A stretch of DNA of 63,436 nucleotides, filler included, from Candidatus Desantisbacteria bacterium CG1_02_49_89 (GTDB lineage Bacteria > Desantisbacteria > UBA1551), in assembly GCA_001871075.1 (NCBI GenBank). It is 5 parts of 5 records of this genome, joined end to end, with 100 filler letters (N's around TTAATTAATTAA, not from the genome) between each part and the next. Parts side by side here need not be neighbours in the genome. Positions count along the whole stretch, not along the records: positions 18,931 to 48,857 come from MNUP01000032.1; 4 more parts are not named here. The stretch is one strand, 5' to 3'. Each line of letters begins with the position of its first letter. Positions within the stretch are counted from its first letter, which is position 1. The notes below the pieces were generated by a model, which saw only the letters and a list, made by a program, of their open reading frames with translations, was not told the origin of the DNA and made no database searches. A program made the position numbers and the translations under genes. Of the stretch, positions 1 to 63,436 are shown piece after piece.

Positions 1-34
1 AACAGAGAAAACGCCTGATTCCCTGTTGAACATT

Positions 35-2413
35 TCAAATGGAAGAGTGATGAATTCCAAAGAAGCCGCGCTTATGGTCTCGGTCTGGGCAGCCGGAAGC
101 AGTCCCGCATCCGGGTTTTCCGCGCTGATAACAATACGTGCGCTCCCAGACCCAGATAGTTGTGGCGCCCTGCCCGTGGATCGCTCCCTGCCAGAGCACG
201 TTCCTGACATGCGCGGACGGTATATACCCGAAATCCCTGTCCATGATAAGGTGGTTCTCGGAATTAAAGACCGGCTTGTCTGCAACAGAACGCTGCAGGT
301 CATAAGCCATATTCTCAACCTGCCAGCCGCTGCAATATTCCCCGTCTCTGGCATACCACTTGCAGCAGTCATTACCGTTGATCTGGCTCAATTCCCCGAA
401 CAGCTCAGGGTCGATCCCCCATCCTGTTGTCCCCCTGTCCGCGACCGGGCACCACATCATTATTTTCGCGTGCACGGGCAGGTCCGGTGCGACCTCATGT
501 ATAATATCAGCCATAAATTTGTGCCAGCCCGCGAACCTTTCCGCGTTAAAGACCGCCCAGTCATAATAAACAGGCTTCTCTTTTACATTTGACCCCTGGG
601 CAGGCACATCATCGAAAGAACTATAGCTGGTGCCGTAATTCTTGTTCAGCGTCCCGATACTGCCGTGTTTTTTCTGGAGCCATTCCCTCCACATATTTTT
701 TGTAAATTCGCACTCCCTTGACTCGGTATAGACCGGCTCGTTGGAAAGGCAGACGCTGTGAAGCGCCGGGTGGTCCTTGACCATGGGTATCACGAAACGT
801 ATAAAGTCTTCCAGCACCCTGCGGCTCTCAGGCGCGTCAATGCAGTATTGCAGGAACCCGCCTGAACAGCTCTTTAAATGAGGGTATTTGTTCTTCACCC
901 ACTCCGGAAAATAATGGGGGCTGAGCAGAAGGTTTATCGCGACGTTGTTCGCCTGCGCCCTGTCAGCGACTTTCAGAAAATCCTTCACAGCCGCGTCCGA
1001 GACCTTTCCCTCTGAAGGGAAAACGCTGTTAGGCCCGAACTCGATCTGGATAATGTTAATGCCGTAACCCGGAAATTTTTCAATATCCGCGCGCACCTGC
1101 CCGAATGCCCCGTACCCGGTAAAGAACACCGGGCGGGTCTCAGCCCTGCCTGAAAGGGTCTTTGTGGCTGCAATAAAACAGGGGCCTTCGATCTTTATGG
1201 AGCTGGTTGGCACATACCTTGGCACTTCCAAGACCTTGCGGCCGCCTGCGGCTATTCCGTCCAGGTCCTTTTTTGTTTCTTTAAGCATTGTATCTATTTC
1301 ATCAACCGCGTCCTGTGCCCTCTTGATCTCTCTTTTCGTTAGATCCTGGCTTACATACTTAAGAAAGTTCTCCGCCACTGTCACCGCGACTTTCTGGTAA
1401 GAACAGTCAATCCCTTTGTTCTCCAGATCCTGCGCCAGCACCTTCAAGGCATTATTGTTCTCCTCTAAGCCTGAGATCCTGGCCAGGAGCTTATCTTTCG
1501 CCTGCTCAGCGCTGTAAACAGTGAAAAAAACCTCTTCTTTTTTCTTTCCGGGTGCCCCTGCTGAAAACCTGTAAGCCCCAGCGGAAATATTTTTCGTATT
1601 TAATTGAAGCGTGGTTATGTTCTCACCCTTTTTTATTTCGATCTCCTGTGCCGGGAATTCCGCGTATTTTTTCCCTTCTTTGTCCAGAATACCGAATTCC
1701 AGCTCCGCCTCACCAAGGTCTTTAGCGCTGAGCAGACAGAACTCCGCCTCCAGGCTCTCTCCTATTAAAAATTCATTCTTATTTATTTTCAAAGAACTTT
1801 TATCAGCCGCAGGCCCGGAAAACGGCCTCGCGCGGTAAGAAATGTCCGCTATATCCCCTTCCCCTGATCTTGCCAGGCGCACTTCGTCTATCCACAAACC
1901 TTTTGTGATGCCGTCCACGTCTATCCTCAAAGGCCAGGCAGTTTCTTTACCGGTCCTGAATTCCAGCTCAAACCTTGTCCAGTCAAAGCTGCCTGAAGGA
2001 AACCCTTTTCTGACCGCCCATCCGGGACCTCCGCCGAACCAGGCATTTTCCTGGCTTTCAGCTTTCGCCCGGATAGAAAGGATGTACCCGGTATTAGGCT
2101 CCACAGGTATATCCTGCTGCAGGCCTCCGTATACATGCGGACCAAAATCCGAGGCGCTGGCAAGCCTTACTGCCCTTTTGCCGGAATAATAAACTCCATT
2201 ATCCATGCCGCAGGTTGCTTTGGCATTCCTGGAAATTCCCCAGTTCCAGGAAGCGGGCAGCTCTTCCCCTTCCTCAAAATCGGGATTCCGCACTAAATTT
2301 TCCGCGCGGATAAATTTCAATGGCAACCCTGGCTCCTTTTCTGATCCTGTCCCTTCGGCGCAAACAAGGCTCAGGCATAACACCATAAACCACAAAAAGA
2401 CATTTTTAACCAC
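35..2413 (-). CDS. Secreted GH42-like beta-galactosidase with N-terminal CBM4/9-like domain; C-terminus appears truncated or frameshifted
   Basis: Signal peptide, NLVRNPDFEE CBM-type start, LSNEP acid/base and FNSENH nucleophile-type motifs of a clan GH-A barrel. Start reassigned to GTG at 2413 (AGGGAG upstream). Confidence 0.65.
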   Translation of the reverse strand: MVKNVFLWFMVLCLSLVCAEGTGSEKEPGLPLKFIRAENLVRNPDFEEGEELPASWNWGISRNAKATCGMDNGVYYSGKRAVRLASASDFGPHVYGGLQQDIPVEPNTGYILSIRAKAESQENAWFGGGPGWAVRKGFPSGSFDWTRFELEFRTGKETAWPLRIDVDGITKGLWIDEVRLARSGEGDIADISYRARPFSGPAADKSSLKINKNEFLIGESLEAEFCLLSAKDLGEAELEFGILDKEGKKYAEFPAQEIEIKKGENITTLQLNTKNISAGAYRFSAGAPGKKKEEVFFTVYSAEQAKDKLLARISGLEENNNALKVLAQDLENKGIDCSYQKVAVTVAENFLKYVSQDLTKREIKRAQDAVDEIDTMLKETKKDLDGIAAGGRKVLEVPRYVPTSSIKIEGPCFIAATKTLSGRAETRPVFFTGYGAFGQVRADIEKFPGYGINIIQIEFGPNSVFPSEGKVSDAAVKDFLKVADRAQANNVAINLLLSPHYFPEWVKNKYPHLKSCSGGFLQYCIDAPESRRVLEDFIRFVIPMVKDHPALHSVCLSNEPVYTESRECEFTKNMWREWLQKKHGSIGTLNKNYGTSYSSFDDVPAQGSNVKEKPVYYDWAVFNAERFAGWHKFMADIIHEVAPDLPVHAKIMMWCPVADRGTTGWGIDPELFGELSQINGNDCCKWYARDGEYCSGWQVENMAYDLQRSVADKPVFNSENHLIMDRDFGYIPSAHVRNVLWQGAIHGQGATTIWVWERTYCYQRGKPGCGTASGCPDRDHKRGFFGIHHSSI

Positions 2414-2420
2414 GAATTTC

Positions 2421-2487
2421 TCCCTGCAGCTGCTGCGCAACTTAACGCAGGGACCTTCGGGTCAGAACTGAACCGATGACCCTGCGG
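2421..2487. mobile_element. 67-nt two-hairpin mini-element, copy 1
   Basis: Interrupts TAACCACGAATTTC^CACGGATTCTCACGAATTT; the uninterrupted site is at 31723-31755; homologous copies at 40632 and 54721. Confidence 0.8.
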
Positions 2488-2530
2488 CACGGATTCTCAC
2501 GAATTTTAAACTTTAGAGTAGAGCCTTAGG

Positions 2531-2579
2531 AGTAGACCCTTTAGGGTCGTTTAAATAACGGGGCTAAAGCCCCTACTCC
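2531..2579. repeat. REP-like doublet (GTAG-hairpin ... hairpin-CTAC)
   Basis: AGTAGACCCTTTAGGGTCGTTTAAATAACGGGGCTAAAGCCCCTACTCC; near-identical copy at 43767-43812. Confidence 0.8.
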
Positions 2580-2587
2580 CAAAACAA

Positions 2588-2639
2588 GCAAACCTTCCTC
2601 CATCAAGATCGGCGGATCTACGAAAAGGTTTGTCCTATC
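2588..2639. repeat. REP-like hairpin carrying a 28-nt insert (2596-2623)
   Basis: GCAAACCT[28 nt]AAAGGTTTG versus empty GCAAACCTAAAGGTTTG at 46758-46774. Confidence 0.75.
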
Positions 2640-2729
2640 CGCCCCGATGACCATCGGGGCGAGACCTCACCCCAAAGGGGCGGGCGATAAAATTCCTTGT
2701 TGTTAATTCATAACTCATAACTCATAATT
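2638..2729. repeat. Double-hairpin CGCCC module followed by AAATTCCTTG linker and 7-mer array
   Basis: TCCGCCCCGATGACCATCGGGGCGAGACCTC...; TCATAAC/TCATAAT x3. Confidence 0.7.
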
Positions 2730-2733
2730 ATTC

Positions 2734-5700
2734 TTACGGAGCAAAATATATATCTAAAAACCTAGTCGGGTCCTGCCAGTACGCGCCTGTCATATCCCCG
2801 TAAACGTATTCGTCCTCTCTCTCACCCTTCTCGTCCGTGTCACCCGTAATGAACTTGATGCCTATCACCTGGCCGGCTTTCGGCTTGAAACTGAGCTGGG
2901 CCCAGGGGATCGCGGCTTCAATGACCCAGCCGTTTGCGTTTGGCAGGGCAAGCCCTGCAGCTACGATCTTAGAGGCAATTTTAATCTTGCTTAAATCCAG
3001 GCCGGGATGCCCGGGCCCGCCGAACGCCTGCGAAACTTCCTTCAACATCGGCTTGTTGCCGGGGCCTGTGGGCGTGAACACGAATTCAAAATCATCCCCG
3101 TCGAACGTTGAGCCTGAAGCGTTCTTCCCCAGATCCAGATAAAGCCTGTAGTAGTCGCAGTGCTGGAAATCCGCTGTTGCCGCGTCGTTGCAGGAAACAA
3201 AGTCGTCAGTCACGTCAGCCGCGAAATATAAATTGTCCTTATCCCAGGTAACGTAACACACGGATGAAAAATCTTTCGGGTCCTTGTCAGGGTTTGAGCA
3301 TTGCGCAGGCATGTTCAGCGCTATCTTCTGGAAATCCTTCCACTCATCCAGGCTCGCGTCAATTTTCATTGGGGTTTTCGCTATTTTGATAATGGGAAGG
3401 TCTATTACCTGGCTTCCCTTCATCACACCTGCTTCACCCGCGTCGATCACGAAGTGAATATTCGCCGAGGCTTCAGGCGCGCTGATGTTCTCAACGATAA
3501 AGCCAAGGGTTGCCGGGTTTGCGGGCCGCAAAGGCCCGAACCCGAGGTTCGGGGGAGTTGCCTCGTATCCTTTGGGCAGGCTTATCTTCAGCTCTCCCTT
3601 TATTTCCCGGTTCAGGTTATTGGCCGCTTCTATTGAAACCAGCATCCTGTTCGCATCAAGCCTTTTTGTCTTCTGAGCGTTGATCTTCACAGGGCTTACT
3701 CCGGCTATCTTCGCTTTTTCAAGGATAGCCTTTATTTCTGCGGAGTTCCCCTTATCGCTTGAAAGGTACATAACAGCGTCTGAAAGCGGGATGCGGGTTT
3801 TGCCGTCTTTTGTTTCAGGTTTTACAGGGCCTCCCATGATATCAACTATTTTCACGCTGTCAGGCAAAGCAGATATAACCATCTCCGCGCCTTCTGAAAG
3901 GCTCCAGAGAACAAAACACGATCTGCTGCTTTTTTCAAACAAATAGCAGTATATCGAACCGCCAAGGTCCAGTTTCCCCTTGTAATCCAGGCTTTCAAGC
4001 TCCCTGGTCAGATTACAGTATGCCGCAAAAGACGGTTTCGGGGTAAAGTCATTAAAAAGCAGGCCCTGGTTATGCTCAAAGTTCTTTGGGTCAGACCCGC
4101 CGTTTGAGAACATGAACCAGAAATGCTTTTTCAACCCTTCTGCCAATCCGAGAATGTATGTGCGGGGCAGATATTTTCCCTGCAGTTCCTCTGAAATTCC
4201 CACCCAGTTGTCAGCGAACTCAGGCGCGGTTATGTTCGTGGGCCAGCCCATTTCAGTCATCCACAGGTCCTTTTCCTTTCCGTCCCCGAACTTCCTCATT
4301 ACTTCTCTTGCCTTCCTTATCGCGTCAATGTAACCCGCTGACTCAGGCGGGTTCGGGCCCGGCTGGTAGTGGTGTATCGAAGCTACGTCCATATACGGGA
4401 ACCCGCCTGCCTTGAAAACCTGGGTCATATGATTGTATTCAGTGCCGCCCAGCCCGATAACTATGCAGGCCGGGTCTGCCTTGTGCGCCTGTTCATACGC
4501 GACTTTCAATAGATCCGTGTAATCCTGCACAGACCCACCGTTAAAGAAAAGGCAGTTGGGCCAGGGCTCATTCCATATCTCCCACGCCTTGATCTTGCCT
4601 TTGTACCGGCTCACTGTCTCGAAAACATATTTTCCCCATTTATCCAGGTCCTTCGGCGGGAAATCCCCCCATCCGGCGTGCACGCCAGTGGAGATCGGTT
4701 TATAGCCTTTGGGCATCTTCCTTTCCCAGTCAGGCGGGGTTGAAAGAACAGGCATAATATTAATACCGTTCTTGTAAGATTCAACCGTCATCGCGTCGTA
4801 CCCGTCCCACACGAACTTGCCGGGCTGCTGTTCAGCCCATTTCCAGCCCATTCCCCTCCTGTCCCATTTTATGCCTGCAAGGTTACCGAGTGTGTAGTCG
4901 GACATGAAATTGACGCCGAACGGAGAATTGTAATCTAAAGCCGCTCCCTTGTTCGGGGCAATAACCGCCATCCCCATTCTTTTCTTGATCTCCTGGTTGT
5001 CTATCTTAAGGCTAAGGTTTATCCAGTAAAACCCGGGGTTGTCCATCTTCAGCTTGAAATTCGAGCCTGCCTTTCCTTCCCCGAAAACAAACTGTTTTGA
5101 ATCTTCTTTTACCTTCCTGCCGAAGAAATCTAGAATATCCGTGTTCAGGGCCATCTTCCTGCCTTTTAACGCGTCCTTGCCTGCTGCAGCCTCAACCGGC
5201 TCAGTAAGGCGCATGTTCTTCATATAGAAGGAAACTTCCTTGTCCACCGGCACCGCGTAACAAGGCACGTAGAAATTTATCTGCACCATGTTCGAGCGAT
5301 CGCCCTTCAAAGGCAGGGAGATACTCTGCCACTGGTTCGGTTTCAGGCTGCCTACGGACCTTTCAAGCAGTATCTTTTTCTGGTCAACAAACTTCGCTGT
5401 AAGGTAATCTGCGTTCTGTAAAGGATAGATCTCAAACTCAAGCTTCCCAAAATTCGACCAGTCCACAGGAGTTGTGGGGTTCCACATCCAATCAACCCAG
5501 TCCTGCGCAGGCTCTTTTACCAGATAAGTAACTTTAACGACCTGGCCCGATCCATCGGGATCCTTTTCGTACTTGCCCCAGGAATCTCCGTTCGCCATGT
5601 GCTCTTCCTGGAAAGCGTTCAGGTCCTGGAAATTTAGTATATCATCCGATGTCATGAAAGAAACGTCTAAGTTTATTTCCTCTCCGGGTTTGAAGATATT

Positions 5701-7650
5701 ATATCTGTTGTTCGTCCTTGCAATGAAAATAAGGCTTTCAAGCGGGGTCTTCGAGGCAGCTGCCTTCGCCTTCTGCGCCGCTTCAGCCGGCCCTGAACCC
5801 GTGCTCACCTTGAAATCGTCTATGGTGATCGCCCCTCCCCTGAATATGCCCACTATCAGGTTGTAATCCTCAAAATCATCAAGAGTTATCGTTATTGTCT
5901 TGCTGCCTATGCTTCCAGGCCCGTCAGTCCACTGTGTCCACCCTCTGTCAGAAGGCCCCACTCCTGCTGTGTTTGAACGCGCGAGGAAATAAAAATACGC
6001 GTCTTCGGATTTAGCCAGGACCTTGTAATTGAAGGATATTGTGTATTCCTTCCCTCCCTGAAGCAAGAGCGCGTCAGGGCTGGTGTGGAAGAACTCGTGC
6101 CAGTCATCGCTGTCATTCCGTCCGTCGCCTTTAAGCGAAGCCTTGCCTGAAATTATCTCGTTCTTGTCGCTGCTGAAAGTACCCCATTCCCTTATGTCCC
6201 AGTCTGAATCCTTTTCATTCGCCTCAAAACCGTAATTCGCGATAACTTTCATCGGCTCTTCCTTCGGTTTTGCCGGCGCTTTTACTTCTTCTTTTTTCAC
6301 AGGCGCCTTCTGCTCCTTTTCCCTGTTCTTACTCTCGTCTCTTATTACCTTTTCAATAGTTCCCTCATCAGGCTCACCTTCAAAAACAGCGAAATCATCT
6401 ATCACTATCGAGCTCTGCTTGAAGATACCGATTATAAGGTAGTAATCCGGGAACTCGTCAAGAGCGAACGTTATCAGCTTTACGCCTTCTTCCCCCGCTT
6501 CCTCGTTTATATCTGTCCAGCCCTTGTCAGCAGGGCCCGGTGCTCCGCCGATTATTGAACGGGCAAGGAAATAAGACCTTGCCCCATCCCCCTTTTCAAG
6601 TATCTTGTATTTAAAATAGACAGTATAAGTGCCGCCGCCTTCAAGGGGAAGCTTGGCAGCGTCAGTGTGGAAGAACTCGTTCCAGTCGCTTGTTCCCTCC
6701 ATACTGTTACCTTTCATAGAGGACTTGCCTGAAATAATTTCTTTTTTGTCGGTCGTTATGCCTGCTGCTGCTCCCGGAACCCATTCCTCAGGGTCTGCCG
6801 GCTCAAACCCGTAATAGCCCACAAGGCCCTTGGGACCCGGTTCTTTCTTTCCTTTTACTGCTTTCTTTGCCTGAGATTCCTTCTTCTTTTCTTTCGGCGC
6901 CTCACCGAGTTTCTTGCTTGTCTCTGAATAATACTTATCTATTTCCTCAGCTGAAAGTGGGCGGTTGTATATCTTTACCTCGTCTATCATCCCGGGAAAG
7001 TGATCTCCGATAGCAAGTGCTTCGTTATTTGTCTTCATCTCCGCGAAACCAGGGTCTGAACTGGACACCTCAACTCCGTCTATGTAAAAAACCACATTCG
7101 GCCCCGCCCCGTCAAAAGTAACCGCGATATGGTGCCAGGAATCATCCCAGGGGTTAAATCCTGAAGAGAGATCGTTAAAAGCCAATGAAGATTCTATATA
7201 GGAAGCAGACCATGATAAAACTCCGTTGTCAACGTTCAGGTATATGCCATAGTTGCGCGACTCACCGCTCCATTTCCTTATCACGTTCTGCCAGGAGCTG
7301 TTAGAGCCGGACGCCCTCATCCAGAACATGACCGTGCCTGCTTTTGTCAGGCCCAGGTCTTTCGCGTTCTTTACGTCAACGATGCTGGTTGTTCCGTCAA
7401 ATGAAAGGCAGTATCCGATCCCTTCTTTCGACCATGTTGCCCCGTTGATCGCCGCATCGTGCTTGTTGCCGGAAAGGTCAGCCGACGTCTTCCCGCTTCC
7501 TTCGTCAAAGCTCCAATACGCCACCAGTCCCTTCTCCGCTGCGTAGGTTAATGCTACGCAGGGATTTTCGAAGACCCGCCAAAGCTTTTGTGGCGGGAGC
7601 CCTGCGAAAAATACCAGCGACAAAATTGTAATGCTTATTAATTTTTTCAT
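2734..7650 (-). CDS. Giant secreted multidomain glycoside hydrolase: LamG, two tandem CBM-like repeats, GH39/GH5-like barrel, C-terminal CBM9-like domain
   Basis: MKK signal peptide; AYWSFDE...IDEVKIYNRPLS LamG; WEIWNEP and WMTEMGWP catalytic Glu motifs; WDKDNLYFAADVTDD and GWVIEAAIPW CBM9-like motifs. Confidence 0.75.
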   Translation of the reverse strand: MKKLISITILSLVFFAGLPPQKLWRVFENPCVALTYAAEKGLVAYWSFDEGSGKTSADLSGNKHDAAINGATWSKEGIGYCLSFDGTTSIVDVKNAKDLGLTKAGTVMFWMRASGSNSSWQNVIRKWSGESRNYGIYLNVDNGVLSWSASYIESSLAFNDLSSGFNPWDDSWHHIAVTFDGAGPNVVFYIDGVEVSSSDPGFAEMKTNNEALAIGDHFPGMIDEVKIYNRPLSAEEIDKYYSETSKKLGEAPKEKKKESQAKKAVKGKKEPGPKGLVGYYGFEPADPEEWVPGAAAGITTDKKEIISGKSSMKGNSMEGTSDWNEFFHTDAAKLPLEGGGTYTVYFKYKILEKGDGARSYFLARSIIGGAPGPADKGWTDINEEAGEEGVKLITFALDEFPDYYLIIGIFKQSSIVIDDFAVFEGEPDEGTIEKVIRDESKNREKEQKAPVKKEEVKAPAKPKEEPMKVIANYGFEANEKDSDWDIREWGTFSSDKNEIISGKASLKGDGRNDSDDWHEFFHTSPDALLLQGGKEYTISFNYKVLAKSEDAYFYFLARSNTAGVGPSDRGWTQWTDGPGSIGSKTITITLDDFEDYNLIVGIFRGGAITIDDFKVSTGSGPAEAAQKAKAAASKTPLESLIFIARTNNRYNIFKPGEEINLDVSFMTSDDILNFQDLNAFQEEHMANGDSWGKYEKDPDGSGQVVKVTYLVKEPAQDWVDWMWNPTTPVDWSNFGKLEFEIYPLQNADYLTAKFVDQKKILLERSVGSLKPNQWQSISLPLKGDRSNMVQINFYVPCYAVPVDKEVSFYMKNMRLTEPVEAAAGKDALKGRKMALNTDILDFFGRKVKEDSKQFVFGEGKAGSNFKLKMDNPGFYWINLSLKIDNQEIKKRMGMAVIAPNKGAALDYNSPFGVNFMSDYTLGNLAGIKWDRRGMGWKWAEQQPGKFVWDGYDAMTVESYKNGINIMPVLSTPPDWERKMPKGYKPISTGVHAGWGDFPPKDLDKWGKYVFETVSRYKGKIKAWEIWNEPWPNCLFFNGGSVQDYTDLLKVAYEQAHKADPACIVIGLGGTEYNHMTQVFKAGGFPYMDVASIHHYQPGPNPPESAGYIDAIRKAREVMRKFGDGKEKDLWMTEMGWPTNITAPEFADNWVGISEELQGKYLPRTYILGLAEGLKKHFWFMFSNGGSDPKNFEHNQGLLFNDFTPKPSFAAYCNLTRELESLDYKGKLDLGGSIYCYLFEKSSRSCFVLWSLSEGAEMVISALPDSVKIVDIMGGPVKPETKDGKTRIPLSDAVMYLSSDKGNSAEIKAILEKAKIAGVSPVKINAQKTKRLDANRMLVSIEAANNLNREIKGELKISLPKGYEATPPNLGFGPLRPANPATLGFIVENISAPEASANIHFVIDAGEAGVMKGSQVIDLPIIKIAKTPMKIDASLDEWKDFQKIALNMPAQCSNPDKDPKDFSSVCYVTWDKDNLYFAADVTDDFVSCNDAATADFQHCDYYRLYLDLGKNASGSTFDGDDFEFVFTPTGPGNKPMLKEVSQAFGGPGHPGLDLSKIKIASKIVAAGLALPNANGWVIEAAIPWAQLSFKPKAGQVIGIKFITGDTDEKGEREDEYVYGDMTGAYWQDPTRFLDIYFAP

Positions 7651-7702
7651 GTCTTTTTCCTTTCCCTTTATATCGTTCTCTTTTCCCTATTCTTCTTCCC
7701 CC

Positions 7703-7802
7703 NNNNNNNNNNNNNNNNNNNNNNNNNNNNNNNNNNNNNNNNNNNNTTAATTAATTAANNNNNNNNNNNNNNNNNNNNNNNNNNNNNNNNNNNNNNNNNN
7801 NN
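7703..7802. other. Artificial contig linker
   Basis: N-run with central TTAATTAATTAA (stops in all frames). Confidence 0.98.
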
Positions 7803-8099
7803 CCGCATTTGAGGATATTACCGGAATTCGAATATAACGAAAGAACGTTCCTGGAATCACCCATTGATGTCCTCTGGGCCGCTTCTAAAAACAGCCGTTT
7901 TGCCGCGCGCAGGGATGAGCTGAAGATAACGGAGACGCGGAAATATCCTGTTATGGCGGATATCAGGATAGAGTGTATGGTCTGCGGGAAAGAATTCATT
8001 TTCAACGGCGGGGAGCAAAAGTGGTATAAAAAACGCGGATTGAGCCAGCCAAAACGATGTCCGGATTGCCGGGAAAGGGTGCCTGGACCGGGTATGTAG
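7803..8099 (+). CDS. Zinc-ribbon domain protein (5' partial)
   Basis: CMVCGKEFIFNGGEQKWYKKRGLSQPKRCPDCR, two CxxC pairs; frame open from the contig edge. Confidence 0.8.
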   Translation, partial: PHLRILPEFEYNERTFLESPIDVLWAASKNSRFAARRDELKITETRKYPVMADIRIECMVCGKEFIFNGGEQKWYKKRGLSQPKRCPDCRERVPGPGM

Positions 8100-8248
8100 G
8101 TGATAAGGAAGTTCTTGACGAGATCGCAAGGATTGAAAAGAAATTGTTTGCCGGTTGAACGATATGTCACATGTCAAGACCTGACACCTAAGTTTTTGGG
8201 TCTACGTCTCTGGGTTCATAAGTGTGGTTTTTTCCTGTGGTTTTTTCC

Positions 8249-8277
8249 TTGACAAAATTGATATTCTAGTGTATAAT
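8249..8277 (+). promoter_or_regulatory. Consensus sigma70 promoter
   Basis: TTGACA-17 nt-TATAAT upstream of the ATPase gene at 8334. Confidence 0.85.
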
Positions 8278-8333
8278 TATATAAGAATTATTAAGTTGTT
8301 TCTATATTACTATATTAAAATTATGAGGTTAAA

Positions 8334-9650
8334 ATGAGGCAAAATTTAAATAAATCCCTTTTTCCAAGAAAAGCGCTTGAGAATATAGTAAAATTTTTAG
8401 ATACCGAAGAAGTAATTGTTCTTATTGGCGCAAGGCAGGTTGGAAAGACCTGTATTATGCGGCTCCTGCAAAATGAATTGAGAAAAAGAGGCATTGATGA
8501 AAAAATAATTCATTATTTCGATCTTGAGGACACCTCTCTGCTTAAAATTCTAAATGCGGGACCAGAAGAATTTTTAAGGTATTTAAGCAGCTTAGGCGCG
8601 GATATTTCAGGCAATCTGGTTGTGTTTATAGATGAAATCCAGTATCTGGATAATCCGTCAAATTTTATTAAACTGTTAAGCGACCACCATAAAAACATAA
8701 AACTGGTTGTATCTGGTTCCTCCACGTTTGACATAAGAAAGAAATTTAAGGATTCTCTCGCGGGCAGGAAGATCGTTTTTGAAATTTTTCCGCTTGATTT
8801 CCAGGAATTTCTTCTTTTCAGAGGTGAAAAAATCCTATACGATCTGCTGCTGAGAAACAGCTTTGAAAAAATATACAGGGAAAAAATCAAGCCGGATTTC
8901 GAAGAATTAAAATTTCACTCTGAAAAATTCAAAAGACTTATAGACGAATTTATTGTGTATGGCGGATATCCTAGAATTGCGCTTGAAAATAATAACGGAA
9001 AAAAAATCACATATCTTGCCGAAATATACAATACCTACGTAAAAAAAGACATTAAGGATCTTATGCGCATTGACAACCCGGCGGCATTCAATAACCTTAT
9101 TAAAATACTCGGGCTGCAGGCAGGCGATTTGATGAATTATGACAATACCTCCATAGATCTGAGGATGGCAAGGCCTACCCTGGAAAGATACCTTTTTATA
9201 CTTAAAAATACATTCATCATTGAGATCCTCGCGCCTTATTTTACAAACAAGCGGAAAGAAATAGTCAAGATGCCTAAAATCTATTTTTTTGATAACGGTT
9301 TAAGGAACGCGGCTATTAACAATTTTCTGCCGGCTGATTCAAGGACAGACACCGGTGTTCTTGTGGAAAACTTCGTATTTTCGCAGCTTATAAAGAATCT
9401 CAGGGATTTAGAGGAACTCCATTTCTGGAGGACACAGTCTAAGAATGAAATTGATTTTATAATCTCGGGCCAAAATCCGGTTCCGGTAGAGGTCAAATAT
9501 AAATCATTTAAATTTCCCGCTGTTCCCAGGGGAATGAAATATTTTCTTAAGAATTATCTGCCTCCCCGCGGGTTTGTGTTAACAAAGGATTTTTTCGGAA
9601 TGAAAGAGGAAGAGGGCAGGCCTATTTATTTTCTGCCCGTGTGGATGTAG
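8334..9650 (+). CDS. AAA_14 ATPase with DUF4143 C-terminus
   Basis: GARQVGKT Walker A, FIDEIQ Walker B, SGSS, YGGYP, PKIYFFDNG, EIDF...VEVK; AT-rich. Confidence 0.9.
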   Translation: MRQNLNKSLFPRKALENIVKFLDTEEVIVLIGARQVGKTCIMRLLQNELRKRGIDEKIIHYFDLEDTSLLKILNAGPEEFLRYLSSLGADISGNLVVFIDEIQYLDNPSNFIKLLSDHHKNIKLVVSGSSTFDIRKKFKDSLAGRKIVFEIFPLDFQEFLLFRGEKILYDLLLRNSFEKIYREKIKPDFEELKFHSEKFKRLIDEFIVYGGYPRIALENNNGKKITYLAEIYNTYVKKDIKDLMRIDNPAAFNNLIKILGLQAGDLMNYDNTSIDLRMARPTLERYLFILKNTFIIEILAPYFTNKRKEIVKMPKIYFFDNGLRNAAINNFLPADSRTDTGVLVENFVFSQLIKNLRDLEELHFWRTQSKNEIDFIISGQNPVPVEVKYKSFKFPAVPRGMKYFLKNYLPPRGFVLTKDFFGMKEEEGRPIYFLPVWM

Positions 9651-9680
9651 AAAAAAATTTGGGGGTCAGAGGGACGCCCT

Positions 9681-12587
9681 ATGTTAAAATCAATTAAATT
9701 AGCGTTCTTCGTTCTGGCAATCCTCATCCCCGCGGCGTCATTCTGCCAGTTCTCCGAGACCACCGGCGTTATAACGTCTGCCAGGTGGAAGAGCGGGGTG
9801 CCGCTGGGGGGGATCGGGTGCGGCAAGATAGAAATGCTGACCGACGGCGGTTTCGGCAATTTCTCCGTTAACCACAACTGGGACCGGCCCACGGGTATCG
9901 TGCGGGGCGCGTTCTTTGCCGTGTATGCCGGTGACGGCAATACCGGAGCTGCCAGGGTCCTGAAGCTCAGGTCTGACAGATACCAAAACACTACGATGAT
10001 CGACAGCGTCACGTATTTCGGCAGGTTCCCTGTTGCTGAACTGAATTTTTATGATCCGCTTCTTCCCTTAGACATTTCCCTTGAAGCTTTTTCCCCGCTC
10101 ATCCCCAATAATATTAAGGATTCAAGCCTTCCGTGCGCTTTGTTCAATTTTACCGTCACAAACAGATCCGATAGGCCTCTGGACGCAGCCCTGCTTTTTT
10201 CAATGGAGAACCTTATCGGGTGGGGCGGAAGGAAAGGGAAGGCCTGGGATTCCAGGGACGGCAACAAGCAGGAGATCCTGGACACCGCGCAATTTTCCGG
10301 CCTGCTCTTTACGACCTCCGGGTCATATGAAGGCGAGAGCAAAAACGTCCTCGGCGAATACCTCATTGCCGTCCAAAAAGAGCCGGACCTGCGGGTAACG
10401 TATTGCCAGAACTGGGACGCGGGCGCGAAGGCGGTTTCGTTCTGGGATTCTTTTGCATTATCAGGTATCCTCACCGATATGCAGGAAAATGGTCCTTCTC
10501 CTGCAGGCGCGGTCTGCGCGAAAATAAGGCTGAAGCCCAAAGAACAGCGCAGGCTCTCTTTTGTATTCGTCTGGCATATGCCTTTCCAGGTCAGCCAGTA
10601 CCGGGAAAAAACCTTCACGGGCAATTTTTACGGTTCTAAAAGGGACGTTTACAATGCCTTTGACGGAAAGCAGGCAACCCGGTGGTCTAACGGCTACCCC
10701 AAAGTTCCCGGAGAAGCCTTTTTATTCGGGCTGGGAAGAGCTGAGACCATAACAAAAGTGGTGTATGACACCAGATCCTCCCCGAACGATTATCCGGAAG
10801 GTTACATCCTTGAAGTTTCGCTTGACGGCGTTTCCTGGCAGAAGGTAAAGCAGGCAGACGCAAAAGAAGCCTCAGGGCAGCAGCAGGGCGGGCTCCTTGA
10901 AATTGCTTTCAGCCCGGCCTGCGCGAGATACATAAAGATAACCCAACTCGGTAGGTCCTTTTCATGGTTCTGGTCGATCCACGAAATCTCGGTTTACAAC
11001 AATATTGAAAAGATCGATTTTAAGCCTGAGGACCCCAAAGCGCTCCTGCAGAAAATAGAATATAGGACTGTAACCGCTGACAACAGCCATTATTACGCGA
11101 ATTATTTCAGCGGCGCGCCTTCCATCGCCGGATACGCGCTTGAAAATAAGGACCGCCTGCTCGCGCAGACGAAAGAATGGCAGGACCTGGTTTTCAGGTC
11201 CACCCTTCCTTTCTGGCTCAGGCTCAAGCTCATAAACTGCGCGTTCCCGATGTACGCCAATACCGTCCTTACAAAAGACGGCAGGTTCTCGGTGCTGGAA
11301 AGCCCCATTGATATGGGAGGAGCGCTGGGCACGATGGACCAGAGGATGGCGGCGCACGCATTTTACACCCAGATATTCCCTGAGCTTGATAAGAGCGAGC
11401 TGGAACTCTTCGCAAAGTGCCAGCCTGATGACGGGCAGATCACGCATTTCTGCGGCAATGTCCACGAAGTCGTGGGCAGCGGAGAAGTCGGGTACGGCAC
11501 CACGGGATGGCCTGACCTTTCCTGCTCCTGGATAATGCAGGTATTAAAGCTTTACCGCTGGACAGGAGATGCGGATTTCCTTAAAAGAATGTACCCCCGC
11601 CTGAAAAAGGCGGCTGCTTTCTTGAAAAGCGCGGACCAGGACAGCGATTTCATCCCTGAAGGCGGGTCAACTTACGATTACGAAAACCTGCCAAGGGGCG
11701 CGTTCATTTATTCGGCGTCCTGCTATCTGGGCGCCCTGAACGCAGCGAAAGCAGCGGCAGAAGCGATGGGGGACGCGGAATCAGCAGAAGCCTACGCGAA
11801 GGATTTTGAAAACGCGCGGAAAAGCGTGATCGATAATATGTGGAACGGGGCGTATTTCATAAAATGGTGCAGCCACGCGACAGGAGAGAAAAACGTGAAT
11901 TCGTTCATAGCCCAGTTCGCGGGCGACTGGCTCTCGCGCCTGTGCGGGACAGGCAGGACGATCCCCGAAGAATACACAAACCCCGCAGTGAAATACCTGC
12001 TTGCCACCCACCTGGATTCTTTCTTTCCTGTTCCGCCTATGGAAGTAAAACCGAACGGAAAGCCCGCGGTTGAAGCGTGCTATATGCTCCAGCACGAGCC
12101 GTACCTCGGAATGGAAGCGATATACGAGGGTTTCGTTGACAAGGGCCTGGAAGTGATCCGCAGGGTGTTCTACGTCTCCTGGGTCAAGACCAAAAATCCC
12201 TGGTGCCAGTCCCTGGCATACAGCCTGCGGGGCGAACAGGGAGGGTTGATCTCATATATGACCTGCCCCACGACCTGGCACGTGCTTAACGCCCTGAGCG
12301 GCACTACCCTGGACATAAACGCGGGCATGCTCTGCGTGCGCCCGCAGCTGTTTTCCGGGTCCGGGGAGCTGCATATGCCTGTCTTCTTCTCCAATTTCTG
12401 GGTCTGGCTGGATTTTGTTCCTTCCCGAAGGCGCCTGACTCTCACGATCATTAAAATATTTTCCGATAAGCCTATGGAGCTTTCAAGGGTTGTTTTTTCC
12501 GAAGACCTGCCTCCCGTGAACCTGAAAAAAGTTTTTAAGGTTGAAGCGGGTTCTGTTTTAGATCTTTCCGGTTATTATATCTGGTAA
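9681..12587 (+). CDS. Secreted GH116-family glycosidase with an inserted F5/8 type C (discoidin) domain
   Basis: GVPLGGIGCG, FSPLIP...SSLP, LES, STYD, QFAGDW motifs; internal AFDGK..TRW...SLDGVSW...RYIKI...SIHEI module. Confidence 0.85.
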   Translation: MLKSIKLAFFVLAILIPAASFCQFSETTGVITSARWKSGVPLGGIGCGKIEMLTDGGFGNFSVNHNWDRPTGIVRGAFFAVYAGDGNTGAARVLKLRSDRYQNTTMIDSVTYFGRFPVAELNFYDPLLPLDISLEAFSPLIPNNIKDSSLPCALFNFTVTNRSDRPLDAALLFSMENLIGWGGRKGKAWDSRDGNKQEILDTAQFSGLLFTTSGSYEGESKNVLGEYLIAVQKEPDLRVTYCQNWDAGAKAVSFWDSFALSGILTDMQENGPSPAGAVCAKIRLKPKEQRRLSFVFVWHMPFQVSQYREKTFTGNFYGSKRDVYNAFDGKQATRWSNGYPKVPGEAFLFGLGRAETITKVVYDTRSSPNDYPEGYILEVSLDGVSWQKVKQADAKEASGQQQGGLLEIAFSPACARYIKITQLGRSFSWFWSIHEISVYNNIEKIDFKPEDPKALLQKIEYRTVTADNSHYYANYFSGAPSIAGYALENKDRLLAQTKEWQDLVFRSTLPFWLRLKLINCAFPMYANTVLTKDGRFSVLESPIDMGGALGTMDQRMAAHAFYTQIFPELDKSELELFAKCQPDDGQITHFCGNVHEVVGSGEVGYGTTGWPDLSCSWIMQVLKLYRWTGDADFLKRMYPRLKKAAAFLKSADQDSDFIPEGGSTYDYENLPRGAFIYSASCYLGALNAAKAAAEAMGDAESAEAYAKDFENARKSVIDNMWNGAYFIKWCSHATGEKNVNSFIAQFAGDWLSRLCGTGRTIPEEYTNPAVKYLLATHLDSFFPVPPMEVKPNGKPAVEACYMLQHEPYLGMEAIYEGFVDKGLEVIRRVFYVSWVKTKNPWCQSLAYSLRGEQGGLISYMTCPTTWHVLNALSGTTLDINAGMLCVRPQLFSGSGELHMPVFFSNFWVWLDFVPSRRRLTLTIIKIFSDKPMELSRVVFSEDLPPVNLKKVFKVEAGSVLDLSGYYIW

Positions 12588-12593
12588 TTCAAT

Positions 12594-13664
12594 ATGGAAC
12601 GCACAGGATACGCTGACCTGCCTTTGCACGGGGGCAAATGCCCCAGGTGGCTTTTCCAGAGGATGGAAAAGCTGGCAAGGGTGCTCAGCGAAATAATCGT
12701 TTACGAGTTCGGGCCGGCAGAGCTGCTCGCGCGGCTTTCAGACCCGTTCTTCTTCCAGGCGCTGGGCTGCGTGCTGGGTTTTGACTGGCATTCAAGCGGG
12801 GTCACGACAACGGTCTGCGGCGCGCTGAAAGAAGGGCTGAAGGACGCGGGAAAGGACATGGGGATCTTTGTGGCAGGCGGAAAAGGCGGGACATCCCGCA
12901 AAACGCCTGCAGAGATAGACGCTGCCGGCAGGTACCTTTCTATTGACGCTTCAAAGCTTATTTACGCCAGCAAAATGTCAGCGAAAGTTGACAATACCGC
13001 TTTGCAGGACGGGTTCCAGCTGTACCACCACTGTTTTATATTCACGAAAGACGGAAGATGGACCGTTGTCCAGCAGGGGATGAACGACACGGTCCACAAA
13101 GCCCGCAGGTACCACTGGCTGGGCGAGGCAGTGAAGGATTTCGTGAACGAGCCGCACTCAGCGATATGCTGCGACACGAAAACTGAAGTGCTGGACCTGA
13201 CCGCTTCTGAAAGCGCTCAAGCCCGGGACACCAGCGCTGAGCAGGCGCGCAGGAATCCTGACGCGGTCCTGGAAGAACTGAAAAAGATCCAGAGCCTTGC
13301 GATGCCCCAGCGCCATCCGGTATTAAAGGAAGATATTAATCCGGACCGGCTTTACAAAACTTTCATAAAGACCTACGAGCGCCAGCCCCAGAATTTCGAG
13401 GCGCTGTTAAGCATAGAAGGAGTAGGGCCCAAGACAGTAAGGGCGCTTGCTTTGATATCAGAGCTTGTTTACGGCTCTGCCGCAAGCCGCAAGGACCCGG
13501 CGCGGTTCTCTTTCGCGCACGGCGGCAAGGACGGGTTCCCTTTCCCGGTTGACAGGAAGGTTTACGACCGCTCGATACAGATACTGCGCTCCGCGCTTGA
13601 CAAGGCGAAGCTTGATGACCGCGAGAAACTCGGCGCTTTCCGCCGCCTGCAGGCCTGGAAATAA
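12594..13664 (+). CDS. DUF763 domain protein
   Basis: ADLPLHGG, DWHSSGVTT, AKVDN..LQDG, GVGPKTVRAL, FSFAHGGKDG motifs. Confidence 0.9.
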   Translation: MERTGYADLPLHGGKCPRWLFQRMEKLARVLSEIIVYEFGPAELLARLSDPFFFQALGCVLGFDWHSSGVTTTVCGALKEGLKDAGKDMGIFVAGGKGGTSRKTPAEIDAAGRYLSIDASKLIYASKMSAKVDNTALQDGFQLYHHCFIFTKDGRWTVVQQGMNDTVHKARRYHWLGEAVKDFVNEPHSAICCDTKTEVLDLTASESAQARDTSAEQARRNPDAVLEELKKIQSLAMPQRHPVLKEDINPDRLYKTFIKTYERQPQNFEALLSIEGVGPKTVRALALISELVYGSAASRKDPARFSFAHGGKDGFPFPVDRKVYDRSIQILRSALDKAKLDDREKLGAFRRLQAWK

Positions 13665-13689
13665 ATGCGCCTGGCATATGAGGTGAACT

Positions 13690-14541
13690 ATGTTGTACTT
13701 CTCTCATTATTCCGCAAAAAAGTGGTTGTACTCTCCTGAGTTACCATTCAATATTGTCAGGGTCCATCATCCCGAGGGCCATCCTGTTCATACACATGAG
13801 TTTTTTGAAGCCGCGTATGTTCTCAAAGGCAGGGCTATGCATATAGTGAATGGAAAAAGGTCCCCGATTTCCAAAGGCAGCATGTTTCTGCTTAATCCGG
13901 AGGAATCGCACGGGTATGAAGTGAGCACCGGTTACGGAATTGAAATAATAAACCTGTTTATAATGCCCTCGGTTTTCAATGATTCTGAATGCCTCAAGCC
14001 TTTTTATAATCCCCTTAGACACAGCCTGCATCTTGAAGGTATTGAAAATATCAAGATCCAGGAACTGTTAGACATAATGCTGAATGAATTCGTCCATAAG
14101 CGGTGGGGCTATAGGCAGATAATAGTGGCTCATCTTGTTGAGCTGCTGGTAACTATAAATAGAATATTTGAACAACAAGAAAGGGAAGAGAGTCTTGGAA
14201 GCCTGAGCGATTTAAAGAAACAGGCTATCCGGTCTGCCATCAGGTACATTGAGTCAAATTACAAAGAACCTTTCAGGCTGAATGATATAGCACAAAGGGC
14301 GCGTTTGAGCCCGAACTATTTTTGTGAAGTCTTCAGGAAGCTTATGAAAAAAACTGTAATTGAATACCGCAACGAAATGAGGATAAGAGAAGCCTGCCAC
14401 ATGATAAGAGCTTCTTCCTGCAATATTACCTCGCTATGTTTTGAAATGGGTTTTAATGACCTGACCCATTTTGAAAGAGTCTTCAAAAAGCACACGGGAC
14501 TGTCACCGCGGGATTATAGAAAACAATTAGATTTTTCGTAA
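13690..14541 (+). CDS. AraC-family transcriptional regulator (cupin plus HTH)
   Basis: HTHEFFE cupin; C-terminal GFNDLTHFERVFKKHTGLSPRDYRK. Confidence 0.95.
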   Translation: MLYFSHYSAKKWLYSPELPFNIVRVHHPEGHPVHTHEFFEAAYVLKGRAMHIVNGKRSPISKGSMFLLNPEESHGYEVSTGYGIEIINLFIMPSVFNDSECLKPFYNPLRHSLHLEGIENIKIQELLDIMLNEFVHKRWGYRQIIVAHLVELLVTINRIFEQQEREESLGSLSDLKKQAIRSAIRYIESNYKEPFRLNDIAQRARLSPNYFCEVFRKLMKKTVIEYRNEMRIREACHMIRASSCNITSLCFEMGFNDLTHFERVFKKHTGLSPRDYRKQLDFS

Positions 14542-14664
14542 AATAATCCTAAATCGTAAAATAAGCCGAGTATTTTTAAGAATTTAATATACTATAGAAA
14601 GGAGATAGAATGGGTGCGGGTAGTTAAGGAGACAAGAACAGTTTCCCGGTCAAATTGAAAACAT

Positions 14665-14700
14665 AAACCCGCTCTAACGAATATCTGAGCGGGTTTTTTT
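14665..14700 (+). terminator. Intrinsic terminator (possible attenuator)
   Basis: AAACCCGCTC-12 nt-GAGCGGGTTT stem running into a T7 tract. Confidence 0.8.
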
Positions 14701-14730
14701 ATTCAGCCGAAGGCGCTGAAGAGGTGAAAA

Positions 14731-17700
14731 ATTAAAAAGATATTTTTTCCGCTATTTCTGGGGTTTACTATGGCCTGCATTTTTTCTCCGTTGCATGGCC
14801 TTGCGCAGACTGTATCCGAGACTGATTCCTATTTTACAATCGCTGAGTCGTGCATGCCGGCTGACGGCATATCCACGCGGACTATCTCAGTTTACATCAA
14901 AGCCGCCACCCAATACAGCCCTTTATCCGGCAGACAGGTAACTCTGTACAGCAGCCGCGGTCCTGCAAGCGATACCGTTGTAATGATAAATGCCATTACA
15001 AATGCCAATGGCCAATGCACCGGCCGGATCAGTTCAGCCTTTCCAGGCGAAGTCAATATTTACGGGATATGCGATACCGCGACTATAACCGAGAACTTAG
15101 TTACAAACTGTTCTTTTGAAACAGGCGGTATCACAAGTGTTACCGGCTGGACCCTGGGAACAAACCACGGGCGAAACGTCGCCGCTTTCAAGTCCGGAAA
15201 TTATTCCCTGAGGTCTATATTTGCAGGCGCAGGAGGCACATCCAGTTATCCGACCAATCTTTTTGCTCTTGAACCCCACTCATACTACAGGCTGAAAGGC
15301 TGGATACGGGACGCGCAGACCGCAGGCAATGCCTATTTTGATGTCAATGATCTAAGTTATGACCTCATGTTGGGCGTGGTGAAGGATAACACCTGGCGTT
15401 ATACTGAAGGGGACTGGAACAGTTATGCAAATTTCTCAGGGAGAGTCAGGTGCGTGACTGACGGCACTCCTGCCGGAACCGTATATTTTGATGCAATGCG
15501 TTTTTACAGGATTCCAACACTGACATTCCTGCCTGTTAAAGAAATCCCGATAGCGATTCAGGCAGAATCTACTGATATCAGGCATCTGGGCGGAGGATAT
15601 GCAAGCAATCCGTCCAGAACCGGAGGCGTAAGCTCAGTTATTTGGGGCACCTTCTGGTGTTTTTATGGCGACAGTGAAAGGCTTATTGTATACTGCAGGG
15701 TTCCTCAGGTCTGGACCGGATTTGAGACTCAGTGGTTCAAAGTTTCAGTAAATGCTGTCGCTATGTATAACACGGCAAATATGGCTGTTTCAATAGACGA
15801 TGCAAATACACAGTACTTCGCAGTTAACACAGCTACTGTGACGGTTTACACAACCAATACTTTCAGCCTGTCAGTCGGTTTTCATAAACTTGNNNNNNTG
15901 TAATTATGCTCCCAAACGGTGGTTCCACAGACCTTTATCTTGACTGGATAGGAATAGGACCGGTAAAAAATGCAATAGACCCGCCTGCGTTTTCAAGGGA
16001 AGAAATAAGTATTTTCCAGGACAATAAATATGTCTCGCCAATCTGGGAATTCAATACCGCAGGAAACACAGAAGGATGGGAAGGCTATAACGGCGCGAGC
16101 ATAACAGGTGTTTCGGGAGGAAGTCTCAACCTTACTACAACAAATACCCCGGCGATGATGCTTTCTCCCTGGATAAATGTAACTGCTTCAGAAAATTATT
16201 ATGTGAGTTTCAGGATGAAGGTGGATAAAGGCACAACCGGAAAACTGCAGTGGGTGAGAAAAAACACTCCGGGACCCCTGGGCGAGAGAAGCTTTGCATT
16301 AGAACTTGATAACGAGTATCACGTGTACAATATTGATTTACATCCCGGTACTGGTTACAGCATGTGGGGAAATACATGGGATGACATTATCAAGGGCATT
16401 GTTCTATTGCCAAGCGATGCATTAGGCGCTAATATTCAGATTGACTGGATAAGAATATCAAATTTACCTCAGAATGGAGCAGAGGTAAAGATTACTTATT
16501 TTGGCGTTAAAAGAGAGGGGCGTATTGGAGAAAGTATTCCGATTACGCTGGACCTTAAGAATTTTGGAGGAGAGCCTGCAGAATTCGTGCGCGCAGACCT
16601 TTATCTGCCTGCGGGAGTCCAGGTTGCAAACGGAGGAAATACGTTCGGACTGACAGCTCTTTATGACAGCACTACGTTTTCCTGCACTGTTGTCAGTTAT
16701 ACTGTAATGTCCAGCGCCGCGTTTGTAACAGTCAGCGGAAAGAACTTCGCGGCTGAAACCGCAAGCTGCACCATTACAATTGTTGCAAGACTGGCGTCTG
16801 ATACCGATTATCCGCCGGTTCCCAACACAGTGACAACGCCATATGATGTGGGAATGTATTATTTCCCTGGATGGAAGGAATCAGCAAAGGACGTTAGTAT
16901 GGGTAGTCTTGGGTGGGATAGGATAAGACCTGAGTTTTCTGAAAGAAAGCCTTACCTGGGTTGGTATGACGAGGGTGAAACGACCATTGCAGACTGGCAT
17001 ATAAAATGGATGGTTGACCATGGCGTAAAATTTATAGCTTATGATTGGTATCATCAATATGATATGCATTTTCTTGAACACGCCATTAATGCGTATCTTG
17101 GTTCAAAATACCGTTCTTATATCAATTTTTGTGTTACCTGGTGCGACCATTTTGAAGGACATACGCGTGACCTTATGCTTGAAGTCACCCAGTACTGGAT
17201 TGACCACTATTTTAATCAGCCAGAATATTACAAGATTAGCAATAAGCCGGTTGTGATAATTTTCAGCCCTTTGCAGATGAAGGACGACCTGGGCAGCACA
17301 ACTGCCGTTTTAAACGTATTTACAGAAATGCGGCAGATGTGTGTTAATGCAGGCTATGCAGGTTTATATATAATTGGCCTTGGTTTGGGCGGTTCATATG
17401 TTGCCCAGACATTCAAAGATTGTGGTTACGATGCAGCAACCGGATATAACTATTCCCAGGCAGGCATGAGTGATAATGAAAAAGCACAAAGGAGCAGCCC
17501 ATATTATAAGGCTGTACCAGCGTTTAAATATGCCTGGGAAGAAATGCAGTTAACCGGAATTTTGCCTTTTATAGCGTTTACTGAACCGGGATGGGATGAC
17601 CGTCCGTGGGCAGGTGCAAATGCCCTTGTGAGGACAAACAGGAACAAGGCAGATTTCAAATCTATGCTTCTCAATGCAAGGACTTTTGCCGATAGTTATC

Positions 17701-18830
17701 CAATAAGCGGTAAAAAAATTGTCATGGTAGAATGCTGGAATGAATTCGGAGAAGGTGAGGCATGTGAACCCAACAACCTGTGGGGTTTTGATATGGCTGA
17801 TGCCGTAAGAGAAGTCTTTGTCGGAGACACGGCGCACATAGATATGATTCCTGCAGATATCGGACAATCGGTTAAGCAATGGACCTTCAGCACCGGAGAC
17901 GGACCCTGGTATTCCCCTATGGCAAAGGCGGGCATTCGGCTTTCAAGCAATACCGCAGGTTATTCTCCTGTTTATGACACGATTACTTTTACCACCACCA
18001 GGGCTGATACCATTTCAAGGGTCACAATGCATTATCCTGAGTGTTCCGCTCTTTCAGGCGTATCCCTTGTTTCTGTACAGATAGGCTCCATAACAAGCGG
18101 GACAGTATCAGCGCTGGGTGAAACAATCACTTTCATCGCAACAACCCCCAATACAGTCAGCAGCGGGACAAACTGCACCATAACGCTTTCAAACATAGGA
18201 AACCCCATTAAAAAAGGCATCCATAATCTGTATGTGACCACATACAACAATAATCTTCAGCCTGTTGACGGTTTTACCCCCTGCACATTCACGATCGCGG
18301 CAGGAGCATTCTCCTCCACTTCTTCTTACATAATCCTTCCTGCATCTGTCCCTGCTAACGGAACTGTAAAATGCACGGTCACTGTAATTGTCGCGGATAC
18401 TTACAGGAACCCTGTCTCAGGAAGGACAGTCGTAATCGTATCCAGCGGGGGTGCGGGGAACGACACCATAACCCAGCCCGGTTCTGCAACTGATTCAAAC
18501 GGGATGTGCGAGGGCTATGTGGTATCCACCAAGCCCGGAAAGGACACTATCACTGCAACGGTCTCAGGAAGCCCCGGGGTTACCATAACCAACGTGGTTT
18601 TCAGGGACATCGCCGTGGGAGCCTGGAACTTTGAAGACAGTGAGGGCGGGACATCCTTTAACCTGTTCTCCGCGCAGAACCCCTATCTGAACAATGCCGC
18701 CATCCAGGGAAACACAAGCGAAACATTCGGTTACAGGGGAGCAGGCAAGTCATTTGACGGTTCAGGCGGCTATATGCAGGTGTTGGACAACGATTCGCTT
18801 GACCCTGCTTTTGAAATCACGGTCGAAATG
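14731..18830 (+). CDS. Giant secreted protein, probably one gene split by the 6-N gap and 3' truncated: Ig/invasin-like, CBM-like, GH99/WbsX-like barrel, Ig-like, LamG
   Basis: ORFs 14770-15892 and 15900-18830 are both open up to the gap; MYYFPGW, LGWYDE, AYDWY, PGWDDRPW, WNEFGEG motifs; GAWNFED LamG start near the contig end. Confidence 0.7.
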
Positions 18831-18930
18831 NNNNNNNNNNNNNNNNNNNNNNNNNNNNNNNNNNNNNNNNNNNNTTAATTAATTAANNNNNNNNNNNNNN
18901 NNNNNNNNNNNNNNNNNNNNNNNNNNNNNN
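18831..18930. other. Artificial contig linker
   Basis: N-run with TTAATTAATTAA. Confidence 0.98.
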
Positions 18931-19783
18931 CATCCTTATTATTGTTCTTTATCATCTTTACATTCCCGGCAATTTTTTTGTCTTCGGTTTTAAACCGGCG
19001 CTGCAATTTTTTAATGTCCTCCTCCGGAGGCAATGCCTCGGGTTTTATGCCGTTTTTCCCAAGCAGATCCCGGACATCCTTATTATTCTTTACGTGCTCG
19101 CCTGTAATAGCCTGCTCGCCGCGCAGATCATTCTTTTTTGTATTAAAACTGGTAATTTCCGCGGCAAAATCTTTGGCTTTAATGGTTATGGTCGGTAAAA
19201 AATCAGCTAATGGCCGCTTATCCGGTATGCCAAGTTTCTTTTTCATTTCCAGCGTAGTATATCCGCCAAAAAGCGCATGGTCACCCTTGCTGCGCAACCG
19301 CGCGAAACCTTCTCCGTCAACGCCTCGCTCATAAACAATACCTGAAAGCTTTGATTCAGTATCAGCCAGCCTTTCGCGCGCGCGTATCCGCTCTGCTAAC
19401 GCAATACGCTCTTCCAGTAATTCCTGCCTGCGGGTCTGAATAGCGAAATAGCTTTGAGCGAAAGCGATCTGTTCCTTGCCGGAATCGCCATTTTGAGCAA
19501 TAAGATAACAAGCGTAGCGGGTAAGCATAATGTCGTCGACCTGACGTTCACTGCCCGAACCAAGCTTGACCATTTTGTTGACATCAACGAAATGGTCCGC
19601 GATGCTCTGCCTGGAATTAAAACACGCGGTCTTAGCCTTTTCAACAACCAGCAAGAAATTACGCCAGTCCGTATAATCCAATAATTTTTGCAGATCCCTC
19701 GCCATCCAATATTCAACACTTTTCTGGGTATACGCTGACTCCTCGAATATTTTATTTAACTGGATAATGATCTCTTTTTTCAC
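18931..19783 (-). CDS. dinD: DNA damage-inducible protein D (3' end at contig edge)
   Basis: EYWMARDLQ, LTRYACYLIAQNGD, FAQSYFAIQTRRQE, RSKGDHALFGG, RPLADFLP. Confidence 0.92.
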
Positions 19784-19821
19784 GATTTATCTCCTTCTGT
19801 ATAAAAGCTTGGGTGCCTGGT

Positions 19822-20516
19822 CTTGGCCCGCCCGTAAGACGGGCGAAACCTTCGCGGCTACATTAGGTGCGTTCGGGGAACGGACCCTGCAAATACACGC
19901 AACCTCCCTCCTTAAAGATTGGCGGGTCTTCGAAAAGGTTGCGGCTACCTCAGGGGCAAGCAAGCTTGCCCCTACGCGAAAAGCAACCATATTCGGGCGT
20001 GATCCTCCAAACTGACTGGCGGACAGGGGAATTGAACCCCTACAAAGCTTATAGGATACCACTTTTGCCCAAAAGTGGTGTCCTTTATAATACCACTTTA
20101 GGTGACACTTTTATTAACTGTATGACCGCTCAAAGACCGCTATAAGAATCCCTCTGTGTCTCCCTTTATAAAAGGGAGAGCGGGCGTGATGAATCACGCC
20201 CCTACAAACGCAAACCTCCCTCCTTAAATTGGCCTGGAAGGGGAAATAATGGGGACGGGTTCATTTATTTCAACGCAACCTCCCTCCTTAAAGATTGGCG
20301 GGTCTTCGAAAAGGTTGCGGCTACCTCAGGGGCAAGCAAGCTTGCCCCTACGCGACACATAAATAGCAGAGCCCTCCATAAAAATTGGCGGATTTTCAAC
20401 AAGCTCTGCCGCTACAGAAATACGCAAGCCTAAAGGCTTGCCCTACGAAAAATAGGATATAATGTGCGACGAAACGTCGCACCGCTACAAAACGCAGGCT
20501 GAAGCCTGCGGCTATC
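19822..20516 (-). repeat. Array of about 12 co-oriented heterogeneous GTAG-hairpin (REP-like) units, including an exact 83-nt direct repeat
   Basis: Units end in CTAC/CTGC/CTAT on the plus strand; 19897-19979 is identical to 20273-20355. Confidence 0.85.
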
Positions 20517-20532
20517 ATCCCCTCACCTTAAT

Positions 20533-23487
20533 TTATTTAACCAGAAGGAGCTTCCAGGCGAAAGCCCTGAGGTTAATTGTGAATTCCTGCCCGGCCAGGG
20601 GAATTGCATCGCCTGTCAGCGCGTTTGAAACCTCAAAACCTTTTTTCAATTTCAGTTTAAGGGGATCCAGTTTTATAACTGCATCCATGGTGCTGTCGGT
20701 CAGGTTCGAGACAACGATCAAAGCTCCCTTTTCATTCCTGCTGTATATGCTCGCCTTGACCCCTTCGGGGCAGGTTATATAACCTTCGTTTTTCCAGTAT
20801 GGAAGCCACGCGCAGTCTTTCTCGCCCACGCCGAAATTTTCCTGGGCTTTCCAGACCTTGGTCACCACAGAGGTCGGGGACGGGCGGCAGGCAATGTCGT
20901 GGAGCAGGGTTATCGAAAGCGCTGCTTCAAGGCTCCATTTCCCGCCTGGATAGACCAGGAACTGTGTCGGGATCCCCCAGTTCGTTCCCATAAACTCAGC
21001 CCTGAAAGCGCCCAGGGGGAAGACCTCAAGGATCTCACTCTTGGTTTTGCACTGCGCGAGCCTTGCCTGCATCCATTCGCCGTCCCACAAAGAAGTAGCG
21101 AAGGATATCGTTGGAGCTATGACGCAGGTTGAGTTGTGCGCGTCCACGAACCCGCCGTTCTTCGTGCAGACGGCGTTCAGCCTTTTCATTATGCTGCGCA
21201 CCGCGAATATCGGGTAGGTGGTTTTGACCTTTCCGTCCTTTACGTACCCGCACCCGTGCGCGGCGTTCGCGCAATCCCATGGCTCAACTGTGCCGTCAAG
21301 ATAAACGCCGTCTATGTGGTATTTGTCGATTATGTCCTGCACTCCCTGGACTATGAAATCCTGCCAGATGCTGTTATAGCAAACGATGTAATCTACCTGG
21401 GTGGGCTTGCGCGTGTACCCGCCCTTTTTCCCGCCTCCCGCGTCCTTGCACAGGACTTCATCCCTGCAAAGGTTCCATTCCGGGGCGATGTTGGATAATT
21501 CATACCCGAAATAGACCAGGAGCTTCATTCCGAGGCGGTGACATTCGGAAACAAGGCTTTTCAGCTCTTCGGCGTGCATTTCACCGGGATAATTCTGGAT
21601 ATCCGTCCAGTGCTCGTGGAAAACTATGGTATTCACCCCGTCCTTTTTAAGCTTCGCGAGCTGTGACAGCGGGGCGGTATTGTTAGGTGTCGCGGCAGGC
21701 GGCTTTTCGATGCCGTAATTGGCGCCGTGCGCGATGCGCCAGTAGCGCCATCCTTCAGGATATTTCTTTACCGGAGTTCCCTGGAACCCGAAAGTATAGG
21801 TCAGGGGCGAATCCGCCTGCAGCGGGGTGGAAATAATGGAGATGCGCATTGTAACCATATCCTCGCCCATCTCAGCTCTTATCACGCTGTTCTCGTTCCT
21901 GTTATTCCATCCCTTGTCGGATTCCGCGAACCAGCCGAAACCGAGGTCCTCGTTCCCCAGCCAGAAGAACGGGGCGAACTGCATCGCCATGTTGTTCTTT
22001 AATTCCCCGGTATTCTTGGGCTGGCCGTTAAACGCGGGCCAGTAATTGAAAAGCGCGGCGAATTCTTTTTTGATAGGGACCAAAAGAGCAAGCTTGTCAA
22101 TGGATAGTTTTTCTTTCGGGCTCAAAGTAAGGTCTATCCTTATCATTCCGTCGTATTCTATGAGAACGTCAGCTGAAACGTCCAGAGCGCCGTATTTGCC
22201 TGACGCTTTCATTATTACCTTTGAAGGGCTTTTTGTTACCACGGCCAGGCTCTGGCCTGAAAGCGCGACCGGCTTTTTGTCTATGACAGTTTCCAGAGTT
22301 ATGGGTCCGGAGAGTATAGAGCTGCCCTGATTAATAACAGCAGAAGGCAGGAACGAGCCTGAGAAATCATATGTTCTGCCCCAGCATTTGACTTTCTGGC
22401 CGTCAATTTCCATCGGGGTCCAGGGAGCAAACACTTCATCGGTTATTCCGGCTTTTGAACCGATCCAGGGATAAACGGCAATACCGAGTTTGCTGCTTGC
22501 CTCGGTAAGAACCTTGTCTTTTTTATCAATAAGCGATGCCTTTATTTCGTATTCGCCTGCCGGAAGGTCCGCTATACCGAGTTCTGTTTCAACCCTGTAT
22601 TTCGCGTCAAACTCCTTTATCTGCCCGGTCTTCAAGATCTTCCCTTCAGGAGAAACGAGCTCCACTTTCGCTTTCAGGTCCGTAGGCTTTAAAGAGCCAA
22701 ACTCCTTTTTTGACGCTCCGAGCTTCACAACCGCGGTCTTTTTGACAAGGGGATACGGCACGACCTCCATGCTCAGGCCCGGGTACTGGATGGGCGCGAC
22801 CTTTATCTCTTTCCCTTCTTTCTTTGCGGACACCGCGTAAGCGTAGATCTTCACTTCGTCAAGGTCGCCGTTGAAATCATCCCCCCAGCTCCTGCCTATC
22901 TTTATAGGGCTGTTGTTATTAAGGTCACCTTTCGTGCTGTCCGAAGCCTCGCCTGCCTGGATGCCGTCCACATACAAATACAGTTTCCTGTTATCGCCGT
23001 CCCTCACGCCCAGGATGTGGTGCCATTTTCCGTCAGTAAGGTTCGCTGACACTATCCCTGCCATCGAGGAGCCGTCCCAGTTCCTGAAATGGATCTCTCC
23101 CCCGGCAAGCTGGTCAAAGGTAAAAGGATACGTGTTGCCTACTTTCCCGAGGAAGTGCGCGTCCGGCGCGGGCCTCTTCGAACTTTTAAACCAGAACTCG
23201 ATGGAATAGTCGTCGTTCTCACCGCCGATGTCAATGCTGTCGGAATGCGGGACCTCAACGTAATCGTTCTCTCCTCTGAAAGAAAGCGCGGAATTGCTGA
23301 CCCCGGTTATCCATCTGGCATCATGTATTGTCCCGTCATTTCCTTTACCGGAAATATCTTTTACGGTATCCCCGCTGCCCTCGTCAAAATTCCACCAGCC
23401 CCACAGTTCCTTTCCCGCCGCGCGAACCTGGCAACAGGAAGCAACGCAAAAACCGAGAACAAATAACAGCAAAACAGAGTTTTTCAT
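20533..23487 (-). CDS. Secreted LamG plus DUF6067-type putative glycoside hydrolase
   Basis: Signal peptide, GWWNFDE LamG, IEYDGMI, GFGWFAESD, IDGVYLDG, LWDGE motifs. Confidence 0.7.
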   Translation of the reverse strand: MKNSVLLLFVLGFCVASCCQVRAAGKELWGWWNFDEGSGDTVKDISGKGNDGTIHDARWITGVSNSALSFRGENDYVEVPHSDSIDIGGENDDYSIEFWFKSSKRPAPDAHFLGKVGNTYPFTFDQLAGGEIHFRNWDGSSMAGIVSANLTDGKWHHILGVRDGDNRKLYLYVDGIQAGEASDSTKGDLNNNSPIKIGRSWGDDFNGDLDEVKIYAYAVSAKKEGKEIKVAPIQYPGLSMEVVPYPLVKKTAVVKLGASKKEFGSLKPTDLKAKVELVSPEGKILKTGQIKEFDAKYRVETELGIADLPAGEYEIKASLIDKKDKVLTEASSKLGIAVYPWIGSKAGITDEVFAPWTPMEIDGQKVKCWGRTYDFSGSFLPSAVINQGSSILSGPITLETVIDKKPVALSGQSLAVVTKSPSKVIMKASGKYGALDVSADVLIEYDGMIRIDLTLSPKEKLSIDKLALLVPIKKEFAALFNYWPAFNGQPKNTGELKNNMAMQFAPFFWLGNEDLGFGWFAESDKGWNNRNENSVIRAEMGEDMVTMRISIISTPLQADSPLTYTFGFQGTPVKKYPEGWRYWRIAHGANYGIEKPPAATPNNTAPLSQLAKLKKDGVNTIVFHEHWTDIQNYPGEMHAEELKSLVSECHRLGMKLLVYFGYELSNIAPEWNLCRDEVLCKDAGGGKKGGYTRKPTQVDYIVCYNSIWQDFIVQGVQDIIDKYHIDGVYLDGTVEPWDCANAAHGCGYVKDGKVKTTYPIFAVRSIMKRLNAVCTKNGGFVDAHNSTCVIAPTISFATSLWDGEWMQARLAQCKTKSEILEVFPLGAFRAEFMGTNWGIPTQFLVYPGGKWSLEAALSITLLHDIACRPSPTSVVTKVWKAQENFGVGEKDCAWLPYWKNEGYITCPEGVKASIYSRNEKGALIVVSNLTDSTMDAVIKLDPLKLKLKKGFEVSNALTGDAIPLAGQEFTINLRAFAWKLLLVK

Positions 23488-23509
23488 GTTTCTCCTTTTA
23501 TTTAATGAT

Positions 23510-23770
23510 GATTACGGTGATTTCAAAATTAACCACAGAGGCACGGAGGCACAGAGAAATACATTTTTGCCACTGTCCGCCCGTCTTTACAGCGGGCGAG
23601 ACCTCGCCCCGATGGCCATCGGGGCGGGAAGGTACTGAGATAGATTGCTTCGTTTTTACTCGCAATGACCTTTCAGTGAATTCAGTGAACTCAGTGGCTA
23701 ATTTCAGATTTTACTATGACTCTTTGACTCGGCGCCTGCCCGCCCTTGTCCGCCAATTTTTAAGGAGGAA
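23510..23770. repeat. Composite intergenic repeat cluster
   Basis: GATTACGGT, CACRGAGG and TCAGTGAA arrays; double-hairpin insert 23576-23628; GATTGCTTC..CGCAATGAC half-element; TCCGCCAATTTTTAAGGAGGA module. Confidence 0.75.
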
Positions 23771-23773
23771 ATC

Positions 23774-25183
23774 TTACTGGGCGGGACTCTCTGACTCTTT
23801 ATTTAAGCGGGCGGGCTTGATGGTCCAGGACTGCAGCTTCGCCCACCTTATGATATTCTTTCCCTCAAAGCCCTGCACGAACAGCCACTGGTCCTTGTAT
23901 TTCAGGTTTTCAAAGTCCCCTGATTTAACCGCCTGGGGATAGTTATCCGCGCTTTCGATCTTAACAGTCTTCGCCGCGGGTTTCAGCATTGCTGCCGCCA
24001 TCGACCTTATGAAGCTGCCCGGGCCTACGCGCGCGCTGCCGATCTTTATTTCAGACGGCACGCGCTTGAATCCCTTTACGTACTGATTTACTTCAGCGCA
24101 TTTCCTGAGGAACTCGGTTTTTTTAAGTTCTATCTTTCCTTTGAAATCCGGGAAATCCGAAACAGGCCCTGCTGTTTTTTGCAAAGGGATGCAGGCAGGC
24201 AGGGAACGTTTTTTAAGCAGAATCTCAAGCGCGGATGAAAAAAGGGAAAAGATCTCGGCAGGGGAAAAATATCCTTTGCCCGGTTTCGTATAACCCAACT
24301 CTTTCACCGTGCTCTCGGCAAGGGACCTCAGTTCCTTCAACGCGACCTTTTCTTTCGCGGGAAGTTTATACTGCCTGTAAAGCTCCCCGTACGTGATCAC
24401 TTCCACGCCCGGCTTCGCGAGCACCCAGTCAGTAAAATCCGTTATACCTTTTTTCAGGCTTTCAAACGCCGCCTGCGGGCGCAGGGCCGCGGGTTTCCAC
24501 GCCCACGGAGCGGTATTCCTTCCGTTGAAATTCACGCCGTCCCAGAATTCCGCCGCCACGAGCTTGCAGGGATGGGTTCCCAGGACTATCAAACCGTCAG
24601 GAAGGTTCTTTTCTTTTTCATAAATGCGCTCAAAGCCGGCCTTCATTTTTTCAAAATCGCCTGTTTCAAAGTAATCATCGAACCCAAGGTTCCAGAGGAT
24701 CCCTTCAAGCGCGGAGCAGTACCAAAGCGGCTTCAGTTTTGACAGAGAAGAAAGGAAAGTCCAGGTCATAACCGGGATCCCCATCTGGCACATCGCGTAA
24801 AGGACCTGGGGGGCGAACGAACCGCCGGGCTGCATGTACGAAGACGGGTGCTGGCCGAATATGTCCTCAACATCTTTTATCCCTTCCGCTTCCTTCCTTA
24901 TAACCTCGTTTATCCCGTCGTCCCAGTCCATCGTGTCAAGGTATTCCGGGAACGTGGGATGCACGGAATGGACGTTGGAATGGTAGTCTGCCTCGTTCCC
25001 GCTCACAAGATTAATGATGTCCCCGCGCTTCCTTGCCTTAAGTGCCCTGGCGTATTCGGCGACAACATTGAAGCATCCCCTGATCTTTCTTTCGGCAAAG
25101 AGCTTCGCCCAGAACTCCACGGCATCGTCGTGCTGCGGGGTGATGTAGTCTTCGGTATCCAGGGAAAAAATTACGCGCACCAT
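23774..25183 (-). CDS. Polysaccharide deacetylase-like (NodB-fold) protein
   Basis: FSLDTED, YHSNVHSVHP, LGTHP motifs; ATG at 25183 with GGAG SD. Confidence 0.6.
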   Translation of the reverse strand: MVRVIFSLDTEDYITPQHDDAVEFWAKLFAERKIRGCFNVVAEYARALKARKRGDIINLVSGNEADYHSNVHSVHPTFPEYLDTMDWDDGINEVIRKEAEGIKDVEDIFGQHPSSYMQPGGSFAPQVLYAMCQMGIPVMTWTFLSSLSKLKPLWYCSALEGILWNLGFDDYFETGDFEKMKAGFERIYEKEKNLPDGLIVLGTHPCKLVAAEFWDGVNFNGRNTAPWAWKPAALRPQAAFESLKKGITDFTDWVLAKPGVEVITYGELYRQYKLPAKEKVALKELRSLAESTVKELGYTKPGKGYFSPAEIFSLFSSALEILLKKRSLPACIPLQKTAGPVSDFPDFKGKIELKKTEFLRKCAEVNQYVKGFKRVPSEIKIGSARVGPGSFIRSMAAAMLKPAAKTVKIESADNYPQAVKSGDFENLKYKDQWLFVQGFEGKNIIRWAKLQSWTIKPARLNKESESPAQ

Positions 25184-25202
25184 AAAAACTCCATTCAAAA
25201 TA

Positions 25203-25330
25203 AGTTTACAGAGTTTACACAGGTTACAGAGGTTACAGAGTAAAAGCCGGATACAATAGTTTACAGAGTTTACAGAGTTTTAAAACTTATGACTTTGTAA
25301 ACTTTATAAACTATGTAAACTATGTAAACT
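25203..25330. repeat. 9-mer AGTTTACAR tandem arrays in inverted arrangement
   Basis: AGTTTACAG repeats facing TGTAAACT repeats; the same unit occurs at about 40573, 44008 and 54598. Confidence 0.85.
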
Positions 25331-25333
25331 GTT

Positions 25334-26671
25334 TTACAGGATTTTAACTGTCCTGAACTGCGGGAGGTAATCCTCGTTCTTATAAAGCAGCTCCTGCGTC
25401 ATCTTCTTGATCTCGCGCAATGAAAGGACCGCGGCTGAAAGCGGGTCATAGCAGATCGCCCTGTAAACAAGGGTCGGGTCCCCGGTCAGCGCCGCCTCCA
25501 CAGCCATCTCCTCCACGGCTATGCTCACATTGTTCAGCGCCGCGCACTGGGGCGGAAGCGGGCCGACGTAAGCCGCGTTGAACCCCTTCCTGTTCGCGAC
25601 AACAGGCACTTCAACGCACGCGTCCTGCGGGAGATTCGGTATTAATCCCTTATTGGGCACGTTGCCGTTGAATTCGTACATCTCTCCTCCCATATAGGAA
25701 TTGACTATCGCGGACGCGTATTCAGCTCCCCTGTCAAGAGAGAACGGAGCTCCTTCCCTGAACCATTTCCTGACGTCTTCCTTCCAGTGTTTGTCGGCGT
25801 GCAGGTAATGCTTGACTATGTAGGCGTATTCCCCGGCGTTCCAGCCAGAGCCCTTGATCGGCGTGCAGTATTTCTTTATCAGGTCCGGGCGCTTCCTGAA
25901 CCACCAGTTATATTCGGAATTGTGGCCGCTGGATTCGGTGACGTAGTAACCCAGGGCAAGGAACATTTCGTTGCGCACAAGCTCCTCGTTGTAGATCTTC
26001 TTATTCGTGAGCACGGCCTTCCGCAGCTTCGGGTAAACATCCTTGTGGTCGCACTCATACTTGATGAACCACGACTGGTGGTTGATGCCCGCGCACACGT
26101 AGGTGACCTTGTCCATCGGGACCTTTGCCCAGCTGGCTATCTGCCACGCTGTTCCCTGAACGCTGTGGCAGAGCCCGGAGAGCTTTATAAAAGATCTTCT
26201 CTGCATCGCCCTGCACAGCATTGCCATAGGATTGGTATAGTTAAGGAAGATCGCGTTGGGGCACAGCTCTTCCATATCCTTGCAGATGCTGACCATCACG
26301 GGGATCGTGCGCAGCGCCCTGAAAACACCCGATATGCTGCGGGTATCCCCGATATTGGTGTCAACACCGTATTTCTTGGGGATCTCGATGTCATGCCTCC
26401 ACACCTGCACAGGCGCGGCAAGGATCGTGCACATAACCGCGTCAGCGCCTTTCAGCGCTTCCCTCCTGTTCAGGGTCGCTATCACCTTTGCCGGGTACTT
26501 GCCCCTGTCAACGATGATCTGCACCGCTTTCCTGGCGAACTCAAGCCGCTCCCTGTTAACGTCCATGAGCACAAGCGTTGAATCCTTCAGCAATGGATAC
26601 GTAAGAACGTCCCTTACCAGCCCCCTCGTAAAACCCAGACTGCCCGCACCGATGAAAACGATCCTCGCCAT
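25334..26671 (-). CDS. melA: GH4 NAD-dependent alpha-galactosidase
   Basis: [33 protein letters not shown] motifs. Confidence 0.9.
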
Positions 26672-26686
26672 TTGGCCTCCGATTCA

Positions 26687-26785
26687 GTGTCAACGTGTCA
26701 ACGTGTCAACGTGTCAAAGTTAAAGCTTTAAATCGAAATCCTTGCAGTTGCTCTGACACGCTGATACGCTAATACTCTGACACGC
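26687..26785. repeat. 8-mer GTGTCAAC arrays in inverted arrangement
   Basis: Four GTGTCAA units at 26687-26717; TGACACG-type units at 26754-26785. Confidence 0.85.
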
Positions 26786-26788
26786 ATT

Positions 26789-27571
26789 TTAAACACATCC
26801 CCAGCAATCCAAAAACTGCTGACGGCTCTGTTTTATCGACTCGACCCATTCGGATCCCGCGTTCTGCGTGCAGCCCATCTCGAAAGTCGCGACTCCGTCA
26901 AACTTGCGCCGCCTCAAAGCCGCAACAGCTGCCGTCAGGTCCAGGTTCCCTTTACCCAGCAGCTGGTGCTGGTCATTTTCCCCGTCGTTGTCGTGCACGT
27001 GCAGTTCAAATATTTCAAGCGGCATGGAATATATGAAGTCCTCAACGGACATCTCCCCTCTCAGCCATTTCAGGTTCATGTGCCCCAGGTCCAGGAGCAT
27101 CCCGAAACCATTGCCGCCGACATGGTCGGCAAGCGCCTTGAAATCCTCACGCGTTGTAAGGCAGGTCCCGTTCTCGACTGCCGCCTTTATGCCCAGCGGC
27201 GCTATTTCCCCGACAAGGTCCAGGATAACGCGCTTCATCACGCCGGTGTTCAGTTTTTTTTGGCCGCCTTCAACCGAATGGTACTGGTCTATTGAGAAAC
27301 AAAGGACCTTGCCAGTGTTTTCGTGGAACGCCTTCACCGTTTTTATGTAACCGCCGATCTTTTCCGTAATGACTTCGCTTGCTTCGTTTGCAGTGTGGAA
27401 AGTGACGTTCAAACCGGTCTCTATGACCGCTTTGACAGCGCCTTCCTCCTCTTCCCTGTCCGAGAAGAAAGGATGCAGGCTTACAGCTTCAAAACCCGCC
27501 TCTTTGACCACCTTTATCTTTTCAGGCAAAGGCAGGTTCCCGATACCCCACTCTATGAATGATGTTATCAT
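26789..27571 (-). CDS. Sugar phosphate isomerase/epimerase (AP endonuclease 2 TIM barrel)
   Basis: VEN, LDLGH, LHVHDNDG..DQH...G.G, FE motifs. Confidence 0.85.
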   Translation of the reverse strand: MITSFIEWGIGNLPLPEKIKVVKEAGFEAVSLHPFFSDREEEEGAVKAVIETGLNVTFHTANEASEVITEKIGGYIKTVKAFHENTGKVLCFSIDQYHSVEGGQKKLNTGVMKRVILDLVGEIAPLGIKAAVENGTCLTTREDFKALADHVGGNGFGMLLDLGHMNLKWLRGEMSVEDFIYSMPLEIFELHVHDNDGENDQHQLLGKGNLDLTAAVAALRRRKFDGVATFEMGCTQNAGSEWVESIKQSRQQFLDCWGCV

Positions 27572-27580
27572 ATTTTATTT

Positions 27581-27644
27581 ATTATACTATGTTATATGAA
27601 AAAGTCAAGCGTTCATTGACAATTATTGTAATTTCTGATATAAT
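27581..27644. promoter_or_regulatory. Back-to-back divergent sigma70 promoters
   Basis: Plus strand TTGACA(27616)-17-TATAAT(27639); minus strand TTGACT(27608)-16-TATAAT(27586). Confidence 0.8.
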
Positions 27645-27654
27645 AAGGTTTGAT

Positions 27655-28098
27655 ATGAGAAACGAAAGGGGATTTACCCTTATTGAGGTGGTAATATCGG
27701 CGGTCATTTTTCTGATCGCCATAGCGGGCGTCCTCTACCTTTTTCCAAGGGGTATGCGGTCCATAGCAAGAACAAAGGAGCAGACCCAGGCCGTAAACCT
27801 GGGCCAGGAAAAGATCGAGGAGATAAGAGGCGTTGCCTATTCAAGCATCACAGCAGGCATCCCCTCCTCGGCTCCGCCCTATAAAAACAGCGCTCTTTCT
27901 GACACCGCGGCCGGATGGGACCTTGCGGTAAGCCGCACCGTGACCGTGCAGGCGGTTGACGACGCCAGGGACGGCACAGGCGGGGCTGACTCCGACGGCG
28001 ATATGGATGATTATAAAAAAATTTCCGTGACCCTGAAATGGGCGTCAAAAGGTGAAACGCATGAGATCCAGCTGTCCACCATTCTTACAAAAAGATAA
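27655..28098 (+). CDS. Type IV prepilin-like protein (PilV-like)
   Basis: RG|FTLIEVV class III signal peptide; KKISVTLKW C-terminus. Confidence 0.88.
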   Translation: MRNERGFTLIEVVISAVIFLIAIAGVLYLFPRGMRSIARTKEQTQAVNLGQEKIEEIRGVAYSSITAGIPSSAPPYKNSALSDTAAGWDLAVSRTVTVQAVDDARDGTGGADSDGDMDDYKKISVTLKWASKGETHEIQLSTILTKR

Positions 28099-28612
28099 CC
28101 GGGCCGCGGGGGGTTTTACTCTCGCGGAGCTCCTGATCGCCTCTTCTGTTTCGGTCGCAATGATCGGCATCGCGCTGCTCATCCTGATCAGCAGCCTGGG
28201 CTCATATGTGCAGGGTTCAAGGCGGGCGGGGGTGGAACAGAACTCAATGCTGCAGTCCGAAAGGCTCGCGCGGGAGATCCGGCAGGCGAAGAAAATAACC
28301 CGGATAACAGAGACCGGGACATATCCGCTTTACTTAAAAATAAAATTCCTTGCCTTGAACGATAAAGAAGTTTCATACCTGTATGACGCCGAAAGCAAAA
28401 ATCTTGCCCGCAAAGAAACCGGGGTGCCGGACAGGATGATAGCGCGCATATTCCAGACGCATGACGACGTGGCCTTTGCGGGCTTTGACCGGGACGGCAA
28501 TACCACAACTGTCCCGGCTGATGTAAAGTCAATAAGGATAAGCCTGAAGGTAACAGACGATAAGAACGAAAATACTTCCGCGGTAAGGACAATGATTTCT
28601 CTGAGGAATTAA
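28052..28612 (+). CDS. Type IV prepilin-like protein (PilW-like; start uncertain)
   Basis: GG|FTLAELL motif; LAREIRQA; C-terminal ISLRN. Confidence 0.85.
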   Translation: MKRMRSSCPPFLQKDNRAAGGFTLAELLIASSVSVAMIGIALLILISSLGSYVQGSRRAGVEQNSMLQSERLAREIRQAKKITRITETGTYPLYLKIKFLALNDKEVSYLYDAESKNLARKETGVPDRMIARIFQTHDDVAFAGFDRDGNTTTVPADVKSIRISLKVTDDKNENTSAVRTMISLRN

Positions 28613-28615
28613 AAA

Positions 28616-29578
28616 ATGCTTAACCAGAAGGGGTTTGTTTTTGAGGTGACGATATTCGTGGTGGCCGCGGTATGCCTATTCAGCGCCGTTTTTATGGGCC
28701 TCGTGGTTTTCAATACGAGAACAAGCAGGCGTATATCCTATTCGGCCATAGCGTTCTACGCCGCTGACGGCGGAATGGAGAGGGCGGTATATTACCTGAG
28801 GCAGGACCCAGACGCGGACTGGTCAAACGACGGGGCAGATCCCCTGTTCAATGAATCCGGTTACAGGGTAAGAACCTACGGCGCGTCTAAGAATTCCGTG
28901 AAGGTTGAGTCGCTGGGAACGTTCCAGGGCGTGCAGAGGAAAATTTATTCCGAGATCACGAACTTTGACGCCGTATTCACCAGTACCCTGTTCTCCGGCT
29001 CGTACATAGGCATCGAGGGGAATGCCGACGTGGAGGGAAACGCGGTGGCATCCGACACTATATACATCAGCGGTTCCGCGTCCGTTGAAACACCCCAGGC
29101 GCATACTAACGTGCCCTTGCCGGAACTGACTGACCCCGGCTATTACATAAACAAGGCGGTCGCGAACAAGATGAACGGGAATTCAGGCGCGGGCGGAAAT
29201 TATTTCCAGGGCGGTTCGCCGGTGTTTTCCTCGCTGAACGGCGTGATATTCATTGATAAGAATCCAGACGGCTCCCCTGCGAACATTAACATATCGGCAA
29301 ACATATCAACCGATGTTGCCTGGGCGGATTCCACATTTTTAATTATTTACGGAAATTTAATAATCAGCGGCAACGTGAATTTCAGGGGGCTGCTGTACGT
29401 GACCGGCGACCTGCAGATTGTGGGGAACGTGGAAACGAGAGGACCCCTTATTGCGGGGTCCATTTCAAAAGTGAGCGGCTCAACTGATTTGCATTGCTGG
29501 TCAAACCCAGCCTATGAAGACCCGCACGGGTTCCAATCCGGAGTAATGGCAATCAAATGGATGGAGCTTGCGCCCTGA
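28616..29578 (+). CDS. PilX-like minor pilin
   Basis: QKG|F hydrophobic helix without Glu5; AFYAADGG; VESLG. Confidence 0.8.
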   Translation: MLNQKGFVFEVTIFVVAAVCLFSAVFMGLVVFNTRTSRRISYSAIAFYAADGGMERAVYYLRQDPDADWSNDGADPLFNESGYRVRTYGASKNSVKVESLGTFQGVQRKIYSEITNFDAVFTSTLFSGSYIGIEGNADVEGNAVASDTIYISGSASVETPQAHTNVPLPELTDPGYYINKAVANKMNGNSGAGGNYFQGGSPVFSSLNGVIFIDKNPDGSPANINISANISTDVAWADSTFLIIYGNLIISGNVNFRGLLYVTGDLQIVGNVETRGPLIAGSISKVSGSTDLHCWSNPAYEDPHGFQSGVMAIKWMELAP

Positions 29579-29592
29579 ATAGCTGAAAGGTG

Positions 29593-29647
29593 CCCGCCCC
29601 GATGTTGCGATGGGGCGAGGTCTCGCCCAGATTGAAATCTGGGCGGA
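29593..29647. repeat. Double-hairpin CGCCC module
   Basis: GGGCGAGGTCTCGCCC core between two hairpins, located between convergent genes. Confidence 0.75.
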
Positions 29648-29686
29648 AAAGTTAAATCAACTATCAATTGTGCCAAAATGAAACAC

Positions 29687-30748
29687 CTACCTTATTAATT
29701 TCAATATCTCTAATCCTTCTTCTTCGCTCGGGCAATTTGTTGAAATAAACAAACCATCTGAAGAAAGTTCCTTTAAAATATCTTTTATGTGGCTGCCTGG
29801 AAATCCAAGCAGCCATAATTTTTTTCCGGCTGATTGTATCTTGTGATAAAGCGGAAACCACTTTTCAGATTCAAGGCCTGGATGGCCTGCGCCGGGTGTC
29901 CACTGTATCCCATCCAGCCTGTCAATCGCCAAAAGTGAATCCAGGTGCTGGATCGCTTCTTCCCCGTCCAGATGATAAAAGGAATGGTCAAGCCATTCGC
30001 ACTGTTTTATAAAATAAGGAAGCGCGAACTCATCAAACATATCCCTTGATATCATTGCTGACATATCACATTGAAGCTTGCACATTTTACCCGGTGCCCA
30101 TGTCTGAAAGAAGACAGAGCAGGACCCCCGGTTCTTTCCATCAACGGCCTTATAGAGTCCGTCGTAAGACTTAAACCATAGGTCTAATATTTTCTTCTGG
30201 CATTGAAGGACCTGTTTGGGCAAATCCTTAAGGTCCAGTAAAAGCTGTTCTGAACCGCGCAAAGACGCGATCGTGTCAAGGTTCTCGATAAAATCAGGAA
30301 GCGAAACCATGAATTCCCCTTTGCTAGCCTCTGTTGCCTTCCTGGCAATATCAAGAGCAAACTTCCACCACTTGTTATTCTGGTCCAACTTTATCCTGGC
30401 AAGGTCTTTCCAATCTTTAATGCACGGGCTATACCATACTGTGTCCTCTGCAAAAACCGGCTCACAGCCGATATGGGTTGCGAAGCTTCCTGGCCCAAGG
30501 TGGGTGTCAATACCCGGGAAAGCATCTTGAAGGAATTTGCAGCTATTTAGGTAGTTTATCCCCTGAGCAATACGATAATCTATATTGGTCCATTTCTCTT
30601 CTAAGCTTTTAACTGCCGGTATGGTGATTTTGGGCATAGGTTCTTTCCTCGGAGCATAAACCTGGAATATCATCCCTTCTGATCCCCTGCCCTTCCACCA
30701 CTTTGTCCATCTTCCTTTTGCTGTTTCCCAGTCTTCTTTGTACTTCAT
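29687..30748 (-). CDS. URO-D/MtaA-like TIM-barrel protein
   Basis: ASLRG, LQCDMSAMIS..MFDEF, YHLDG, IQWTPGAG motifs. Confidence 0.75.
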   Translation of the reverse strand: MKYKEDWETAKGRWTKWWKGRGSEGMIFQVYAPRKEPMPKITIPAVKSLEEKWTNIDYRIAQGINYLNSCKFLQDAFPGIDTHLGPGSFATHIGCEPVFAEDTVWYSPCIKDWKDLARIKLDQNNKWWKFALDIARKATEASKGEFMVSLPDFIENLDTIASLRGSEQLLLDLKDLPKQVLQCQKKILDLWFKSYDGLYKAVDGKNRGSCSVFFQTWAPGKMCKLQCDMSAMISRDMFDEFALPYFIKQCEWLDHSFYHLDGEEAIQHLDSLLAIDRLDGIQWTPGAGHPGLESEKWFPLYHKIQSAGKKLWLLGFPGSHIKDILKELSSDGLFISTNCPSEEEGLEILKLIR

Positions 30749-30759
30749 GTTCTCTCCAA

Positions 30760-30775
30760 TGTTTCACGTGAAACA
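30760..30775. promoter_or_regulatory. parS: parS chromosome partition site
   Basis: Perfect palindrome TGTTTCACGTGAAACA matching the ParB/Spo0J consensus. Confidence 0.88.
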
Positions 30776-30925
30776 TAGATTTTGCTTAATTTTATTTAAA
30801 ATACTATAATTTGGGATAGAGTTACTACTCTTTGAATAGAAGAAGTTTAAAAGATGGGAATAAATATACTATTATTGCTAAAAATTGATATTAAATTGGT
30901 TTTATATAAACATGCTGTTAAAATA

Positions 30926-31711
30926 CTATCCCTGACTGCTTTTTATGCTGTCAATCCACTTTTTAGTCCACTCAACAGCATCAAGCCTTAGATCGCAGAT
31001 GCAGCTCGCAAGAAAAATAATTCCTTCTATCTCCCCTGTTTTAAGAAGATCCAGGCCGAACCTGCATTGTTTTTCCATCAGCTCGACCTGCATCGGTTTG
31101 CTGTTCCCGAAATCATACATGTAGCAACCCAGTACCTTACGGCTCCCCGGGCACATTTTTTTCAGTTTCGCAAAATTCATTTCAAGACGCGCGAGATCTT
31201 CCGAATGCCAGGTCCACAGCGTTGTCACGTCGCACTCGTCAAGATACGGTTTTACCGCCAAATCCAGCTCGTGGGTGTAAAGAGTTACCCATAAATCCAA
31301 TTTGTGCCCTGCGTCTGTCCTGTTGGACAGGCTTCTGCGTATATTCGCAATGTCCTGAGGTTTATACGCATTCATCCGGAAGGAGAAAAAATCATCCATT
31401 ATTACGCCGCGTATGTTGGGGAATTTTTTTGATAGCTCAAGTAAGACAGGCACTTCGCTCTCGTTTGAACTTGCTGAATCGCCGATTATTGACCAGACCA
31501 CTCTGTTTAACTTTTTAAAAGACGCGGCATACTTGCTGTATTCGGGAACTTCCGGCTTGTTGTTAAGCCTGACAAAGAGGATGTTGGAGACGCCCATGTA
31601 AGAAGCCGCTTCCGCAGGCGATATTTTTGATCCTTCCTTAAACCCGTACTGGTTATTCACTCCGCCCGCAACATGCGTCCACAACCATAATTTATCCAAT
31701 ATGTTCAACAT
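30926..31711 (-). CDS. Conserved hypothetical protein, likely TIM barrel
   Basis: Clean ORF with GAGGTGG SD before ATG 31711; GVIMDDFF motif. Confidence 0.7.
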   Translation of the reverse strand: MLNILDKLWLWTHVAGGVNNQYGFKEGSKISPAEAASYMGVSNILFVRLNNKPEVPEYSKYAASFKKLNRVVWSIIGDSASSNESEVPVLLELSKKFPNIRGVIMDDFFSFRMNAYKPQDIANIRRSLSNRTDAGHKLDLWVTLYTHELDLAVKPYLDECDVTTLWTWHSEDLARLEMNFAKLKKMCPGSRKVLGCYMYDFGNSKPMQVELMEKQCRFGLDLLKTGEIEGIIFLASCICDLRLDAVEWTKKWIDSIKSSQG

Positions 31712-31842
31712 AACCACCTCTGTAACCACGAATTTCCACGGATTCTCACGAATTTTTCACAGGGAACCCTTCACCAAGATCGGCGGGCAAGCTTACGAGA
31801 ACTTAAAATTTTTGGTTTAAACAAATGACAAATGACTATTGA

Positions 31843-33531
31843 CTAATGACTGCTTATAAAGGGCTTTAAACGCAGGTTCAGCGCCTTTGATTTCCCGTCG
31901 GAAATTGATAAGACAGACCCTGTTCCGCAGCTGTTCCAGTCCGCGATTAGTTTCCCGCCTTTTTTCGCACCGGAAATTTTAACCGCGGCTTTTCCTCCGT
32001 CGGCTTCAAGGTTCACAAGAACGATCTTTCCGAAGTTATAAACGCCGGGCTTCAGGCTGCCCAGCGTTATTATCTTCCTGCTCCGGACGATACCGAGCTT
32101 CAGGACCTTCGGGGCGCAGGTAAAGCGCAGGGTTGCGGCAATGTTCTTCTTAAGCGGTTTTGCGGAAACTAGTATTTCCTTATCCTTGAAAATCCATTCG
32201 GCTTCGACATTTTTATCCTTCCAGATAAAGACGCGCTCATTCTTTTTAAACAGTTTACCGGGGGAAACGGTTTTGGTGCCGGGCACGGCAAAGATCGAAA
32301 AATGCATGGGTTTGTTTTCATCAATATCAACAACGGGATTATCATCCTTTCTGTCCAACCTGAACCTGCTGCTGTCAAGCAAATAGGGGATTATCCACCT
32401 GGCGAATTTCTCCTCTGCTTTCTTGCTCCAGTACGGGTCTTTCTTTTTAATGTCGTAAACGCGAAGGTCTGTAAGCCTCGGATATGCTGCGCTGCCTTTA
32501 TCATGGCGCAGGCGTGCCCTGTAATAAGGAGTGCATGCAACTACGCAACTGCTATTCTTTAAAGAGCTTCTCCAGCCCCCGGGCTGGTACAGGATCTGAG
32601 CAGGGGAGGGGGCGGAAAAATTTCGAAGATAATTTTTTGAAAACTCGCTTGCTGTCACGCTTTCCGCCCTTCCTTCTTTATGCAGTTTTGCCAGGCAGGC
32701 GATCTGCTCTTCGTACGCCGCGGCAAGCATTTTCCAGTCCCACCCGTTCTCCGCTACAAAAGAAGCAAGCCCGACTGGTTTTTCGCCAAGCGCGTGGTCT
32801 GTCAGTTTGTTTATGTAGTCTATTATCACGCTGCCCTTCAGGCTGCGCTGCTGTATCATTGCCACTTCTGTGGACCATATCCCTTTTTCATTACCGTAGT
32901 TTGAAGTAAGGTCTTCGGTAATCACCGGGTAAATAACTTCTTTGCCCTGCCCCTGCTTTGACTGCGCGGGCTGCCAGATATATCTGCGTGAAGGCCGGAA
33001 GGGAAGGTTTGGCCACCCGCCCCACAGCGTGTATCCGTCAATGCCGAACTGGTTCCTGCAAAGCCCTATCGCGCGCACCTTGTATTTTTCCGCCAGGTAC
33101 TGAGCGGAAAAACTGTCGATCATCCACATAGACACGGTTTTCGGGTAAAACCTGAAGAGGGAGCGGTAACGCTTCATTATTACGTCGATCAGCAGCTTTC
33201 TTTCCTTTTGGCTATAACCCATTGTCAGGCAATATTTTGCCCAGAACCATTCTTCTCCCTGCCTGATCTTAAAAGGAATGCCTGCCTCCCTGCAATGGGA
33301 AGAGGTGATCTCCAGCCATACCCCGAGTTCCTGGTCTTTATCCAATCCTTTGCACAGCTCGATATATTCCGGGTCGCAAAGCGCGTCGTACCTGGGCAGC
33401 CAGGTCCCCGCGATGCCGTGTTTTTCAAGCAGGCGCTTCATTCCCCAGGCCATCTCCCTGTTGTTCCACGCCGGAGGCGTATCATCGCCGCGCAGGGGCA
33501 AGTTGTAGATAATATACTTATCTGTTTTCAT
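31843..33531 (-). CDS. Hypothetical protein with a glycoside hydrolase/deacetylase-type N-terminal barrel
   Basis: TWL..YDAL, ELGVWLEI, YPKTV..W.ID, DGYTLWGG motifs. Confidence 0.55.
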   Translation of the reverse strand: MKTDKYIIYNLPLRGDDTPPAWNNREMAWGMKRLLEKHGIAGTWLPRYDALCDPEYIELCKGLDKDQELGVWLEITSSHCREAGIPFKIRQGEEWFWAKYCLTMGYSQKERKLLIDVIMKRYRSLFRFYPKTVSMWMIDSFSAQYLAEKYKVRAIGLCRNQFGIDGYTLWGGWPNLPFRPSRRYIWQPAQSKQGQGKEVIYPVITEDLTSNYGNEKGIWSTEVAMIQQRSLKGSVIIDYINKLTDHALGEKPVGLASFVAENGWDWKMLAAAYEEQIACLAKLHKEGRAESVTASEFSKNYLRNFSAPSPAQILYQPGGWRSSLKNSSCVVACTPYYRARLRHDKGSAAYPRLTDLRVYDIKKKDPYWSKKAEEKFARWIIPYLLDSSRFRLDRKDDNPVVDIDENKPMHFSIFAVPGTKTVSPGKLFKKNERVFIWKDKNVEAEWIFKDKEILVSAKPLKKNIAATLRFTCAPKVLKLGIVRSRKIITLGSLKPGVYNFGKIVLVNLEADGGKAAVKISGAKKGGKLIADWNSCGTGSVLSISDGKSKALNLRLKPFISSH

Positions 33532-33544
33532 ATGTCTTCAGCTC

Positions 33545-33717
33545 AATTATGAATTATGAGTTATGAATTATGAATCAAAAGCATGGATTTTTATTGTAAC
33601 TCAGGGCTTTAGCCCTGATATCAAACCTGAAGGTTTGAGTTACACATCGTTCTCAGTGCCTTCAGTGGCTAAAGCTTGTTTCGTGCTTTCGTGATACTTT
33701 CGTGCTTTCGTGGAAAT
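33545..33717. repeat. 7-mer TTATGAR array, GTAA REP doublet and TTTCGTG 9-mer array
   Basis: The same 7-mer/linker/REP module occurs at 48424-48497. Confidence 0.8.
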
Positions 33718-33730
33718 TGTTGTTTTGGTA

Positions 33731-34798
33731 TTATGGTGTACCGAAGTCCTTTATTGCCCTGACTATCTCGGGAATGCTTGTCCTCCAGCAATCCGCAGGC
33801 ACGTTCTCGGATATCTGTATCTGCAGGCTGCCGGAATGGCCCGCTTCTTCAAGTATCTTCATAGCGTGGGCGTAAACCTCAGCGGGTTTTGAAAGGTGGA
33901 CAGAGGAAGGGAAATTGAGAAGGAGTTTCATACGGGGCCACATTTGCAGGGCTTCCGCGGCTGTTGTGTCGCCTACAGGCACGGGTGTAAACGAATCTAT
34001 GCCGCCTATCCCGGACCCGGCGATCCCGTCTTTCAGCGGTTTAAGGTTTCCGTCCAGGTGCGCGACTACAAGTGTCTTGCTTTCTGAAAGCATGCTTGCC
34101 AGCTCCCTGTAAAGAGGAACGCAATATTTGTCGAAGAACCGCGGGCCTATCGCAGGCGCCGTGATGTTGTCTATTATATCCACGAAGGGCAGGGGAACTT
34201 TTTCTGCCGCGGCCCTGACGATCCCAAATACCTGCCGCAGCTGGCCGGCAAGCATATCAACGCACTCCTGCACTACGTCAGGGAAATCGCTGAGGTGCAT
34301 GCAGAGGCTCTCAAGCCCTGTCCATTCGATCCACAGCTGCTGGTAAGGGGTGCGCCCTACCGAAACAAGAGGAAGCCCGTCGCTGCCAGCCCATTTGTCA
34401 TCCTCGAGGAACTGCGCGGTATTTTCCAGGACAACGCAGTCCTTAAGGTATTCCATGAAAATTATGTAGTCTTCCCTGGTCCGGACAAAGTGCCTTGTGA
34501 TATGCGAGCTTCCGTATGCCGGTTCGATGAGCCTTTCCTGGACAAGCGAACCCTTGGGTGTATGGATGGTAGTGACAACGCCTTTCCTTCCGTCTTTTTC
34601 AATGTCTTTTGTCTCAAACCTGCAAAGAGGGAACTCAAAGCGGTGCAGCGAGGTCCATTTCAGAATGCCCATGTTTTCCCTGCCGACCAGGTCCCAGATG
34701 TCCCGCGTCCGCGCCGCGCAGTTGTCATACTGGACAAAAGGCACGCGGTCATGCTTACGCCCCCGAAGAACGGCAAGCATCCTCTTCCGCATAGTCAT
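33731..34798 (-). CDS. URO-D family protein
   Basis: RKRMLAVLRG..HDRVP, F..YCVP.Y, HLDG, IDSFTP motifs. Confidence 0.75.
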   Translation of the reverse strand: MTMRKRMLAVLRGRKHDRVPFVQYDNCAARTRDIWDLVGRENMGILKWTSLHRFEFPLCRFETKDIEKDGRKGVVTTIHTPKGSLVQERLIEPAYGSSHITRHFVRTREDYIIFMEYLKDCVVLENTAQFLEDDKWAGSDGLPLVSVGRTPYQQLWIEWTGLESLCMHLSDFPDVVQECVDMLAGQLRQVFGIVRAAAEKVPLPFVDIIDNITAPAIGPRFFDKYCVPLYRELASMLSESKTLVVAHLDGNLKPLKDGIAGSGIGGIDSFTPVPVGDTTAAEALQMWPRMKLLLNFPSSVHLSKPAEVYAHAMKILEEAGHSGSLQIQISENVPADCWRTSIPEIVRAIKDFGTP

Positions 34799-34807
34799 AA
34801 AAACTCC

Positions 34808-35016
34808 GGTTACTCGTTACTGGTTGCTGGTTACTTGGTAAATACTGTTAAAAGTTAAAGGTTGAAGGTTAAAGGTTGGAAGCCAAACTGTGTTTACCTG
34901 TGTTTATCTGTGGTTAAAAAGCCAAGGGTTGTCTTTCTCCGTGCCTCCCCACCCTGCGCAAAGGCAGGGCGAGGTCTCGCCCCGATATCGATCAGGGCGG
35001 ATGTGTCTCCGTGGTG
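34808..35016. repeat. Tandem 7/9-mer arrays with a double-hairpin insert at 34948-35001
   Basis: GGTTACT, GGTTRAA and CTGTGTTTA arrays; the insert splits CTCCGTGCCTC^TGTGTCTCCGTGG. Confidence 0.75.
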
Positions 35017-35039
35017 ATCTTTTCATGTTTTAGTGGTAA

Positions 35040-36284
35040 TCAGTAAATTGCGAAACTGCGGATCACCGGGGTACCGGCGCTTTTCAGGACGCGCAGGCGC
35101 GCGCGGCTTGCCATAACAGGCTCTATACGGTCTATCTTCTTATGCCCGACAGCGCTCCCTGTCACGATCGTTTTCCACTCGTCGTTAGCCAGAACTTCGA
35201 TCCTGTAAGCCCTAACTCTTTCGCCATGCCTGATGTCCTCCATGGCCACAAAATGCTTAATAACCGTGTCCTTTTCGAGGTCGAGCTCGAAAACACTGCC
35301 CTTGCCTTTTGTTTCCGCCAGCAGGGAACTGAAACGGTTCTTTATCTCGATGCCGAATTCCGCGGCGCGCTCTACGTCAGCAGAGGGTATCAGCCCTGTC
35401 CTGTCGGGGGTGTGGTTAAGAAGAAGGTTGCAGCCGTGGCCTACTGACCGGTAGTAAATGTCCATTAGCTTGTCAAGGCTTTTCAAAGTGCCTTCGTTCG
35501 TCGTGAACCAGAACCAGTCCCTGCGGATCGCCACGTCGCATTCCGCGGGCATCCATTTTGTTCCCTTGCCGCCCGCGGCCGCGTTCCTTTCGGGAGACCA
35601 GTCCTTATCGTTATTCGAAACCGTGTTCCGCGCCGGGTAGGGAGCGACGCCGTCCTCGTTGCCGACCCAGCGGATCGTCGCCCTGTTGCTTCCGAATACC
35701 ATTGCCTCAGGCTGGTATTTCTTGATAACAGGCCCTGCGAGGTCGCCGTCAGCTCCGCCGTCAAACCAAATTTCAACAAGCTTTCCGTATCCCGTGCACA
35801 ACTCTTCAAGCTGCTGCCTGTAAATTTTATTATAGAGTTCCTGGTGGCAGGATCTTCCTGAACGCGCTATCCCGCTTGTTGTTATCCCGAAGTGGTCGTC
35901 CCTTGGAGACAGATAAAAACCCAGGGGCATTTTTCTTTTCCTGCATTCTTTCGCGAGGTCCCCGCAAATATCGCCTTTTCCTTTGCGCCAGGGAATGCTC
36001 TTCACGCTGTAATCCGTTGTTTTCGTGGGCCACATGCAGAAGCCGCCGCAGTGCTTGGCGGTAAAAACGATGTATTTCGCGTTCATGGATTCGGCTACAT
36101 CCACCCACTGCGCGGCGTCCAGTTCCTTTGGGTTTATTTCGGAAAGGGGAGTATAAAGCATGTCATAGTGCTGGTCCTGCCAGGTATTGGGCGCGAAATG
36201 TATGAACATCCCGATCTCAAGGTCCTGCCATGCTGCCTGCGCCGGGCTTGGCAGAGCAAGCCTGTGTTTTTTACTGCCTGTCAT
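35040..36284 (-). CDS. GH29 alpha-L-fucosidase
   Basis: GMFIHF, TAKHCGGFCMWP, EIWFDG, RWVGNEDG, SVG...NLLLN; C-terminal CBM32-like sandwich. Confidence 0.92.
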   Translation of the reverse strand: MTGSKKHRLALPSPAQAAWQDLEIGMFIHFAPNTWQDQHYDMLYTPLSEINPKELDAAQWVDVAESMNAKYIVFTAKHCGGFCMWPTKTTDYSVKSIPWRKGKGDICGDLAKECRKRKMPLGFYLSPRDDHFGITTSGIARSGRSCHQELYNKIYRQQLEELCTGYGKLVEIWFDGGADGDLAGPVIKKYQPEAMVFGSNRATIRWVGNEDGVAPYPARNTVSNNDKDWSPERNAAAGGKGTKWMPAECDVAIRRDWFWFTTNEGTLKSLDKLMDIYYRSVGHGCNLLLNHTPDRTGLIPSADVERAAEFGIEIKNRFSSLLAETKGKGSVFELDLEKDTVIKHFVAMEDIRHGERVRAYRIEVLANDEWKTIVTGSAVGHKKIDRIEPVMASRARLRVLKSAGTPVIRSFAIY

Positions 36285-36393
36285 ATTGTCTCCTTTTTTC
36301 AACTGATGATTGCGGTGATTATAAAAGATAGTTGTCGGTTGTCAGTTGTGAGTTGTCAGTTCATAACCATAACTGAAATTTCGTGCTTTCGTG

Positions 36394-36466
36394 ACGTAGC
36401 CCGCCACGATTATTGGCGGGCGAAGATCCCTGCGTTACAGCTCCAGCTTCATCGGAGCTGCAGGGG
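36394..36466. mobile_element. 73-nt variant of the 67-nt mini-element
   Basis: Scaffold CGTAG..CGAAGATCCCTGCGTTA..CTGCAGGGG with different hairpins, inside a 9-mer array. Confidence 0.65.
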
Positions 36467-37360
36467 CTAATCCGCGGTTAAAATTTGCTCTTTGCCGGAG
36501 GTGATCGAGACGTCGATCGCATTGAGGATCGCCTGGACTTCAAGGCTGTCCTCCGGCCTGGCAGGCGGTTCCCCGCCGCTGAAGAATTTTATGATCTCTT
36601 TAAGAAGGTCCGTGTATATGAAAGACGTGTCCACGGCAAGGAACTTCATTCCCTTTTCGTCATGGCAGTATATGCCGTAGTGGTAAACGCCCTCATTCAG
36701 CTGTATTATCCCGCGCCTTCCGCCCTTGTATTCAACGCAGGCAATTGCCCCGCATCCGTCCTTGCGCGCAAATACTTTCTCCGCCCCTGTTCCCATAACC
36801 CTTTCCAGCATTTCAACCGCGTGCACGCCGTACCAGACAACGGAACTCCCGGCAGGGGCCTGGCCCAGAGGACCGACGGCCATACAGATCTTCGGGCGGG
36901 AAAATTCGCGCGATATCTCAAGCACCTGCGGGGCGAAGCGCAGGGAGGAAGCCGAGAATACCCTGACCTTTGAGCCTGCCGCGATCGAAAAGATCTCCTT
37001 CGCGTTTTCCATGGTGTCCGCGGGCGGCTTGTCAAGGAAAACCGGCTTTCCGAGCCCTGCCGCCTTTTTGAAATACTCAAGGTGCGGCGAAGGATCGTTG
37101 ATCTCAAGCATGAGAGTGTCCACGCCGTCTGCCGCCTCTTTAAAATCCCGCGTAACCTTCACGCCCCACTGTTCCATCTGCTGCTGGCGTTTATCCTGGT
37201 CAGGCTCTGTCTGGAAAGGGGAGGGGAACCTGAGGCATTTGACAGCTTTCATGCCCTTTACTTTCTGGTCTGCCGGGCAGTCCGGGGCCTGCAGCCTGCG
37301 CGTGAATTCTATGCTGTGGCTTGTGTCCAGACCGATGATGCCAACCATTATGTCCTTCAT
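36467..37360 (-). CDS. Gfo/Idh/MocA oxidoreductase
   Basis: GIIGLDTSH, FLDKP, SASSLRF, WYGVH. Confidence 0.88.
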   Translation of the reverse strand: MKDIMVGIIGLDTSHSIEFTRRLQAPDCPADQKVKGMKAVKCLRFPSPFQTEPDQDKRQQQMEQWGVKVTRDFKEAADGVDTLMLEINDPSPHLEYFKKAAGLGKPVFLDKPPADTMENAKEIFSIAAGSKVRVFSASSLRFAPQVLEISREFSRPKICMAVGPLGQAPAGSSVVWYGVHAVEMLERVMGTGAEKVFARKDGCGAIACVEYKGGRRGIIQLNEGVYHYGIYCHDEKGMKFLAVDTSFIYTDLLKEIIKFFSGGEPPARPEDSLEVQAILNAIDVSITSGKEQILTAD

Positions 37361-37375
37361 CCAGCCTCCTTTAAT

Positions 37376-37545
37376 GCGTGTCAGCGTATCAACGTGTCAA
37401 CGTGTCAACGCAAAAGCAAGGAATTTATTTTAAACTTTAGCAACAAAACATATTCTTTCGTGCTTTCGTGTTTTCCTCGCCCATCCTTTCAGGTGGGCGA
37501 AGTCTCGCCCGCTGAAAGACGGGCGGAGTGTTTTCGTGGAAATTA
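37376..37545. repeat. 8-mer array, GCAAGGAATTT linker and 52-nt double-hairpin insert (37476-37527)
   Basis: The insert is identical to 54822-54873. Confidence 0.85.
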
Positions 37546-37548
37546 GTA

Positions 37549-39354
37549 TTAATCTGGCTTGAAGCATGATTTTCTTTCAGGCGGGATTTCTCCATGAAAC
37601 GGCAGCCAGGAGCGGTAATGCGTGCCGAACGCTCCGGCACTCGCGAAATCGCACAGCGCAAGCTCCCTGCCATCCGCTGCCTTGAATTTCAGCAGGACCC
37701 ACGGCTTCGCCCAATTTTTAAATGTTAAATCTTTAAATCTTGCAATCTTATAATCGAGTTTTTCAGGATCAATCGCCGGCACGTTATCCGGGTCCATTGA
37801 ATTAAACCTCTGGTCATATGCCAAAAGTAACGGCCCGCGGTAAACCGAGATTTTTCCCGCCTTTTCCTTTTCTCCCTCCCAGAAATGCAAAGAGAGATCG
37901 AACAGAACATTAACTACATTAACACCATTACAAACATTTTCTATTAAAACATAAGAACCAGGGACAATGTTTTTTATCGGTTTGCCGTTGGCCGTTATTT
38001 TGGTATTCTTTGACCAGGCCGGAACGCGCAGGAATATCGGCACGCCGGTTTTCCCTGAGGCAGAAACCCTTATCTTCACCTTTCCTGAAACCGGGTAATC
38101 TGTTTCCTGTTCTATTTTTATCTTTGTATTTTTGCCGGCAACTGCCTCGATCCTGCACGGACCAAAGTAGTTTATCGCTATCCCGCCGTCTTTTTCCATG
38201 AACGCCCATTCGGAAAGCATTCCTAAGCCCCGCGGCCCGTTAACCGAGCAGCAGTTCAGCTCAGGAGCTCCCTGGTATGCCTGGAAAACTATCTCGTGCG
38301 CGGAAGCCTTGCGCACGCCGTCCATCGGCGTGTTATACGTGCACCACCTGCCTGAAGGGTGCTGCGCTCCAAGCAGGGCGTTGAATAAGGAAAGCTCGAT
38401 CTCATCCGCGACAGCCGGGTCGCCTGTGATCCGCAGGATATCTATTGAAAGCGCGGCCCACGCCACAACGCAGCAGGTCTCAATCGCCCTCTCGTCATAT
38501 GGATTGCCTACTGCCTGCTCTGCCGAAGAAAACGCGCCTGTGTTATGCCTGTCAAACCGCCTTATGCTCTGCCATATATGCGTTACCGCCTTCCTGTATT
38601 TTTCGTCCCCGGTTATAAGATACAGCTCAGCGATCGCCTGTATGCCGTGTATGCTCTCCCACCTGGGCTTGGGGGTCTGGAAGAATTCTTTGCCTTCAAG
38701 GGCTGTCCGCACGTAATCGCCGGCTGGCGGGGTCTCCCAGTCCTTCTCGATCTCCCTCGCCATCCGCAGGTAGCGCTCGTTCCCGGTAATCTTATAAAGG
38801 ATACAGAACCCGTGGATGCTTGAAAGGTTCATCTCGTCCGAACCGGCGCTTATCGCGCGCACCCCTGTGCCGAGGAACTTGTCACACATAACATCAGCCG
38901 CTTTGCAGGCGGCGTTCAAAACCTTCCGATCTTTTGTCTCCTGCCACCACATAACAAGGCCCAGGATAATGTGATAATGGCTCCAGAGGTCCCACAGCGG
39001 ATTTTTGCCGTCGAATATCATGCCTGTAAGGCGCTCTGCTTTGGGGTGCGCGCCAAGGTACCCGTCAGCGTCCTGCAGCGATACCAGTTTTGCCGTGAAA
39101 TCCTTTATGAACTTGAACAGCCGCTTGTCCCTGGTAAGCCTGTATCCCTGCACCGCGGATATAAGGTATTTCCCGGCGAATTCCCCAGACCACGGCTGCA
39201 GCTCGCGCCTGGGTTTCCTGTCCCTGTCAGCGAACATGTACAGCATCGCGGGATTGGAAAGCGGAGCCTGCAGCAGCCAGTTCTCCTGGTTTTTCGCTAT
39301 CCGCTCTCCGACGTATCCGCCGAATTTATATTTTGCCTTTGCCAGCCGCTCCAC
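37549..39354 (-). CDS. GH127 beta-L-arabinofuranosidase-like protein
   Basis: GKY, ETCC, NCCSVNG.RG Zn-Cys motifs, TDYP, RGPL. Confidence 0.88.
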   Translation of the reverse strand: MERLAKAKYKFGGYVGERIAKNQENWLLQAPLSNPAMLYMFADRDRKPRRELQPWSGEFAGKYLISAVQGYRLTRDKRLFKFIKDFTAKLVSLQDADGYLGAHPKAERLTGMIFDGKNPLWDLWSHYHIILGLVMWWQETKDRKVLNAACKAADVMCDKFLGTGVRAISAGSDEMNLSSIHGFCILYKITGNERYLRMAREIEKDWETPPAGDYVRTALEGKEFFQTPKPRWESIHGIQAIAELYLITGDEKYRKAVTHIWQSIRRFDRHNTGAFSSAEQAVGNPYDERAIETCCVVAWAALSIDILRITGDPAVADEIELSLFNALLGAQHPSGRWCTYNTPMDGVRKASAHEIVFQAYQGAPELNCCSVNGPRGLGMLSEWAFMEKDGGIAINYFGPCRIEAVAGKNTKIKIEQETDYPVSGKVKIRVSASGKTGVPIFLRVPAWSKNTKITANGKPIKNIVPGSYVLIENVCNGVNVVNVLFDLSLHFWEGEKEKAGKISVYRGPLLLAYDQRFNSMDPDNVPAIDPEKLDYKIARFKDLTFKNWAKPWVLLKFKAADGRELALCDFASAGAFGTHYRSWLPFHGEIPPERKSCFKPD

Positions 39355-39368
39355 TTTAGTCTCCTTGT

Positions 39369-39511
39369 TAGAGTCACAGAGTCAAAGAGTCACAGAGTCA
39401 AAGTAGATACTGTGTTTATCCGTGGAAATCATTTACTTTTGCATTTTACACTTTGCATTTTGCATTTTGACTTGTATTTCCCCTTACACGTTACACGTTA
39501 CACCTTACACG
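39369..39511. repeat. Adjacent tandem arrays (AGAGTCAM, TTTGCAT, TTACACG)
   Basis: About four units of each motif read directly from the sequence. Confidence 0.85.
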
Positions 39512-39515
39512 AGTT

Positions 39516-40547
39516 TTAAATTCCCGCTATCTTATGGCAGCGCTCGATCACCCACATCACGCGGCGCGCGCTCTCCGGCGTTATGGCGAGCGGCGCGTTG
39601 TTTTTCAGTGTTTCATATAGATCGACGTAAAAACCTGCCTGCCCCGGAGATCTATCCTGGTCAATATCCCAGGATTCCTCCTGCCACGGTATGTTATCCG
39701 CGTTATAACTGCGATCCGCGACCGGGAATTCCGAGACCGTCCTGCGCGGAAGCTTTGCAGGGTCAAAATATTTCCACTGCAGTTTCGTGAATTCTCCCCT
39801 CAGCCCTCCCTGGGTCCCCATAATAAGCCAGGAGTCCCCCGCGTAAGCGCATGCGCTGGAAACTTCCAGGTCAACCATCGGCGCGCCCTTCGCCCTGAAA
39901 ATTATTTTCACGTGATCTTCAGCGTCGCCAAGCGCCACTGTCTTTTCCATATGGCAGTAAATTTCCGGTTCCTTATCCCCGAACAGGTGCAGGGCCTGGT
40001 CTATCGCGTGCGGGCAGGTATTGTTAAGCGTGCCGCCCCCGAATTTCCTCAGGGTCTGCCAGTCCCACCGCCTGCCGAAACCGTTCCAGGTCATCTTTAT
40101 CTCCACGATCCTCCCCAATTTTCCCGAGTTTATCACTTCCCTTACCTTAAGGAAATCCGGAAAATATCTGCGGTTATGAAAAACCGTGAGAACCTTCCCT
40201 GTTTTTTTAGCTGTTTTTATCATAAGATCCGCGTCAGAAAGCTTTCCTGCCATCGGTTTTTCGCAGACCACGTTCCTGCCCGCTTTCAGCGCTTCGATGG
40301 TATTTGCCGCGTGCAAGTGGGACGGCGTGGCGATGATCGCCAGCTCAACTTCGCTGTCTTTCAGGAATTCAGGAAGGGTCTCGTAACTCCTGCATTTGAA
40401 CTGCCTTTCCGCTTCGTTCCTGCGCAGCGGGTCCGCGTCGCAGACAGCGGCTACGCGATATCTATCCGATAATTTTTCAAGCAGTTTCGAATGTATATCC
40501 CACCCGCTCCTGCCCAGGCCCACGATCCCAACGTTTATTTTATCCAT
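39516..40547 (-). CDS. Gfo/Idh/MocA oxidoreductase
   Basis: GIVGLGRSG, CEKP, HNRR, GGG....PHAIDQ; GGAGG SD before ATG 40547. Confidence 0.92.
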   Translation of the reverse strand: MDKINVGIVGLGRSGWDIHSKLLEKLSDRYRVAAVCDADPLRRNEAERQFKCRSYETLPEFLKDSEVELAIIATPSHLHAANTIEALKAGRNVVCEKPMAGKLSDADLMIKTAKKTGKVLTVFHNRRYFPDFLKVREVINSGKLGRIVEIKMTWNGFGRRWDWQTLRKFGGGTLNNTCPHAIDQALHLFGDKEPEIYCHMEKTVALGDAEDHVKIIFRAKGAPMVDLEVSSACAYAGDSWLIMGTQGGLRGEFTKLQWKYFDPAKLPRRTVSEFPVADRSYNADNIPWQEESWDIDQDRSPGQAGFYVDLYETLKNNAPLAITPESARRVMWVIERCHKIAGI

Positions 40548-40631
40548 ATTGCCTCCAAGGTAATCCATGGTAGTTTACAAAGTTTATATAGTTTACACAG
40601 TTTACAAAGTATAAATCTGTGCTAATCCGTG

Positions 40632-40698
40632 CCGTAGGGTCATTTACTCGATTCTGACCCGAAGGTCCCTGCGTTAAGCTGCGCAGCTGCTGCGGGGG
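40632..40698. mobile_element. 67-nt mini-element, copy 2
   Basis: Follows AATCCGTG; aligns without gaps to the reverse complement of 2421-2487. Confidence 0.8.
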
Positions 40699-40744
40699 GT
40701 GATTCTTTCGTGATTTCGTGGCACTTTCGTGCTTTCGTGGAAAT

Positions 40745-41473
40745 TTATGGTTGCATGTTGTCTTGCAGTTTAATAAGCAGGTCAGGGCGGTTTGTCAGGA
40801 TGGCGTCGGTCTTGATCTCTATCAGCCTTTTCATTTCCTCTTCTGTGTCCGCGAAGAACACGTTCACGTATATCCCGTATGAATGCGCCCTATCAACCAG
40901 CTCCTTCGTCACTTTATAGGAAGGGGAGAAAAACTGCAGGATGGGGCATTTAAGCTTTCGGGTTTCCTCTACGTATTCTTCGGGATCTGACTGGTATCTC
41001 ATGTTGCATATACGGATCCTCCTGTGCAGTTTGCGGGCGAGCTGGTGCTGGTTTGCGTCAACAGCAAGGTAGGAATTATCTATCCTCCCGGTATTTTTAA
41101 GCAGTTTTATGGTTTTTCCAACGGTCTCAGGAACGGGCCACATGTGCAGGTTAAGCTCTATGTCCGAAGGAATGGAATCCAGGGCTTCTTCCAGGGTGGG
41201 TATCTTTATTCTTTTAAGCGCGGGATCAAGCCAGGAACCCGCGTCCAGGCCTTCGGCTTCAATAAGGGTCAGGTCAATGATCTTCCCTTTTCCGTTCGTT
41301 GTCCTGTCAACGGTTTCATCGTGCAGGATAACAAGGCTTCCGTCTTTCGTGCTTTTCACGTCCATCTCTATGCTGTCCGACCCGATTTTAACCGCTTCGC
41401 GGAAAGCAAGCACCGTGTTCTCAGGGAACTTCCCGGAAAACCCCCTGTGCGCGATTACTTTTACTTTTTTCAT
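40745..41473 (-). CDS. Glycerophosphodiester phosphodiesterase family protein
   Basis: IAHRG, PENT, EMDV..TKDG...ILHD..VDRTT, TNRP. Confidence 0.92.
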   Translation of the reverse strand: MKKVKVIAHRGFSGKFPENTVLAFREAVKIGSDSIEMDVKSTKDGSLVILHDETVDRTTNGKGKIIDLTLIEAEGLDAGSWLDPALKRIKIPTLEEALDSIPSDIELNLHMWPVPETVGKTIKLLKNTGRIDNSYLAVDANQHQLARKLHRRIRICNMRYQSDPEEYVEETRKLKCPILQFFSPSYKVTKELVDRAHSYGIYVNVFFADTEEEMKRLIEIKTDAILTNRPDLLIKLQDNMQP

Positions 41474-41741
41474 TGTTCCTTTTATTTGATTACGGTGATT
41501 TCTAAAAGATGATTACACCGATTACAAAAAAACTATATCGATAAACGACGAATTCCGGTGATTATTTTAAGAACGATTACAGTGTTACAAACTTTTACCA
41601 CGCGATTTCACAGATTTCTATAGATTTTTACATTCAGCATCCAGCACCTTCGGGCATTCGGCAGATTTTACTCATGACAAATGACTGTTTTATATAATCA
41701 AGTCTATTATATTACTTATTCTATGTTTGTCAAGAATTGAC

Positions 41742-41791
41742 TTGACTTTTCCCGCGATTTGAGTATAATAATAGTATAATCAAAGTTATAC
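41742..41791 (+). promoter_or_regulatory. TA operon promoter with palindromic operator
   Basis: TTGACT-16-TATAAT; GTATAA-N6-TTATAC at 41774-41791. Confidence 0.65.
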
Positions 41792-41802
41792 CGGAGGAAG
41801 AA

Positions 41803-42042
41803 ATGGGAACTATAAGGCTTACGGTGACAATACCGGAAAAAGAATACAAAAAAATAGAGGATGAAAAAAGAAAAAAGGGAATTAACAGGAGCGCTCTCGT
41901 GCAGGAGATGATAGGCGTATATTTCAAAAACGAGGAAGAGCGGCAGAATGTCGCCCGCTATATAGAGGGTTACCGCAGGAAACCGGAGAAAGCATCGCCC
42001 GCGCTTGATAAGGCCCAGGCTGAGACCCTGGGGGAGTTTTAA
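41803..42042 (+). CDS. Ribbon-helix-helix antitoxin
   Basis: IRLTVTIP...INRSALVQ RHH pattern; YIEGYRRKP; directly upstream of the toxin. Confidence 0.82.
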   Translation: MGTIRLTVTIPEKEYKKIEDEKRKKGINRSALVQEMIGVYFKNEEERQNVARYIEGYRRKPEKASPALDKAQAETLGEF

Positions 42043-42043
42043 A

Positions 42044-42358
42044 ATGCGCAGAGGAGAGATCTGGTGGGCAAAACTTCCTGAACCCGCGGGAAAACGCCCT
42101 GTCCTGCTTCTTTCAAGGAACGAGGCTTACGCCGTGCGAAACTCAGTTACAGCGGCTGAGGTTACAAGCAGGATCAGGGGCATACCCGTGGAAGTCCAGC
42201 TCGGACTTGCTGACGGAATGCCAAAAGAATGCGTGGTCAATCTTGACACAATAATCACGATAACCAAATCGCTTATTGAAACAAGGATAACCGCCCTGGA
42301 CAACGAAAAGATGAAAGAAGTGGAGAAGGCGATAAAATTCGCCCTTGCGATAACATAA
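42044..42358 (+). CDS. mazF: PemK/MazF family endoribonuclease toxin
   Basis: MRRGEIWW...KRPVLLLS...VTS...VNLD.I.TI. Confidence 0.92.
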   Translation: MRRGEIWWAKLPEPAGKRPVLLLSRNEAYAVRNSVTAAEVTSRIRGIPVEVQLGLADGMPKECVVNLDTIITITKSLIETRITALDNEKMKEVEKAIKFALAIT

Positions 42359-42369
42359 AAGGAGCCTGA

Positions 42370-43731
42370 ATGAATAAAGCGATTGAAGAAGCGATGAAGG
42401 CGCTGGAAGCGGCTATCCCGAAAGCGCAGGCAGACCCTGACAGGCCTGTATTCCACATGCTTCCGCCCGCGCAGTGGTGCAACGACCCCAACGGGCCTGT
42501 TTATCACAACGGGTATTATCATATTTTTTACCAGCACTGCCCGTTCGGAGACACTCCGGGCCAGGGACGATGGCAGATGTACTGGGGGCACGCGAGAAGC
42601 AAAGACCTTGTGCGCTGGGAGCATTTGCCGATAGCGATCTGGCCCTCGAATGATCTGGGAGAAAACGGATGCTGGTCAGGCACTGCAGCGATAAGGGATG
42701 ACGGAGTTCCTTTCATTATATATACCAGCGTGGGGCCCAATAAGAACGCGAAGGACGCTTCGGAACATTGGGCTGCAACAGGAGACCCTGAGCTTATAAC
42801 CTGGAAAAAGCATCCTGCAAACCCGGTATTAAGCCATAAGGCGCACAAAGACGTCAAGATAGAAGACTGGCGTGACCCTTTTATATTCAGGGAAGGCAAA
42901 AAATGGTATATGGTCATAGGCGGGCACAGGGTCGGGGGAAAGGGATGCATAACGCTTTACAGCTCTGATGACCTGGAAAAATGGGAGTTCCTGGGAATTC
43001 CGTTTGAGGGAACAGAGGACAACTGGGAGGTCCCGAATCTGTTCAAGCTGGGTAGCAAGTGGGTGCTGACCTATTCTCCGTACAGCACGATAAAATATTA
43101 CACCGGAGATTTTGACCTGAAAACGCTCAAATTCAAGCCTGAATACCAGGGGACCGTGGATTTCAGCCCAAATTTCTACGCTATGAACTGCTTCCAGCTT
43201 GAAAAAGGAAGAAGGGTCCTTATTGCCTGGATAGGAGCCTGGGAAAATGGGTTCAAGCCAGGCAGGGGATGGGCAGGATGCATGTCGCTCCCGCGCGAGC
43301 TTTCTATCTTACCGTCAGGGCAGCTTGTGCAGAAACCAATTGGGGAATTTAGCAAACTCAGGGCAAAACATTATGATGGTTTACATAGTCTACAGAGTTT
43401 ACAAAGTTTACAGAGTCAGAACATAAATACACTTGAGATACAGGCGGAGATCGAAGGAGAAAGCTGGGAAATGAAACTGGGAACGCTTGAAGACGGCGGA
43501 AAGCTGGCGATCGCGTGCAGCGGGAAAGAGATAGACGTACTTGGCACAAAGATCCCGCTTGAAAAACCCGGTAAAACATTTGAACTGCATATGTTCCTTG
43601 ACAGGACAGTGCTTGAGATCCTGATCAACGGCGTTTCCTGCACAAAGGTTGTTTATTTAAAAAATTTAAAGCATGAGTTCTCGGGTAATTTCAAAAAGAT
43701 CGACGCGTGGAAGATCAAGTCAATTTGGTAA
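42370..43731 (+). CDS. GH32 glycoside hydrolase
   Basis: NDPNG, WGHA.S.DL, WSG, RDP and WEVP (canonical WECP) motifs. Confidence 0.93.
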   Translation: MNKAIEEAMKALEAAIPKAQADPDRPVFHMLPPAQWCNDPNGPVYHNGYYHIFYQHCPFGDTPGQGRWQMYWGHARSKDLVRWEHLPIAIWPSNDLGENGCWSGTAAIRDDGVPFIIYTSVGPNKNAKDASEHWAATGDPELITWKKHPANPVLSHKAHKDVKIEDWRDPFIFREGKKWYMVIGGHRVGGKGCITLYSSDDLEKWEFLGIPFEGTEDNWEVPNLFKLGSKWVLTYSPYSTIKYYTGDFDLKTLKFKPEYQGTVDFSPNFYAMNCFQLEKGRRVLIAWIGAWENGFKPGRGWAGCMSLPRELSILPSGQLVQKPIGEFSKLRAKHYDGLHSLQSLQSLQSQNINTLEIQAEIEGESWEMKLGTLEDGGKLAIACSGKEIDVLGTKIPLEKPGKTFELHMFLDRTVLEILINGVSCTKVVYLKNLKHEFSGNFKKIDAWKIKSIW

Positions 43732-43734
43732 TAT

Positions 43735-44044
43735 TTAACCACGGATTCAGAGGGTAGAGTACTGAGAGTAGACCCTTTAGGGTCGTTTAAACGGGGCTAA
43801 AGCCCCTACTCCTAAAAATTTCCATGAAATCACTCCGCCCCGATGGACATCGGGGCGAGACTTCGCCCACCTGAAAGGATGGGCGAGGAAAGCACGAAAA
43901 AAATCACCACGGAGGCACGGAGACACAGAGAAATTATTGAGTTTTGCAAATGACAAACGACTAATGACTGTATTCAGCCACTGAGGGCACTGAATTCACT
44001 GAGTTACTCTGTAAACTGTGTAAACTATATAAACTTTGTAAACT
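43735..44044. repeat. Composite repeat cluster
   Basis: REP doublet 43767-43812, double hairpin 43834-43887, and CACGGAG, AATGAC, CACTGA and TGTAAAC arrays. Confidence 0.8.
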
Positions 44045-44054
44045 TAACTCGACA

Positions 44055-45047
44055 ATGAATAAAATAAGATTTGAAAAACACAGTGATAACCCGATTATAA
44101 AGCGCGAACCGGGGACGTTCCGCAGCATACACGCCGCCAACCCTGACATAATCCAGTTCAGGGGGCGGTATCTGTTTTATTTCCGCGGCCAGGGGGACGA
44201 AAAGCACGACCAGATGGCTGTCGGATCCTGCAAGCCAGAGGAATTTGACGCGGCCAGCTGGCAGATGGCTGAAGAAAATCCCATAATAAAGGTAAGCCCC
44301 CAGCCCGGCGACTGCGATTCCGCGCACGTGCTTGACCCCGCGGTAGTTGTCGTGAACAGGAAGGTCTACTTGTATTATTCGGCGCACTCTCTTGATACAA
44401 ACCGCCACTCGTCAGTGGCGCTCGCGGTCTCGGAAGACGGGATAAACTTTAAAAAATACCCTAAAAATCCCCTTATTCCCGGCATCGCACCGGAGATCGT
44501 GTATAAGGATAAAACCTTTTATTTATTTTACGAACGGCCCAACCTGTGGGGCCAGTTTGACATATTCATCTGCCCCGGCTCAGATTGTAAACATTTTTCA
44601 ACAAGGGACGAGCGTATAGTATTCACTGCCTCCGGGAAACAGGGGGAATTTGATTCGTTCAGCATCTCGACAGTGCGCATCTGGAAAGAAGGCAAGTGGT
44701 ATTACATGGCGTACGGCGGATGCGGCAGATACATTGATTATCCCAGCGCGATAGGGCTTGCCAGGTCGCAGGACCTGCTGCGCTGGGAAAGGTATCCGGG
44801 CAACCCGGTCATGGAACGCGGCGAACCCGGTTCCTGGGATGAAGGCGGCTTGTGGTTCGCGACAGTCAAGAAATTAAAAGGCGTGTATTATCTCTGGTAT
44901 GAAGGCTGCGGCACGGGCATGGGAACCGCCGCGCCTGAAGCAATAGAAGCATCCAGAAAAGCAAGGGAAGAGAATTACGGCGGGTACGCTGTCACCAATT
45001 TCTCGCAAATTGGTTTAGCTGTTTTCCGGGGTAAAATGTCCTGGTGA
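44055..45047 (+). CDS. Five-bladed beta-propeller glycoside hydrolase-like protein
   Basis: Repeated NP(I/V) blades, VLDP, LAVSEDG, LARSQDL..W, PGSWDE. Confidence 0.72.
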   Translation: MNKIRFEKHSDNPIIKREPGTFRSIHAANPDIIQFRGRYLFYFRGQGDEKHDQMAVGSCKPEEFDAASWQMAEENPIIKVSPQPGDCDSAHVLDPAVVVVNRKVYLYYSAHSLDTNRHSSVALAVSEDGINFKKYPKNPLIPGIAPEIVYKDKTFYLFYERPNLWGQFDIFICPGSDCKHFSTRDERIVFTASGKQGEFDSFSISTVRIWKEGKWYYMAYGGCGRYIDYPSAIGLARSQDLLRWERYPGNPVMERGEPGSWDEGGLWFATVKKLKGVYYLWYEGCGTGMGTAAPEAIEASRKAREENYGGYAVTNFSQIGLAVFRGKMSW

Positions 45048-45104
45048 AATGCAGCTTACAGGCTTATAAGCTTACAAGTTAATAATAGAAACGAAAACAT
45101 AAAA

Positions 45105-45149
45105 AATCCCTCTAAATCTCCCTTTTATAAAGGGAGACACAGAGGGATT
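45105..45149. repeat. AATCCCTCT..CTCCCTTT..AAAGGGAG palindrome
   Basis: Long hairpin between convergent genes; partial copy at 20147-20179. Confidence 0.7.
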
Positions 45150-45199
45150 TCTTATTTTTTACTTGTAAACTTGTAAACTCTGTAAACTTATAAACTGCA

Positions 45200-45955
45200 T
45201 TATTTAATGATCCGCCAGCGGTTGAAAGGCCAGTATATGAAAAGCGCCTTTCCTTTAAGGTTCTTGTGCGGGACAAACCCCCAGTACCTGCTGTCAAGGC
45301 TCTGGTCCCGGTTGTCCCCCATCACAAACAAATGGTCTTTGGGCACCTGGAAAACCCCGAGGTTGTCCCTTGGGTTCTGCGGGGCAAACGGATAAACGCC
45401 CGAGTCGTTGTGTATCTTATAAGGTTCGTTAAGCGCTGCCCCGTTCACGTAAACCTGCTTGTTGATTATCCGCACTGTGTCACCTTCCACCGCTATAACC
45501 CTTTTAATGAAATCCTTCTTTTTATCCTGCGGGTATATGAAAATCACTATCTCATTCCTCTTCGGCAGTTTTTTCCAGTAGTTGAAACGGCTCACGAACA
45601 GGCGGTCCTTGATCTCCAGGGTCGGTATCATCGAGCCGGAGGGGATCTTATAAGCCTGCACGACGAAAGCCCTGATATTCAGGACGAGGAAGCCAGCGAA
45701 AACAAACACCTCGATCCATTCCTTTACTTCCTTTGAAATGCGCACTGTTTTCCTTCTAATATAAAACCTGTAGAACAGAGCCACCAGCAGGAACTCGAGC
45801 CATTTCAGGTACGGTTCGTTCACGAACTTCAGGAAAGTGAACAGGAACGGCCCTGCCAGGAACCCTATCACGATCGCTGTAACCCACTCACCCACTTCGC
45901 TCGTCTGCCCCCGTTCATCCTGCGGTTCCGCTTTCTTTAATTTTTTTTCATCCAT
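45200..45955 (-). CDS. lepB: Signal peptidase I
   Basis: IPSGSMIPTL, FIKRVI, MGDNRDQSLDSRYWG. Confidence 0.97.
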   Translation of the reverse strand: MDEKKLKKAEPQDERGQTSEVGEWVTAIVIGFLAGPFLFTFLKFVNEPYLKWLEFLLVALFYRFYIRRKTVRISKEVKEWIEVFVFAGFLVLNIRAFVVQAYKIPSGSMIPTLEIKDRLFVSRFNYWKKLPKRNEIVIFIYPQDKKKDFIKRVIAVEGDTVRIINKQVYVNGAALNEPYKIHNDSGVYPFAPQNPRDNLGVFQVPKDHLFVMGDNRDQSLDSRYWGFVPHKNLKGKALFIYWPFNRWRIIK

Positions 45956-45970
45956 TTATCCTCCTTTAAT

Positions 45971-46333
45971 GCGTGTCAGCGTGTCAACGTATCAGCGTGT
46001 CAGAGCAACAGCAAGGAATTTATTTTAAAACCTTATTAACAATATATCTTCGTGTTTTCGTGGAGATCATGTTTTTTTTAAGTTCTCTTAAGTTCCCTGT
46101 GAAAAAATTTTAAGGTGGTCTCCCGCCTCATCGGCGGGTCGCCGCAGGGGCGAACATTGTCCATAGCATACAAAGAGACGCGCTCATTAGTTCAATTGTT
46201 TCCCTGCAGGCCCTTATGGCCTAACGCAGGGATTTCACTCCCAGTTCAACAATTGCTCAATAGCTGAAGGAATTTAAATTTAAAATTCCTTGTTTTTGCG
46301 TTGATACGTTGACACGTTGATACGTTGACACGC
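45971..46333. repeat. Inverted pair of 8-mer/GCAAGGAATTT modules enclosing further hairpins
   Basis: 45971-46030 and reverse complement 46281-46333; internal TCCCTGC..GCAGGGA hairpin at 46201-46232. Confidence 0.75.
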
Positions 46334-46334
46334 T

Positions 46335-46652
46335 TTAATACCCAAGCAGCGGGACCAGCACCCCTGCAGCGGTCGCGGCATACGCCACTGCCCAGCGCAA
46401 TTTCATGTAAACCGGATTCGGTGCCGCCGCTCTGCCTGGTTCTTCTATCCCCGCCATTACCCTCTGCGTGAAATCCTGCGGAGGCAGGGCAGGTTCAAGC
46501 CCTTTCGCCTTCTCGTCAAGCCCTTTATAAAAGGAAAGCTCTCTGCTGCATTCGGAACAGGAGCAGAGATGCCGCTCAAAGCTCTCTTTTTCCCTGCCTG
46601 CCAGTTCGGAATCCAGGTATTTCCTTATTAAGTCCCTGTGATCACATTGCAT
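46335..46652 (-). CDS. zf-HC2 anti-sigma factor
   Basis: YLDSEL...HLCSCSEC (HxxxCxxC); C-terminal hydrophobic helix. Confidence 0.85.
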   Translation of the reverse strand: MQCDHRDLIRKYLDSELAGREKESFERHLCSCSECSRELSFYKGLDEKAKGLEPALPPQDFTQRVMAGIEEPGRAAAPNPVYMKLRWAVAYAATAAGVLVPLLGY

Positions 46653-46691
46653 TTATCGCCTCCTATGATGATATACAATCTTTTAGATTAT

Positions 46692-46781
46692 CGTAGGGCA
46701 AAGCTTTAGCCTTGCGAAAATGAATCCCGATTTTTCCTTTGATAAATATTAAATACCGCAAACCTAAAGGTTTGCCCTACG
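46692..46781. repeat. Inverted REP doublet between the sigma and anti-sigma genes
   Basis: CGTAGGGCAAAGCTTTAGCCTTGCG ... CGCAAACCTAAAGGTTTGCCCTACG. Confidence 0.85.
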
Positions 46782-46796
46782 AACACATAAAAAAGT

Positions 46797-47342
46797 TCAT
46801 GTTCCTTTGAATCTTTCATAAAGCATCTGCTTAGCCCTGTGGATGCGCACCCTTACTGTTCCTTCCGGGCACTTCAGCATCTTAGATATTTCCTCGCAGG
46901 TATAGTTTTCAAGGTGCTTCAGGACAAAAGCCGCCCTGTATTTCTCAGGAAGTATGCCCAGCATCCCCTCGATCTCCTGGTTGCTGCTCATTTTAGCGTC
47001 AGTGCCGGGTTTAGTGTCAGCGATATGCTCGGGATCTGCGGCAGCGGCACATCGCACCGGGGTTTTCCCGGCTTTCAGCCAGTTTCTGGCGGTATTGAGC
47101 GCGATACTATAAAGCCAGCTGAAAAAATTCAGGTCCTGCCTGAAACTTTTAAGGTTCCTGTATGCCTTTATAAACGTTTCCTGCGCCACGTCATCCGCGT
47201 CAAACCTGCTGCCTGTCATGCGGAACGCGAGATTATACACGGGATTCTTGTATTTGTCCACAAGCGCGGCGAACGCTTGTTTGTCCTTGCCAAGGACCTT
47301 TTTGATTATACCGATGTCTTCGGCATTGCTTTCCGTATTCAA
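46797..47342 (-). CDS. ECF RNA polymerase sigma factor
   Basis: DADDVAQETFIKAY, FFSWLYSIA.N, GTVRVRIHRAK. Confidence 0.93.
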   Translation of the reverse strand: MNTESNAEDIGIIKKVLGKDKQAFAALVDKYKNPVYNLAFRMTGSRFDADDVAQETFIKAYRNLKSFRQDLNFFSWLYSIALNTARNWLKAGKTPVRCAAAADPEHIADTKPGTDAKMSSNQEIEGMLGILPEKYRAAFVLKHLENYTCEEISKMLKCPEGTVRVRIHRAKQMLYERFKGT

Positions 47343-47436
47343 CCGCCTGCTCCCTCTTCTACTAAATATACAATTGAAACCACTGAAAAGTTACATTTTA
47401 GTTTGGCCAATTTCGCCTGTTTTGCCGGTTTAGGCT

Positions 47437-47530
47437 GTCATTGCGAATCCGAAGGGTGAAGCAATCTAACTACGAGATTGTCCCGAAGGGATCCCTTTGG
47501 GACTTCGTCACTGACGTTCCTCGCAATGAC
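47437..47530. repeat. GTCATTGCG...CGCAATGAC palindromic element with a 22-nt nested insert
   Basis: Terminal inverted repeats; relatives at 49561-49633 and 23643-23669. Confidence 0.8.
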
Positions 47531-47542
47531 TATAAGGGCAGG

Positions 47543-48403
47543 CTATTTAAGCAGTCTTTCTATATTCAGGCGGGTTATTTTGTCAAAGGCGGCCTGAGAG
47601 ATCTTTCCTTCCTTCAATCCGTTGCGGAAATAGTCAACAATGGGAACATCCTGCACGACATGGCAGAGGTCAGTGCCGAAAAGAAGCTTGTCCTGGAACT
47701 CTTCGAGGAACCTTCGGCCGTACTCCGGGTCTCTTGTTATGGCGTTAAAACCCGAACCCGCTGAAAGGTCGCCGTAAAGATTCGGGTATTTCCTCAAAAG
47801 CTCCTGTATCCTTCCTTCTTTCTCGATCTTGCCCGCGGGGTAGCCGCCGCGTGTCTCCTCGTTCACGTCAGCTGAAACTTCTGACCAGAAAGCCATCGCG
47901 TGGCCTATGAAAACAGTGTCCGGAGCTTCTTTCAGGACTTTTTCCATCCTGGGGAGCCGGATGTCGTCCACAAGGCCGTAGGATACGCCAACCTTGTCAA
48001 ACAGGTGGAACAGCACTGGAAACCCCGCTTTCCCGCACTGGCAGAAAAGGTTCACGCATTTCGGGTCGTCAAAAAGCATGTTCGCGGTGAGTTCCCCCAG
48101 GCCCTTGCATCCTTTCTGCCTGTATTCGTCAAGGATCCAGGAGAAATCCGTGTCAGGAGAGTTGTTTCCCTGCCTGGGGTCAACGTTGCAGAAGGGTATG
48201 ATCCTGTCAGGATGGCGCTTGAAAGAAGCGAGCGCGTCCTCTGTTGAAAAGGGGAAGGTCTGGGATTCAGGGCTTGCGCCTATAGGCAGAACCACGAACC
48301 TGTCTATCCCGAGTTCATCCGCCCTTTTCAGGAGCTTGTCTTCCGTGAGTTCCTCTTCCTGCTGATGCATCCAGCGAACGATGTGTGTATGGCAGTCTAT
48401 CAT
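47543..48403 (-). CDS. Amidohydrolase (Amidohydro_2 family)
   Basis: IDCHTH, GLGE, LFH, FIGH, LFGTD. Confidence 0.92.
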   Translation of the reverse strand: MIDCHTHIVRWMHQQEEELTEDKLLKRADELGIDRFVVLPIGASPESQTFPFSTEDALASFKRHPDRIIPFCNVDPRQGNNSPDTDFSWILDEYRQKGCKGLGELTANMLFDDPKCVNLFCQCGKAGFPVLFHLFDKVGVSYGLVDDIRLPRMEKVLKEAPDTVFIGHAMAFWSEVSADVNEETRGGYPAGKIEKEGRIQELLRKYPNLYGDLSAGSGFNAITRDPEYGRRFLEEFQDKLLFGTDLCHVVQDVPIVDYFRNGLKEGKISQAAFDKITRLNIERLLK

Positions 48404-48562
48404 CTTTTTTCCTTCGGAAAAACAATTATGAGTTATGAATTATAATTTATGAGTTAAAAAGCAAGGAGTTTATTGTAACTCAGGGCTTCAGCCCTGATTA
48501 ATAACTTTGCTTCGCAACATTCCTTTTTAGCAGGATCATTTACTTGATAAATTTGGGTGATT

Positions 48563-48856
48563 TTAGATGACAATTTCAGAAGATTTTAATTCTATTTCTT
48601 TTGTTATCAATTTATAATATAATACTATAAAAAAGACCTGGATAAATGGAGTTCCCGCAGAACTTACTATAATATTATAAATTTGACTTATATTTTTCCA
48701 GGTTTCCTTTGGGACAAAGAAATAAGGGAAATATCCAACAATAAAATATAGTAAATATATCTCTATTGCAGTTATTTTAGTTTTTACGCCTTTGGCTAAT
48801 TCCGCACTTCTCTTTAATGCTAATTTACTCGTATTATTTTCTATGACAAAAACCGC
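48563..48856 (-). CDS. 3' fragment of a membrane protein (not in the ORF track)
   Basis: Open frame AVFVIENN..ALKRSAEL..two hydrophobic segments..VLYYKL..* running from the contig edge. Confidence 0.6.
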   Translation of the reverse strand, partial: AVFVIENNTSKLALKRSAELAKGVKTKITAIEIYLLYFIVGYFPYFFVPKETWKNISQIYNIIVSSAGTPFIQVFFIVLYYKLITKEIELKSSEIVI

Positions 48857-48857
48857 C

Positions 48858-48957
48858 NNNNNNNNNNNNNNNNNNNNNNNNNNNNNNNNNNNNNNNNNNN
48901 NTTAATTAATTAANNNNNNNNNNNNNNNNNNNNNNNNNNNNNNNNNNNNNNNNNNNN
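48858..48957. other. Artificial contig linker
   Basis: N-run with TTAATTAATTAA. Confidence 0.98.
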
Positions 48958-49034
48958 TTTTTCTTGCCAAAGAATATTATACCCTATAGCAGAGAAGAAG
49001 TCAACAGGTGCCCTCGTTATTTAAAGAGCATTAA

Positions 49035-49409
49035 TGCTATTTATTCTATTATACAACAACATTTGGAGAAGAACCTTTTAAATTTACTATTCCCCGGGAT
49101 GAAATTGAAGCAATAGAAGGCAAATCTCCTGATGTTGCCGCTGGGTTAGGGTTACTTGGTTTTGGATGCGGACTCACATATGCACAGGATAAGGCAGGTG
49201 GTATTTTAGGACCTATTGAAATCGGTGCAATACTTGTTAGCGGATTAATGATGTGGGGGAGTGCAGGGTCGCAATACAGCTTTTTATTTATCTAATTTCC
49301 TGTGGCTATTGGAGTTCGGATTTTTGACATTACTTTCGCTCCTAAGGCAGTAGAAAGATACAATGAAAAACTTCAAGAAGAATATGGCATTCCTGTAAAG
49401 ATACCATAA
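49035..49409 (+). pseudogene. Frameshifted remnant of a small membrane protein
   Basis: KSPDVAAGLGLLGFGCG..YA in one frame continues as RIFDITFAPKAVERYNEKL in another frame (shift near 49295); no clear start codon. Confidence 0.45.
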
Positions 49410-49423
49410 ATGTCATACCCGGA

Positions 49424-49452
49424 TTGACTTTGAGCCGCTATGCCAATAGAAT
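49424..49452 (+). promoter_or_regulatory. Putative sigma70 promoter of the cstA operon
   Basis: TTGACT-17-TAGAAT. Confidence 0.55.
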
Positions 49453-49560
49453 ATAATGGAAGAAAATAGAACGCTCCTTTTCTAAGGTCGCAATTTGCTA
49501 CCTTAAAAAATTGAAGGTTGATTATTACTGGTTTTCGCTTAATCGATTGACGACTTTTTA

Positions 49561-49633
49561 TGTCATTGCGGGCAAAGCCCGTGGCAATCCCGTCGTTAAA
49601 AATGAAATTGCTTCACTATCGCTCGCAAAGACA
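49561..49633. repeat. GTCATTGCG-type palindromic element (empty allele)
   Basis: TGTCATTGCG..GGCAATC..ATTGCTTC..CGCAAAGACA. Confidence 0.75.
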
Positions 49634-49681
49634 GCTATCAAGGTATTATGCAATACTCAGTAAATGATTAAAGGGGGAGAC

Positions 49682-51322
49682 ATGAATTCACTTGTCGCGC
49701 TTTTGATCGGGGCTGGTGTTTCGCTGGTGGGTTATTTCGGCTATGCGAGATACATCGAGCAGAAGGTCATGAAAGTTGACGACAAAAAGGCGACACCTGC
49801 GACCCTGTATATGGACGGCGTGGACTTCATACCTACGAGCAAATACGTATTATTCGGGTATCAGTTCAAATCCATTGCCGCGCTTGGGCCTGTGGTGGGC
49901 CCTATAGTGGCGCTGCAGTGGGGATGGCTGCCCGCGATAGTGTGGCTTTTCCTTGGAACGTTGTTCCTCGGATGGGTGCAGGATTACGCGAGCGCGATCA
50001 TGGGCCTGAGGAAAGACGGGCAGTCGTTCGGCGCCCTTTCCTACCAGCTGATCTCGCCCAGGGCAAGGCTTGTATTGCTTGGCTTTATTTACTTCTACCT
50101 GCTGCTCATTGTGGCTGCTTTCGGGAGCATGGTCGCAACGATGATGGTAACCGCTCCGGCAATACCTACTGCGATAATAGCTTTAATGGTCCTGGGGATA
50201 GTGTCAGGACTTATGATCTACAAGGTGCACATGAACCTGATCCTTGTCACGATAATAATGGTGGTACTCTCCATTGTCAGCGTCTGGCTGGGCACGGTTT
50301 TTCCCGTTAAGGCGGGATTCCTTATCTGGGTGCTGTACGGCCTATTCTTCAGTTACCTGGGCGCGGTCCTTCCCATATGGAGCTACACCCAGCCCATCAA
50401 CTACATTTCTTTTTACCTAGTATTCATCGGGATCGTCGGCGCAAGCCTTGGCGTTCTGATAGGCCACCCTACCTTCTCAGCCCCTGCGTTCACTACTTTC
50501 AATATACCTGTCGGGCCGTTGTGGCCGATCCTTTTCGTAACTATCGCATGCGGAGCTGTGTCAGGCTGGCACAGCCTTGTTTCCAGCTCAGGCACCGCAA
50601 GGCAGCTTGAGAAAGAATCAGACGCCCGGCCTGTAACAGCCGGCGCGATGTTCCTTGAAATGATACTTGGGCTTCTCGCGCTTATATTCGCGGCTTCGTT
50701 CCCCGCGTTCGGGGGTTATCTTGCAAAACTCAAGGCAGCCGGGCCTGCAGGCGTGTTCGCGGAAGGAATGAGCAGTTTCCTCAACCATCTTGGCATACCG
50801 GTCGCGTTCGGGACGGCATTCGCCGGGGCGATGTTCGTGATACTGGCTATCACGGTCATGCAGCTCGTGGTAAGGTTCATGCGCATCGCTACAACCGAGC
50901 TTGTCGGGGACCATATCCCTATAGTGCGCAATGTCCACATCGGGACGATAATCTCGCTTGTTTTCGCGTTCCTGCTCATTTACACAGGCACGTGGCAGTA
51001 CATCTGGGTCCTGTTCGGCGGGTCCAACCAGCTGATGGCGTCGCTCGCTCTCCTGCTGATCTCCCTATGGCTCTTCTCTGAAAAGAAGCAGTTCATGTTC
51101 GCGTTCATCCCTATGCTGTTCATGTTCATAACCACGATCTCGGCGCTGTTCTTAACCTCAAGAGACCTTCTGAAAAAATTCATTAATATCACAGGCGTGC
51201 AGGCGAAAGCCGGAAACCTGATAAGCGCCCTTATAGGGATGTTTTTGATCGTGGCAGCGGTACTGCTTTTCGCGGACGGCCTTAAGGTGTTCTTCAAACC
51301 CAAAAAGAAAGTTGAAGCTTAA
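49682..51322 (+). CDS. cstA: Carbon starvation protein A family transporter
   Basis: TPA...DGVDF.P, GPVVGP, LFVTIACGAVSGWHSL, FGGSNQL; many TM helices. Confidence 0.93.
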   Translation: MNSLVALLIGAGVSLVGYFGYARYIEQKVMKVDDKKATPATLYMDGVDFIPTSKYVLFGYQFKSIAALGPVVGPIVALQWGWLPAIVWLFLGTLFLGWVQDYASAIMGLRKDGQSFGALSYQLISPRARLVLLGFIYFYLLLIVAAFGSMVATMMVTAPAIPTAIIALMVLGIVSGLMIYKVHMNLILVTIIMVVLSIVSVWLGTVFPVKAGFLIWVLYGLFFSYLGAVLPIWSYTQPINYISFYLVFIGIVGASLGVLIGHPTFSAPAFTTFNIPVGPLWPILFVTIACGAVSGWHSLVSSSGTARQLEKESDARPVTAGAMFLEMILGLLALIFAASFPAFGGYLAKLKAAGPAGVFAEGMSSFLNHLGIPVAFGTAFAGAMFVILAITVMQLVVRFMRIATTELVGDHIPIVRNVHIGTIISLVFAFLLIYTGTWQYIWVLFGGSNQLMASLALLLISLWLFSEKKQFMFAFIPMLFMFITTISALFLTSRDLLKKFINITGVQAKAGNLISALIGMFLIVAAVLLFADGLKVFFKPKKKVEA

Positions 51323-51329
51323 AAATCCG

Positions 51330-51408
51330 TAGCATCGTAACCTCGTAACATAGTAACATCGACAAACTGTTTGACGAACAACGATGTTACGATGCACGAT
51401 GTTACGAG
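51330..51408. repeat. 8-mer GTAACATC arrays, inverted
   Basis: GTAACATC-type units facing GATGTTAC units. Confidence 0.75.
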
Positions 51409-51425
51409 ATAAAAGAGGAGTGGTT

Positions 51426-51698
51426 ATGCAGGAAAAAAAGGAAAAGAAAGAAAAACTCGGGGATATAGCTAAGGAGTTTATCTACGGGATGGCGGCCCAC
51501 GACATGACGCGCTACGCTCTCAAAACCCGCTCCAGCATGGAGCACCTGTTCATACTCATCACTATGGGCGACCTGCTGGGCGTTCCGATACTGCCGCCTT
51601 ATTATTCTCTGCGGCTCCTGCCCTACGTCGTGCCGCAGATCTCCACCTGGAAGCGCAGGATGCTGCGCGAAAAAGACCTTACCGACGCTTTATTCTAA
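51426..51698 (+). CDS. Small CstA/ArsA-associated protein (cory-CC-star-like, no terminal CC)
   Basis: GAGGAG SD; EHLF....GDLLGVP...YYSLRLLPY......WKRR motif; position between cstA and the ATPases. Confidence 0.7.
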   Translation: MQEKKEKKEKLGDIAKEFIYGMAAHDMTRYALKTRSSMEHLFILITMGDLLGVPILPPYYSLRLLPYVVPQISTWKRRMLREKDLTDALF

Positions 51699-51704
51699 AT
51701 TACA

Positions 51705-51773
51705 TTGCAAATTGTAAATTGTAAATTTAAAAACAATTTGACTTTTGCAATTTGAAATTTGAAATTTGAAATT
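51705..51773. repeat. 7-mer arrays (AAATTGT / ATTTGAA), inverted
   Basis: Three to four units per arm. Confidence 0.8.
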
Positions 51774-51791
51774 CGGTTAAAGGAAAAAAAT

Positions 51792-52769
51792 ATGGCTTTA
51801 GTTGATTTTTTCACCGAATGTCCTGATATACGGTATATAATGTACGGGGGCAAAGGCGGGCTGGGCAAAACCACCTTCTCCGCAGCCACCGCGTATTACC
51901 TGGCAAAAAAGGGGTTCAAGGTCCTTATATTCTCGGTTGACCCGCAGGCATCCTTAAGCGATATATTCGCCAGGAAGATCTTCGGCCAGGGAGAGGTTGA
52001 GATAATGCCCAATCTCTACGCCTGCGAGGTGGACGCTGACAAAAGGATAAAAGCCTACGGCGACGAGATCAGAAAAAAGATAATGGATATGTACGGGTTT
52101 GAAACAATGCCTGAAGAGATAGAGAACTACATGAAGGCGGCAAGCGCGGAGCCGGCAATGGAAGAAAGCGCCATTTTCGACGCGGTGGTTGACATAGTAA
52201 CAAAGGGCGGCTACGACTACTACATCTACGATCTGGTGCCGCTGGGCCACGCCCTCTACTACCTTTCGATGACTTCCGTGTATGACGCCTGGATAAACAA
52301 GATCTCGGCCCTGCGCTACGAGATGGGGAAATACGACAAGGTTGTCGCGACTGTCCAGAGCAAGAAGGAAACAGCAGAGGACAAGATACTGGAAGAACTG
52401 CTATATATAAAGGAAAGGATAAACGCCTCTTCAAGGATACTTACTGACCCAAAGCTGACCGCTTTCTTTTTCGTGCTGACACCCGAAGAGATGATAATAC
52501 TTGACACCGCGAAGGCGGCTGAGCTTTTCGCGAAGTTCAACGTGCCGATACGGGGGTTCATAGTGAACCGCGTCATACCGAAGAAGCTCGCCAGCGAGAA
52601 TATCCCCCAGTATCTCAGGAACAGGATACAGATGCAGGAAGGGCTTCTCGCGAGGATAGACTCGCAGTTCGGCAGTAAGGTAATGGGATGCGTCCCGGAG
52701 CTGGACAGAGATGTGCGCGGGCTTGAAATGATCGAAAAGATGGCGAAGGAAATGTTTGGCAAAAGATGA
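51792..52769 (+). CDS. ArsA/Get3-family ATPase, subunit 1
   Basis: GGKGGLGKTT, SVDP, VNR; switch II reads DLVPLGH. Confidence 0.9.
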   Translation: MALVDFFTECPDIRYIMYGGKGGLGKTTFSAATAYYLAKKGFKVLIFSVDPQASLSDIFARKIFGQGEVEIMPNLYACEVDADKRIKAYGDEIRKKIMDMYGFETMPEEIENYMKAASAEPAMEESAIFDAVVDIVTKGGYDYYIYDLVPLGHALYYLSMTSVYDAWINKISALRYEMGKYDKVVATVQSKKETAEDKILEELLYIKERINASSRILTDPKLTAFFFVLTPEEMIILDTAKAAELFAKFNVPIRGFIVNRVIPKKLASENIPQYLRNRIQMQEGLLARIDSQFGSKVMGCVPELDRDVRGLEMIEKMAKEMFGKR

Positions 52770-52848
52770 TTACGGTGATTTCAAAAGAGATTACGGTGAT
52801 TATTTAAAATTGATTGCGGTGTTTAAAACAAAACTATAAAGAGGAAGT

Positions 52849-53820
52849 ATGGATAAAATAGAAAAAAGTCTTGCAGGATACCTGAAGGAAAAGCCGAACC
52901 TTAAATACATATTCTTCGGCGGCAAAGGCGGGGTCGGAAAAACCGTGATGGCAGGGGCTTTTGCCCTTGCAATGGCAAAATTGGGAAAGAAAGTAATGCT
53001 CGCCTCCACTAACCCGGTCCACAGCCTTTCAAGCCTCCTGGACATGAAGCTTGACGGCGTCACGCAGGCGCGCGAGAACCTGGCAGTCTACGAGATAGAC
53101 ACAACCCAGACCATTGCAAGGATGAAGCAGGAAATAAGCGAGAAGATACGGTGGTTTTTGAAATTCGCGGATATTTCTCTGAAGGCGGATGATTTCGTCG
53201 AGACCGCTACACTGAATCCGGCGTTTGAGGAATCAGCCATGTTCGAGAACATGGTCAACCTGATATTTGAGAACAAATACGAAGTCTACGTGTTTGACAC
53301 AGCCCCTACCGCGAACGCGCGCAGGCTCTTAGGCATGTCAAAGGTCTATACCCTTTGGGTGAACAAGATGCTTCAAAGCAGGAAGGAAGCCACTTCTTTG
53401 CGGAAGGTGCTTTCTTTCAGGAAAAAGGAGGAGAAGGACCCGCTTATGGAATACCTGCTCTCGTTCCAGGGCAGGATCCAGCAGGCAAAAGAACTGCTTT
53501 CAAACCCTGACCTTACATCCTTCTTCTTCATCACCCTGCCGGAAGCGCTGCCTATAGCGGTCATAAAAAGGTTCATCGAGTGGTTCAGGGAATTCGGGAT
53601 ACCAGTGGGCGGCGTGATCGTGAACGAGCTGATAGAAATGAAGGAAGCCAGCGGCACCCCGGAATTCGTGCTGAACCGCGTCAAGATGCAGAAAGAATAC
53701 ATGCAGGTCATTTACCAGGATTTCCCTGATCTCCGCGCGATCGTTCCACTGTTTGAACAGGAAGTGACGGGCTTTGAAATGCTTGACCGCGTCGCCGAGC
53801 GCCTATTTTCAACCGCATAG
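52849..53820 (+). CDS. ArsA/Get3-family ATPase, subunit 2
   Basis: GGKGGVGKT, STNPVHSL, DTAPTAN. Confidence 0.9.
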   Translation: MDKIEKSLAGYLKEKPNLKYIFFGGKGGVGKTVMAGAFALAMAKLGKKVMLASTNPVHSLSSLLDMKLDGVTQARENLAVYEIDTTQTIARMKQEISEKIRWFLKFADISLKADDFVETATLNPAFEESAMFENMVNLIFENKYEVYVFDTAPTANARRLLGMSKVYTLWVNKMLQSRKEATSLRKVLSFRKKEEKDPLMEYLLSFQGRIQQAKELLSNPDLTSFFFITLPEALPIAVIKRFIEWFREFGIPVGGVIVNELIEMKEASGTPEFVLNRVKMQKEYMQVIYQDFPDLRAIVPLFEQEVTGFEMLDRVAERLFSTA

Positions 53821-53988
53821 AAATCACCACGGAGGCACGGAGGCACAGAGAAAAATCTGGCTTTGACAAATTACTGCCTTTTAACCACGAATTAACACGG
53901 ATTTCCACAGATTTTAAACTTTGTAAGCTGCATCTTCTTTTAACTTGTCCTGAAAGCCATATGCTATATGCCATGTGCTATATGCGGC

Positions 53989-54576
53989 TTATTTCCTGCG
54001 GACCTGGTACCTGATGATCGTAACATAATCCTTCGGCTTTGAAAACATCGATTCAGGGCCTTTCAGGTATTCCTCCTCGTGAAGCCCCGCTATCTTGTAT
54101 CCCTTCTCCGCGATGAACTTCTGAAGCTTTTCGATTGTAGGAGTTTCCTCACCGTAAGATCCCAGGTGCAGTATTTCCGCGACATCTCCGTATTCCCAGG
54201 CTTCTATTTTCACACCTTCAGGCGCTTTCGCGGGCAGGCTCGCGTTATCCGGCACAGGCAGGCCGTAATACCCGGTAAATTCTTCTTTTGATATGCTGTC
54301 AGGCACGATCCACCTTGCGCGCGGCGCAACCGCCTTGTTCTTGACGTACTTCATGCTGAAAAATGTCTTGTACAGCTTCCCGAAAGTTTCCTTCCCCACT
54401 TTATTTGGGTCTCCCTTCAGCTCGATCACCAGCATGTTTTGCTTCTCCATACTGCTTATCTGCGGGTCTTTCAGGGAATTATACTTGCTCAGATCCCTGG
54501 GCGGCCCTCCCATAAATAAAATACCGACCACCACCGCAACCACCGCGACAACTACCCACACCCATGCTTTTTTCAT
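53989..54576 (-). CDS. Membrane-anchored GyrI-like domain protein
   Basis: N-terminal TM helix; ILHLGSY.EE..TI, HEEEYL, TIIRY. Confidence 0.82.
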   Translation of the reverse strand: MKKAWVWVVVAVVAVVVGILFMGGPPRDLSKYNSLKDPQISSMEKQNMLVIELKGDPNKVGKETFGKLYKTFFSMKYVKNKAVAPRARWIVPDSISKEEFTGYYGLPVPDNASLPAKAPEGVKIEAWEYGDVAEILHLGSYGEETPTIEKLQKFIAEKGYKIAGLHEEEYLKGPESMFSKPKDYVTIIRYQVRRK

Positions 54577-54720
54577 TTTACCTTCCTTTCAAAAAAAAGT
54601 TTATAAAGTTTACAGAGTTTGCATAGTTTACAAAGTAGAATCCGTGCTAATCCGTGGTAATCCGTGGTTGCAAAAGTAGTTTATAGAGTTTACAAAGTCG
54701 ACAAGTAAGTATTATCTGTG

Positions 54721-54787
54721 CCGTAGGGTCATCGATTCGGTTCTGACCCGAAGGTCCCTGCATAGAGCTGCGTAGCAGCTGCAGGGG
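54721..54787. mobile_element. 67-nt mini-element, copy 3
   Basis: Sits in ATCTGTG^GATATCCGTGG. Confidence 0.8.
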
Positions 54788-54821
54788 GATATCCGTGGCT
54801 GACCGAAGGTTTCGTGCTTTC

Positions 54822-54873
54822 CTCGCCCATCCTTTCAGGTGGGCGAAGTCTCGCCCGCTGAAAGACGGGCGGA
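54822..54873. repeat. 52-nt double-hairpin module
   Basis: Identical to 37476-37527; sits in TTCGTGCTTTC^GTGATTTCG. Confidence 0.85.
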
Positions 54874-54942
54874 GTGATTTCGTTGAGCGGGAAGCGAAAC
54901 CCCCGCGTTAGCCCGATAACGGGCTGTGGGGGTGGAAATCTT

Positions 54943-55935
54943 CTACTTTTGCATTAAGAGATATGCTTCTTCCTCTGTGTCCGCTATCTTTGTCAGCACC
55001 CCGCCGCATTTTTTCCCGTCGTATTTTACCGCGCTTCTGCACAGCTCTATTATAAGTTCTCCTGACCTGGCAAACAGCACTCCTGCTTCCACCCATCCCG
55101 CCTTATCGTATTTTTCACCCAGTTTTTCCAGCAATTCTGCCTGCTTGAAGCGCAACCCGTTACACTCTTGCAAGTCCTCAGGCACAAGCGGCGGGGTCAT
55201 TCCCGCGTAAGCCGCCATATGCCTGAAGCACTCTTTATCATCCCAGCCCGGAATCTCCTTTGCCAGCTTGCGCATAGCCGGTATCCCAAGCATGCTGATA
55301 GGCGGGTTCAGCATCCTTTCTGCTTTATGCTTCAGCCCTTTTTCCGCTGCTTCCAGTTCGCTTGGCAGCTTGCCCGGCAGCTCTCGCAAGGTCCTTATCG
55401 TGTTCTTTTTGCTCATTCCCGGTACTTTAACGTCCAGCGACCTCATAAGGTCAGCGTATGCCACTTCCTGCACCTTGTCATAGGTGCAGTCATGGATGAA
55501 ATACTTTTCTTTTTCATCGTCATAGCCGACTATCAGAACGTAGTGTATCGGCACGTGGATCTTTTTATACAGCCCCGGATAATAATGCAGGTAAAACATA
55601 TCCAGGGCTCCTGCCATAACCGGTTCGCCGCTATCAATTGACTCCTTCATCTTCTGCGATACAGCTTTCCATGCCCTTCCCTCATTTGTTTCCAGCTTAA
55701 AACCCAGGATATCGCTTAATTCTTTTAGCAGGTACTTCGGGTTGTTGCCCCAGTAAACCATCATCGGCGGTTTTGCCATCTTGAACTTCAGGTAACCGAA
55801 TCCTGCCATGCCGCCTATTATGGGCAGGAGGAAATATTCGTATTCCCCGCCCTTCCACGCCAGTATGTCATATAGCCCGTTAACGTAGCAGGTTGACCCG
55901 TGCTTCGCGTGCGGCAGTTCCAGCAGTTTCTTCAT
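54943..55935 (-). CDS. BtrH-N / DUF4872-like protein (papain-like fold)
   Basis: N-terminal Cys (STC), PV....DMFYLHY, HYVLIVGYD, D. Confidence 0.75.
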   Translation of the reverse strand: MKKLLELPHAKHGSTCYVNGLYDILAWKGGEYEYFLLPIIGGMAGFGYLKFKMAKPPMMVYWGNNPKYLLKELSDILGFKLETNEGRAWKAVSQKMKESIDSGEPVMAGALDMFYLHYYPGLYKKIHVPIHYVLIVGYDDEKEKYFIHDCTYDKVQEVAYADLMRSLDVKVPGMSKKNTIRTLRELPGKLPSELEAAEKGLKHKAERMLNPPISMLGIPAMRKLAKEIPGWDDKECFRHMAAYAGMTPPLVPEDLQECNGLRFKQAELLEKLGEKYDKAGWVEAGVLFARSGELIIELCRSAVKYDGKKCGGVLTKIADTEEEAYLLMQK

Positions 55936-55995
55936 AGGCGAAAGCGACCTCTTTGCGGCCAGTGGATTTTGAGTCAGGCACGTATACCAGTTCCG

Positions 55996-56136
55996 TCACT
56001 CCGGCATTGTTAAGAAAACATCTGCGATTGCTGCATGGCCCTGCATGGCAAGGTGGGAGGCAAAAGTGTGGCGAAGGTCATGGAAGCGGAAGTTTGTAAT
56101 GCCTGCTTTCTTTAGCGTGTTTTTGATTTTCTGCAT
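55996..56136 (-). pseudogene. Tyrosine recombinase C-terminal fragment
   Basis: [25 protein letters not shown]; in-frame stop directly upstream; no catalytic Tyr segment. Confidence 0.8.
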
Positions 56137-56178
56137 TTATATTCCGCCAATTGTCCCATTGTTTCATACCGAATTTTG

Positions 56179-56278
56179 NNNNNNNNNNNNNNNNNNNNNN
56201 NNNNNNNNNNNNNNNNNNNNNNTTAATTAATTAANNNNNNNNNNNNNNNNNNNNNNNNNNNNNNNNNNNNNNNNNNNN
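56179..56278. other. Artificial contig linker
   Basis: N-run with TTAATTAATTAA. Confidence 0.98.
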
Positions 56279-57320
56279 GCATCGGGTCCTTTATATCTCC
56301 TATAACCGTCCTGAACTGCAGGACGGGATAATTCCTTTTTAGGTCAATTTCGATAAAATAAACATCGTTCTCATTATGGTCAAGCATTATCAGGCGGGCG
56401 GGACCGAAACCCGAAACCTGCCTGCATATCTCTGAACCTATAGAACCACCCGCTCCCGTGACAAGTATCACCTTGTTCTGCAGGAAATTCCTCGCGTCAT
56501 CGCTGTTGATCTCAACCATTTCCCTCCCGAGCAGGTCCTCGGGCTTCACACTGCGCAGATCCGCGAAAGAAACGCCGCCCTGCAGGATCTTGGGGATTTC
56601 CGGGACTATCTTCAACTCGACTTTTGCCTTCTGGCAATAATTAACGATCTCCCTTATCACTTTCCCCGGAGCAGAAGAGATAGCGATTATAACCTCATTT
56701 ATGCCTTCCCTTGCAACAATCGAAGGTATGTTTTCCCTTGTTCCCAGGACCTTCAGGTTATGTATTCTTTTTCCCGTCTTCCCGGGATCATCGTCAACAA
56801 AACCAACCGGTTTGTAACCCAACTCGGGATGCTTTTTTATTTCTCTTATTACCAGTTCTCCCGTATCCCCGGCTCCGATTATCAGCAGGCGTTTTAGCGC
56901 TTTTGACGTTCTTGTCCCCATATCCTTGCGTACCCTGGGAATAAATCTTATGCCCCCGATAAAAAGAAGATTAAGGAACCAATCGATTATTATTACTGAT
57001 CTGGGAAGCAGGGGCATCCGCAAAACCAGCGGCACTTGCGTAAAGAAAATAAGGCTTATTGAAGCCAGAGAACCTATTGTAACCGCGTAAAAAATAAAGA
57101 GCGCTTCGCTCAAGCCTGCGTATTGCCATATTCCGCCGTATAACCCAAAAATGTAATATGAAAATATTTTGACAAGAATAAAGAAGGGAAGATACTTCTT
57201 AAAGGCGACGAAGTTCGGGAGCGTGATAAAATCCGGGAAACGGATCCGAAAAGCCAGCACTATCGCAAGGATTAGCAGCGCGAAATCAACTGCCACCAAC
57301 AGAAAATTTTTGTTTTTCAT
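56279..57320 (-). CDS. CapD/PglF-type nucleotide-sugar dehydratase (3' truncated)
   Basis: Four TMs, LIIGAG..G, GFVDDD, EDLLGR, VTGAGGSIGSEI. Confidence 0.92.
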
Positions 57321-57339
57321 TTTTACCTTCCGACTGCGT

Positions 57340-58137
57340 TCAACCGGCGTATCCGACCGCGTATATTACCTTGAAGTCCGGGTTCGGAGAACTGCTGCTG
57401 ATATGCACAGGCAAGGAATATTCCGCCATACCTTCCGTCACTTCGGAAGGCAGGATCTGCAGCCTGCCGAAAAAGATCCTTTTCAGTAATTCTTTCCCTT
57501 TCATGGTCCTGGGTATTATATGAAGGGAAACAGCCAGCCTTTTTATCATAGAAATGATCTTGCCGCGCGTGGTATCGTCTGTAGTCCTGAAAGCGCCGAA
57601 AAAATTCACGTTGCCGAAATTCCCAAATAATTTGTTTAGTTCCGGGACGGAGAAATATTTTGTGCTATACGGCGAAGGATTGAAATCAGTCCAGTCTTTG
57701 TTAACCGTGCAAAAAAGAAAGGCCCCGCCTTTCCTGAGAACGCGGTGCGCTTCACTGACGAATTTTTCAGGATCTTTCAGATAATAGATCGCTTCATAGA
57801 ATATAACCGCGTCAAAGCTGCCGTTATCAAAAGGCAGCTGGTGCGCATCCAGCTGCTTTATCTCGATATTTTGCCTCCCCTTGTATCGCTCCCGCGCAAA
57901 GGCAAGGTTATTCTCATCGATATCCCCGCCGATGACTTTTACTGCGTTCTTTGCAAGATACCCCAGCCCTATGCCCGAACCGCACGCAACCTCAAGGACT
58001 TCCTTACCCGTGCAGAACTGTGCGGCAAAATGGTAGCGGTGGAAAAGCCTTTCTATCTGCTCTCTTGAAGCTTTTAAGCCCGGCAGTTCGGTTACAGTAA
58101 AATATTTTGATCCCTGAACTGGTGTTTCCTGGCTCAT
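57340..58137 (-). CDS. Class I SAM-dependent methyltransferase
   Basis: RY.FA, VLEVACGSG, LPF...SFD, RVLRKGG. Confidence 0.9.
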   Translation of the reverse strand: MSQETPVQGSKYFTVTELPGLKASREQIERLFHRYHFAAQFCTGKEVLEVACGSGIGLGYLAKNAVKVIGGDIDENNLAFARERYKGRQNIEIKQLDAHQLPFDNGSFDAVIFYEAIYYLKDPEKFVSEAHRVLRKGGAFLFCTVNKDWTDFNPSPYSTKYFSVPELNKLFGNFGNVNFFGAFRTTDDTTRGKIISMIKRLAVSLHIIPRTMKGKELLKRIFFGRLQILPSEVTEGMAEYSLPVHISSSSPNPDFKVIYAVGYAG

Positions 58138-59240
58138 TTGTAGAAATCCTTTATTTCACGTATCACATATTGGACCTGTTCATCAGTGAGTTCCGGAATA
58201 TTTGGTATCGATATAACTTCTTTCGCGAACTGCTCCGTGTTTGGAAGCCTGAAATGCGATAACCCAAGCGCCTTCTGGTGATGAACAGGAATAGGATTGG
58301 AAATTATTATCTCCACGCCATTTTCCTTCAGGTATAAAGCAAGCTCATCCCTCTTATCTGCCCTGATCACATAATTCTGGTAGATATCGAAATACCTTCG
58401 GTCTGAGCCGGGGGAAGGCGGAAGCTTAACACGCTTTGTTCCCTTTAATCCTTTGTCGTAAAGTCCGGCTATATGCCTCCTTCTTTTTATCCAGCCCGGC
58501 AGGTATCTGAATTTAACGTTCAGTATCGCGGCCTGAAGGTTGTCAAGGCGGCTGGTAAAACCGTAGCATACCACTTCATCTTTCCCCTTCCTGCCGTGAT
58601 CCCTCAGGAACCGGATCTTTTCCGCAAGATCCGCGCTGTCGGTTGATACAAGGCCTCCGTCACCCGCAGCTCCCAGTATCTTTGCGGGATAAAAACTGAA
58701 ACATCCCGCAAGACCGAATGAACCGCCCTTCTTCCCGCTGAATGTCGCGCCCAGCGCCTGCGCGGAATCTTCGATAATTATCAGGTTATGTTTTTCGGCA
58801 ATTTTCATTATTTTTTCCATATCGCAGACGCGGCCGTTAAAATGAACGGGCAGAATAGCCCTTGTTCTGGGAGTGATCAACTGCTCGATCTTATCGGCAT
58901 CCATATTGAAGTCTTCACCCACATCCGCCAGTACCGGCGTTGCCCCGCTGTGGACAACGGCTTCTATCGTGGCCACGAAGGTATGCGCCACCGTGATGAC
59001 CTCATCCCCGGGCTTGATCCCCGCTGCCATAAGGCAGAATATCAAAGCGTCCGTGCAGCTGTTGACGCCGATCCCGTATTTTACGCCCAGGAATGAAGCC
59101 ATGCTATTCTCAAAATCCAGCATCTGCCGGCGCATTATCAGATCACCCCTGGAAAGCACTTCTTTTATTGCCGCGTCTATTTCTTTCTCCATGTTCTTAT
59201 AATGCAGCGGGTAATTAACAAAAGGTACTTTGTAAACCAT
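58134..59240 (-). CDS. DegT/DnrJ/EryC1/StrS aminotransferase
   Basis: IEDSAQA, SFYPAKILG..GDGG, SRLDNLQAA. Confidence 0.95.
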   Translation of the reverse strand: MVYKVPFVNYPLHYKNMEKEIDAAIKEVLSRGDLIMRRQMLDFENSMASFLGVKYGIGVNSCTDALIFCLMAAGIKPGDEVITVAHTFVATIEAVVHSGATPVLADVGEDFNMDADKIEQLITPRTRAILPVHFNGRVCDMEKIMKIAEKHNLIIIEDSAQALGATFSGKKGGSFGLAGCFSFYPAKILGAAGDGGLVSTDSADLAEKIRFLRDHGRKGKDEVVCYGFTSRLDNLQAAILNVKFRYLPGWIKRRRHIAGLYDKGLKGTKRVKLPPSPGSDRRYFDIYQNYVIRADKRDELALYLKENGVEIIISNPIPVHHQKALGLSHFRLPNTEQFAKEVISIPNIPELTDEQVQYVIREIKDFYK

Positions 59241-59251
59241 GCGATGCTCCT

Positions 59252-60016
59252 TTATTTTTTGTTTCCGACAACCGCAAATCCGATGTATGGATCAAAATCA
59301 AACCTTTCTATTTTTAACTTATTTATGCCGATAGTTTTTAGGAGCGCCATGGTCTCGCCCGGCCATATGGGATTATCCAGCTCGTCAAAAGCAATTATGG
59401 AACCTTCAGGCATCCTCGGGTAAAAATATCTTATCGCGGTTTTTGTAGGTTCAAAAAGATCGAAATCAAGGAACAGGAGGCTCACAACAAGGTGACTGTT
59501 GTCTGCGATGAACCTGGGTATCGTCTTAGACGCATCACCCTTTATCAACTGCACCTTACCTATGTGGCCCAGGAACCTGCCCGCGTCATACGTTTGTATA
59601 AGCTCGTTCAGCTCCTCAAATGAAGATGAGGAAAGCCCGCCCTTCTTTACGCCTGCGTACCTGTTCTTATCCTCGGCTTTTACCGCGGAAAAACCTTTGA
59701 ACGTGTCAAATCCGTATATTCTCCTGGTAAGGTTTACAGGCTCAAGGATCGCGCTCATCTGCGCCCATGACATCAACCCGAATCCCCGGTAAACCCCGCA
59801 TTCAACAATAGAACCCTTGACCGGAATTATCTTCTTGAATAATTCATAGAGGGCAAGCAGTCTTGTCAACTTGGGGCGTTTTACGTATTTGGTAAAATTT
59901 TCAAGCTTCACTTCGGAACCTTCGGGATTTGCGTCGAATATCCCTGCCATTTTTCGGCCCGCTTCTTTTTCTGCCTGAGATCTAAACCCGCCCTCCAAAG
60001 CAGTTTTCGACTTCAT
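59252..60016 (-). CDS. TylF/MycF-type O-methyltransferase family protein
   Basis: GSIVECGV.RG, GFDTF.GF, LDFDLFEPT, FDE, WPGET; GGAGG SD before ATG 60016. Confidence 0.85.
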   Translation of the reverse strand: MKSKTALEGGFRSQAEKEAGRKMAGIFDANPEGSEVKLENFTKYVKRPKLTRLLALYELFKKIIPVKGSIVECGVYRGFGLMSWAQMSAILEPVNLTRRIYGFDTFKGFSAVKAEDKNRYAGVKKGGLSSSSFEELNELIQTYDAGRFLGHIGKVQLIKGDASKTIPRFIADNSHLVVSLLFLDFDLFEPTKTAIRYFYPRMPEGSIIAFDELDNPIWPGETMALLKTIGINKLKIERFDFDPYIGFAVVGNKK

Positions 60017-60031
60017 GTGTGCCTCCAAAAA

Positions 60032-60132
60032 ACGTGTCAACGTATCAGCGTATCAACGTGTCAAAGTTTAAAACAGTGTTCCCGCCAAAGTAATTGGCGG
60101 GTCCGCCAATCAGTGTGGCGGAAACCTGTGGT
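60032..60132. repeat. 8-mer array plus a CCGCCA..TGGCGG double hairpin (60081-60122) in a 9-mer site
   Basis: CAGTGTT[insert]AACCTGTGGTT. Confidence 0.75.
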
Positions 60133-60139
60133 TCCAGAC

Positions 60140-61063
60140 TTATTTCTTTTTCAGCTCTTTTGTAATGCGGTTTGCTATGGCCTGAGGCGTCAGGCCGTAT
60201 TTTTTTCGCAGGTATCCGGAGCTCCCCATATATTTTGAATAGGCATCCGGAAGCGCTATCCTTCTGAAGATGACTTTTTCACCGGATTCCGCGATGATCT
60301 CGGCTACGGCTGAACCCAGGCCTCCGATCAAGCTGTGCTCTTCAACGGTAAAAACAGCTTTTGTCCTGCGCGCGCATTCGATCACAAGTTTTTTGTCAAT
60401 AGGTTTAATTGTATGCATGCTGACAAGCGTAATACTTAATCCGTTTTCTTCCAGCGCTTCTACCGCAGCTTTAGCGGCAGGAAGCACGTTTCCCGCCGCA
60501 AATAAAACAGCTTTCTTTCCCCTTTTCAGCACTATCCCCCTGCCGATCTTAAAATCAGGGGCAGTTTCGTGGACAACCGGGTCCCTGTCCTTCCCCAGTC
60601 TTATGTAAAGAGGCCCTTTGTATCTTACGGACTCTTCGATAAGGCATTCAACCTCTGCGGGGTCTCCCGGCGCGGTAACCGTCATGTTCGGAAGCGACCT
60701 CATGATCGATATGTCCTCGATCGCCTGGTGCGTCATCCCCTCAAGCCCGTATACAAGACCGCCGCCAACGCCGACAAGCTTGACGCCCAGATTATGGTAG
60801 CACAGGTCCACCCTTATCTGTTCAAATGTCCGCATTGTCAGGAAAGGGACCATGGAATAGCAGTATACGTTCTTCCCCGATAAAGCAAGCCCTGCCGCAA
60901 CGCCTATCATATTGGATTCTGCCACGCCGACGTTCACGAACCTATCCGGATAATTGTCCCTGAAGTTGTCAAACAGCTTGTAACCAAGGTCTGCGGTAAG
61001 CAGGAAAATATTTTTATCGGCCTTAGCCATTTTTTCAAGGGTTCTTATAAAAGTGCCTCTCAT
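60140..61063 (-). CDS. Transketolase-like C-terminal subunit
   Basis: NVGVAESNM, FEQIR, TH...ED, VEEH..GGLG; ATGA overlap with the upstream gene. Confidence 0.93.
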   Translation of the reverse strand: MRGTFIRTLEKMAKADKNIFLLTADLGYKLFDNFRDNYPDRFVNVGVAESNMIGVAAGLALSGKNVYCYSMVPFLTMRTFEQIRVDLCYHNLGVKLVGVGGGLVYGLEGMTHQAIEDISIMRSLPNMTVTAPGDPAEVECLIEESVRYKGPLYIRLGKDRDPVVHETAPDFKIGRGIVLKRGKKAVLFAAGNVLPAAKAAVEALEENGLSITLVSMHTIKPIDKKLVIECARRTKAVFTVEEHSLIGGLGSAVAEIIAESGEKVIFRRIALPDAYSKYMGSSGYLRKKYGLTPQAIANRITKELKKK

Positions 61064-61866
61064 CCAAGGATCTCCCGCGAAGCCCTTTCGCATTCCGTCT
61101 TGTCAGGGCATCTGTAATGCCATAACACCTGATCCTCCATGAAAGACACGCCCCTGCCCTTTGAAGTCCGTGCCACTATCATACTCGGTTTTTTAGCCCT
61201 GAAAGGAACTTTGTTGAAAGCGTTCACCAGCTGACCCAGGTTGTGGCCGTTGACCTCGCGTGTAGACCATCCGAAAGAACGCCATTTCGCCGCGAACGGC
61301 TCAAGGTTAAGTATATCGCGCGTTTTTCCCAAAGCCTGCAGGCTGTTGCAGTCCACTATCGCGACAAGATTATCAAGTTTGTGGTGGGATGAGAAGAGCG
61401 CGGTTTCCCACACAGAGCCTTCATCCGTCTCGCCGTCGCTTAAAAGGACAAATATCCTGTGTTTCATCCTGTCGCGTTTCGCCGCAAGCGCCATTCCCGC
61501 GCCTATTGACAGCCCGTGCCCCAGGGAACCGGTGGACGCTTCAATGCCCCTGCCGAGATCGCGCGTGGGATGATGCTCGAGGGTCCCGCCGTCTGCCGAA
61601 AAACCCCGCAGGACCTGTCGGCTGATAAATCCCTTCCTGGCAAGCACAGCATACAGCGCAGCGCAGCTGTGCCCCTTGCTTAATATGAACCTGTCCCTTT
61701 CCCTGTTCCTGCTCTTCCCGGGCGAAATATTAAGGCACTTAAAATACAGGGCAACAAGGATCTCTACAATGGAAAATGAAGGCCCGATATGGGGGGCCTT
61801 GCCCCTGACTATCAAGTCAAGTGTATCCTTCCTTATGTTCCTTGCTATTGCTTCAAGGCGGGTCAT
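61060..61866 (-). CDS. Transketolase-like N-terminal (TPP-binding) subunit
   Basis: LSKGH, TGSLGHG, SDGE..EG..WE, KG.G..FME. Confidence 0.93.
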   Translation of the reverse strand: MTRLEAIARNIRKDTLDLIVRGKAPHIGPSFSIVEILVALYFKCLNISPGKSRNRERDRFILSKGHSCAALYAVLARKGFISRQVLRGFSADGGTLEHHPTRDLGRGIEASTGSLGHGLSIGAGMALAAKRDRMKHRIFVLLSDGETDEGSVWETALFSSHHKLDNLVAIVDCNSLQALGKTRDILNLEPFAAKWRSFGWSTREVNGHNLGQLVNAFNKVPFRAKKPSMIVARTSKGRGVSFMEDQVLWHYRCPDKTECERASREILG

Positions 61867-61871
61867 ACGAA

Positions 61872-62465
61872 TTACCTCCGCAAAACCTTTCCAAGGGTCC
61901 TGACTATTATTAAAATATCACCGGCAAAAGAATTGTTGTTCGCGTATTCCAGCCCGAGCTTGATCTTCTCAGGCGCGATCTTTTCCATATAGTCTTTGTC
62001 AGGATCAGTGCTTCCGCGCAGTATTTCATCTTCATTGCTGAACTTCAAAGAAGCATGATCCGTTATTCCGGGTTTTACATCAAGGAGCTTTCTTTCATTT
62101 TCTTTGTAAAGCCTGACCGCCCATTCCACCTGAGGCCTGGGTCCCACAAAGCTCATATCGCCCTCAAGCACGTTAAGAAGCTGGGGCAGTTCGTCCAGCT
62201 TGAATTTCCTCAGAAACCTGCCCACCCTAGTAATCCTGCAATCATCCTCTGGTGTTGATGAACTACCTATTCTATCCGCGCCCGTAACCATGGTCCTGAA
62301 CTTATAAATTCTGAAGATTTTCCCGAACCTTCCGACTCTGGCACCGCGGTAGAAAACAGGTCCTTTTGAATCCAGTTTTATTAGTAAGCTGATCAGCGCT
62401 AAAAATGGAGATATAGCCAAAAACCCTAAAAAAGAAACGCCCGCATCAAATAATCTTTTTAGCAT
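61872..62465 (-). CDS. Bacterial sugar transferase (priming phosphoglycosyl transferase)
   Basis: KRLFD, KFRTM, LDELPQL.NV..GDMS.VGPRP, KPGIT. Confidence 0.96.
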   Translation of the reverse strand: MLKRLFDAGVSFLGFLAISPFLALISLLIKLDSKGPVFYRGARVGRFGKIFRIYKFRTMVTGADRIGSSSTPEDDCRITRVGRFLRKFKLDELPQLLNVLEGDMSFVGPRPQVEWAVRLYKENERKLLDVKPGITDHASLKFSNEDEILRGSTDPDKDYMEKIAPEKIKLGLEYANNNSFAGDILIIVRTLGKVLRR

Positions 62466-63436
62466 TAAGCGGCCTTTCTGGCATAAGAAGTTTCGCCAAC
62501 CCCCAGATTGAACCTAATCCATAGACAAAATGTAAAGAAAAAAATATGGCAGGCATAACGAACAAGTATTTAAGATCTGCGTCTTTTTTCGCTGCCTTTG
62601 CGGAAAAATAAACGCTTGCGGCTATATAAAGACCTACCATGCAGATCAGCAGATGAAAAAAAATCACAGAAAAGAACGAGAGCATTGACAGGGCTATTAA
62701 GGCAGTAACAAACACGAAGGGCACTAAATGTCTTGGGGAAACGGGCATTAATTTGGAAAACTTTATCGGGTAGATAGCCCAAATCCCGTTCCTGAAATTA
62801 TGCCTGCAGAAATCCCTGAAATCCGATCTTGCATAATAATAACTCACTATGTCTGGATGGTAAAGGATCTTACCGCCCGCTCTCTTCAACCTAAGATTAA
62901 ATTCCATATCCTGGCTGAAAATGAGTTTTTCATTAAAAAAACCTGTCTTTTCAAAAATTTCTCTCCTGTAACATCCCCCGAATACCGTGTCAACCCACCT
63001 GGGTTCTTTTGAACCTGTCCTGAATATGGAGTTACCGACTCCGAATGTACTGGATAATACTTTGGTTATAGCCTTTCCCACAAAACTATCATCAGCAGGT
63101 ATGGCTACAAGCATCCCACCAATATTATCCGTTTTGTATTCTTTAAGATATTTAACGCATTTTTCAATATAATCTTCTTTGCAGATTGAATGCGCGCCTA
63201 TTATGATTACAATTTCACCTCTTGATTTCTTAATGCCCTGATTAAATGCAGAGGGGGTAATTCTCATGATATTGTCTACAAGTCTTATATAAGGATGCTG
63301 CTTTATATACCTGCTAACAATGTCCCTGGTCCCGTCTTCGCTCATGCCATCAACAACAAGAACTTCAATTTTATCCTTAGGATAATCCTGATTAACAATA
63401 GACTCAAGACACTTTGCTATGAATTCTTTTTCATTC
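62446..63436 (-). CDS. GT2 glycosyltransferase (ExoA-like), 5' partial
   Basis: Frame open to the window end (NEKEFIAKCLES..VVDGMSEDGT); QDMEFN.R; C-terminal TMs. Confidence 0.92.
   Translation of the reverse strand, partial: NEKEFIAKCLESIVNQDYPKDKIEVLVVDGMSEDGTRDIVSRYIKQHPYIRLVDNIMRITPSAFNQGIKKSRGEIVIIIGAHSICKEDYIEKCVKYLKEYKTDNIGGMLVAIPADDSFVGKAITKVLSSTFGVGNSIFRTGSKEPRWVDTVFGGCYRREIFEKTGFFNEKLIFSQDMEFNLRLKRAGGKILYHPDIVSYYYARSDFRDFCRHNFRNGIWAIYPIKFSKLMPVSPRHLVPFVFVTALIALSMLSFFSVIFFHLLICMVGLYIAASVYFSAKAAKKDADLKYLFVMPAIFFSLHFVYGLGSIWGLAKLLMPERPLNAKKII

Follow-up and report, generated by a model that had tools for sequence, protein, structure and literature searches.

The DNA analysed here, referred to as the window, is a 63,436-nt stretch from an uncultured groundwater bacterium in which five MAG contigs (1-7702, 7803-18830, 18931-48857, 48958-56178 and 56279-63436) are joined by N spacers. 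Its intergenic DNA amounts to 7,973 bases (~8 kb) against 55,105 coding bases, and we confirmed that it is made almost wholly of small repeated modules, i.e. short tandem arrays, REP-like hairpins and nested hairpins, which behave like miniature mobile DNA. Using TRF (period 6-11, at least 2.8 copies), we found 42 tandem arrays, 36 of them intergenic, compared with 0-2 arrays in each of 20 block-shuffled controls. More than 25 different units of 7-10 nt occur within these 63 kb. The initial annotation had placed arrays and hairpins in most intergenic gaps and on four of the contigs. Both statements hold. Of the 26 internal gaps that are 40 nt or longer, 19 contain an array, and the figure rises to 23 when perfect hairpins with stems of 7 bp or more are counted too; the first to fifth contigs carry 1, 0, 30, 9 and 2 arrays, respectively. 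Since the units are contiguous and only 7-10 nt long, a CRISPR array, which needs 20-50-nt repeats and unique spacers, was ruled out.

It is very improbable that the mosaic is an artefact of metagenome assembly or binning, arising from collapsed repeats or chimeric joins at repeats. Logan contigs do end at intergenic repeats, depth rises 10-27 fold in repeat-bearing bins, and contig 2, which is without arrays, may be from another organism. However, independent JGI assemblies give the same 11-13 kb stretches with all modules at 99.9-100% identity, 24 runs contain 75% or more of the words sampled from a 9.9-kb stretch, and the same architecture is found in unrelated genomes.

On the first contig, a GTAG-type double hairpin of 64 nt (2422..2485, minus strand) lies, on its own strand, directly after a AATCCGTGCC array end. 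Next to it are a plus-strand REP doublet (2529..2579; a GTAG+ACCC hairpin, then a GGGGC hairpin+CTAC with the GGGGC loop empty), a 27-nt loop module within a CAAACC/GGTTTG hairpin (2597..2623, minus) and a GC-rich double hairpin (DH; 2638..2687, minus). On the third contig, a plus-strand cluster of CTAC-tagged REP hairpins (19897..20532) holds three loop modules (19907-19933, 20283-20309 and 20373-20399). It includes an 83-nt stretch that occurs twice without change (19897-19979 and 20273-20355) and joins a REP hairpin bearing the loop module to a second hairpin. Downstream, a mosaic (23504..23696, plus) combines a GATTACGGTGATT unit, a CACAGAGG array (23534-23556), a minus-strand DH (23576-23627) and a TTCAGTGAA array (23672-23696), and a plus-strand DH (29594..29647) is flanked by convergent genes.

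Seven further plus-strand regions of this contig are also composite. The first (33545..33712) has an AATTATG array, a 48-nt REPIN-like doublet GTAAC...GTTAC (33596-33643) and an uninterrupted TTTCGTGC array (33679-33712); the second (34808..35001) has GGTTACT, GTTAAAG and CTGTGTTTAC arrays, then a DH (34949-35001) within a CTCCGTG array. At 36302..36466, an AGTTGTC array and TTTCGTG units are accompanied by a GTAG-type double hairpin (36396-36466), and at 37377..37545 a CGTGTCAA array (37377-37410) is accompanied by a DH of the AGTC subtype (37477-37527) in the TTTC^GTG of a TTTCGTGN array. Arrays of AGAGTCAC, TTTTGCA and TTACACG adjoin one another at 39370..39511. The region at 40572..40739 contains a AGTTTACAA array, AATCCGTG units, a GTAG-type double hairpin (40634-40699) and an uninterrupted TTTCGTGA array (40706-40739), and the one at 48426..48497 a TTATGAG array and a GTAAC REP hairpin (48475-48497). 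On the fourth contig, all on the plus strand, a CACGGAGG array right after a stop codon is found with CACGAAT/CACGGAT (53882-53915) and ATATGCT arrays (53821..53985), and 54596..54873 holds a AAAGTTTAC array, an uninterrupted AATCCGTGGT array (54639-54668), a GTAG-type double hairpin (54723-54788) and a DH-AGTC in TTTC^GTG (54823-54873). The fifth contig carries a AACGTATC array, then two CCCGCC/CCGCC hairpins (60031..60139, plus). As had been claimed, modules interrupt arrays and loops at reproducible junctions, and uninterrupted arrays and empty hairpin loops exist elsewhere in the window.

The DH, of 50-54 nt, is present in seven copies; its core pattern has 8 matches in the window compared with 0.93 expected, and the match at 15169, with 3 mismatches, was discarded as chance. 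We collected 84 copies from 0.71 Mb of non-redundant metagenome DNA. For DH-AGTC, the site is TTTC^GTG of one array class: the left flank ends in TTTCC in 32/34 copies, the right flank begins with GTG in 31/34, and excising the element in silico restores the TTTCGTG unit. No target duplication is evident at DH-AGTC, since the variable base N of the flanking units is identical in only 6/19 copies (0.43 expected). The DH-GGTC subtype has flanks that share a 6-mer in only 18/50 copies. DH-AGTC folds into one long hairpin made of two like REPs in inverted orientation (z -4.65), and the GC-rich DH is probably a REP doublet too.

The GTAG-tagged double hairpin (64-71 nt) has four copies in the window, and its common 17-mer is found 3 times versus 0.07 expected. 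A YGTGMC array end precedes it in 7/7 cases, and in 5/7 this end is exactly AATCCGTGCC. The 27-nt loop module, also with four copies in the window, is always in a hairpin loop: complementary arms of at least 7 bp surround 19/19 copies, and the host stems comprise at least six different sequences that also exist with empty loops. These double hairpins, the loop module and the REPs make four module types, and the initial annotation had counted at least four; the 17-nt interruption of the array at 25240 is not a family, having no true second copy in 0.71 Mb.

A fixed-junction insertion was also caught as an allelic difference. Contig L135 is 99.98% identical to the window and carries a 46-nt hairpin module exactly at the window's empty site (46686..46687), with exact ends and no target duplication. 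This module belongs to a family of five copies, and TTTTAG precedes 3/4 of those with a readable left flank. Among the indels of 6 nt or more that separate near-identical contigs, it is the only hairpin-module insertion; the other three are a 7-nt array unit, a 42-nt within-array block and a 14-nt tandem duplication, and a 20-nt stretch differs as well. Precise presence/absence polymorphism, put forward as a check, was found in this one allelic case, and, as the initial annotation had noted, no target duplication was seen.

The REPs of the window are 23-48-nt GTAAC/GTAG hairpins and doublets, and the tagged palindromes include GTAG+ACCC hairpins, GTAAC+TCAGGGC hairpins and at least seven hairpin+CTAC units. 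In the non-redundant metagenome set we found 27 GTAAC REPs, and 12/20 CAAACC REPs are paired with a GTAAC REP as one GTAAC...GTTAC unit; the doublet of this kind at 33596-33643 folds as one hairpin (z -5.48). As the initial annotation had noted, the window holds no cognate transposase: Pfam found none in 50 ORFs, and tblastn searches with Y1 (five queries), GxxExxY (two) and four-helix-bundle (one) sequences found none of these genes there. In sibling metagenome contigs, we found five full Y1_Tnp (RAYT-like) genes (Pfam E 2e-8 to 2e-15), each protein with HxH and Y-x-x-x-N-P motifs as read by eye, in line with the idea of several HUH enzymes in the population. The window's GTAAC REPs lie on both sides of the L096 Y1 gene, and its GTAG-ACCC REP, the one in the doublet at 2529..2579, flanks the L063 Y1 gene; the window and the Y1-bearing contigs are linked by shared REP sequences and shared samples only. 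None of these five genes has the CGCCC-type DH, the arrays or the loop module at its flanks. The GTAG/GTAAC hairpins are ordinary REP/REPIN-RAYT elements, and the proposal of one new system for all modules was not supported, so that the initial interpretation holds in part. Its picture of enzymes that write into each other's products is a conjecture.

Inverted array pairs form a second kind of unit, without assigned strand. By eye we counted 7 such pairs, which account for 14 of the 36 intergenic arrays, and in the window the cassette-like units are only gene-less arm pairs and solo arms. A 9-mer pair, AGTTTACAG / ACTATGTAA (25203..25330), forms one long hairpin (z -5.15), and an 8-mer pair, GTGTCAAC / CTGACACG (26687..26785), is weak (z -1.47). 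Inverted 9-mer arrays at 43379-43416 and 44006-44045 (43379..44045) enclose a REP doublet (43768-43809), a minus-strand DH (43834-43886) and a CACGGAGA array (43908-43931), and an 8-mer pair surrounds a CTCCC/GGGAG hairpin (45053..45196). A 362-nt unit with several hairpins inside (45971..46332) lies between inverted GCGTGTCA / CGTTGACA arrays that share a 20-nt stretch on their inner sides. Two gene-less pairs lie within 51328..51773, CGTAACAT / ACGATGTT at 51328-51407 (z -5.98) and ATTGTAA / AATTTGA at 51704-51773 (z -1.30).

In other lineages, such pairs bracket genes. By eye, inverted arrays of the window's kinds bracket 13/14 GxxExxY loci of other phyla and 11/11 four-helix-bundle loci (G001, G002, G004 and G005), and four-helix-bundle cassettes between inverted ends are additionally present in L038 and L197. 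A strict automatic bracket test was passed by only half of the cassette genes (10/20), compared with 3/33 neighbouring genes (Fisher p 0.002). In the GxxExxY proteins, D...ExK is invariant (15/15). All cassettes examined lie between protein-coding genes and none in a 23S rRNA helix. Of the four gene families said to be flanked by such motifs, GxxExxY and four-helix-bundle genes were borne out, and the remaining two yielded little: hairpins rather than arrays flank the single DUF559 gene seen, long inverted repeats accompany one small GIY-YIG gene, and a second is located among tRNA genes.

Comparison of orthologous sites revealed that cassettes come and go. A syntenic site that is a 33-133-nt array-free gap in 6/9 relatives' loci shown is filled by a GxxExxY cassette in G001 and by a four-helix-bundle cassette in G018. 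Two Chloroflexota species with genes 86-90% identical have different array modules at the same three sites, and at the second of the gaps compared both array arms change together. In orthologous intergenic regions of related species, the outer arrays are conserved and whole modules differ, as the sister-genome comparison had been expected to reveal.

These sites bear on whether the arrays merely grew where they are as chance short repeats slipped during replication, with hairpins landing alongside and the arrays part of no mobile unit. Slippage does occur, in that the 7-nt unit and the 42-nt block were gained or lost between near-identical contigs and the unit variants inside one array are mostly single transitions apart. 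However, unrelated loci carry 3-unit arrays that are the same down to their end sequences, arrays occur in inverted pairs, at one site both arms differ jointly between species, and whole array-gene-array units occupy sites that are array-free in relatives. Hence, slippage as the sole origin of the arrays is improbable.

A weightier but still unlikely explanation is that arrays and hairpins serve mainly as intercistronic signals in RNA or DNA (terminators, RNase III stems or stems that stabilise mRNA, regulator-site arrays) that are selected and homogenised by gene conversion, so that repetition reflects shared function and not transposition. The modules lie after a stop codon and before the following Shine-Dalgarno site, the outer arrays show the conservation noted above, and WOR-3-like relatives have an ordinary hairpin, then a T run, at the G001 cassette site. 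The loop module presents AAGGAGG on the sense strand in 12/13 co-directional cases (orientation 12:1), and DH-GGTC is biased 14:2 relative to genes; RNA-level selection could explain both biases as well as strand-specific insertion. Among DH copies that occupy one junction, the inner stems vary with pairing kept, a pattern that fits old elements or structural selection better than recent copying. Heptamer arrays just upstream of start codons have been considered possible translational signals in Beggiatoaceae (PMC4679880). On the other side, the modules gave no match to Rfam families at gathering scores, DH-AGTC has no orientation bias (7:11), and near-identical module copies occur at dozens of unrelated loci. 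In addition, the 46-nt module differs between 99.98%-identical contigs, Y1 genes are flanked by the same REPs, and gene-bearing cassettes are inserted where relatives have short array-free gaps. Function and mobility of the modules are not exclusive.

From the repetition, fixed junctions, nesting, single allelic insertion and REP-flanked Y1 genes, together with array-bracketed cassettes that are present or absent at orthologous sites, we favour, at a probability of roughly 55%, a mosaic in which three or more kinds of small non-autonomous element are layered: REP/REPIN, fixed-junction hairpin modules and cassette-end arrays. Y1 HUH (RAYT-like) transposases, with their genes elsewhere in the genome or population, would act in trans to copy the GTAG/GTAAC hairpins and inverted doublets. 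The DH, the 64-71-nt GTAG double hairpin, the 27-nt loop module and the 46-nt hairpin would be fixed-place modules that enter, without target duplication, either within a single array unit or in another hairpin's single-stranded loop, a pattern expected of single-strand 'peel and paste' insertion beside a short target. The 7-10-mer arrays would be the terminal inverted repeats of IVS-like mini-cassettes, which in their full form (other lineages and sibling contigs) have a four-helix-bundle or GxxExxY PD-(D/E)XK nuclease gene between the arms, and array copy number would then vary by unit slippage. The assignment of enzymes to modules is inferred, as is the action of the cassette proteins on their own arrays.

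A broader proposal, which we advance tentatively and at less than even odds, is that the arrays, including the heptamer arrays of several phyla, are termini of a widespread undescribed mini-cassette class. Its autonomous forms would encode only a four-helix-bundle or GxxExxY PD-(D/E)XK protein that recognises its own units, its gene-less derivatives would fill intergenic DNA, and its arms and loops would be landing sites for REP hairpins, giving a nested mobilome with several enzymes. This would join three separate puzzles, namely two large protein families without a known role (GxxExxY and the four-helix-bundle 'IVS protein'), the heptamer arrays of cyanobacteria, Beggiatoaceae and others, and very small nested repeats, in one testable picture: arrays as cassette ends, cassettes that come and go at orthologous sites, and REP-type hairpins that nest in arrays. 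If true, it would name candidate proteins and substrates for bench tests, explain the poor assembly of intergenic DNA in many uncultured lineages and provide markers for strain tracking.

Several known systems resemble parts of this mosaic. Elhai et al. (2008) reportedly described small dispersed repeats nested in tandem heptamers of heterocystous cyanobacteria; those repeats and the cyanobacterial STRR arrays are said to share with ours tiny repeats inserted in short arrays and in each other, with no transposase nearby. The present lineage is instead a groundwater bacterium, its modules are 27-71 nt, and its arrays are tied to inverted pairs and gene cassettes. IS1397 is an insertion sequence said to target REP loops, and IS200/IS605 elements use single-strand transposition; both resemble our modules in inserting in palindromic units or by a short fixed target with no target duplication, but the units inserted here are 27-71 nt and encode nothing.

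REP/REPIN-RAYT systems have short extragenic palindromes with a GTAG-like tag, inverted doublets and Y1 genes flanked by their own REPs (PMC3116915; PMC3733652). We found the same tagged palindromes, one-hairpin doublets and, in sibling contigs, REP-flanked Y1 genes, as well as copies inside genes and several families per genome. Unlike those systems, some tags here are GTAAC or missing (CGCCC family), copies sit at fixed places in tandem arrays, hairpin loops hold a further module, and no RAYT was seen beside the CGCCC DH here.

The 23S rRNA IVS has an S23p four-helix-bundle ORF between terminal inverted repeats able to form a long stem, with sporadic distribution and suspected mobility (PMC4990558). 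Our cassettes likewise have a small four-helix-bundle ORF between inverted repeats, but they lie between protein genes, their ends are tandem 7-8-mer arrays, a second class has a PD-(D/E)XK nuclease, and gene-less forms are abundant. TAACTGA heptamer direct repeats of Beggiatoaceae, Cyanobacteria and Bacteroidetes have 2-6 units, are almost all intergenic, often just upstream of start codons, and are patchy across phyla with, in the portion consulted, no mechanism evident (PMC4679880). They have one dominant unit, compared with the more than 25 here, only one inverted repeat is reported among them, and a term search gave no link to four-helix-bundle genes (PMC4679880). What is new here is that arrays of the window's type match the inverted ends of four-helix-bundle and GxxExxY mini-cassettes in four other lineages.

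We found 42 tandem arrays of period 6-11 and at least 2.8 copies across the whole window with TRF, of which 36 are intergenic (in 7,973 bases), and shuffled controls gave 0-2 arrays per shuffle (20 shuffles). An array occurs in 19 of the 26 internal gaps that measure 40 nt or more, and 23 contain either an array or a perfect hairpin. More than 25 different unit sequences occur, among them CACGGAGG, CACGAAT, TTTCGTG, AATCCGTG and CACTGA, plus many unrelated heptamers; by eye, 14 of the 36 intergenic arrays belong to seven inverted pairs that enclose no gene. Arrays were also seen inside the 3' tails of long ORFs encoding GH32 and GH127 (43379-43416 and 37713-37938), past the Pfam domains; either these ORFs were called too long or coding tails tolerate arrays. 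Separately, a MazF/PemK-like toxin ORF (42005-42358) and a short putative antitoxin ORF upstream occupy a 531-nt gap (41800-42358 region) rich in GATTACGGTGATT units. A 17-nt array interruption at 25240 was rejected as a family, its sequence being unique.

The window comprises five contigs (1-7702, 7803-18830, 18931-48857, 48958-56178 and 56279-63436) with N spacers between them, and its genes are predominantly glycoside hydrolases and sugar-modifying enzymes. Stretches of 11-13 kb from contig 3 and of 5 kb from contig 4 recur in independent JGI metagenome contigs at 99.9-100% identity, and 24 groundwater or aquifer runs contain 75% or more of the words sampled from a 9.9-kb stretch; no RNA run containing this stretch was found. 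Hence, the window sequence is genuine and stems from an abundant aquifer population. The best relatives of its CstA protein in the species-genome collection are only 43-53% identical; therefore, the window has no close reference among the species genomes. A module 21-mer gave 0 matches in the same collection, no Rfam family matched at gathering scores, and no tRNA was found. As phylum leads only, a protein atlas indicated Omnitrophota for the signal peptidase, and the sibling contigs carry type IX secretion genes.

Contig 2 (7803-18830) has zero arrays by TRF and may come from another organism. Within it, a 29-nt segment (8161-8189) matches, in reverse, the sequence directly upstream of a Y1 transposase fragment in the metagenome locus L136, and also resembles repeats after a Y1+DnaA_C gene in another such locus (L095). 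Six N at 15893-15898 interrupt an ORF and may mark a masked or scaffolded spot. Contig 2 also encodes a DUF4143 AAA ATPase (8334-9650), and contig 3 starts with a BRO-N domain protein (18932-19783); both kinds of protein are frequently associated with mobile DNA.

The hairpin modules listed by the initial annotation were present in the window: seven copies of a GC-rich double hairpin (DH, 50-54 nt), four of a GTAG-tagged double hairpin (64-71 nt), four of a 27-nt loop module, and REP hairpins tagged GTAG, GTAAC or CTAC. In single-strand folding, five of eight modules greatly exceed shuffles in stability (z -3.25 to -5.98), and three are weak (z -1.3 to -1.9). Summed Logan depth over 25150-45149 rises to 10-27 times gene level in the bins holding 33154-33820 and 37156-37822. 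Thus, the modules in these two intervals are highly multi-copy in the community.

The junctions of these modules are fixed. A DH pattern search returned more than 116 metagenome stretches, which came to 0.71 Mb once near-identical overlaps were removed and held 84 DH copies, 34 of them of the AGTC subtype. The left flank of DH-AGTC ends in TTTCC in 32 of 34 copies and the right flank begins with GTG in 31, and excising the module in silico restores a single TTTCGTG unit. The eighth base, which varies, is the same in both flanking units in just 6 of 19 copies (0.43 expected), and an 8-bp target duplication was rejected on this ground; therefore, the flanks of DH-AGTC are array context. The other DH subtypes occupy other arrays (CGTGTAA, CACTGAA, GTTAAAG, GTCCACG, GATGCAC and GAGATTG), and a 6-mer is common to both their flanks in only 18 of 50 copies (control mean 7.3, maximum 15). 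A YGTGMC array end precedes all seven copies of the GTAG double hairpin (exactly AATCCGTGCC in five). The loop module lies inside a hairpin loop in 19/19 copies, always preceded by TTT or TTC, and its host stems, of at least six different sequences, are also seen with plain four-base loops. The CCCGCC hairpin is found after GTAG or within the loop of a CCCTGC hairpin.

The modules might also act as intercistronic stems, a role that may coexist with mobility. They are positioned between the stop codon and the ribosome-binding site, and orientation is biased both for the loop module (12:1, AAGGAGG on the sense strand) and for the GGTC subtype of the DH (14:2), whereas DH-AGTC has no bias (7:11). 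The AAGGAGG of the loop module is perfect in the copies at 19907-19933, 20283-20309 and 2597-2623 and in 15 loci, and the sense strand carries it in 12 of the 13 cases where module and genes are co-directional. Among the copies inspected, none has a start codon at the usual distance after it.

A presence/absence difference of a module was seen at one site. A metagenome locus (L135) carries a 46-nt hairpin module whose position falls precisely at 46686/46687 of the window; no bases are duplicated, and this difference, at one alignment break, is a clean insertion. The module has five copies, and its left flank ends in TTTTAG in three of the four readable cases. Within alignments of contigs that are 98-100% identical, there are four indels of at least 6 nt: one array unit (7 nt), one tandem duplication (14 nt), one block of an array (42 nt) and one stretch of 20 nt. 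No allelic empty sites were found in the Logan contigs of four runs, which break at repeats and whose joints there reflect paralogous module neighbours.

Modules also differ between species. Two metagenome loci with genes about 92% identical (L037 and L074) keep the outer intergenic arrays, and their inner modules are wholly different. The same loci each carry a double hairpin in frame within the C-terminal region of an orthologous TolB-like gene (L037:1438-1500 and L074:12030-12110), and the hairpin sequences differ between the two species. Two Chloroflexota species (genes 86-90% identical) differ in array modules at the same three sites, one of which holds complete hairpin modules of like build with units differing in both arms.

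No transposase gene was found in the window. The sibling contigs carry five full Y1_Tnp genes and one fragment, and by eye all five full genes contain both an HxH and a Y-x-x-x-N-P motif. One Y1 gene (L096) has GTAAC REPs on both sides, some carrying the loop module, another (L063) is flanked by the GTAG-ACCC REP, and both REP families occur in the window. Y1 genes flanked by their own REPs are the established REP/REPIN-RAYT arrangement (PMC3116915, PMC3733652). Only shared REPs and samples link the Y1-bearing contigs to the window, to whose genome they may belong. DH-AGTC consists of two inverted, like REPs and is therefore REPIN-like; none of the Y1 genes seen is flanked by a DH. When 723 ORFs were clustered all against all, no large selfish protein family emerged besides the six Y1 members. 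An NCBIfam scan covered the first 150 of 416 non-window ORFs of 90-420 aa, and the remaining non-window ORFs were covered by tblastn only, using the eight queries found.

Arrays also bracket small genes. One sibling locus (L038) holds a GxxExxY gene and a four-helix-bundle gene, each between inverted arrays, and another (L053), which ends just past its GxxExxY gene, has array-like units upstream only. Directly upstream of the GxxExxY gene of L038, a unit of about 100 nt with CACGAAT arrays stands in three tandem copies (L038:8590-8889). We surveyed four genomes of other lineages, including WOR-3, Chloroflexota and Phycisphaerae MAGs, and found, by eye, 13 of 14 GxxExxY loci between inverted arrays with a CACNG-like unit core (CACAGAG, CACGAAT, CACGGAT, ACAGGAT and CGCAGAG), and 11/11 four-helix-bundle loci between inverted arrays of heptamers or octamers, with a unit particular to each locus. 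By a strict automatic bracket test, 10 of 20 cassette genes pass vs 3 of 33 neighbouring genes (p 0.002). The window arrays fall into the same two kinds, with the CACGGAGG, CACGAAT, TTTCGTG, AATCCGTG and CACTGA types beside many unrelated heptamers. All 15 GxxExxY proteins keep D...ExK, which fits active PD-(D/E)XK nucleases. The single DUF559 gene observed has CCCCC/GGGGG hairpins on its flanks, and small GIY-YIG genes gave no clear flank pattern.

At one WOR-3-like syntenic site, the gap is 33-133 nt long and contains no more than a plain hairpin in six of nine displayed loci from relatives, and seven further relatives have gaps of 48-122 nt by coordinates. The same site holds a GxxExxY cassette in one genome (G001), a four-helix-bundle cassette in a second (G018) and another gene in a third (G010). 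Hence, comparing the two cassettes with the short gaps, the array-gene-array unit is inserted whole and the arrays are its ends.

These data fit a reading in three layers. Y1 enzymes would move REP/REPIN hairpins; further hairpin modules would enter, without duplication, hairpin loops or fixed positions within arrays; and the arrays would be the inverted ends of cassettes resembling rRNA intervening sequences, with gene-less forms dominant in the window. Single-strand HUH chemistry could account for modules that enter loops or land next to short fixed targets.

A 2008 study reportedly described tiny repeats nested in the heptamer arrays of cyanobacteria. Supplements aside, our literature searches turned up no paper that connects four-helix-bundle or GxxExxY cassettes with tandem arrays, or that shows such cassettes inserted between protein genes. 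The cross-phylum link between cassettes and arrays is the part that deserves follow-up. Intergenic heptamer arrays are known without evident mechanism from Beggiatoaceae, Cyanobacteria and Bacteroidetes (PMC4679880), and rRNA intervening sequences place a four-helix-bundle ORF between inverted repeats (PMC4990558).

Follow-up and report, generated by a model that had tools for sequence, protein, structure and literature searches.

The stretch of DNA analysed here (63,436 nucleotides; hereafter the window) originates from Candidatus Desantisbacteria bacterium CG1_02_49_89 and consists of contigs joined by linkers of the form N44 + TTAATTAATTAA + N44 (7703-7802, 18831-18930, 48858-48957 and 56179-56278), with N6 at 15893-15898. 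Since the window is a pseudomolecule of joined contigs, distances and neighbourhoods across the linkers are meaningless. Its genes include many glycoside hydrolases with Laminin_G_3 domains and one for a prepilin-type N-methyl protein, a content that is reminiscent of PVC bacteria. A PemK/MazF-like toxin ORF lies at 42005-42358 on the plus strand (Pfam, E 8.9e-18). Nearly every intergenic region carries short tandem arrays with units of 7-10 nt in 2-5 copies (78 Tandem Repeats Finder rows). Between two 10-mer units of one such array, of the CGTG type, and in sense orientation to the flanking minus-strand genes, lies the focal feature of this study, a 67-nt element termed copy A, which reads CCGCAGGGTCA...GCAGGGA on the minus strand. 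Two further complete copies, B and C, are present in the window, copy B in antisense orientation to its flanking minus-strand genes. The features belonging to this family are compiled in Table 1.

Table 1 Copies of the 67-nt element, related units, landing sites and a further hairpin pair. Positions refer to the window unless a metagenome locus (L number) is given
Feature	Position	Strand	Score or basis
Copy A, 67-nt element (focal feature)	2421..2487	-	covariance model 86.8 bits, E 4.4e-15
Copy A, left target units in element orientation: two 10-mers, the second ending ...ATCCGTG	2488..2507	-	
Copy A, right flank unit in element orientation: GAAATTCGTGGTTA	2404..2420	-	
Unoccupied paralogous 10-mer array, equal to the copy A flanks minus the element	31723..31756	-	string identity
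Copy B, 67 nt, directly 3' of CTAATCCGTG	40632..40698	+	covariance model 87.6 bits
Copy B, left target units, period 10	40614..40631	+	Tandem Repeats Finder
Copy C, 67 nt, directly 3' of ATTATCTGTG	54721..54787	+	covariance model 92.1 bits
Copy C, tag CCGTA	54721-54725	+	
Copy C, hairpin 1 arms	54726-54731 and 54744-54749	+	
Copy C, hairpin 1 loop	54732-54743	+	
Copy C, GAAGG	54750-54754	+	
Copy C, hairpin 2 outer arms	54755-54762 and 54780-54787	+	
Copy C, bulge	54763-54766	+	
Copy C, apical hairpin	54767-54779	+	
Variant copy, 73 nt, directly 3' of CTTTCGTG	36394..36466	+	covariance model 23.7 bits, E 0.006
Solitary hairpin-2-like module, GAAA + TCCCTGCG ... TGCAGGGA, without hairpin 1	46201..46249	-	17.6 bits, E 0.085
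Weak hairpin-2-like module with changed outer stem ACCCCCGC / GTGGGGGT	54883..54932	+	10.3 bits, E 2.2, not significant alone
Empty paralogue for copy A	31748	-	
Empty paralogue for copy C	L014:940		
Empty paralogue for L022	23676		
CCGCCCCGATG..CATCGGGGCG hairpin pair	2639-2672, 23594-23630, 29600-29650, 34967-35001, 43834-43870		

A preliminary description of this DNA had held that removal of copy A regenerates a string found intact elsewhere in the window. Indeed, when 2381-2420 was joined to 2488-2530, linking ...GAATTTC to CACGG..., the longest string shared with the region around 31723 measured 34 nt, one base more than claimed, and was identical to 31723-31756. Shifting the cut by one base in either direction abolished the match, demonstrating that the boundaries 2421 and 2487 are exact and bearing out the notion of a discrete unit placed at one defined base within a short tandem array. 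The 3' end of copy A is fixed by the empty paralogue as ...GCAGGGA. Beyond the 34 nt, the sequences flanking the two regions are unrelated, indicating that 31723-31756 represents an unoccupied paralogous array and not, as had been proposed, an empty allele of the copy A locus. The host array itself needed correction as well: instead of 9-mers it comprises three 10-mers ending or starting with CACG, i.e., a period of 10, which Tandem Repeats Finder also assigned to the CGTG arrays at 40614, 53896 and 54639. Other host arrays are made up of 8- to 10-mers.

An 18-mer core common to the copies occurs three times in the window, compared with a mean of 0.02 in 100 shuffles, none of which reached three. 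A scan of metagenome contigs for this core returned 49 loci: 33 with the whole element (one of them, at a contig end, with its 5' part alone), two with a 5'-truncated copy inside mosaic clusters, and 14 unrelated chance matches. Several of these loci were 100% identical to the window, and window and metagenome loci together collapsed into 17 distinct sites, 16 of them complete. These 17 sites were drawn from 63 kb and a metagenome scan with one 18-mer core; all canonical copies were fished with the exact core, which includes the 3' arm of hairpin 1, so that the conservation of both the core and this arm arises partly by construction. Matches to the core in reference genomes (one in each of 13 unrelated taxa, none accompanied by the remainder of the element) and in viral contigs (one match inside GC-rich coding-like DNA) were dismissed as chance, and a distant-mode search of a plasmid collection gave no match. 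The window region was present in 24 DNA runs, all of them groundwater or aquifer metagenomes, with no RNA run listed. Contigs of four runs that were placed on 31000-48800 broke at the intergenic repeats, where the summed contig depth rose up to 533 versus about 10 in genes. None of the 15 contig joints listed (of 15 + 105 in the four runs) displayed a clean 67-nt skip. One run contig followed the left flank of copy B as far as 40631 and then entered another array unit; its continuation resembles the paralogous array at 54649-54690 and is thus uninformative on an empty allele at copy B.

The collected sites provided a view of the boundaries, for which unrelated flanks or variable ends had been named beforehand as the signs of a mistaken reading. 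All 17 distinct sites keep the 5' boundary, with an end reading CC(G/A)NAGGGTCA, and all 16 complete sites keep a 3' end of the form ...(C/T)(T/A)RC(A/G)(A/G)G(G/A)R, hence ...GGR throughout. A left flank recurs across the 16 complete sites as well, with A at position -7 in 11 sites, T at -6 in 16, C at -5 and at -4 in 13 each, G at -3 in 15, and T at -2 and G at -1 in all 16. Next to the CCGTAG end, the motif on the 5' side is CGTG in 13, GTG in 15 and TG in 16 of 16 sites. Every one of the 17 sites lies 3' of a T-Y-N-G-T-G-type motif and in one orientation relative to it; copies B and C, as originally reported, are 67 nt each and directly follow ATCYGTG (ATCCGTG and ATCTGTG, respectively). 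The left unit varies with the type of the local array (ATCCGTG, TTTCGTG, CTCAGTG, CTCCGTG, TTCCGTG), and therefore belongs to the host sequence and not to the element. On the right, the flank mostly begins a new array unit (G at +1 in 14, A at +2 in 12 and A at +4 in 13 of 16 sites). Array units are found on both sides at 14 of the 16 sites, while L034 and L058 have unrelated sequence on the right. Flanking direct repeats do not exceed 3 nt in 14 of 16 sites; since the two longer ones are due to identical array units on either side, there is no consistent target duplication. Terminal inverted repeats are absent, in that the 5' end CCGTAGGGTC and the reverse-complemented 3' end share their first two bases alone.

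For three of the 16 complete sites, empty counterparts were found (at most 2 mismatches in 24 nt). All three are paralogues, and no empty site was seen at the level of alleles. The most informative case is that of copy C and L014, which share the same composite array, with about 50 nt alike: in L014 the copy C junction is empty, but an element is found 17 nt beyond it, behind the following ...CGTG. At L056, a second, divergent unit is located exactly one 10-mer downstream of the first, again after ATTCGTG, and at L020 and L024 a unit is nested in another copy, directly after TCCCTGCG. The window contains 14 ATCCGTG heptamers, two of which are occupied. L018 and L025 have 26 further identical bases of upstream array in common, indicating that pieces larger than the element are also copied between loci. 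Adjoining the first array unit on the right-hand side of copy C is GCTGACCGAAGGT (54800-54813), which looks like a remnant of another copy consisting of the 3' half of hairpin 1 and the GAAGG tag.

RNA and DNA folding agreed in predicting one architecture for canonical and variant copies alike, namely CC-GNA-(hairpin 1)-GNA-GG-(hairpin 2 with bulge and apical hairpin). Module 1 is composed of CC-G(T)A, a stem of 6 bp (8 bp in variants), a loop of 7-14 nt and G(A)A-GG, with the facing GNA triplets arranged as G.A / N-N / A.G and closed by CC/GG. The GTAG tag corresponds to the 5' triplet plus the first base of the stem and occurs in 13 of 16 canonical copies, with GCAG, GAAG and ATAG found once each; because its last G already forms part of the stem, the tag is partly paired. 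In module 2, an outer helix of 8 bp (TCCCTGCR / TGCAGGGR) is followed by a bulge of 4-5 nt on the 5' side and topped by an apical hairpin that is exchangeable. The GTAG-tagged hairpin at one end and the CCCTGC/GCAGGG hairpin at the other, both part of the preliminary description, are hence present. When the opposite strand is read, GCAG or GTAG precedes the apical hairpin in most copies, so that the unit can be read as a REP followed by an inverted REP with the tags pointing outward. REPINs in the sense of Bertels and Rainey (2011) reportedly combine one REP with an inverted copy of itself into a single long hairpin. The present unit differs in that its stem-loops are unlike each other and fold separately, without a single long REPIN-type hairpin; the outward tags alone are in common. 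The statement that stems are conserved while loops vary holds for hairpin 1, whose stem GGGTCA/TGACCC is invariant in 16 distinct copies around a variable loop of 12-14 nt, with the reservation that in this core-fished set the invariance is partly built in. The apical hairpin exists in at least five unrelated self-complementary versions that are swapped wholesale between copies. No compensatory change was found in the two outer helices within the canonical subfamily (0 of 15 pairs, 16 copies).

The covariance model that had been suggested as a check was built from the canonical copies and revealed further units, two in the window (36394-36466 and 46201-46249) and five variants in L020, L024 and L056. 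The 73-nt window variant has the frame CGTA ... GAAG ... TCCCTGCG ... GCAGGGG, with GCCCGCCA/TGGCGGGC as hairpin 1 and an apical hairpin differing from the canonical one; the solitary module recurs in L020:629-677. In all variants the frame is retained, as are G and A in each of the two GNA triplets. Hairpin 1 is represented by GGGTCA/TGACCC, GCCCGCCA/TGGCGGGC, GAACCA/TGGTTC and GAGCCA/TGGCTC, and the outer helix of variant module 2 by CCCCAGCG/CGCAGGGG, TCCCTGTA/TACAGGGA, TCCCCCC/GGGGGGG and CTCCTGT/ACAGGAG. The central pair of the triplets changes in concert (T-A, A-T, G-C), with A.A or C.A in some copies. In an alignment of 22 units (16 canonical and 6 variant), 97.8% of the cells pair and seven of 15 pairs are changed on both sides. 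Two-sided changes amounted to 15 cells, compared with 2.1 +/- 1.3 in shuffles (none of 500 reached the observed value) and at most 2 in slid controls, counts that have to be read with the fitting of this alignment to the covariance model in mind. L020:880-1110 (-) and L024:900-1091 (-) represent mosaic clusters of three or four tagged hairpin units each, including 5'-truncated canonical copies and mutually nested units, an arrangement that calls BIME clusters to mind.

Every site is located between genes, which in most cases run in the same direction. With respect to Pfam-supported neighbours, eight sites are in sense and nine in antisense orientation (at six loci, Pfam support is available for one neighbour alone), and the GC skew of the flanks splits in the same way. 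This lack of a gene bias argues for an entity acting at the level of DNA. In a REP/RAYT system (REPtron), a Y1 transposase gene of the PF01797 type is flanked by its own REPs. Neither a Y1 transposase (PF01797) nor any other transposase domain was detected among the 53 ORFs of the window or among 75 ORFs (>=100 aa) in the 2-kb flanks of 16 loci. Elements targeting the template of the lagging strand would be expected to show a strand bias, judging from excerpts of PMC6006769; the 8:9 split over the 17 sites displays no bias of this type. Rfam, a comparison likewise called for at the outset, returned no match in the window at gathering score, and at E values up to 10 around copy B yielded one irrelevant microRNA model (E = 4) outside the element. 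Cores of known self-cleaving ribozymes were looked for by eye and not found, in agreement with Rfam. A literature search with the element's own strings retrieved two unrelated eukaryotic papers and nothing else.

Exact ends, fixed orientation, the absence of a duplication, non-inverted ends and tagged hairpins favour a mobile DNA element over a gene-linked RNA signal, as do the empty paralogues, the nested and tandem insertions and the indifference to gene orientation. We consider it very probable that the unit is, or once was, mobile. More specifically, we lean towards the view that it represents a non-autonomous mobile element of the REP/BIME class, with two tagged stem-loops on one strand, moved in trans as single-stranded DNA by a Y1 enzyme. 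Taken by itself, the proposed assignment of the mobilising enzyme to the Y1 HUH class is one that we regard as evenly balanced. According to this model, a Y1 HUH transposase encoded elsewhere in the genome would excise the folding strand and insert it again in single-stranded form; a RAYT/TnpA-REP or an IS200/IS605 TnpA would be candidates, and the tagged hairpins would be the structures recognised. The enzyme would cleave the left junction 3' of ...TYCGTG and the right end 3' of ...CAGGGR, and the element would be joined 3' of a TYCGTG motif, in a single orientation and without duplication of the target. The 8-10-bp intergenic tandem arrays supply this motif in many copies. We infer the class of the enzyme, the single-stranded intermediate and a possible current activity. 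Weighing against the Y1 reading are the lack of a transposase among the scanned ORFs of the window and the 2-kb flanks, the purely paralogous nature of the empty sites, the lack of a 67-nt skip among the contig joints listed, the missing compensatory changes within the canonical subfamily and the longer stretch common to L018 and L025.

The affinity to GTAG-tagged REPs, BIMEs and REPINs is seen in short stem-loops that lie between genes, bear a GTAG-type tag at the foot and, here, have stems of 6-8 bp, in complementary stem changes between subfamilies, and in paired modules with an outward GYAG tag on each strand. Mosaic clusters (L020, L024) and the location of many copies between co-directional genes add to it. 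As far as excerpts of PMC3733652 go, GTAG-tagged REPs have the PVC superphylum among their hosts, possess stems of 6-13 bp and fall into subfamilies that differ by complementary changes in the stem, and certain REP families are found without exception within particular repeats. Module 1 agrees with the description of GTAG-tagged REPs by Di Nocera et al. (2013) both in the length and stem of the stem-loop (about 20-40 bp, with 6-13 bp in the stem) and in the tag, which is GTAG or a form degenerate at its 2nd or 3rd position and lies at one end; high copy number is a further mark of these REPs. Unlike REPs, the element has a second module whose helix is compound, with a bulge in it and a tip that can be exchanged, and its tag belongs to a symmetric loop, G.A / N-N / A.G, which CC/GG closes. 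It also has exact ends and a heptamer-like motif in arrays, whereas no target rule is mentioned for the REPs of E. coli or Pseudomonas in the excerpts available. The TnpA-REP of E. coli is described in part of PMC3333891 as requiring GTAG plus hairpin and as acting on single-stranded DNA only; it cuts at C|T, in contrast to the element junctions G|C and R|G.

Similarities also extend to the IS200/IS605 family. According to extracts of PMC7290912, its members have no terminal inverted repeats and leave the target unduplicated; they insert on the 3' side of a tetra- or pentanucleotide and require hairpins at both ends. PMC2817692 describes their insertion behaviour likewise. Ends-only derivatives (PATEs) exist (PMC7290912, in part), and the element resembles them in having neither terminal inverted repeats nor a target duplication, in lying 3' of a fixed short sequence in one orientation, in carrying a hairpin near each end and, as proposed here, in movement in trans. 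It differs from a described PATE in size (67 nt versus about 271 nt). A simple copy of IS608 is further opposed by the dissimilarity of hairpins 1 and 2, since the left and right hairpins of IS608 match each other (PMC7290912, in part), by the mere 5 nt that separate the left junction from hairpin 1, by the lack of a strand bias and by the junctions G|C and R|G. Inspection by eye of the tetranucleotide 5' of each hairpin foot revealed no guide-like complementarity to CGTG or GGGR; in IS608, the guide/cleavage-site pairs are partly non-canonical. Apart from the 5 nt, these points also weigh against the Y1 reading. Before perfect stems of >=6 bp in the window, GTAG occurred at 1 and CGTA at 4 of 300 hairpin feet, too few cases for a statement on GTAG enrichment. 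We know of no full-length parent IS with the ends of the element. DDE-type insertion sequences make target duplications. With classical MITEs (Correia/NEMIS, ERIC) the element shares its small size, non-coding nature, intergenic location, multiple copies and ability to fold. MITEs, however, possess inverted repeats at their termini and are considered derivatives of DDE-type IS (PMC3116915, in part), whereas the element has neither inverted repeats nor a duplication.

The general REP-like class is already known; what sets the 67-nt element apart is its unusually clear landing site. REPs of model organisms offer no clear insertion rule or exact ends, and the spread of REP-type repeats is called poorly understood in an excerpt of PMC8266576. 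The present family supplies both, together with a fixed orientation, empty paralogues, nested and tandem insertions, and co-varying sister subfamilies with constant G.A-flanked tags. It could therefore serve as a ready set of substrates for tests of Y1 enzymes and as a useful case for REP-like movement. Furthermore, it extends tagged REP-like elements to an uncultured groundwater bacterium and indicates that short tandem arrays can act as preferred landing sites.

The unit might instead have spread passively, by recombination, gene conversion or replication slippage between array/hairpin mosaics, with the array units serving as homology and without a dedicated transposase. This would account for the array units on both sides at 14 of 16 sites, for the high contig depth summed over the intergenic repeats, for the occupation of the same arrays by other hairpin families and for the lack of a transposase in the scanned ORFs of the window and of the 2-kb flanks. 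We regard passive copying as unlikely, yet keep it at that level because larger blocks, such as the upstream 26 nt of L018 and L025, are also shared between loci. It is difficult to reconcile with the use of one exact junction base at all 16 sites despite left units from at least four array types, with the lack of a right array unit at L034 and L058, and with the presence of the unit at two different ...GTG| junctions of the same composite array in L014 and copy C. Moreover, the nested insertions follow TCCCTGCG, which is not an array, and the orientation to the GTG motif never flips. Another explanation, a structured RNA module (an mRNA-stabilising or processing element or a small RNA) whose copies spread secondarily, appears distinctly unlikely to us. 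In its favour are the compensating changes in the hairpins, the conserved internal loop G.A / N-N / A.G and the occurrence of G.U-type pairs on the CCGTAG strand alone, where position 37-79 is U.G in 13/16 and further U.G and G.U cases occur. For the three window copies, this strand is also predicted to fold slightly better as RNA (-28.8 vs -26.2, -26.6 vs -19.5 and -31.4 vs -28.9 kcal/mol), and Di Nocera et al. argue along the same lines for REPs in general (PMC3733652, in part). Against an RNA function stand the 8 sense : 9 antisense distribution relative to the flanking co-directional genes, the missing U-tract after the hairpins and the missing Rfam match, both in the window at gathering score and on the copy B element at E up to 10. 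Nor would such a function explain why the target motif is exact or why insertions are nested.

Transposases of another fixed-site, non-duplicating class would likewise produce orientation-specific insertions 3' of a short motif without duplication, and two dissimilar element ends; IS91-type elements behave in this way. Such an enzyme could be a rolling-circle Y2 transposase of the IS91 type or a repeat-targeting site-specific DEDD or serine recombinase. We consider this origin very improbable, since no such gene was found in the scanned window or flank ORFs, and the GTAG-tagged hairpin and the neighbouring classical REP doublet (see below) point to a Y1/REP relationship. Returning to the preferred reading of a Y1-moved element, one could go further and assume that the element and the 7-10-nt arrays are two halves of one system run by a single HUH-type enzyme acting on single-stranded DNA. 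Besides reading the CCGNAGG hairpin tag, the enzyme would nick the arrays at their tag-like ...CCGTG|G junctions; the arrays would be made or extended by rolling-circle-like reiteration and used as harmless landing pads. This extension would fit the resemblance of the CCGTG|G junction to the CCGTAGG tag and the placement of insertions precisely where units meet, yet we rate it as highly unlikely. If it were true, the mosaic intergenic regions of a groundwater lineage would have been built by one domesticated recombinase.

The short tandem arrays, which constitute the landing sites of the 67-nt element, fall into many families (AGTTTACAN, GTGTCAAC, CATAACT, CACGGAGG, TTTCGTG, TTACACG and others), with examples at 25203-25330, 26687-26785, 37377-37410, 39370-39511, 45053-45196, 51328-51407 and 51704-51773. 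They are often arranged as inverted pairs and may form long imperfect hairpins. A second double-hairpin family, CTCGCCCA...TGGGCGAAG followed by TCTCGCCCG...CGGGCGGAG, was found at 37475-37527, 54822-54874, 43853-43899 (inverted) and L034:895-977. It resides inside TTTCGTG arrays with GTGTTTTC-like units on both sides, and at L034 the 67-nt element is inserted directly after a copy of this family. A further hairpin pair, CCGCCCCGATG..CATCGGGGCG, occurs in intergenic regions beside GAGAC(C/T)TCGCCC in both orientations. Classical-looking REP doublets are present at roughly 2529-2578, about 40 nt from copy A, and at roughly 43765-43812. They consist of GGAGTAG plus a GACCC..GGGTC hairpin, a spacer, and a GGGGC..GCCCC hairpin plus CTACTCC, with the GTAG tags pointing outward and pairing with each other. 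Finally, an exact 83-nt direct repeat occupies 19897-19979 and 20273-20355, 376 nt apart. It contains the motif GGCGGGTCTTCGAAAAGG, related forms of which occur near 2617-2640, 7550 (-) and 31775-31800, often beside a CCTCC/GGAGG stretch.

Follow-up and report, generated by a model that had tools for sequence, protein, structure and literature searches.

A constant 28-nt hairpin module at a fixed point in the apices of different REP hairpins of Candidatus Desantisbacteria

Introduction

A constant 28-nt module, itself a small hairpin with a tail, is found at one fixed point in the apices of several different REP hairpins of Candidatus Desantisbacteria bacterium CG1_02_49_89. The DNA analysed is a stretch of 63,436 nt from this genome and is called the window throughout. 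The unit is discrete, its position in the REP apex is fixed, and it is present with and without REP hosts. Judged from its sequence, the hairpin appears to be a unit in its own right, which in two lineages is also found inside REP apices. The explanation that we place first, and that we hold with about even confidence, is that a separate hairpin unit was nested in REP apices by single-strand transfer and was then propagated with its host REP.

The module and its copies in the window

The 28-nt module is comprised of a 6-bp imperfect hairpin (Y-CCTCC / GGCGG-R) with a 9-nt A-rich loop, followed by a 7-nt tail. The stem has an invariant T.C mismatch at its fourth position. The tail is lineage-specific and has the variants TCTTCGA, TCTACGA and TTTTCAA. 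When either strand is folded, the outer REP stem stacks directly on the inner module stem, flush on the 5' side, while on the 3' side the module tail and two host bases form a 9-nt bulge.

The four 28-mers quoted in the original prediction were all found where it had placed them, and they align without gaps. The first copy (2596..2623, + strand) is divergent, with six differences from the 19906 copy, and sits at the apex of a REP host at 2588-2632. It is flanked by the arms GCAAACCT and AGGTTTG, and the 3' CTAC tail of this host is degenerate. The second copy (19906..19933, + strand) sits at the apex of the REP host 19898-19948, whose arms CGCAACCT and AGGTTGCG are followed by GCTAC. The third (20282..20309, + strand; host 20274-20324) is a duplicate of the second. 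The fourth (20372..20399, + strand; five differences) is at the apex of the REP host 20366-20415, in which GCAGAGC / GCTCTGC is followed by CGCTAC. A mechanical hairpin scan recovered outer stems of 8, 8 and 7 bp around 19906, 20282 and 20372, in each case followed by CTAC; the outer stem of the 20372 host is offset by one register. The module copies at 19906 and 20282 are contained in an exact 83-bp direct repeat (19897-19979 / 20273-20355), so these two count as one event and the four copies represent three different stems. All four copies do lie inside outer stems, but the claim that each occupies a different one is to be corrected to this extent. A truncated module (CCCTCCTTAAA-TTGGC; 20218..20233, + strand), read directly from the sequence, stands behind a GCAAACCT arm at 20210-20217 and is a decayed filled REP.

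The genome-wide scan for CCTCC-N8-YGGCGG suggested earlier was approximated with the window and 23 metagenome contig stretches. The pattern has six matches in the window (2597+, 19907+, 20004+, 20283+, 20373+ and 23750-). Across 100 dinucleotide-preserving shuffles of the window the mean was 0.05, and none (0/100) reached six. Five of the six window copies are antisense to both neighbouring genes.

Three looser relatives of the module had been predicted at 20004, 23746 and 31767, and all three exist, with two corrections: the second is on the minus strand (hairpin 23769-23749), and the third reads CCCTTC and not CCCTCC. The hairpin at 20003..20023 (+ strand) is of the widespread core type (TCCTCC-N9-GGCGGA, tail CAGGG) and lies beside, and outside, a small hairpin followed by CTAC. 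A weak Rfam hit to a tRNA/tmRNA 3' end at 20004 (E 0.0017) was rejected; the T-arm look-alike is the neighbouring hairpin with its CTAC. The hairpin at 23749..23769 (- strand; tail CAAGG) is also of the widespread type and lies 5 nt past the stop codon of an ORF at 23774-25198. It has a gapped enclosure formed by CCCGCCC (23785-23779) and GGGCGGG (23745-23739), and its sequencing bin is about ten times deeper, which indicates a high-copy repeat. The hairpin at 31767..31787 (+ strand) is a degenerate core (CCCTTC-N9-GGCGGG, tail CAAGC) without an outer stem and is part of a high-copy repeat of about 90 nt. Up to eight contigs of one run have T>C at position 31771, and other metagenome copies carry C. 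Two of these three relatives, 20004 and 31767, lie outside hairpin loops.

Perfect hairpins of the form CCCGCC(A)-loop-(T)GGCGGG are found at 60081-60108 and 36396-36420, and one of them is followed by CTAC. They have a module-like stem without the mismatch and may be related REPs.

Host REPs with and without the module

The host REPs of the window form clusters of 7-9-bp hairpins in intergenic regions at 2441-2733, 19784-20532, 33532-33730, 46653-46796 and 48404-49663. Like other REPs, they are short multi-copy intergenic palindromes that occur singly, in tandem clusters and as inverted doublets. They also have the GTAG that characterizes REPs, seen as CTAC 0-2 nt after the stem on the + strand. 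A second class of REPs in the window has GTAAC ends.

Empty REPs are present alongside the filled ones. The two empty hosts that had been proposed were both recovered by the hairpin scan: one at 20424..20446 (+ strand; GCAAGCC-TAAA-GGCTTGC followed by CCTAC) and one at 46758..46780 (+ strand; GCAAACC-TAAA-GGTTTGC followed by CCTAC), the latter being the exact empty form of the 2596 host. A third, at 2556..2578 (+ strand), reads ACGGGGCT-AA-AGCCCC followed by TAC and is the exact empty form of a filled REP on contigs L175 and L177. An empty-empty doublet of the GTAAC type is at 33596..33643 (+ strand; coordinates computed from a match at 33619). Both of its hairpin types are found filled elsewhere: CAAACCT, the right arm here, carries the module in doublets arranged in the same way on L169, L174 and L180, and CAGGGCT, the left arm here, carries it on L164 and L181, where the arms are swapped and CAGGGCT is on the right. 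A further empty REP is at about 48.48 kb.

The wider sample consists of the 63-kb window and 23 metagenome contig stretches of about 1 kb each, obtained by a scan for a 27-nt pattern and hence selected by pattern. Three of these stretches (L173, L178, L179) carry sequence identical to the window, and the others are further loci. L180 and L179 are parts of a single contig, and GTAAC-type REPs are also found in the window; both REP classes are therefore present in this genome. The module is found in both the GTAG-type and the GTAAC-type class, in 14 distinct host contexts and 13 distinct hosts. The outer stems include CAAACCT/AGGTTTG, CAGGGCT/AGCCCTG, CAGGACT/AGTCCTG, GGGGCT/AGCCCC, CGCAACCT/AGGTTGCG and GCAGAGC/GCTCTGC. 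One-mismatch outer stems are seen in L166b and L170 and a compensated form in L184; L170 and L184 indicate that filled REPs also diversify after filling.

The copies were aligned after 20282 had been dropped as a duplicate, which left 14. Mean pairwise identity is 0.91 in the module and 0.54 in the outer stem (six variable columns per arm), and module identity rises to 0.95 when two divergent window copies are left out. The nested structure is paired in 94% of cells, and 6 of 8 outer pairs have changed on both sides. Its covariation score was matched by 0 of 500 shuffles, and pairing falls to about 55% when the partners are slid by one column. Of the 14 copies, 11 have a flush outer stem of 6 bp or longer, compared with 7% for shuffled 3' flanks. 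With a generous criterion of at least 5 bp, all 14/14 copies have one, compared with 21% for shuffled flanks, and one hit in this set is spurious, its true stem being offset. Read in this generous way, the expectation that copies are centred in hairpin loops holds for the 28-nt subfamily, but it does not extend to the wider family.

The junction is CT^RA within an apex CT-RA-AG. CT precedes the module in 13/14 of the window-type copies, and the orientation of the module relative to the REP tail is constant in 14/14. Exact removal of the 28 nt yields an existing empty REP without any mismatch in 5/14 contexts and with at most one mismatch in 9/14, and no such counterpart was found in 5/14. Exact matches to empty REPs over 10+10 nt are TATCAGGGCT^AAAGCCCTGA, ACTCAAACCT^GAAGGTTTGA, TATCAAACCT^GAAGGTTTGA and TAACGGGGCT^AAAGCCCCTA, and the 2596 host matches the empty REP at 46758 exactly over 8+8 nt. 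The 28 nt are the sole difference between the filled and empty forms within the 10+10 nt compared. The module junctions have no duplicated bases and no flanking direct repeat that would favour precise deletion. In doublets on contigs the partner REP is empty and the linker is ATAT. These comparisons support the view that the 28 nt act as a single block, gained or lost at one invariant position in the REP apex.

Contigs of four DNA runs were aligned to 19790-32000. They contained no empty allele at a filled site, and in them the module forms a repeat node joined to other hosts. Contig L173 has a collapsed, single-copy form of the 83-bp repeat; it lacks the 293 bp of 19980-20272 and is 376 bp shorter overall. 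It has one module copy, flanked on the left as in the first 83-bp repeat and on the right as in the second. The difference between L173 and the window at 19980-20272 is a strain-level insertion/deletion within the REP cluster.

The core hairpin in other genomes

Species genomes were scanned for a 19-nt core pattern. Most of the matches listed are due to chance or are coding, and a recurring non-coding core is seen among them in Firestonebacteria, Omnitrophota, Planctomycetia, Cytophagia, Acidobacteriota and Scalindua. Whole-genome core counts, each set against a control with the reversed pattern, are 28 vs 1 in genome G002, 8 vs 0 in G001, 8 vs 0 in G003, 6 vs 0 in G005 and 10 vs 5 in G004. 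In the Firestonebacteria group, to which G002 belongs, 3 of 61 genomes are rich in the core, with 28, 38 and 49 copies (controls 1, 0 and 0). A 21-mer of the 19906 copy is found letter for letter in G002 and G007.

The outermost pair of the core is C..G or T..A in 26/26 of the G002 copies listed, which argues for base pairing and not for two protein half-sites. Position 6 of the loop is a conserved G in core copies. Among exceptions at the flanking pair, seven are C..A wobbles vs two T..G, one of the latter from the unpublished genome G070; this asymmetry is too weak a signal to name the strand that folds.

In G002, 10/26 copies have a flush outer stem of 6 bp or longer, compared with 5% in the control. 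None of the 16 copies in G001, G003, G004 and G005 has one (0/16), and a conserved CAGGC follows the hairpin in these genomes. Since the core lies mostly outside hairpins in most of the other genomes examined, REP loops are one habitat of the unit and not its defining target. The presence of core hairpins outside REPs likewise indicates that REPs are not where the unit arose. The proposal of a REP parasite that is targeted by the hairpin loop therefore survives in part: an insertion-like unit at a fixed point, pairs of filled and empty hosts and recurrence in an unrelated lineage were all found, but loop targeting does not describe the core in other genomes.

The genes next to the copies are ordinary and include BirA-CoaX, PilB pairs, CysS, TilS and GGDEF proteins. 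There were no transposases among the genes flanking core copies in other genomes. In these genomes 23/44 copies follow a co-directional ORF of 80 aa or more at a distance of up to 150 nt, and 8/44 are beside a divergent start. On G002 contig C65 (L145), a gene for a 222-aa protein with a signal peptide lies between two inverted copies of the motif, one 43 nt before its start and the other 15 nt after its stop.

Viral contigs gave one match to the core pattern, which is the chance level. For the window-type tail, 301 Kiritimatiellia genomes yielded one hit in all and 4 of the 61 genomes of the Firestonebacteria group yielded one each, all of them chance-like. Rfam gave no window hits at the gathering score; at relaxed thresholds there were only chance-level hits, with E up to 10 on 19784-20532 and E up to 1 on seven Firestonebacteria loci.

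Several known kinds of site were considered and rejected. The spacing is wrong, by eye, for a sigma-54 promoter. An IHF site, a boxA-like UCUUU in the reverse loop, a ZTP riboswitch and an HDV-like ribozyme are without Rfam support. The start site of a small ORF was dropped because a start codon is absent at the right distance. Some Firestonebacteria copies suggested a promoter just upstream of the reverse-strand motif; the genome is AT-rich, and copies located 15-19 nt past stop codons contradict such a role.

A second REP family in Firestonebacteria

Firestonebacteria have a REP family of the form GTAGTTGC-YYGAT-loop-ATCRRGC. By our own count, empty and filled copies number 12 and 5 in G002, about 50 and 8 in G007, and 5 and 0 in G015. 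Filled copies read GAT-TC^(CCTCC-N9-GGCGG-GCAAAAGC)^ATC, so that the module in this REP is always preceded by GATTC. They have three stem variants, each of which is also found empty, and one filled copy in G007 has the module inverted. On these sequences, Firestonebacteria appear to be an independent replicate of the module in the apex of a different, GTAG-type REP family.

An Rfam search placed two filled doublets about 100 nt downstream of c-di-GMP-I riboswitches, on the same strand. The loci L122 / L161 of G002 and L192 / L195 of G007 have the c-di-GMP-I aptamer first and then the REP doublet, and the gene downstream takes its start codon and first residues (MNQATT) from the right-hand REP of the doublet. 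On contig C9, a G007 paralog has the riboswitch and the gene, is missing the whole REP doublet and not the module alone, and has a different N-terminus. Paralogs of the riboswitch locus have the filled doublet in both G002 and G007; some copies may thus be old and not recently mobile. The intergenic DNA downstream of the L154 gene is unalignable between species.

Y1/RAYT genes

Genomes G001, G002, G003, G005, G007, G015 and G069 (1.9-3.0 Mb) have four to nine Y1/RAYT-like genes each. RAYTs are described as usually single-copy (PMC5581495). Y1_Tnp genes are present in 48/61 genomes, independent of the presence of the motif, and by coordinates none adjoins a motif copy in G002, G007 or G015. In other motif-bearing genomes, the proteins most closely related to the G002 RAYT-like protein share only 29-38% identity with it. 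One RAYT-like protein of G002 is 196 aa long. The window ORFs scanned included no transposase or RAYT gene.

For the E. coli RAYT, REP binding is reported to require GTAG and a mismatch in the stem. The enzyme cuts single-stranded DNA close to the REP and carries out strand exchange, and its authors proposed that small single-stranded circles are excised and integrated to give BIME variants (PMC3333891).

Other features of the window

Tandem repeats of 7-8-nt words (gtttacaN, tgacacgY, cacgaaag, ataactc, gactctgt) are found in nearly every intergenic region of the window, for example at 25199-25333, 26672-26788, 33532-33730, 39355-39515 and 45956-46334. Each region has a different word, and the repeats are often directly 5' of a ribosome-binding site. 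Similar word repeats flank the hairpin motif in genomes of Planctomycetia, Omnitrophota, Firestonebacteria and Cytophagia. Another family of structured repeats is comprised of two hairpins that have conserved bases and variable tips and are joined by GGGCGAGRYYTCGCC. Its sites are at 23594, 29613, 34967, 37496, 43853 and 54842, with a variant near 2650, and its pattern gave nine strand matches at six places vs 0 expected.

A perfect 16-bp match to TGTTTCACGTGAAACA, which we take to be the parS consensus, is located at 30760-30775 in an intergenic region upstream of an ORF at 29687-30748. The 16-mer had no matches in shuffles, and the window may be near the origin region of the chromosome. A MazF/PemK-like toxin ORF (type II toxin-antitoxin) is at 42005-42358 within the gene-poor stretch 41474-42369. 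The gene content of the window is polysaccharide-degrading and PVC-like. Runs of N, masked or unassembled, are at about 7655-7698, at 18875-18886 and at about 48.5-48.6 kb.

Discussion

We give about equal weight to nesting by strand transfer and to its failure as an explanation of the filled REPs. A REP folded in single-stranded DNA would expose its apex, and a trans-acting HUH/Y1 (RAYT-like) enzyme would join the small hairpin unit into it. The composite would then be copied together with the host REP or REP doublet. Nesting by strand transfer is favoured by the strand exchange described for the E. coli enzyme (PMC3333891), together with the four to nine RAYT-like genes of motif-bearing genomes. 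Several findings count against it. The junctions CT^RA here and TC^AT in Firestonebacteria differ from the C^T cleavage of the E. coli RAYT. The module is a single 28-nt hairpin without two end hairpins or inverted-repeat ends. Its constant orientation in the window-type copies is also expected from common descent. Y1 genes are present regardless of the motif, none is linked to the module, and no polymorphic site was found.

A further step would be to regard the module as a tiny non-autonomous mobile element, a 21-nt hairpin with a short tail, that moves as single-stranded DNA into hairpin apices (REPs above all) and is shared horizontally among unrelated groundwater and sediment phyla together with a putative trans-acting enzyme. 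We consider this doubtful. Were it true, the module would be a hyperparasite of REP elements.

Two other explanations have to be weighed against nesting, and we regard both as improbable, the second slightly less so. One is descent: the filled REPs would be one subfamily with a long irregular apex that was always copied whole, the module would never have moved alone, and the variety of stems would have arisen later by mutation and compensation, or the empty forms through loss of the apex. The constant orientation and the uniform CT^RA junction are what descent predicts, and the mismatch intermediates L170 and L166b with the compensated L184 are stems evolving while filled. Whole doublets with a filled arm are present at several loci, and the stem variants of Firestonebacteria differ by transitions only, which are easy to reach via G.T intermediates. 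E. coli REPs are also described as combining an outer stem and an inner GC stem with an internal mismatch and a loop (PMC3333891). Against descent, two REP classes, each with its own tail, share the same 28 nt, as do stems separated by transversions on both arms, and 5 of the 14 contexts have exact empty counterparts. To account for this variety of stems and classes and for the empty counterparts, descent would have to invoke numerous compensated changes in parallel, or several deletions of precisely 28 nt in the absence of a flanking direct repeat. The core hairpins outside REPs, in other phyla and in this window, and the one inverted Firestonebacteria copy also speak against it.

The other explanation is selection by the host for a functional hairpin, displayed on hairpin tips, that is a site of protein binding or processing or an RNA element acting on transcript ends, stability or translation. 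It is compatible with nesting. The identity of the 21-nt core between the window and Firestonebacteria, the invariant mismatch, the conserved loop G and the consistent geometry with its flush 5' side and 3' bulge are in its favour. So are the location of copies between housekeeping genes with no transposases nearby, the excess of copies downstream of co-directional ORFs (23/44) over those at divergent starts (8/44), and the two copies that follow a c-di-GMP-I riboswitch on the same strand. However, gene orientation is not fixed, and the antisense position of five of the six window copies is opposite to the bias in Firestonebacteria. No Rfam family corresponds to the hairpin, and its patchy distribution, with only 3 of 61 genomes rich in copies, suits a selfish element better. 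Finally, the arrangement could be due to chance, or to misassembly of intergenic DNA that is rich in repeats. Repeats can be collapsed or made chimeric when short reads are assembled, and sequencing depth in the intergenic bins is 5 to 10 times that of genes. We consider this highly improbable, given the six matches observed against the shuffle mean and the presence of the same arrangement on 23 contig stretches from several assemblies and in independent species genomes.

Comparison with known elements

The mismatch in the module stem resembles the mismatch in E. coli REPs that is reported to be needed for RAYT binding (PMC3333891). The present elements differ from known REPs and REPINs in that the host stems vary widely, only the tail and the apex-closing CT..AG being constant, and in that the module has no GTAG of its own. 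Five IS families are reported to land specifically inside REPs (PMC1525189, PMC12288879). The REP-targeting IS (IS1397, ISKpn1, IS621, ISPpu9/10, ISPa11) are kilobase-sized and encode their own transposase, whereas the module is 28 nt long, non-coding and without terminal repeats or target duplication. It also differs from a MITE, since its ends are not mutual inverted repeats and the site CT^(28 nt)^RA has no target-site duplication.

Palindrome-associated elements derived from IS200/IS605 are recognized as single-strand hairpins, use a short fixed site without duplication and, like the module, have no inverted-repeat ends. They have a hairpin at each end and are several times longer, whereas the module has one hairpin only. 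BIME-1/RIP of E. coli and the Correia elements of Neisseria are palindromic repeats with a central IHF site, which is located in the sequence linking two REPs or inside the body of a MITE. They are like the present elements in that a constant extra motif is displayed at or near the centre of a fold. The module differs from BIME-1/RIP in its location, inside the apex of one REP and not in a linker, and by eye it does not fit what we take to be the IHF consensus. IHF binding to REP regions has been described (PMC1525189). The literature searched, a limited and non-exhaustive set, contained no description of a constant second hairpin, or of a non-coding unit of 28 nt, within a REP apex.

Significance

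The hairpin is a multi-copy motif not yet listed in the catalogue of bacterial intergenic elements. REPs are usually seen as end-points, that is, as small domesticated repeats served by one RAYT. A unit that repeatedly occupies the REP apex in two unrelated lineages and two REP classes would mean either that REPs are themselves targets of a smaller element or that they display a conserved hairpin. Either reading would provide a testable substrate, the 28 nt together with a 20-nt REP, for single-strand cleavage and joining by the many RAYT-like enzymes of uncultivated phyla.

Follow-up and report, generated by a model that had tools for sequence, protein, structure and literature searches.

A small double-hairpin repeat with exchangeable arms, probably a non-autonomous mobile element, in a Candidatus Desantisbacteria genome

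Introduction

Elements of the IS200/IS605 type lack classical terminal inverted repeats, carry hairpins at their ends, insert 3' of a fixed tetra- or pentanucleotide without target duplication, and are moved by a Y1 HUH enzyme. For some REPs, a role as sites for nucleoid or topology proteins has been proposed. The SDRs of the Nostocaceae, reported by Elhai et al. in 2008, are said to be 21–27 nt long, to lie in tandem heptamer-type repeats and to be confined to one cyanobacterial group. They are reportedly nested and fold into two hairpins with compensatory changes; no enzyme is said to be known for them, and an RNA intermediate was reportedly suggested for their spread in Nostoc. Part of PMC5861425 presents SDR1–8 as small dispersed repeats of the Nostocaceae. 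According to passages of PMC3733652, one end of a REP unit bears a tag, GTAG or CGTC, that stays unpaired, and REP dimers with 1–2 bp spacers, as well as intragenic dimers coding for 20–30 residues, occur in Opitutus terrae and Wolbachia. Two REPIN folds, a long hairpin and a "clover", are discussed in passages of PMC3116915 and PMC3733652. RPEs, palindromic selfish DNA of about 100–150 bp in Rickettsia, are described in part of PMC10969869 as lying in frame in unrelated housekeeping genes, where they add a peptide loop and leave the gene intact.

Here we describe a repeat, named X throughout, from Candidatus Desantisbacteria bacterium CG1_02_49_89. The window, the whole stretch of 63,436 nucleotides that was analyzed, consists of five contigs of this metagenome-assembled genome joined by runs of N, and distances between copies on different contigs are therefore meaningless. 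The genome itself (G000) comprises 2.48 Mb in 150 contigs and is 93.5% complete; below, C followed by a number denotes one of its contigs and L followed by a number a locus found in metagenomes or in the genome collection. We favor, with a probability of roughly 0.58, the reading that X is a very small, non-autonomous selfish DNA resembling REP dimers, SDRs and RPEs and moved by an enzyme acting in trans. A literature search found no description of X, which is no proof of its being unpublished.

Results

Anatomy of X

The core GGGCGAGRYCTCGCCC, with at most one mismatch, was found seven times in the window (three exact and four one-mismatch matches) and in 0 of 100 dinucleotide-preserving shuffles of it. 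These are the seven copies named in the original prediction; all are real, and every start coordinate matches. The GGGCGGA end that it described is the T-CCGCCC end seen from the opposite strand. All seven copies lie between ORFs (caret, position of X):

2638–2684, plus strand: X copy of 47 nt; arm1 CGATGACCATCG, arm2 CAAAG, core variant with CTCACCC; within the composite repeat ...GGTTTGTCCTA^CGATAAAATTCC
23576–23628, plus strand: focal X of 53 nt, TCCGCCC / arm1 GTCTTTACAGC / core GGGCGAGACCTCGCCC / arm2 CGATGGCCATCG / GGGCGGG; located in the spacer that separates ORFs 20533–23487 (minus) and 23774–25198 (minus), where it interrupts a 9-mer array with CACTG on one side and AAGGTACTGAG on the other
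29593–29647, minus strand: X copy of 55 nt; arm1 AGATTTCAATCT, arm2 CATCGCAACATCG; between convergent ORFs
34948–35001, minus strand: X copy of 54 nt; arm1 TGATCGATATCG, arm2 TGCCTTTGCGCA, end GGGTGGG; interrupts the 8-mer array CACGGAGA CACA^GAGG CACGGAGA
37476–37527, minus strand: main-subfamily X copy of 52 nt; arm1 GTCTTTCAGC, core GGGCGAGACTTCGCCC, arm2 ACCTGAAAGGAT, end GGGCGAG; within a CACGAAAG array at CAC^GAAAG
43834–43887, plus strand: reassorted X copy of 54 nt; arm1 CGATGGACATCG and the main-subfamily right half; host a CACGAAAG-type array
54822–54873, minus strand: main-subfamily X copy of 52 nt; GTCTTTCAGC with ACCTGAAAGGAT

The general layout is T-CCGCCC, arm1, GGGCGAGACCTCGCCC, arm2 and GGGCG[G/A]-G, with a total length of 45–76 nt. 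The window coordinates are given with these ends, and of 144 core matches (at most two mismatches) in the 2.48 Mb, 130 parsed as full copies, a density of about one per 19 kb. Only about 30 bases are fixed, among them the stem bases CGCCC/GGGCG and the one-base T...G ends (T before CCGCCC in 125/130 copies, G on the right in 124/130); the arms form variable hairpin tips, with 60 arm1 and 70 arm2 variants among the 130 copies. The core follows a 7+2+7 pattern (GGGCGAG AC CTCGCCC), a perfect inverted repeat about an asymmetric dinucleotide. In its construction X resembles a REP dimer whose spacer is 2 nt long.

The two-hairpin module of the original prediction was borne out by folding and by covariation. 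A double hairpin was the minimum-energy fold in 6/7 window copies; as single-stranded DNA, the focal X formed two hairpins at −20.8 kcal/mol (z −5.13), a value equaled by 0 of 200 shuffles. The arms of the main subfamily can pair with one another, and the minimum-energy fold of copy 37476, computed on a stretch offset by 1 nt, is therefore one long hairpin. The outer four arm positions were paired in 355 of 497 cells, compared with 135 for shuffled arms. Changes on both sides of a pair occurred in 8/8 arm pairs (30 cells), a count reached by none of 500 shuffles, and slid controls gave at most 12 cells. The same four stem segments could also form an outer stem with a central hairpin, a cloverleaf. 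The stems are near-invariant; a few double changes, in C63, C85, C132 and C113, preserve adjacent pairing and so favor the double hairpin, while GGGCGGA ends favor the outer stem, and both folds are possible.

Comparison with described elements

Like REPs and REPINs, X is short, GC-rich, palindromic, present in high copy number and mostly located between genes; its units are paired, the pair being the common form, and RAYT-type genes are encoded in the same genome. Unlike REPs, X lacks a GTAG or CGTC tag at its ends or at the center GAGACCTC in the 130 copies, and no copy stood beside a Y1 gene (0/14 loci), in contrast to REP/RAYT systems. In most subfamilies either half of X is a palindrome in its own right, the tips show much greater diversity than those of REPs, and the stems are common to hosts of 30–74% GC. 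The long-hairpin fold of REPINs was found for main-subfamily copy 37476, whereas the other window copies (6/7) form two hairpins.

By description, X resembles the SDRs in its setting within tandem short repeats, its nested copies, its two-hairpin fold and the lack of a known enzyme. At 45–76 nt it differs from SDRs, reportedly of 21–27 nt, and it belongs to another phylum and is found in more than one phylum; a 22-nt family found here is closer to SDRs in size. With RPEs, X shares in-frame positions in housekeeping genes (10/12 examined ORFs), but it is one third the size, has no sequence likeness to them and lies mostly between genes. The lack of likeness in sequence and size means that X is not an RPE member.

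Hairpins at the ends, the lack of classical terminal inverted repeats and insertion without target duplication recall IS200/IS605 elements, and an IS200 TnpA gene is present. Unlike such elements, X has no conserved tetra- or pentanucleotide on its left flank, and it ends at the hairpin foot, with no room for guide bases. No full-length element with X ends was found in the genome, and the single IS200 copy bears other hairpins. The ends TCCGCCC/GGGCGGG are inverted as in a classical MITE, but no duplication was seen at non-array sites.

X in genes and in other lineages

X lies in frame in at least ten Pfam-recognized genes (10 of 12 ORFs examined), which belong to the families DnaE, PurL, aconitase-family, radical SAM, Ddl, HisF, Lpd, fumarase, ThiL and PorV-like, with essential genes among them, and these copies span at least five combinations of frame and orientation. 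Compared with solved homologs and with the only genome of the same order, the nearest relative, whose HisF and Ddl have no inserts, the insert measures 61–62 residues in HisF and a net 18 in Ddl. The majority of copies are intergenic. By crude, longest-ORF calls, 33 copies were sense and 38 antisense to transcription, and this lack of preference speaks for DNA over a role as RNA.

Outside G000, the phylum to which G041 (titled Elusimicrobia bacterium UBA9627) belongs had the module in 2 of its 301 genomes, with six copies in G041 and five sites in G073; it was absent from 40 other genomes and from the same-order relative. Among 127 metagenome loci, 50 had no long match to G000; these held 39 distinct X, with flanks of 30–74% GC and stems identical letter for letter across this range. 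Some of these copies lie in frame within two ORFs, which by motif reading we take to be alcohol-dehydrogenase-like and glycerate-kinase-like. Matches to the bare 16-nt core in the genome collection (at least 116) were set aside, being nearly all single chance matches in GC-rich genomes; the full module was present in two (L028 and L093) among the matches listed in that scan. Insertion throughout the genome, within genes and in other phyla is behavior like that of a mobile element, and was not part of the original prediction.

Host-kept function, whether as RNA (a stabilizer, processing or leader signal) or as a site in DNA recognized by nucleoid or topology proteins, would account for the compensatory changes that keep the hairpins, for stems invariant across lineages, for the mostly intergenic copies and for the long-arm relatives that directly precede three tRNA-Ser genes. 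We consider such a role unlikely. An RNA would have to function without orientation preference, without a T-run after the hairpins (none was seen on reading the copies) and without a strand signal in the mismatches (48 G.T versus 37 A.C), and no Rfam family reached its gathering score anywhere in the window (the best weak match near the focal copy scored 13.9 bits against a cut-off of 50). For either form of function, the presence of X in one and its absence from another of two near-identical populations, its varied in-frame positions in genes and its patchy occurrence (2/301 genomes in one phylum, 0/40 elsewhere and none in the same-order relative) count against conservation by the host.

Reassortment of arms

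Arm combinations in the window are as originally claimed, with GTCTTTCAGC+ACCTGAAAGGAT at 37476 and 54822, CGATGGACATCG+ACCTGAAAGGAT at 43834 and GTCTTTACAGC+CGATGGCCATCG at 23576, and in a genome-wide arm catalog of the 130 copies the combinations do not follow one tree. Arm1 GTCTTTCAGC occurs with at least six types of arm2 partner, plus seven copies with rarer partners, and two different arm1 types are seen with arm2 ACCTGAAAGGAT. All four combinations occur in each of two sets of four arm types, and arm CGATGGACATCG is found as arm1 and as arm2 and in either orientation. Whichever arm1 is present, arm2 ACCTGAAAGGAT comes with the core variant GACTT and with the end GGGCGA in 35/35 copies, and the exchange point is compatible with the location of the core. 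Hypermutation of the arms was considered and rejected: orthologous copies are identical at about 2–8% flank divergence, and the arms are therefore not fast-mutating in place.

The original prediction interpreted X as a two-hairpin module with shuffled arms, which holds, and raised recombination at the core palindrome, which is not supported. A site-specific recombination site at which crossover in the core shuffles the arms would suit the perfect inverted repeat about an asymmetric dinucleotide, the behavior of the left and right halves as separate modules with a break within the first nine core bases, and the rarity of monomers (104 adjacent hairpin pairs against about two to three convincing single hairpins, the 156 single matches being mostly background). 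Reciprocal recombination between loci should carry the flank along with the arm, yet the four copies that combine a CGATGGACATCG-type arm1 with arm2 ACCTGAAAGGAT are still flanked on both sides by the main subfamily's CACGAAAG-type array, so that the arm was changed without its flank. One arm at both positions and in both orientations goes beyond what a crossover at the core can produce, no recombinase gene adjoins any X copy examined, and the copies occupy genes and arrays, not cassette borders. Copies do exchange arms, but crossover at the core lacks support, and a recombination site is an improbable identity for X.

Insertion sites, filled and empty

The original prediction held that five copies split 9-mer arrays. 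Five copies do split arrays, but only that of the focal copy (CACTGANNN) has period 9; the other four have period 8, with CACGAAAG at 37476, 43834 and 54822 and CACRGAGG at 34948. The empty arrays that it named exist, two with period 8 and one with period 9, and a second, smaller double hairpin is also present in the window:

33679–33716, minus strand: empty CACGAAAG array, reading TTTCCACGAAAGCAC^GAAAG..., a main-subfamily site without X
43904–43931, plus strand: empty 8-mer array of CACGGAGG/CACAGAGA
43978–44003, plus strand: empty 9-mer array CACTGAGGG CACTGAATT CACTGAG, of the kind split by the focal copy
47481–47502, strand not assigned: 22-nt mini double hairpin (TCCCGAAGGGATCCCTTTGGGA), one copy

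Most arrays are free of X; among 75 loci with a CACGAAAG array, for example, 62 have none. The site ...CCCTGAGYTA^CRAT..TCCTTG was empty in 19 cases, filled with X in 12 and filled with the 22-nt mini double hairpin in seven, and this second family thus uses the same insertion site as X. At ...TTGCCMTA^CGAWA, 30 sites were empty and four filled with X on the same right flank, with one more on a different right flank. Filled sites equaled empty sites plus X exactly at both composite repeats, with no target duplication, and the ends are consequently sharper than the ambiguity of about 1 nt first ascribed to them.

X is also present in L137 and L206 and missing from G000:C124 at 99.3–99.7% flank identity, and present in L231 and missing from C34 at 87%. 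Filled and empty pairs of either kind fit precise loss as well as insertion. Since the filled array of L137 has one 7-mer unit more than that of C124 (6/7 bases like its neighbor), a 7-nt duplication may be hidden in the array at this site alone. The 130 copies represent 85 non-redundant flank pairs, and among these no position adjacent to X had one base in more than 50, so that no fixed target motif was found; a right-flank CA is frequent (18/85) without being a rule. In assemblies of four sequencing runs, no clean contig join across an X-less site was found, the contigs stopping at repeats with short sides (20–38 letters) typical of them. Because contigs break at repeats, these assemblies say nothing for or against excision.

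Flanks shared within subfamilies (up to about 18 nt on the left and 12 nt on the right) are what would be expected if X were itself immobile and had spread passively in larger composite repeats (array plus X or REP plus X) that were later broken by slippage or deletion; the 12 filled REP-linked sites could then come from one insertion, and the stability of orthologous copies over about 2–8% flank divergence fits as well. Against this, the 130 copies show 85 different flank pairs, X is found in a wide range of unrelated arrays, genes and tRNA fronts and has other flanks again in other phyla, and two distinct composite repeats differ from their empty forms by exactly X. Passive spread alone appears about as improbable as the recombination site.

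Search for an enzyme

G000 contains ten PF01797 matches, of which one is an IS200 TnpA and two exceed the NCBIfam RAYT cut-off. No X-like hairpin or core was found within about 1.5 kb of the Y1 genes at eight G000 loci (of the ten matches) or at six loci in G041; these genes are flanked by other hairpins, CCCCGCGGCTTGCCGCGGGG in the case of the sole IS200 TnpA gene (C83). With the genome 93.5% complete, the gene for the mover could be in the unassembled part. Homologs of one RAYT-like protein were found in 103/301 genomes of G041's phylum as against 2/301 for X, and there is hence no co-occurrence signal. GIY-YIG genes were rejected as candidates for the mover, with eight matches in all and none near ordinary X copies; a comparison of coordinates places six of the seven small ones no more than about 500 nt from tRNA genes, and two are near long-arm relatives of X.

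Spread by an RNA intermediate with reverse transcription and insertion, as reportedly suggested for the SDRs of Nostoc, is very improbable, since the SDR-like setting (tandem repeats, nesting, a compensated double hairpin) and the one reverse-transcriptase match in the genome are set against the partial nature of that match (profile positions 100–205 in a 207-residue open frame, away from any X), the lack of an RNA-pairing strand signal and the occurrence of X in both orientations relative to genes.

Discussion

As a small selfish DNA mobilized in trans, X would travel in single-stranded, folded form after being cut at the T...G ends. The enzyme would read the invariant stems, and the most likely candidate is an HUH Y1 transposase of the RAYT or IS200 type, several of which are encoded in the genome. 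X would be pasted into DNA that is often single-stranded or slippage-prone; putative targets are the 7–9-mer arrays, the foot of a GTAAC-tagged REP, D-arm sequences at the front of dead tRNAs, and parts of genes that code for loops. Short-patch conversion or template switching between copies with identical stems may account for the swapping of arms within this set of about 130, a route other than reciprocal crossover.

A broader reading is less probable than this one: X may represent a class of ultra-small double-hairpin insertion elements common to distant, mostly uncultured phyla, carrying no enzyme and adjoining none, with a host replication or repair activity, or a nuclease family so far unrecognized as a transposase, moving it as folded single strands, with exchangeable tips, and with essential proteins remodeled by its insertion. 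If this is true, X and the 22-nt family would together make up a tier of mobile DNA, new and ranking below the MITEs.

As a selfish element, X tests the minimum sequence that mobile DNA needs, with 45–76 nt sufficient to reach about 130 copies in 2.5 Mb. Its fixed stems and freely reassorting tips would provide a natural read-out of what the mobilizing enzyme recognizes, and its presence in unrelated phyla suggests that it spreads horizontally or that some host activity is widely shared. X breaks assemblies at each copy and adds about 18–60 residues to HisF, Ddl, PurL and DnaE, and consequently affects the annotation and the protein-family models of uncultured lineages. Filled and empty sites could serve as strain markers for aquifer populations of this uncultured groundwater bacterium. 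The position of long-arm relatives of X immediately 5' of three tRNA-Ser genes, and stems that agree letter for letter across GC-divergent hosts, are possible signs of function.

X is a family of small double-hairpin elements

The source genome (G000, Candidatus Desantisbacteria bacterium CG1_02_49_89), from which the five contigs of the window, C1–C5, separated by N runs, are taken, is a 2.48-Mb, 150-contig metagenome-assembled genome with a GC content of 48.9% and a completeness of 93.5%; the same-order comparison comprised one other species genome only (G001). The labels of the sequencing runs that contain G000 DNA describe them as groundwater or aquifer metagenomes. The core GGGCGAGRYCTCGCCC was found seven times in the window at ≤1 mismatch, and in 0 of 100 shuffles of the window. 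The focal copy, 23576–23628, reads TCCGCCC GTCTTTACAGC GGGCGAGACCTCGCCC CGATGGCCATCG GGGCGGG and is placed in a 286-nt spacer; one neighbouring gene is GH123-like and the other is an ORF with no assigned family. The remaining window copies are also intergenic, chiefly among glycoside-hydrolase genes, which make up most of the window's genes (GH123-like, GH127, GH32, GH43, GH42-like, fucosidase). Tandem Repeats Finder, run on positions 1–63436, returned 78 rows at score ≥30, mostly 7–10-nt arrays, in nearly every spacer.

Across G000, the core matched at 144 places at ≤2 mismatches, of which 130 parse as an element, termed X here, of the form T-CCGCCC / arm1 / 16-nt core / arm2 / GGGCG[G/A]-G; the remaining 14 were chance matches or broken copies and were excluded from subsequent counts. 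X ranges from 45 to 76 nt; its commonest lengths are 52 nt (37 copies), 54 nt (36 copies) and 47 nt (22 copies), and its length is divisible by three in only 47 of 130 copies. The T before CCGCCC is present in 125/130 copies, and the G after GGGCGR in 124/130. Adjacent-hairpin pairs numbered 104, and the 156 single CGCCC...GGGCG matches, mostly background (control patterns gave approximately 290–360), included just two or three apparent true monomers, so the dimer is the common unit of X.

X has the behaviour of selfish DNA such as REP dimers, SDRs and RPEs. Its make-up is unusual, in that some 30 fixed bases give two or three alternative stem sets with free tips, and it is without tag, target duplication or linked enzyme. 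Earlier papers already describe REP dimers with 1–2 bp spacers and intragenic REP dimers (PMC3733652), REPINs with two folds (PMC3116915), and RPEs within genes (PMC10969869). No published account of X was found in the literature searched, and no Rfam family matched X or the window.

Folding and covariation

Whether folded as single-stranded DNA or as RNA, the focal copy is predicted to form two hairpins on either strand, with DNA fold energies of -20.8 and -20.6 kcal/mol (z = -5.1 and -4.6) for the two strands. The double-hairpin module of the original prediction was borne out, this fold being predicted for 6 of the 7 window copies, with covarying arm pairs. For the main subfamily, represented by the copy at 37476, a single long hairpin is predicted instead, and its arms GTCTTTCAGC and ACCTGAAAGGAT are mutually complementary. 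The four stem segments of X can alternatively pair as an outer stem plus a central hairpin, and in 16 distinct 54-nt copies both this structure and the adjacent hairpins were 93–97% paired. Both-side changes occurred in 8/8 arm pairs (30 cells), a level reached in 0/500 shuffles, while slid controls gave ≤12 cells. Since the stems hardly vary, the alignment does not discriminate between these folds. In the set of 33 distinct stem quadruples, adjacent pairing is preserved through double changes in C63, C85:2706, C132 and C113; the GGGCGGA end (5 copies) makes the outer stem perfect. Over the outer four positions of all unique arms, 355 of 497 cells were paired, compared with 135 in shuffled arms. 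Mismatches in the unique arms gave no strand signal (G.T 48 versus A.C 37).

Arms are reassorted as whole hairpins

We found 60 arm1 and 70 arm2 variants, grouping into 59 clusters (edit distance 2). Their combinations are strongly associated and define subfamilies, yet they are not tree-like, and for two sets of four arm types all four combinations are present, which bears out the proposed interchange of arms. Arm1 GTCTTTCAGC (49 copies) is partnered by ACCTGAAAGGAT (30), CGAT..ATCG types, AATCTGACTGATT, CTTTG and rarer types (7 copies), and arm2 ACCTGAAAGGAT by GTCTTTCAGC (30) and the CGATGTCCATCG type (4). Arm CGATGGACATCG occurs in both orientations at position 1 (7 forward, 11 reversed) and position 2 (3 forward, 1 reversed), as does the CAAAG/CTTTG arm. 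In 35/35 copies with arm2 ACCTGAAAGGAT, the core is the GACTT variant and the end is GGGCGA, so that the exchange modules are whole hairpins with a junction within the first nine core bases.

Recombination at the core palindrome, originally put forward for testing, is not supported as a crossover: in four reassorted copies the flank next to the foreign arm remains a CACGAAAG-type array, which makes reciprocal crossover between loci unlikely. Nor do the arms mutate fast in place, since orthologous copies of X are identical despite approximately 2–8% flank divergence. Compared with a reciprocal crossover, the arm exchange is better accommodated by short-patch conversion, template switching or repeated hits at a single site.

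Empty and filled insertion sites

X was found at recurrent sites (^, insertion point). The composite site ...CCCTGAGYTA^CRAT...TCCTTG is the foot of a GTAAC/GTTAC-tagged REP (TCAGGGCTNAAGCCCTGAGTTAC, whose 10-nt 3' part CCCTGAGTTA occurs at 101 sites in G000); it was empty in 19 cases, held X in 12, and in 7 held a 22-nt mini double hairpin. A second composite site, ...TTGCCMTA^CGAWA, was empty in 30 cases and held X in 4 that share the same right flank. At both, the filled site equals the empty site plus X, and target duplication is absent. X also splits 7-, 8- and 9-mer arrays at a constant unit position (CAC^GAAAG, CACA^GAGG, CACTG^AAGG, CCTTA^CA, GTCCA^CA). SDRs are reported to lie in heptamer arrays (Elhai, 2008). 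X-less loci predominate for CACGAAAG (62/75), CACGGAGG (68/73), CCTTACA (41/44) and GTCCACA (25/28). No fixed target motif next to X was found in the flanks of the G000 copies.

At orthologous loci, the metagenome stretches L137 and L206 carry X where G000:C124 does not, with flanks 99.3–99.7% identical, and the X-bearing allele is also longer by one extra 7-mer unit. In L231, X is present where the orthologous C34 locus is an uninterrupted array (flanks 87% identical). G000:C149:17900–18000 and its relative L211 differ at one place within a conserved stretch (81% identical), both in their arrays and in their small hairpin inserts, namely CCCCAAAGGGACTCGTTCGAG in a CATTTTG array in G000 and X in an AGCTTT-type array in L211. 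Contigs from four sequencing runs break at X, and none gave a clean X-less joint. By crude ORF calls, X is sense to its flanking genes in 33 cases, antisense in 38, convergent in 8 and divergent in 5, with 42 copies 'inside' a longest ORF, mostly close to ORF ends, and 4 at contig edges.

X inside genes

Twelve long ORFs reading through X were surveyed, and 10 of them had Pfam families, with X within or between domain matches: DnaE, PurL, an aconitase-family protein, a B12/radical-SAM protein, Ddl, HisF, a dihydrolipoamide-dehydrogenase-like protein, fumarate hydratase, ThiL, and a PorV-like protein. The other 2 of 12 were without a family. At least five combinations of frame and orientation were observed. 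Residues 13–146 and 211–325 of HisF align with solved HisF chains, leaving approximately 62 residues in place of 2; Ddl has approximately 19 extra residues relative to solved homologues. The G001 proteins are without the 61-residue insert in HisF (80% identical) and the 18 residues in Ddl (63% identical). The HisF insert (G000:C76:3345–4322, hisF nt 436–636) is an in-frame nest of arrays (CAAAAGT and AAATGTA-type; CCTTACA/CGTAACA), a second GC hairpin element, and X.

tRNA genes

X occurs at GTAGCT^CA in cut-off 5' tRNA-gene copies in G000:C122 and in the unrelated metagenome contigs L198 and L233, and in every case an intact tRNA gene comes next (tRNA-Thr, 33766–33839, on C122). A small, putatively GIY-YIG-like ORF, recognized by eye, lies just upstream of the copy in L198. 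X-like elements with long arms (≤27 nt) are located at:

G000:C81:19413–19660, X-like long-arm element
G000:C109:306–348, X-like long-arm element
G000:C142:1110–1237, X-like long-arm element
G000:C113:3773, also an X-like long-arm element

For three tRNA-Ser genes (GGA, GCT, TGA), the first base of the gene is exactly where a long-arm element ends. At C81 and C142, small GIY-YIG genes are no more than a few hundred bases away.

Distribution beyond G000

The exact core was found in 0 of 40 other sampled genomes, and G001 had no core at ≤2 mismatches. A stricter 28-base pattern matched at least 127 metagenome stretches. Among the matches listed, 72 were from the same population as G000 (≥95% identity over ≥250 nt), 5 were from relatives, and 50 had no long match to G000. 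These 50 contained 39 distinct X with flanks of 30–74% GC, and included in-frame ORF copies, array-like settings, and a 42-nt X repeated head to tail. In that array, on metagenome contigs L173 and L242 (64–65% GC), GGGCGGG is directly followed by TCCGCCC, and a reading frame is open across the entire available stretch. Two stretches of a MAG titled Elusimicrobia bacterium UBA9627 (G041) carry the module as well, and we counted six copies of X in that genome. X was present in 2 of 301 sampled genomes of that phylum, indicating a patchy spread.

Candidate enzymes and other small repeats

The most economical mechanism would be for a trans-acting HUH enzyme to move X as a folded single strand. G000 has 10 Y1_Tnp matches; six of the proteins were scanned, giving one IS200 TnpA and five RAYT-like proteins, two of the five above the NCBIfam cut-off. 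Each of these is flanked by hairpins or REP arrays of its own, none of which is X; of 14 Y1 loci from G000 and G041, 0 had an X-like hairpin within approximately 1.5 kb. A homologue of one RAYT-like protein is present in 103/301 genomes of the G041 phylum, compared with 2/301 for X. G000 has a single, partial reverse-transcriptase match and eight GIY-YIG matches, and coordinate comparison places six of the seven small ones no more than approximately 500 nt from tRNA genes.

Other repeats of G000 include the following:

G000:C23:1824–4176, GTAAC-tagged REP arrays and second-hairpin arrays flanking two 161-residue RAYT genes
G000:C53:116–300, ~185-bp repeat with inverted ends CTAGTGTGGTGTCACATAAATCCC... 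in a GATCCTG-type array
G000:C77:5196–5424, the same repeat and type of array
G000:C100:43096–43230, the same
G000:C108:143–252, the same

The ~185-bp repeat is often at contig ends, where the assembly was probably broken by it. The 22-nt mini double hairpin (TCCCGAAGGGA+TCCCTTTGGGA) has a copy at window 47481–47502 and gave 100 pattern matches on both strands of G000, or approximately 50 sites (reversed control, 2); its 7 REP-linked sites are exactly at the GTTA^CAAT spot of X. At C135:22878 lies an apparent hybrid of X and this 22-nt element.
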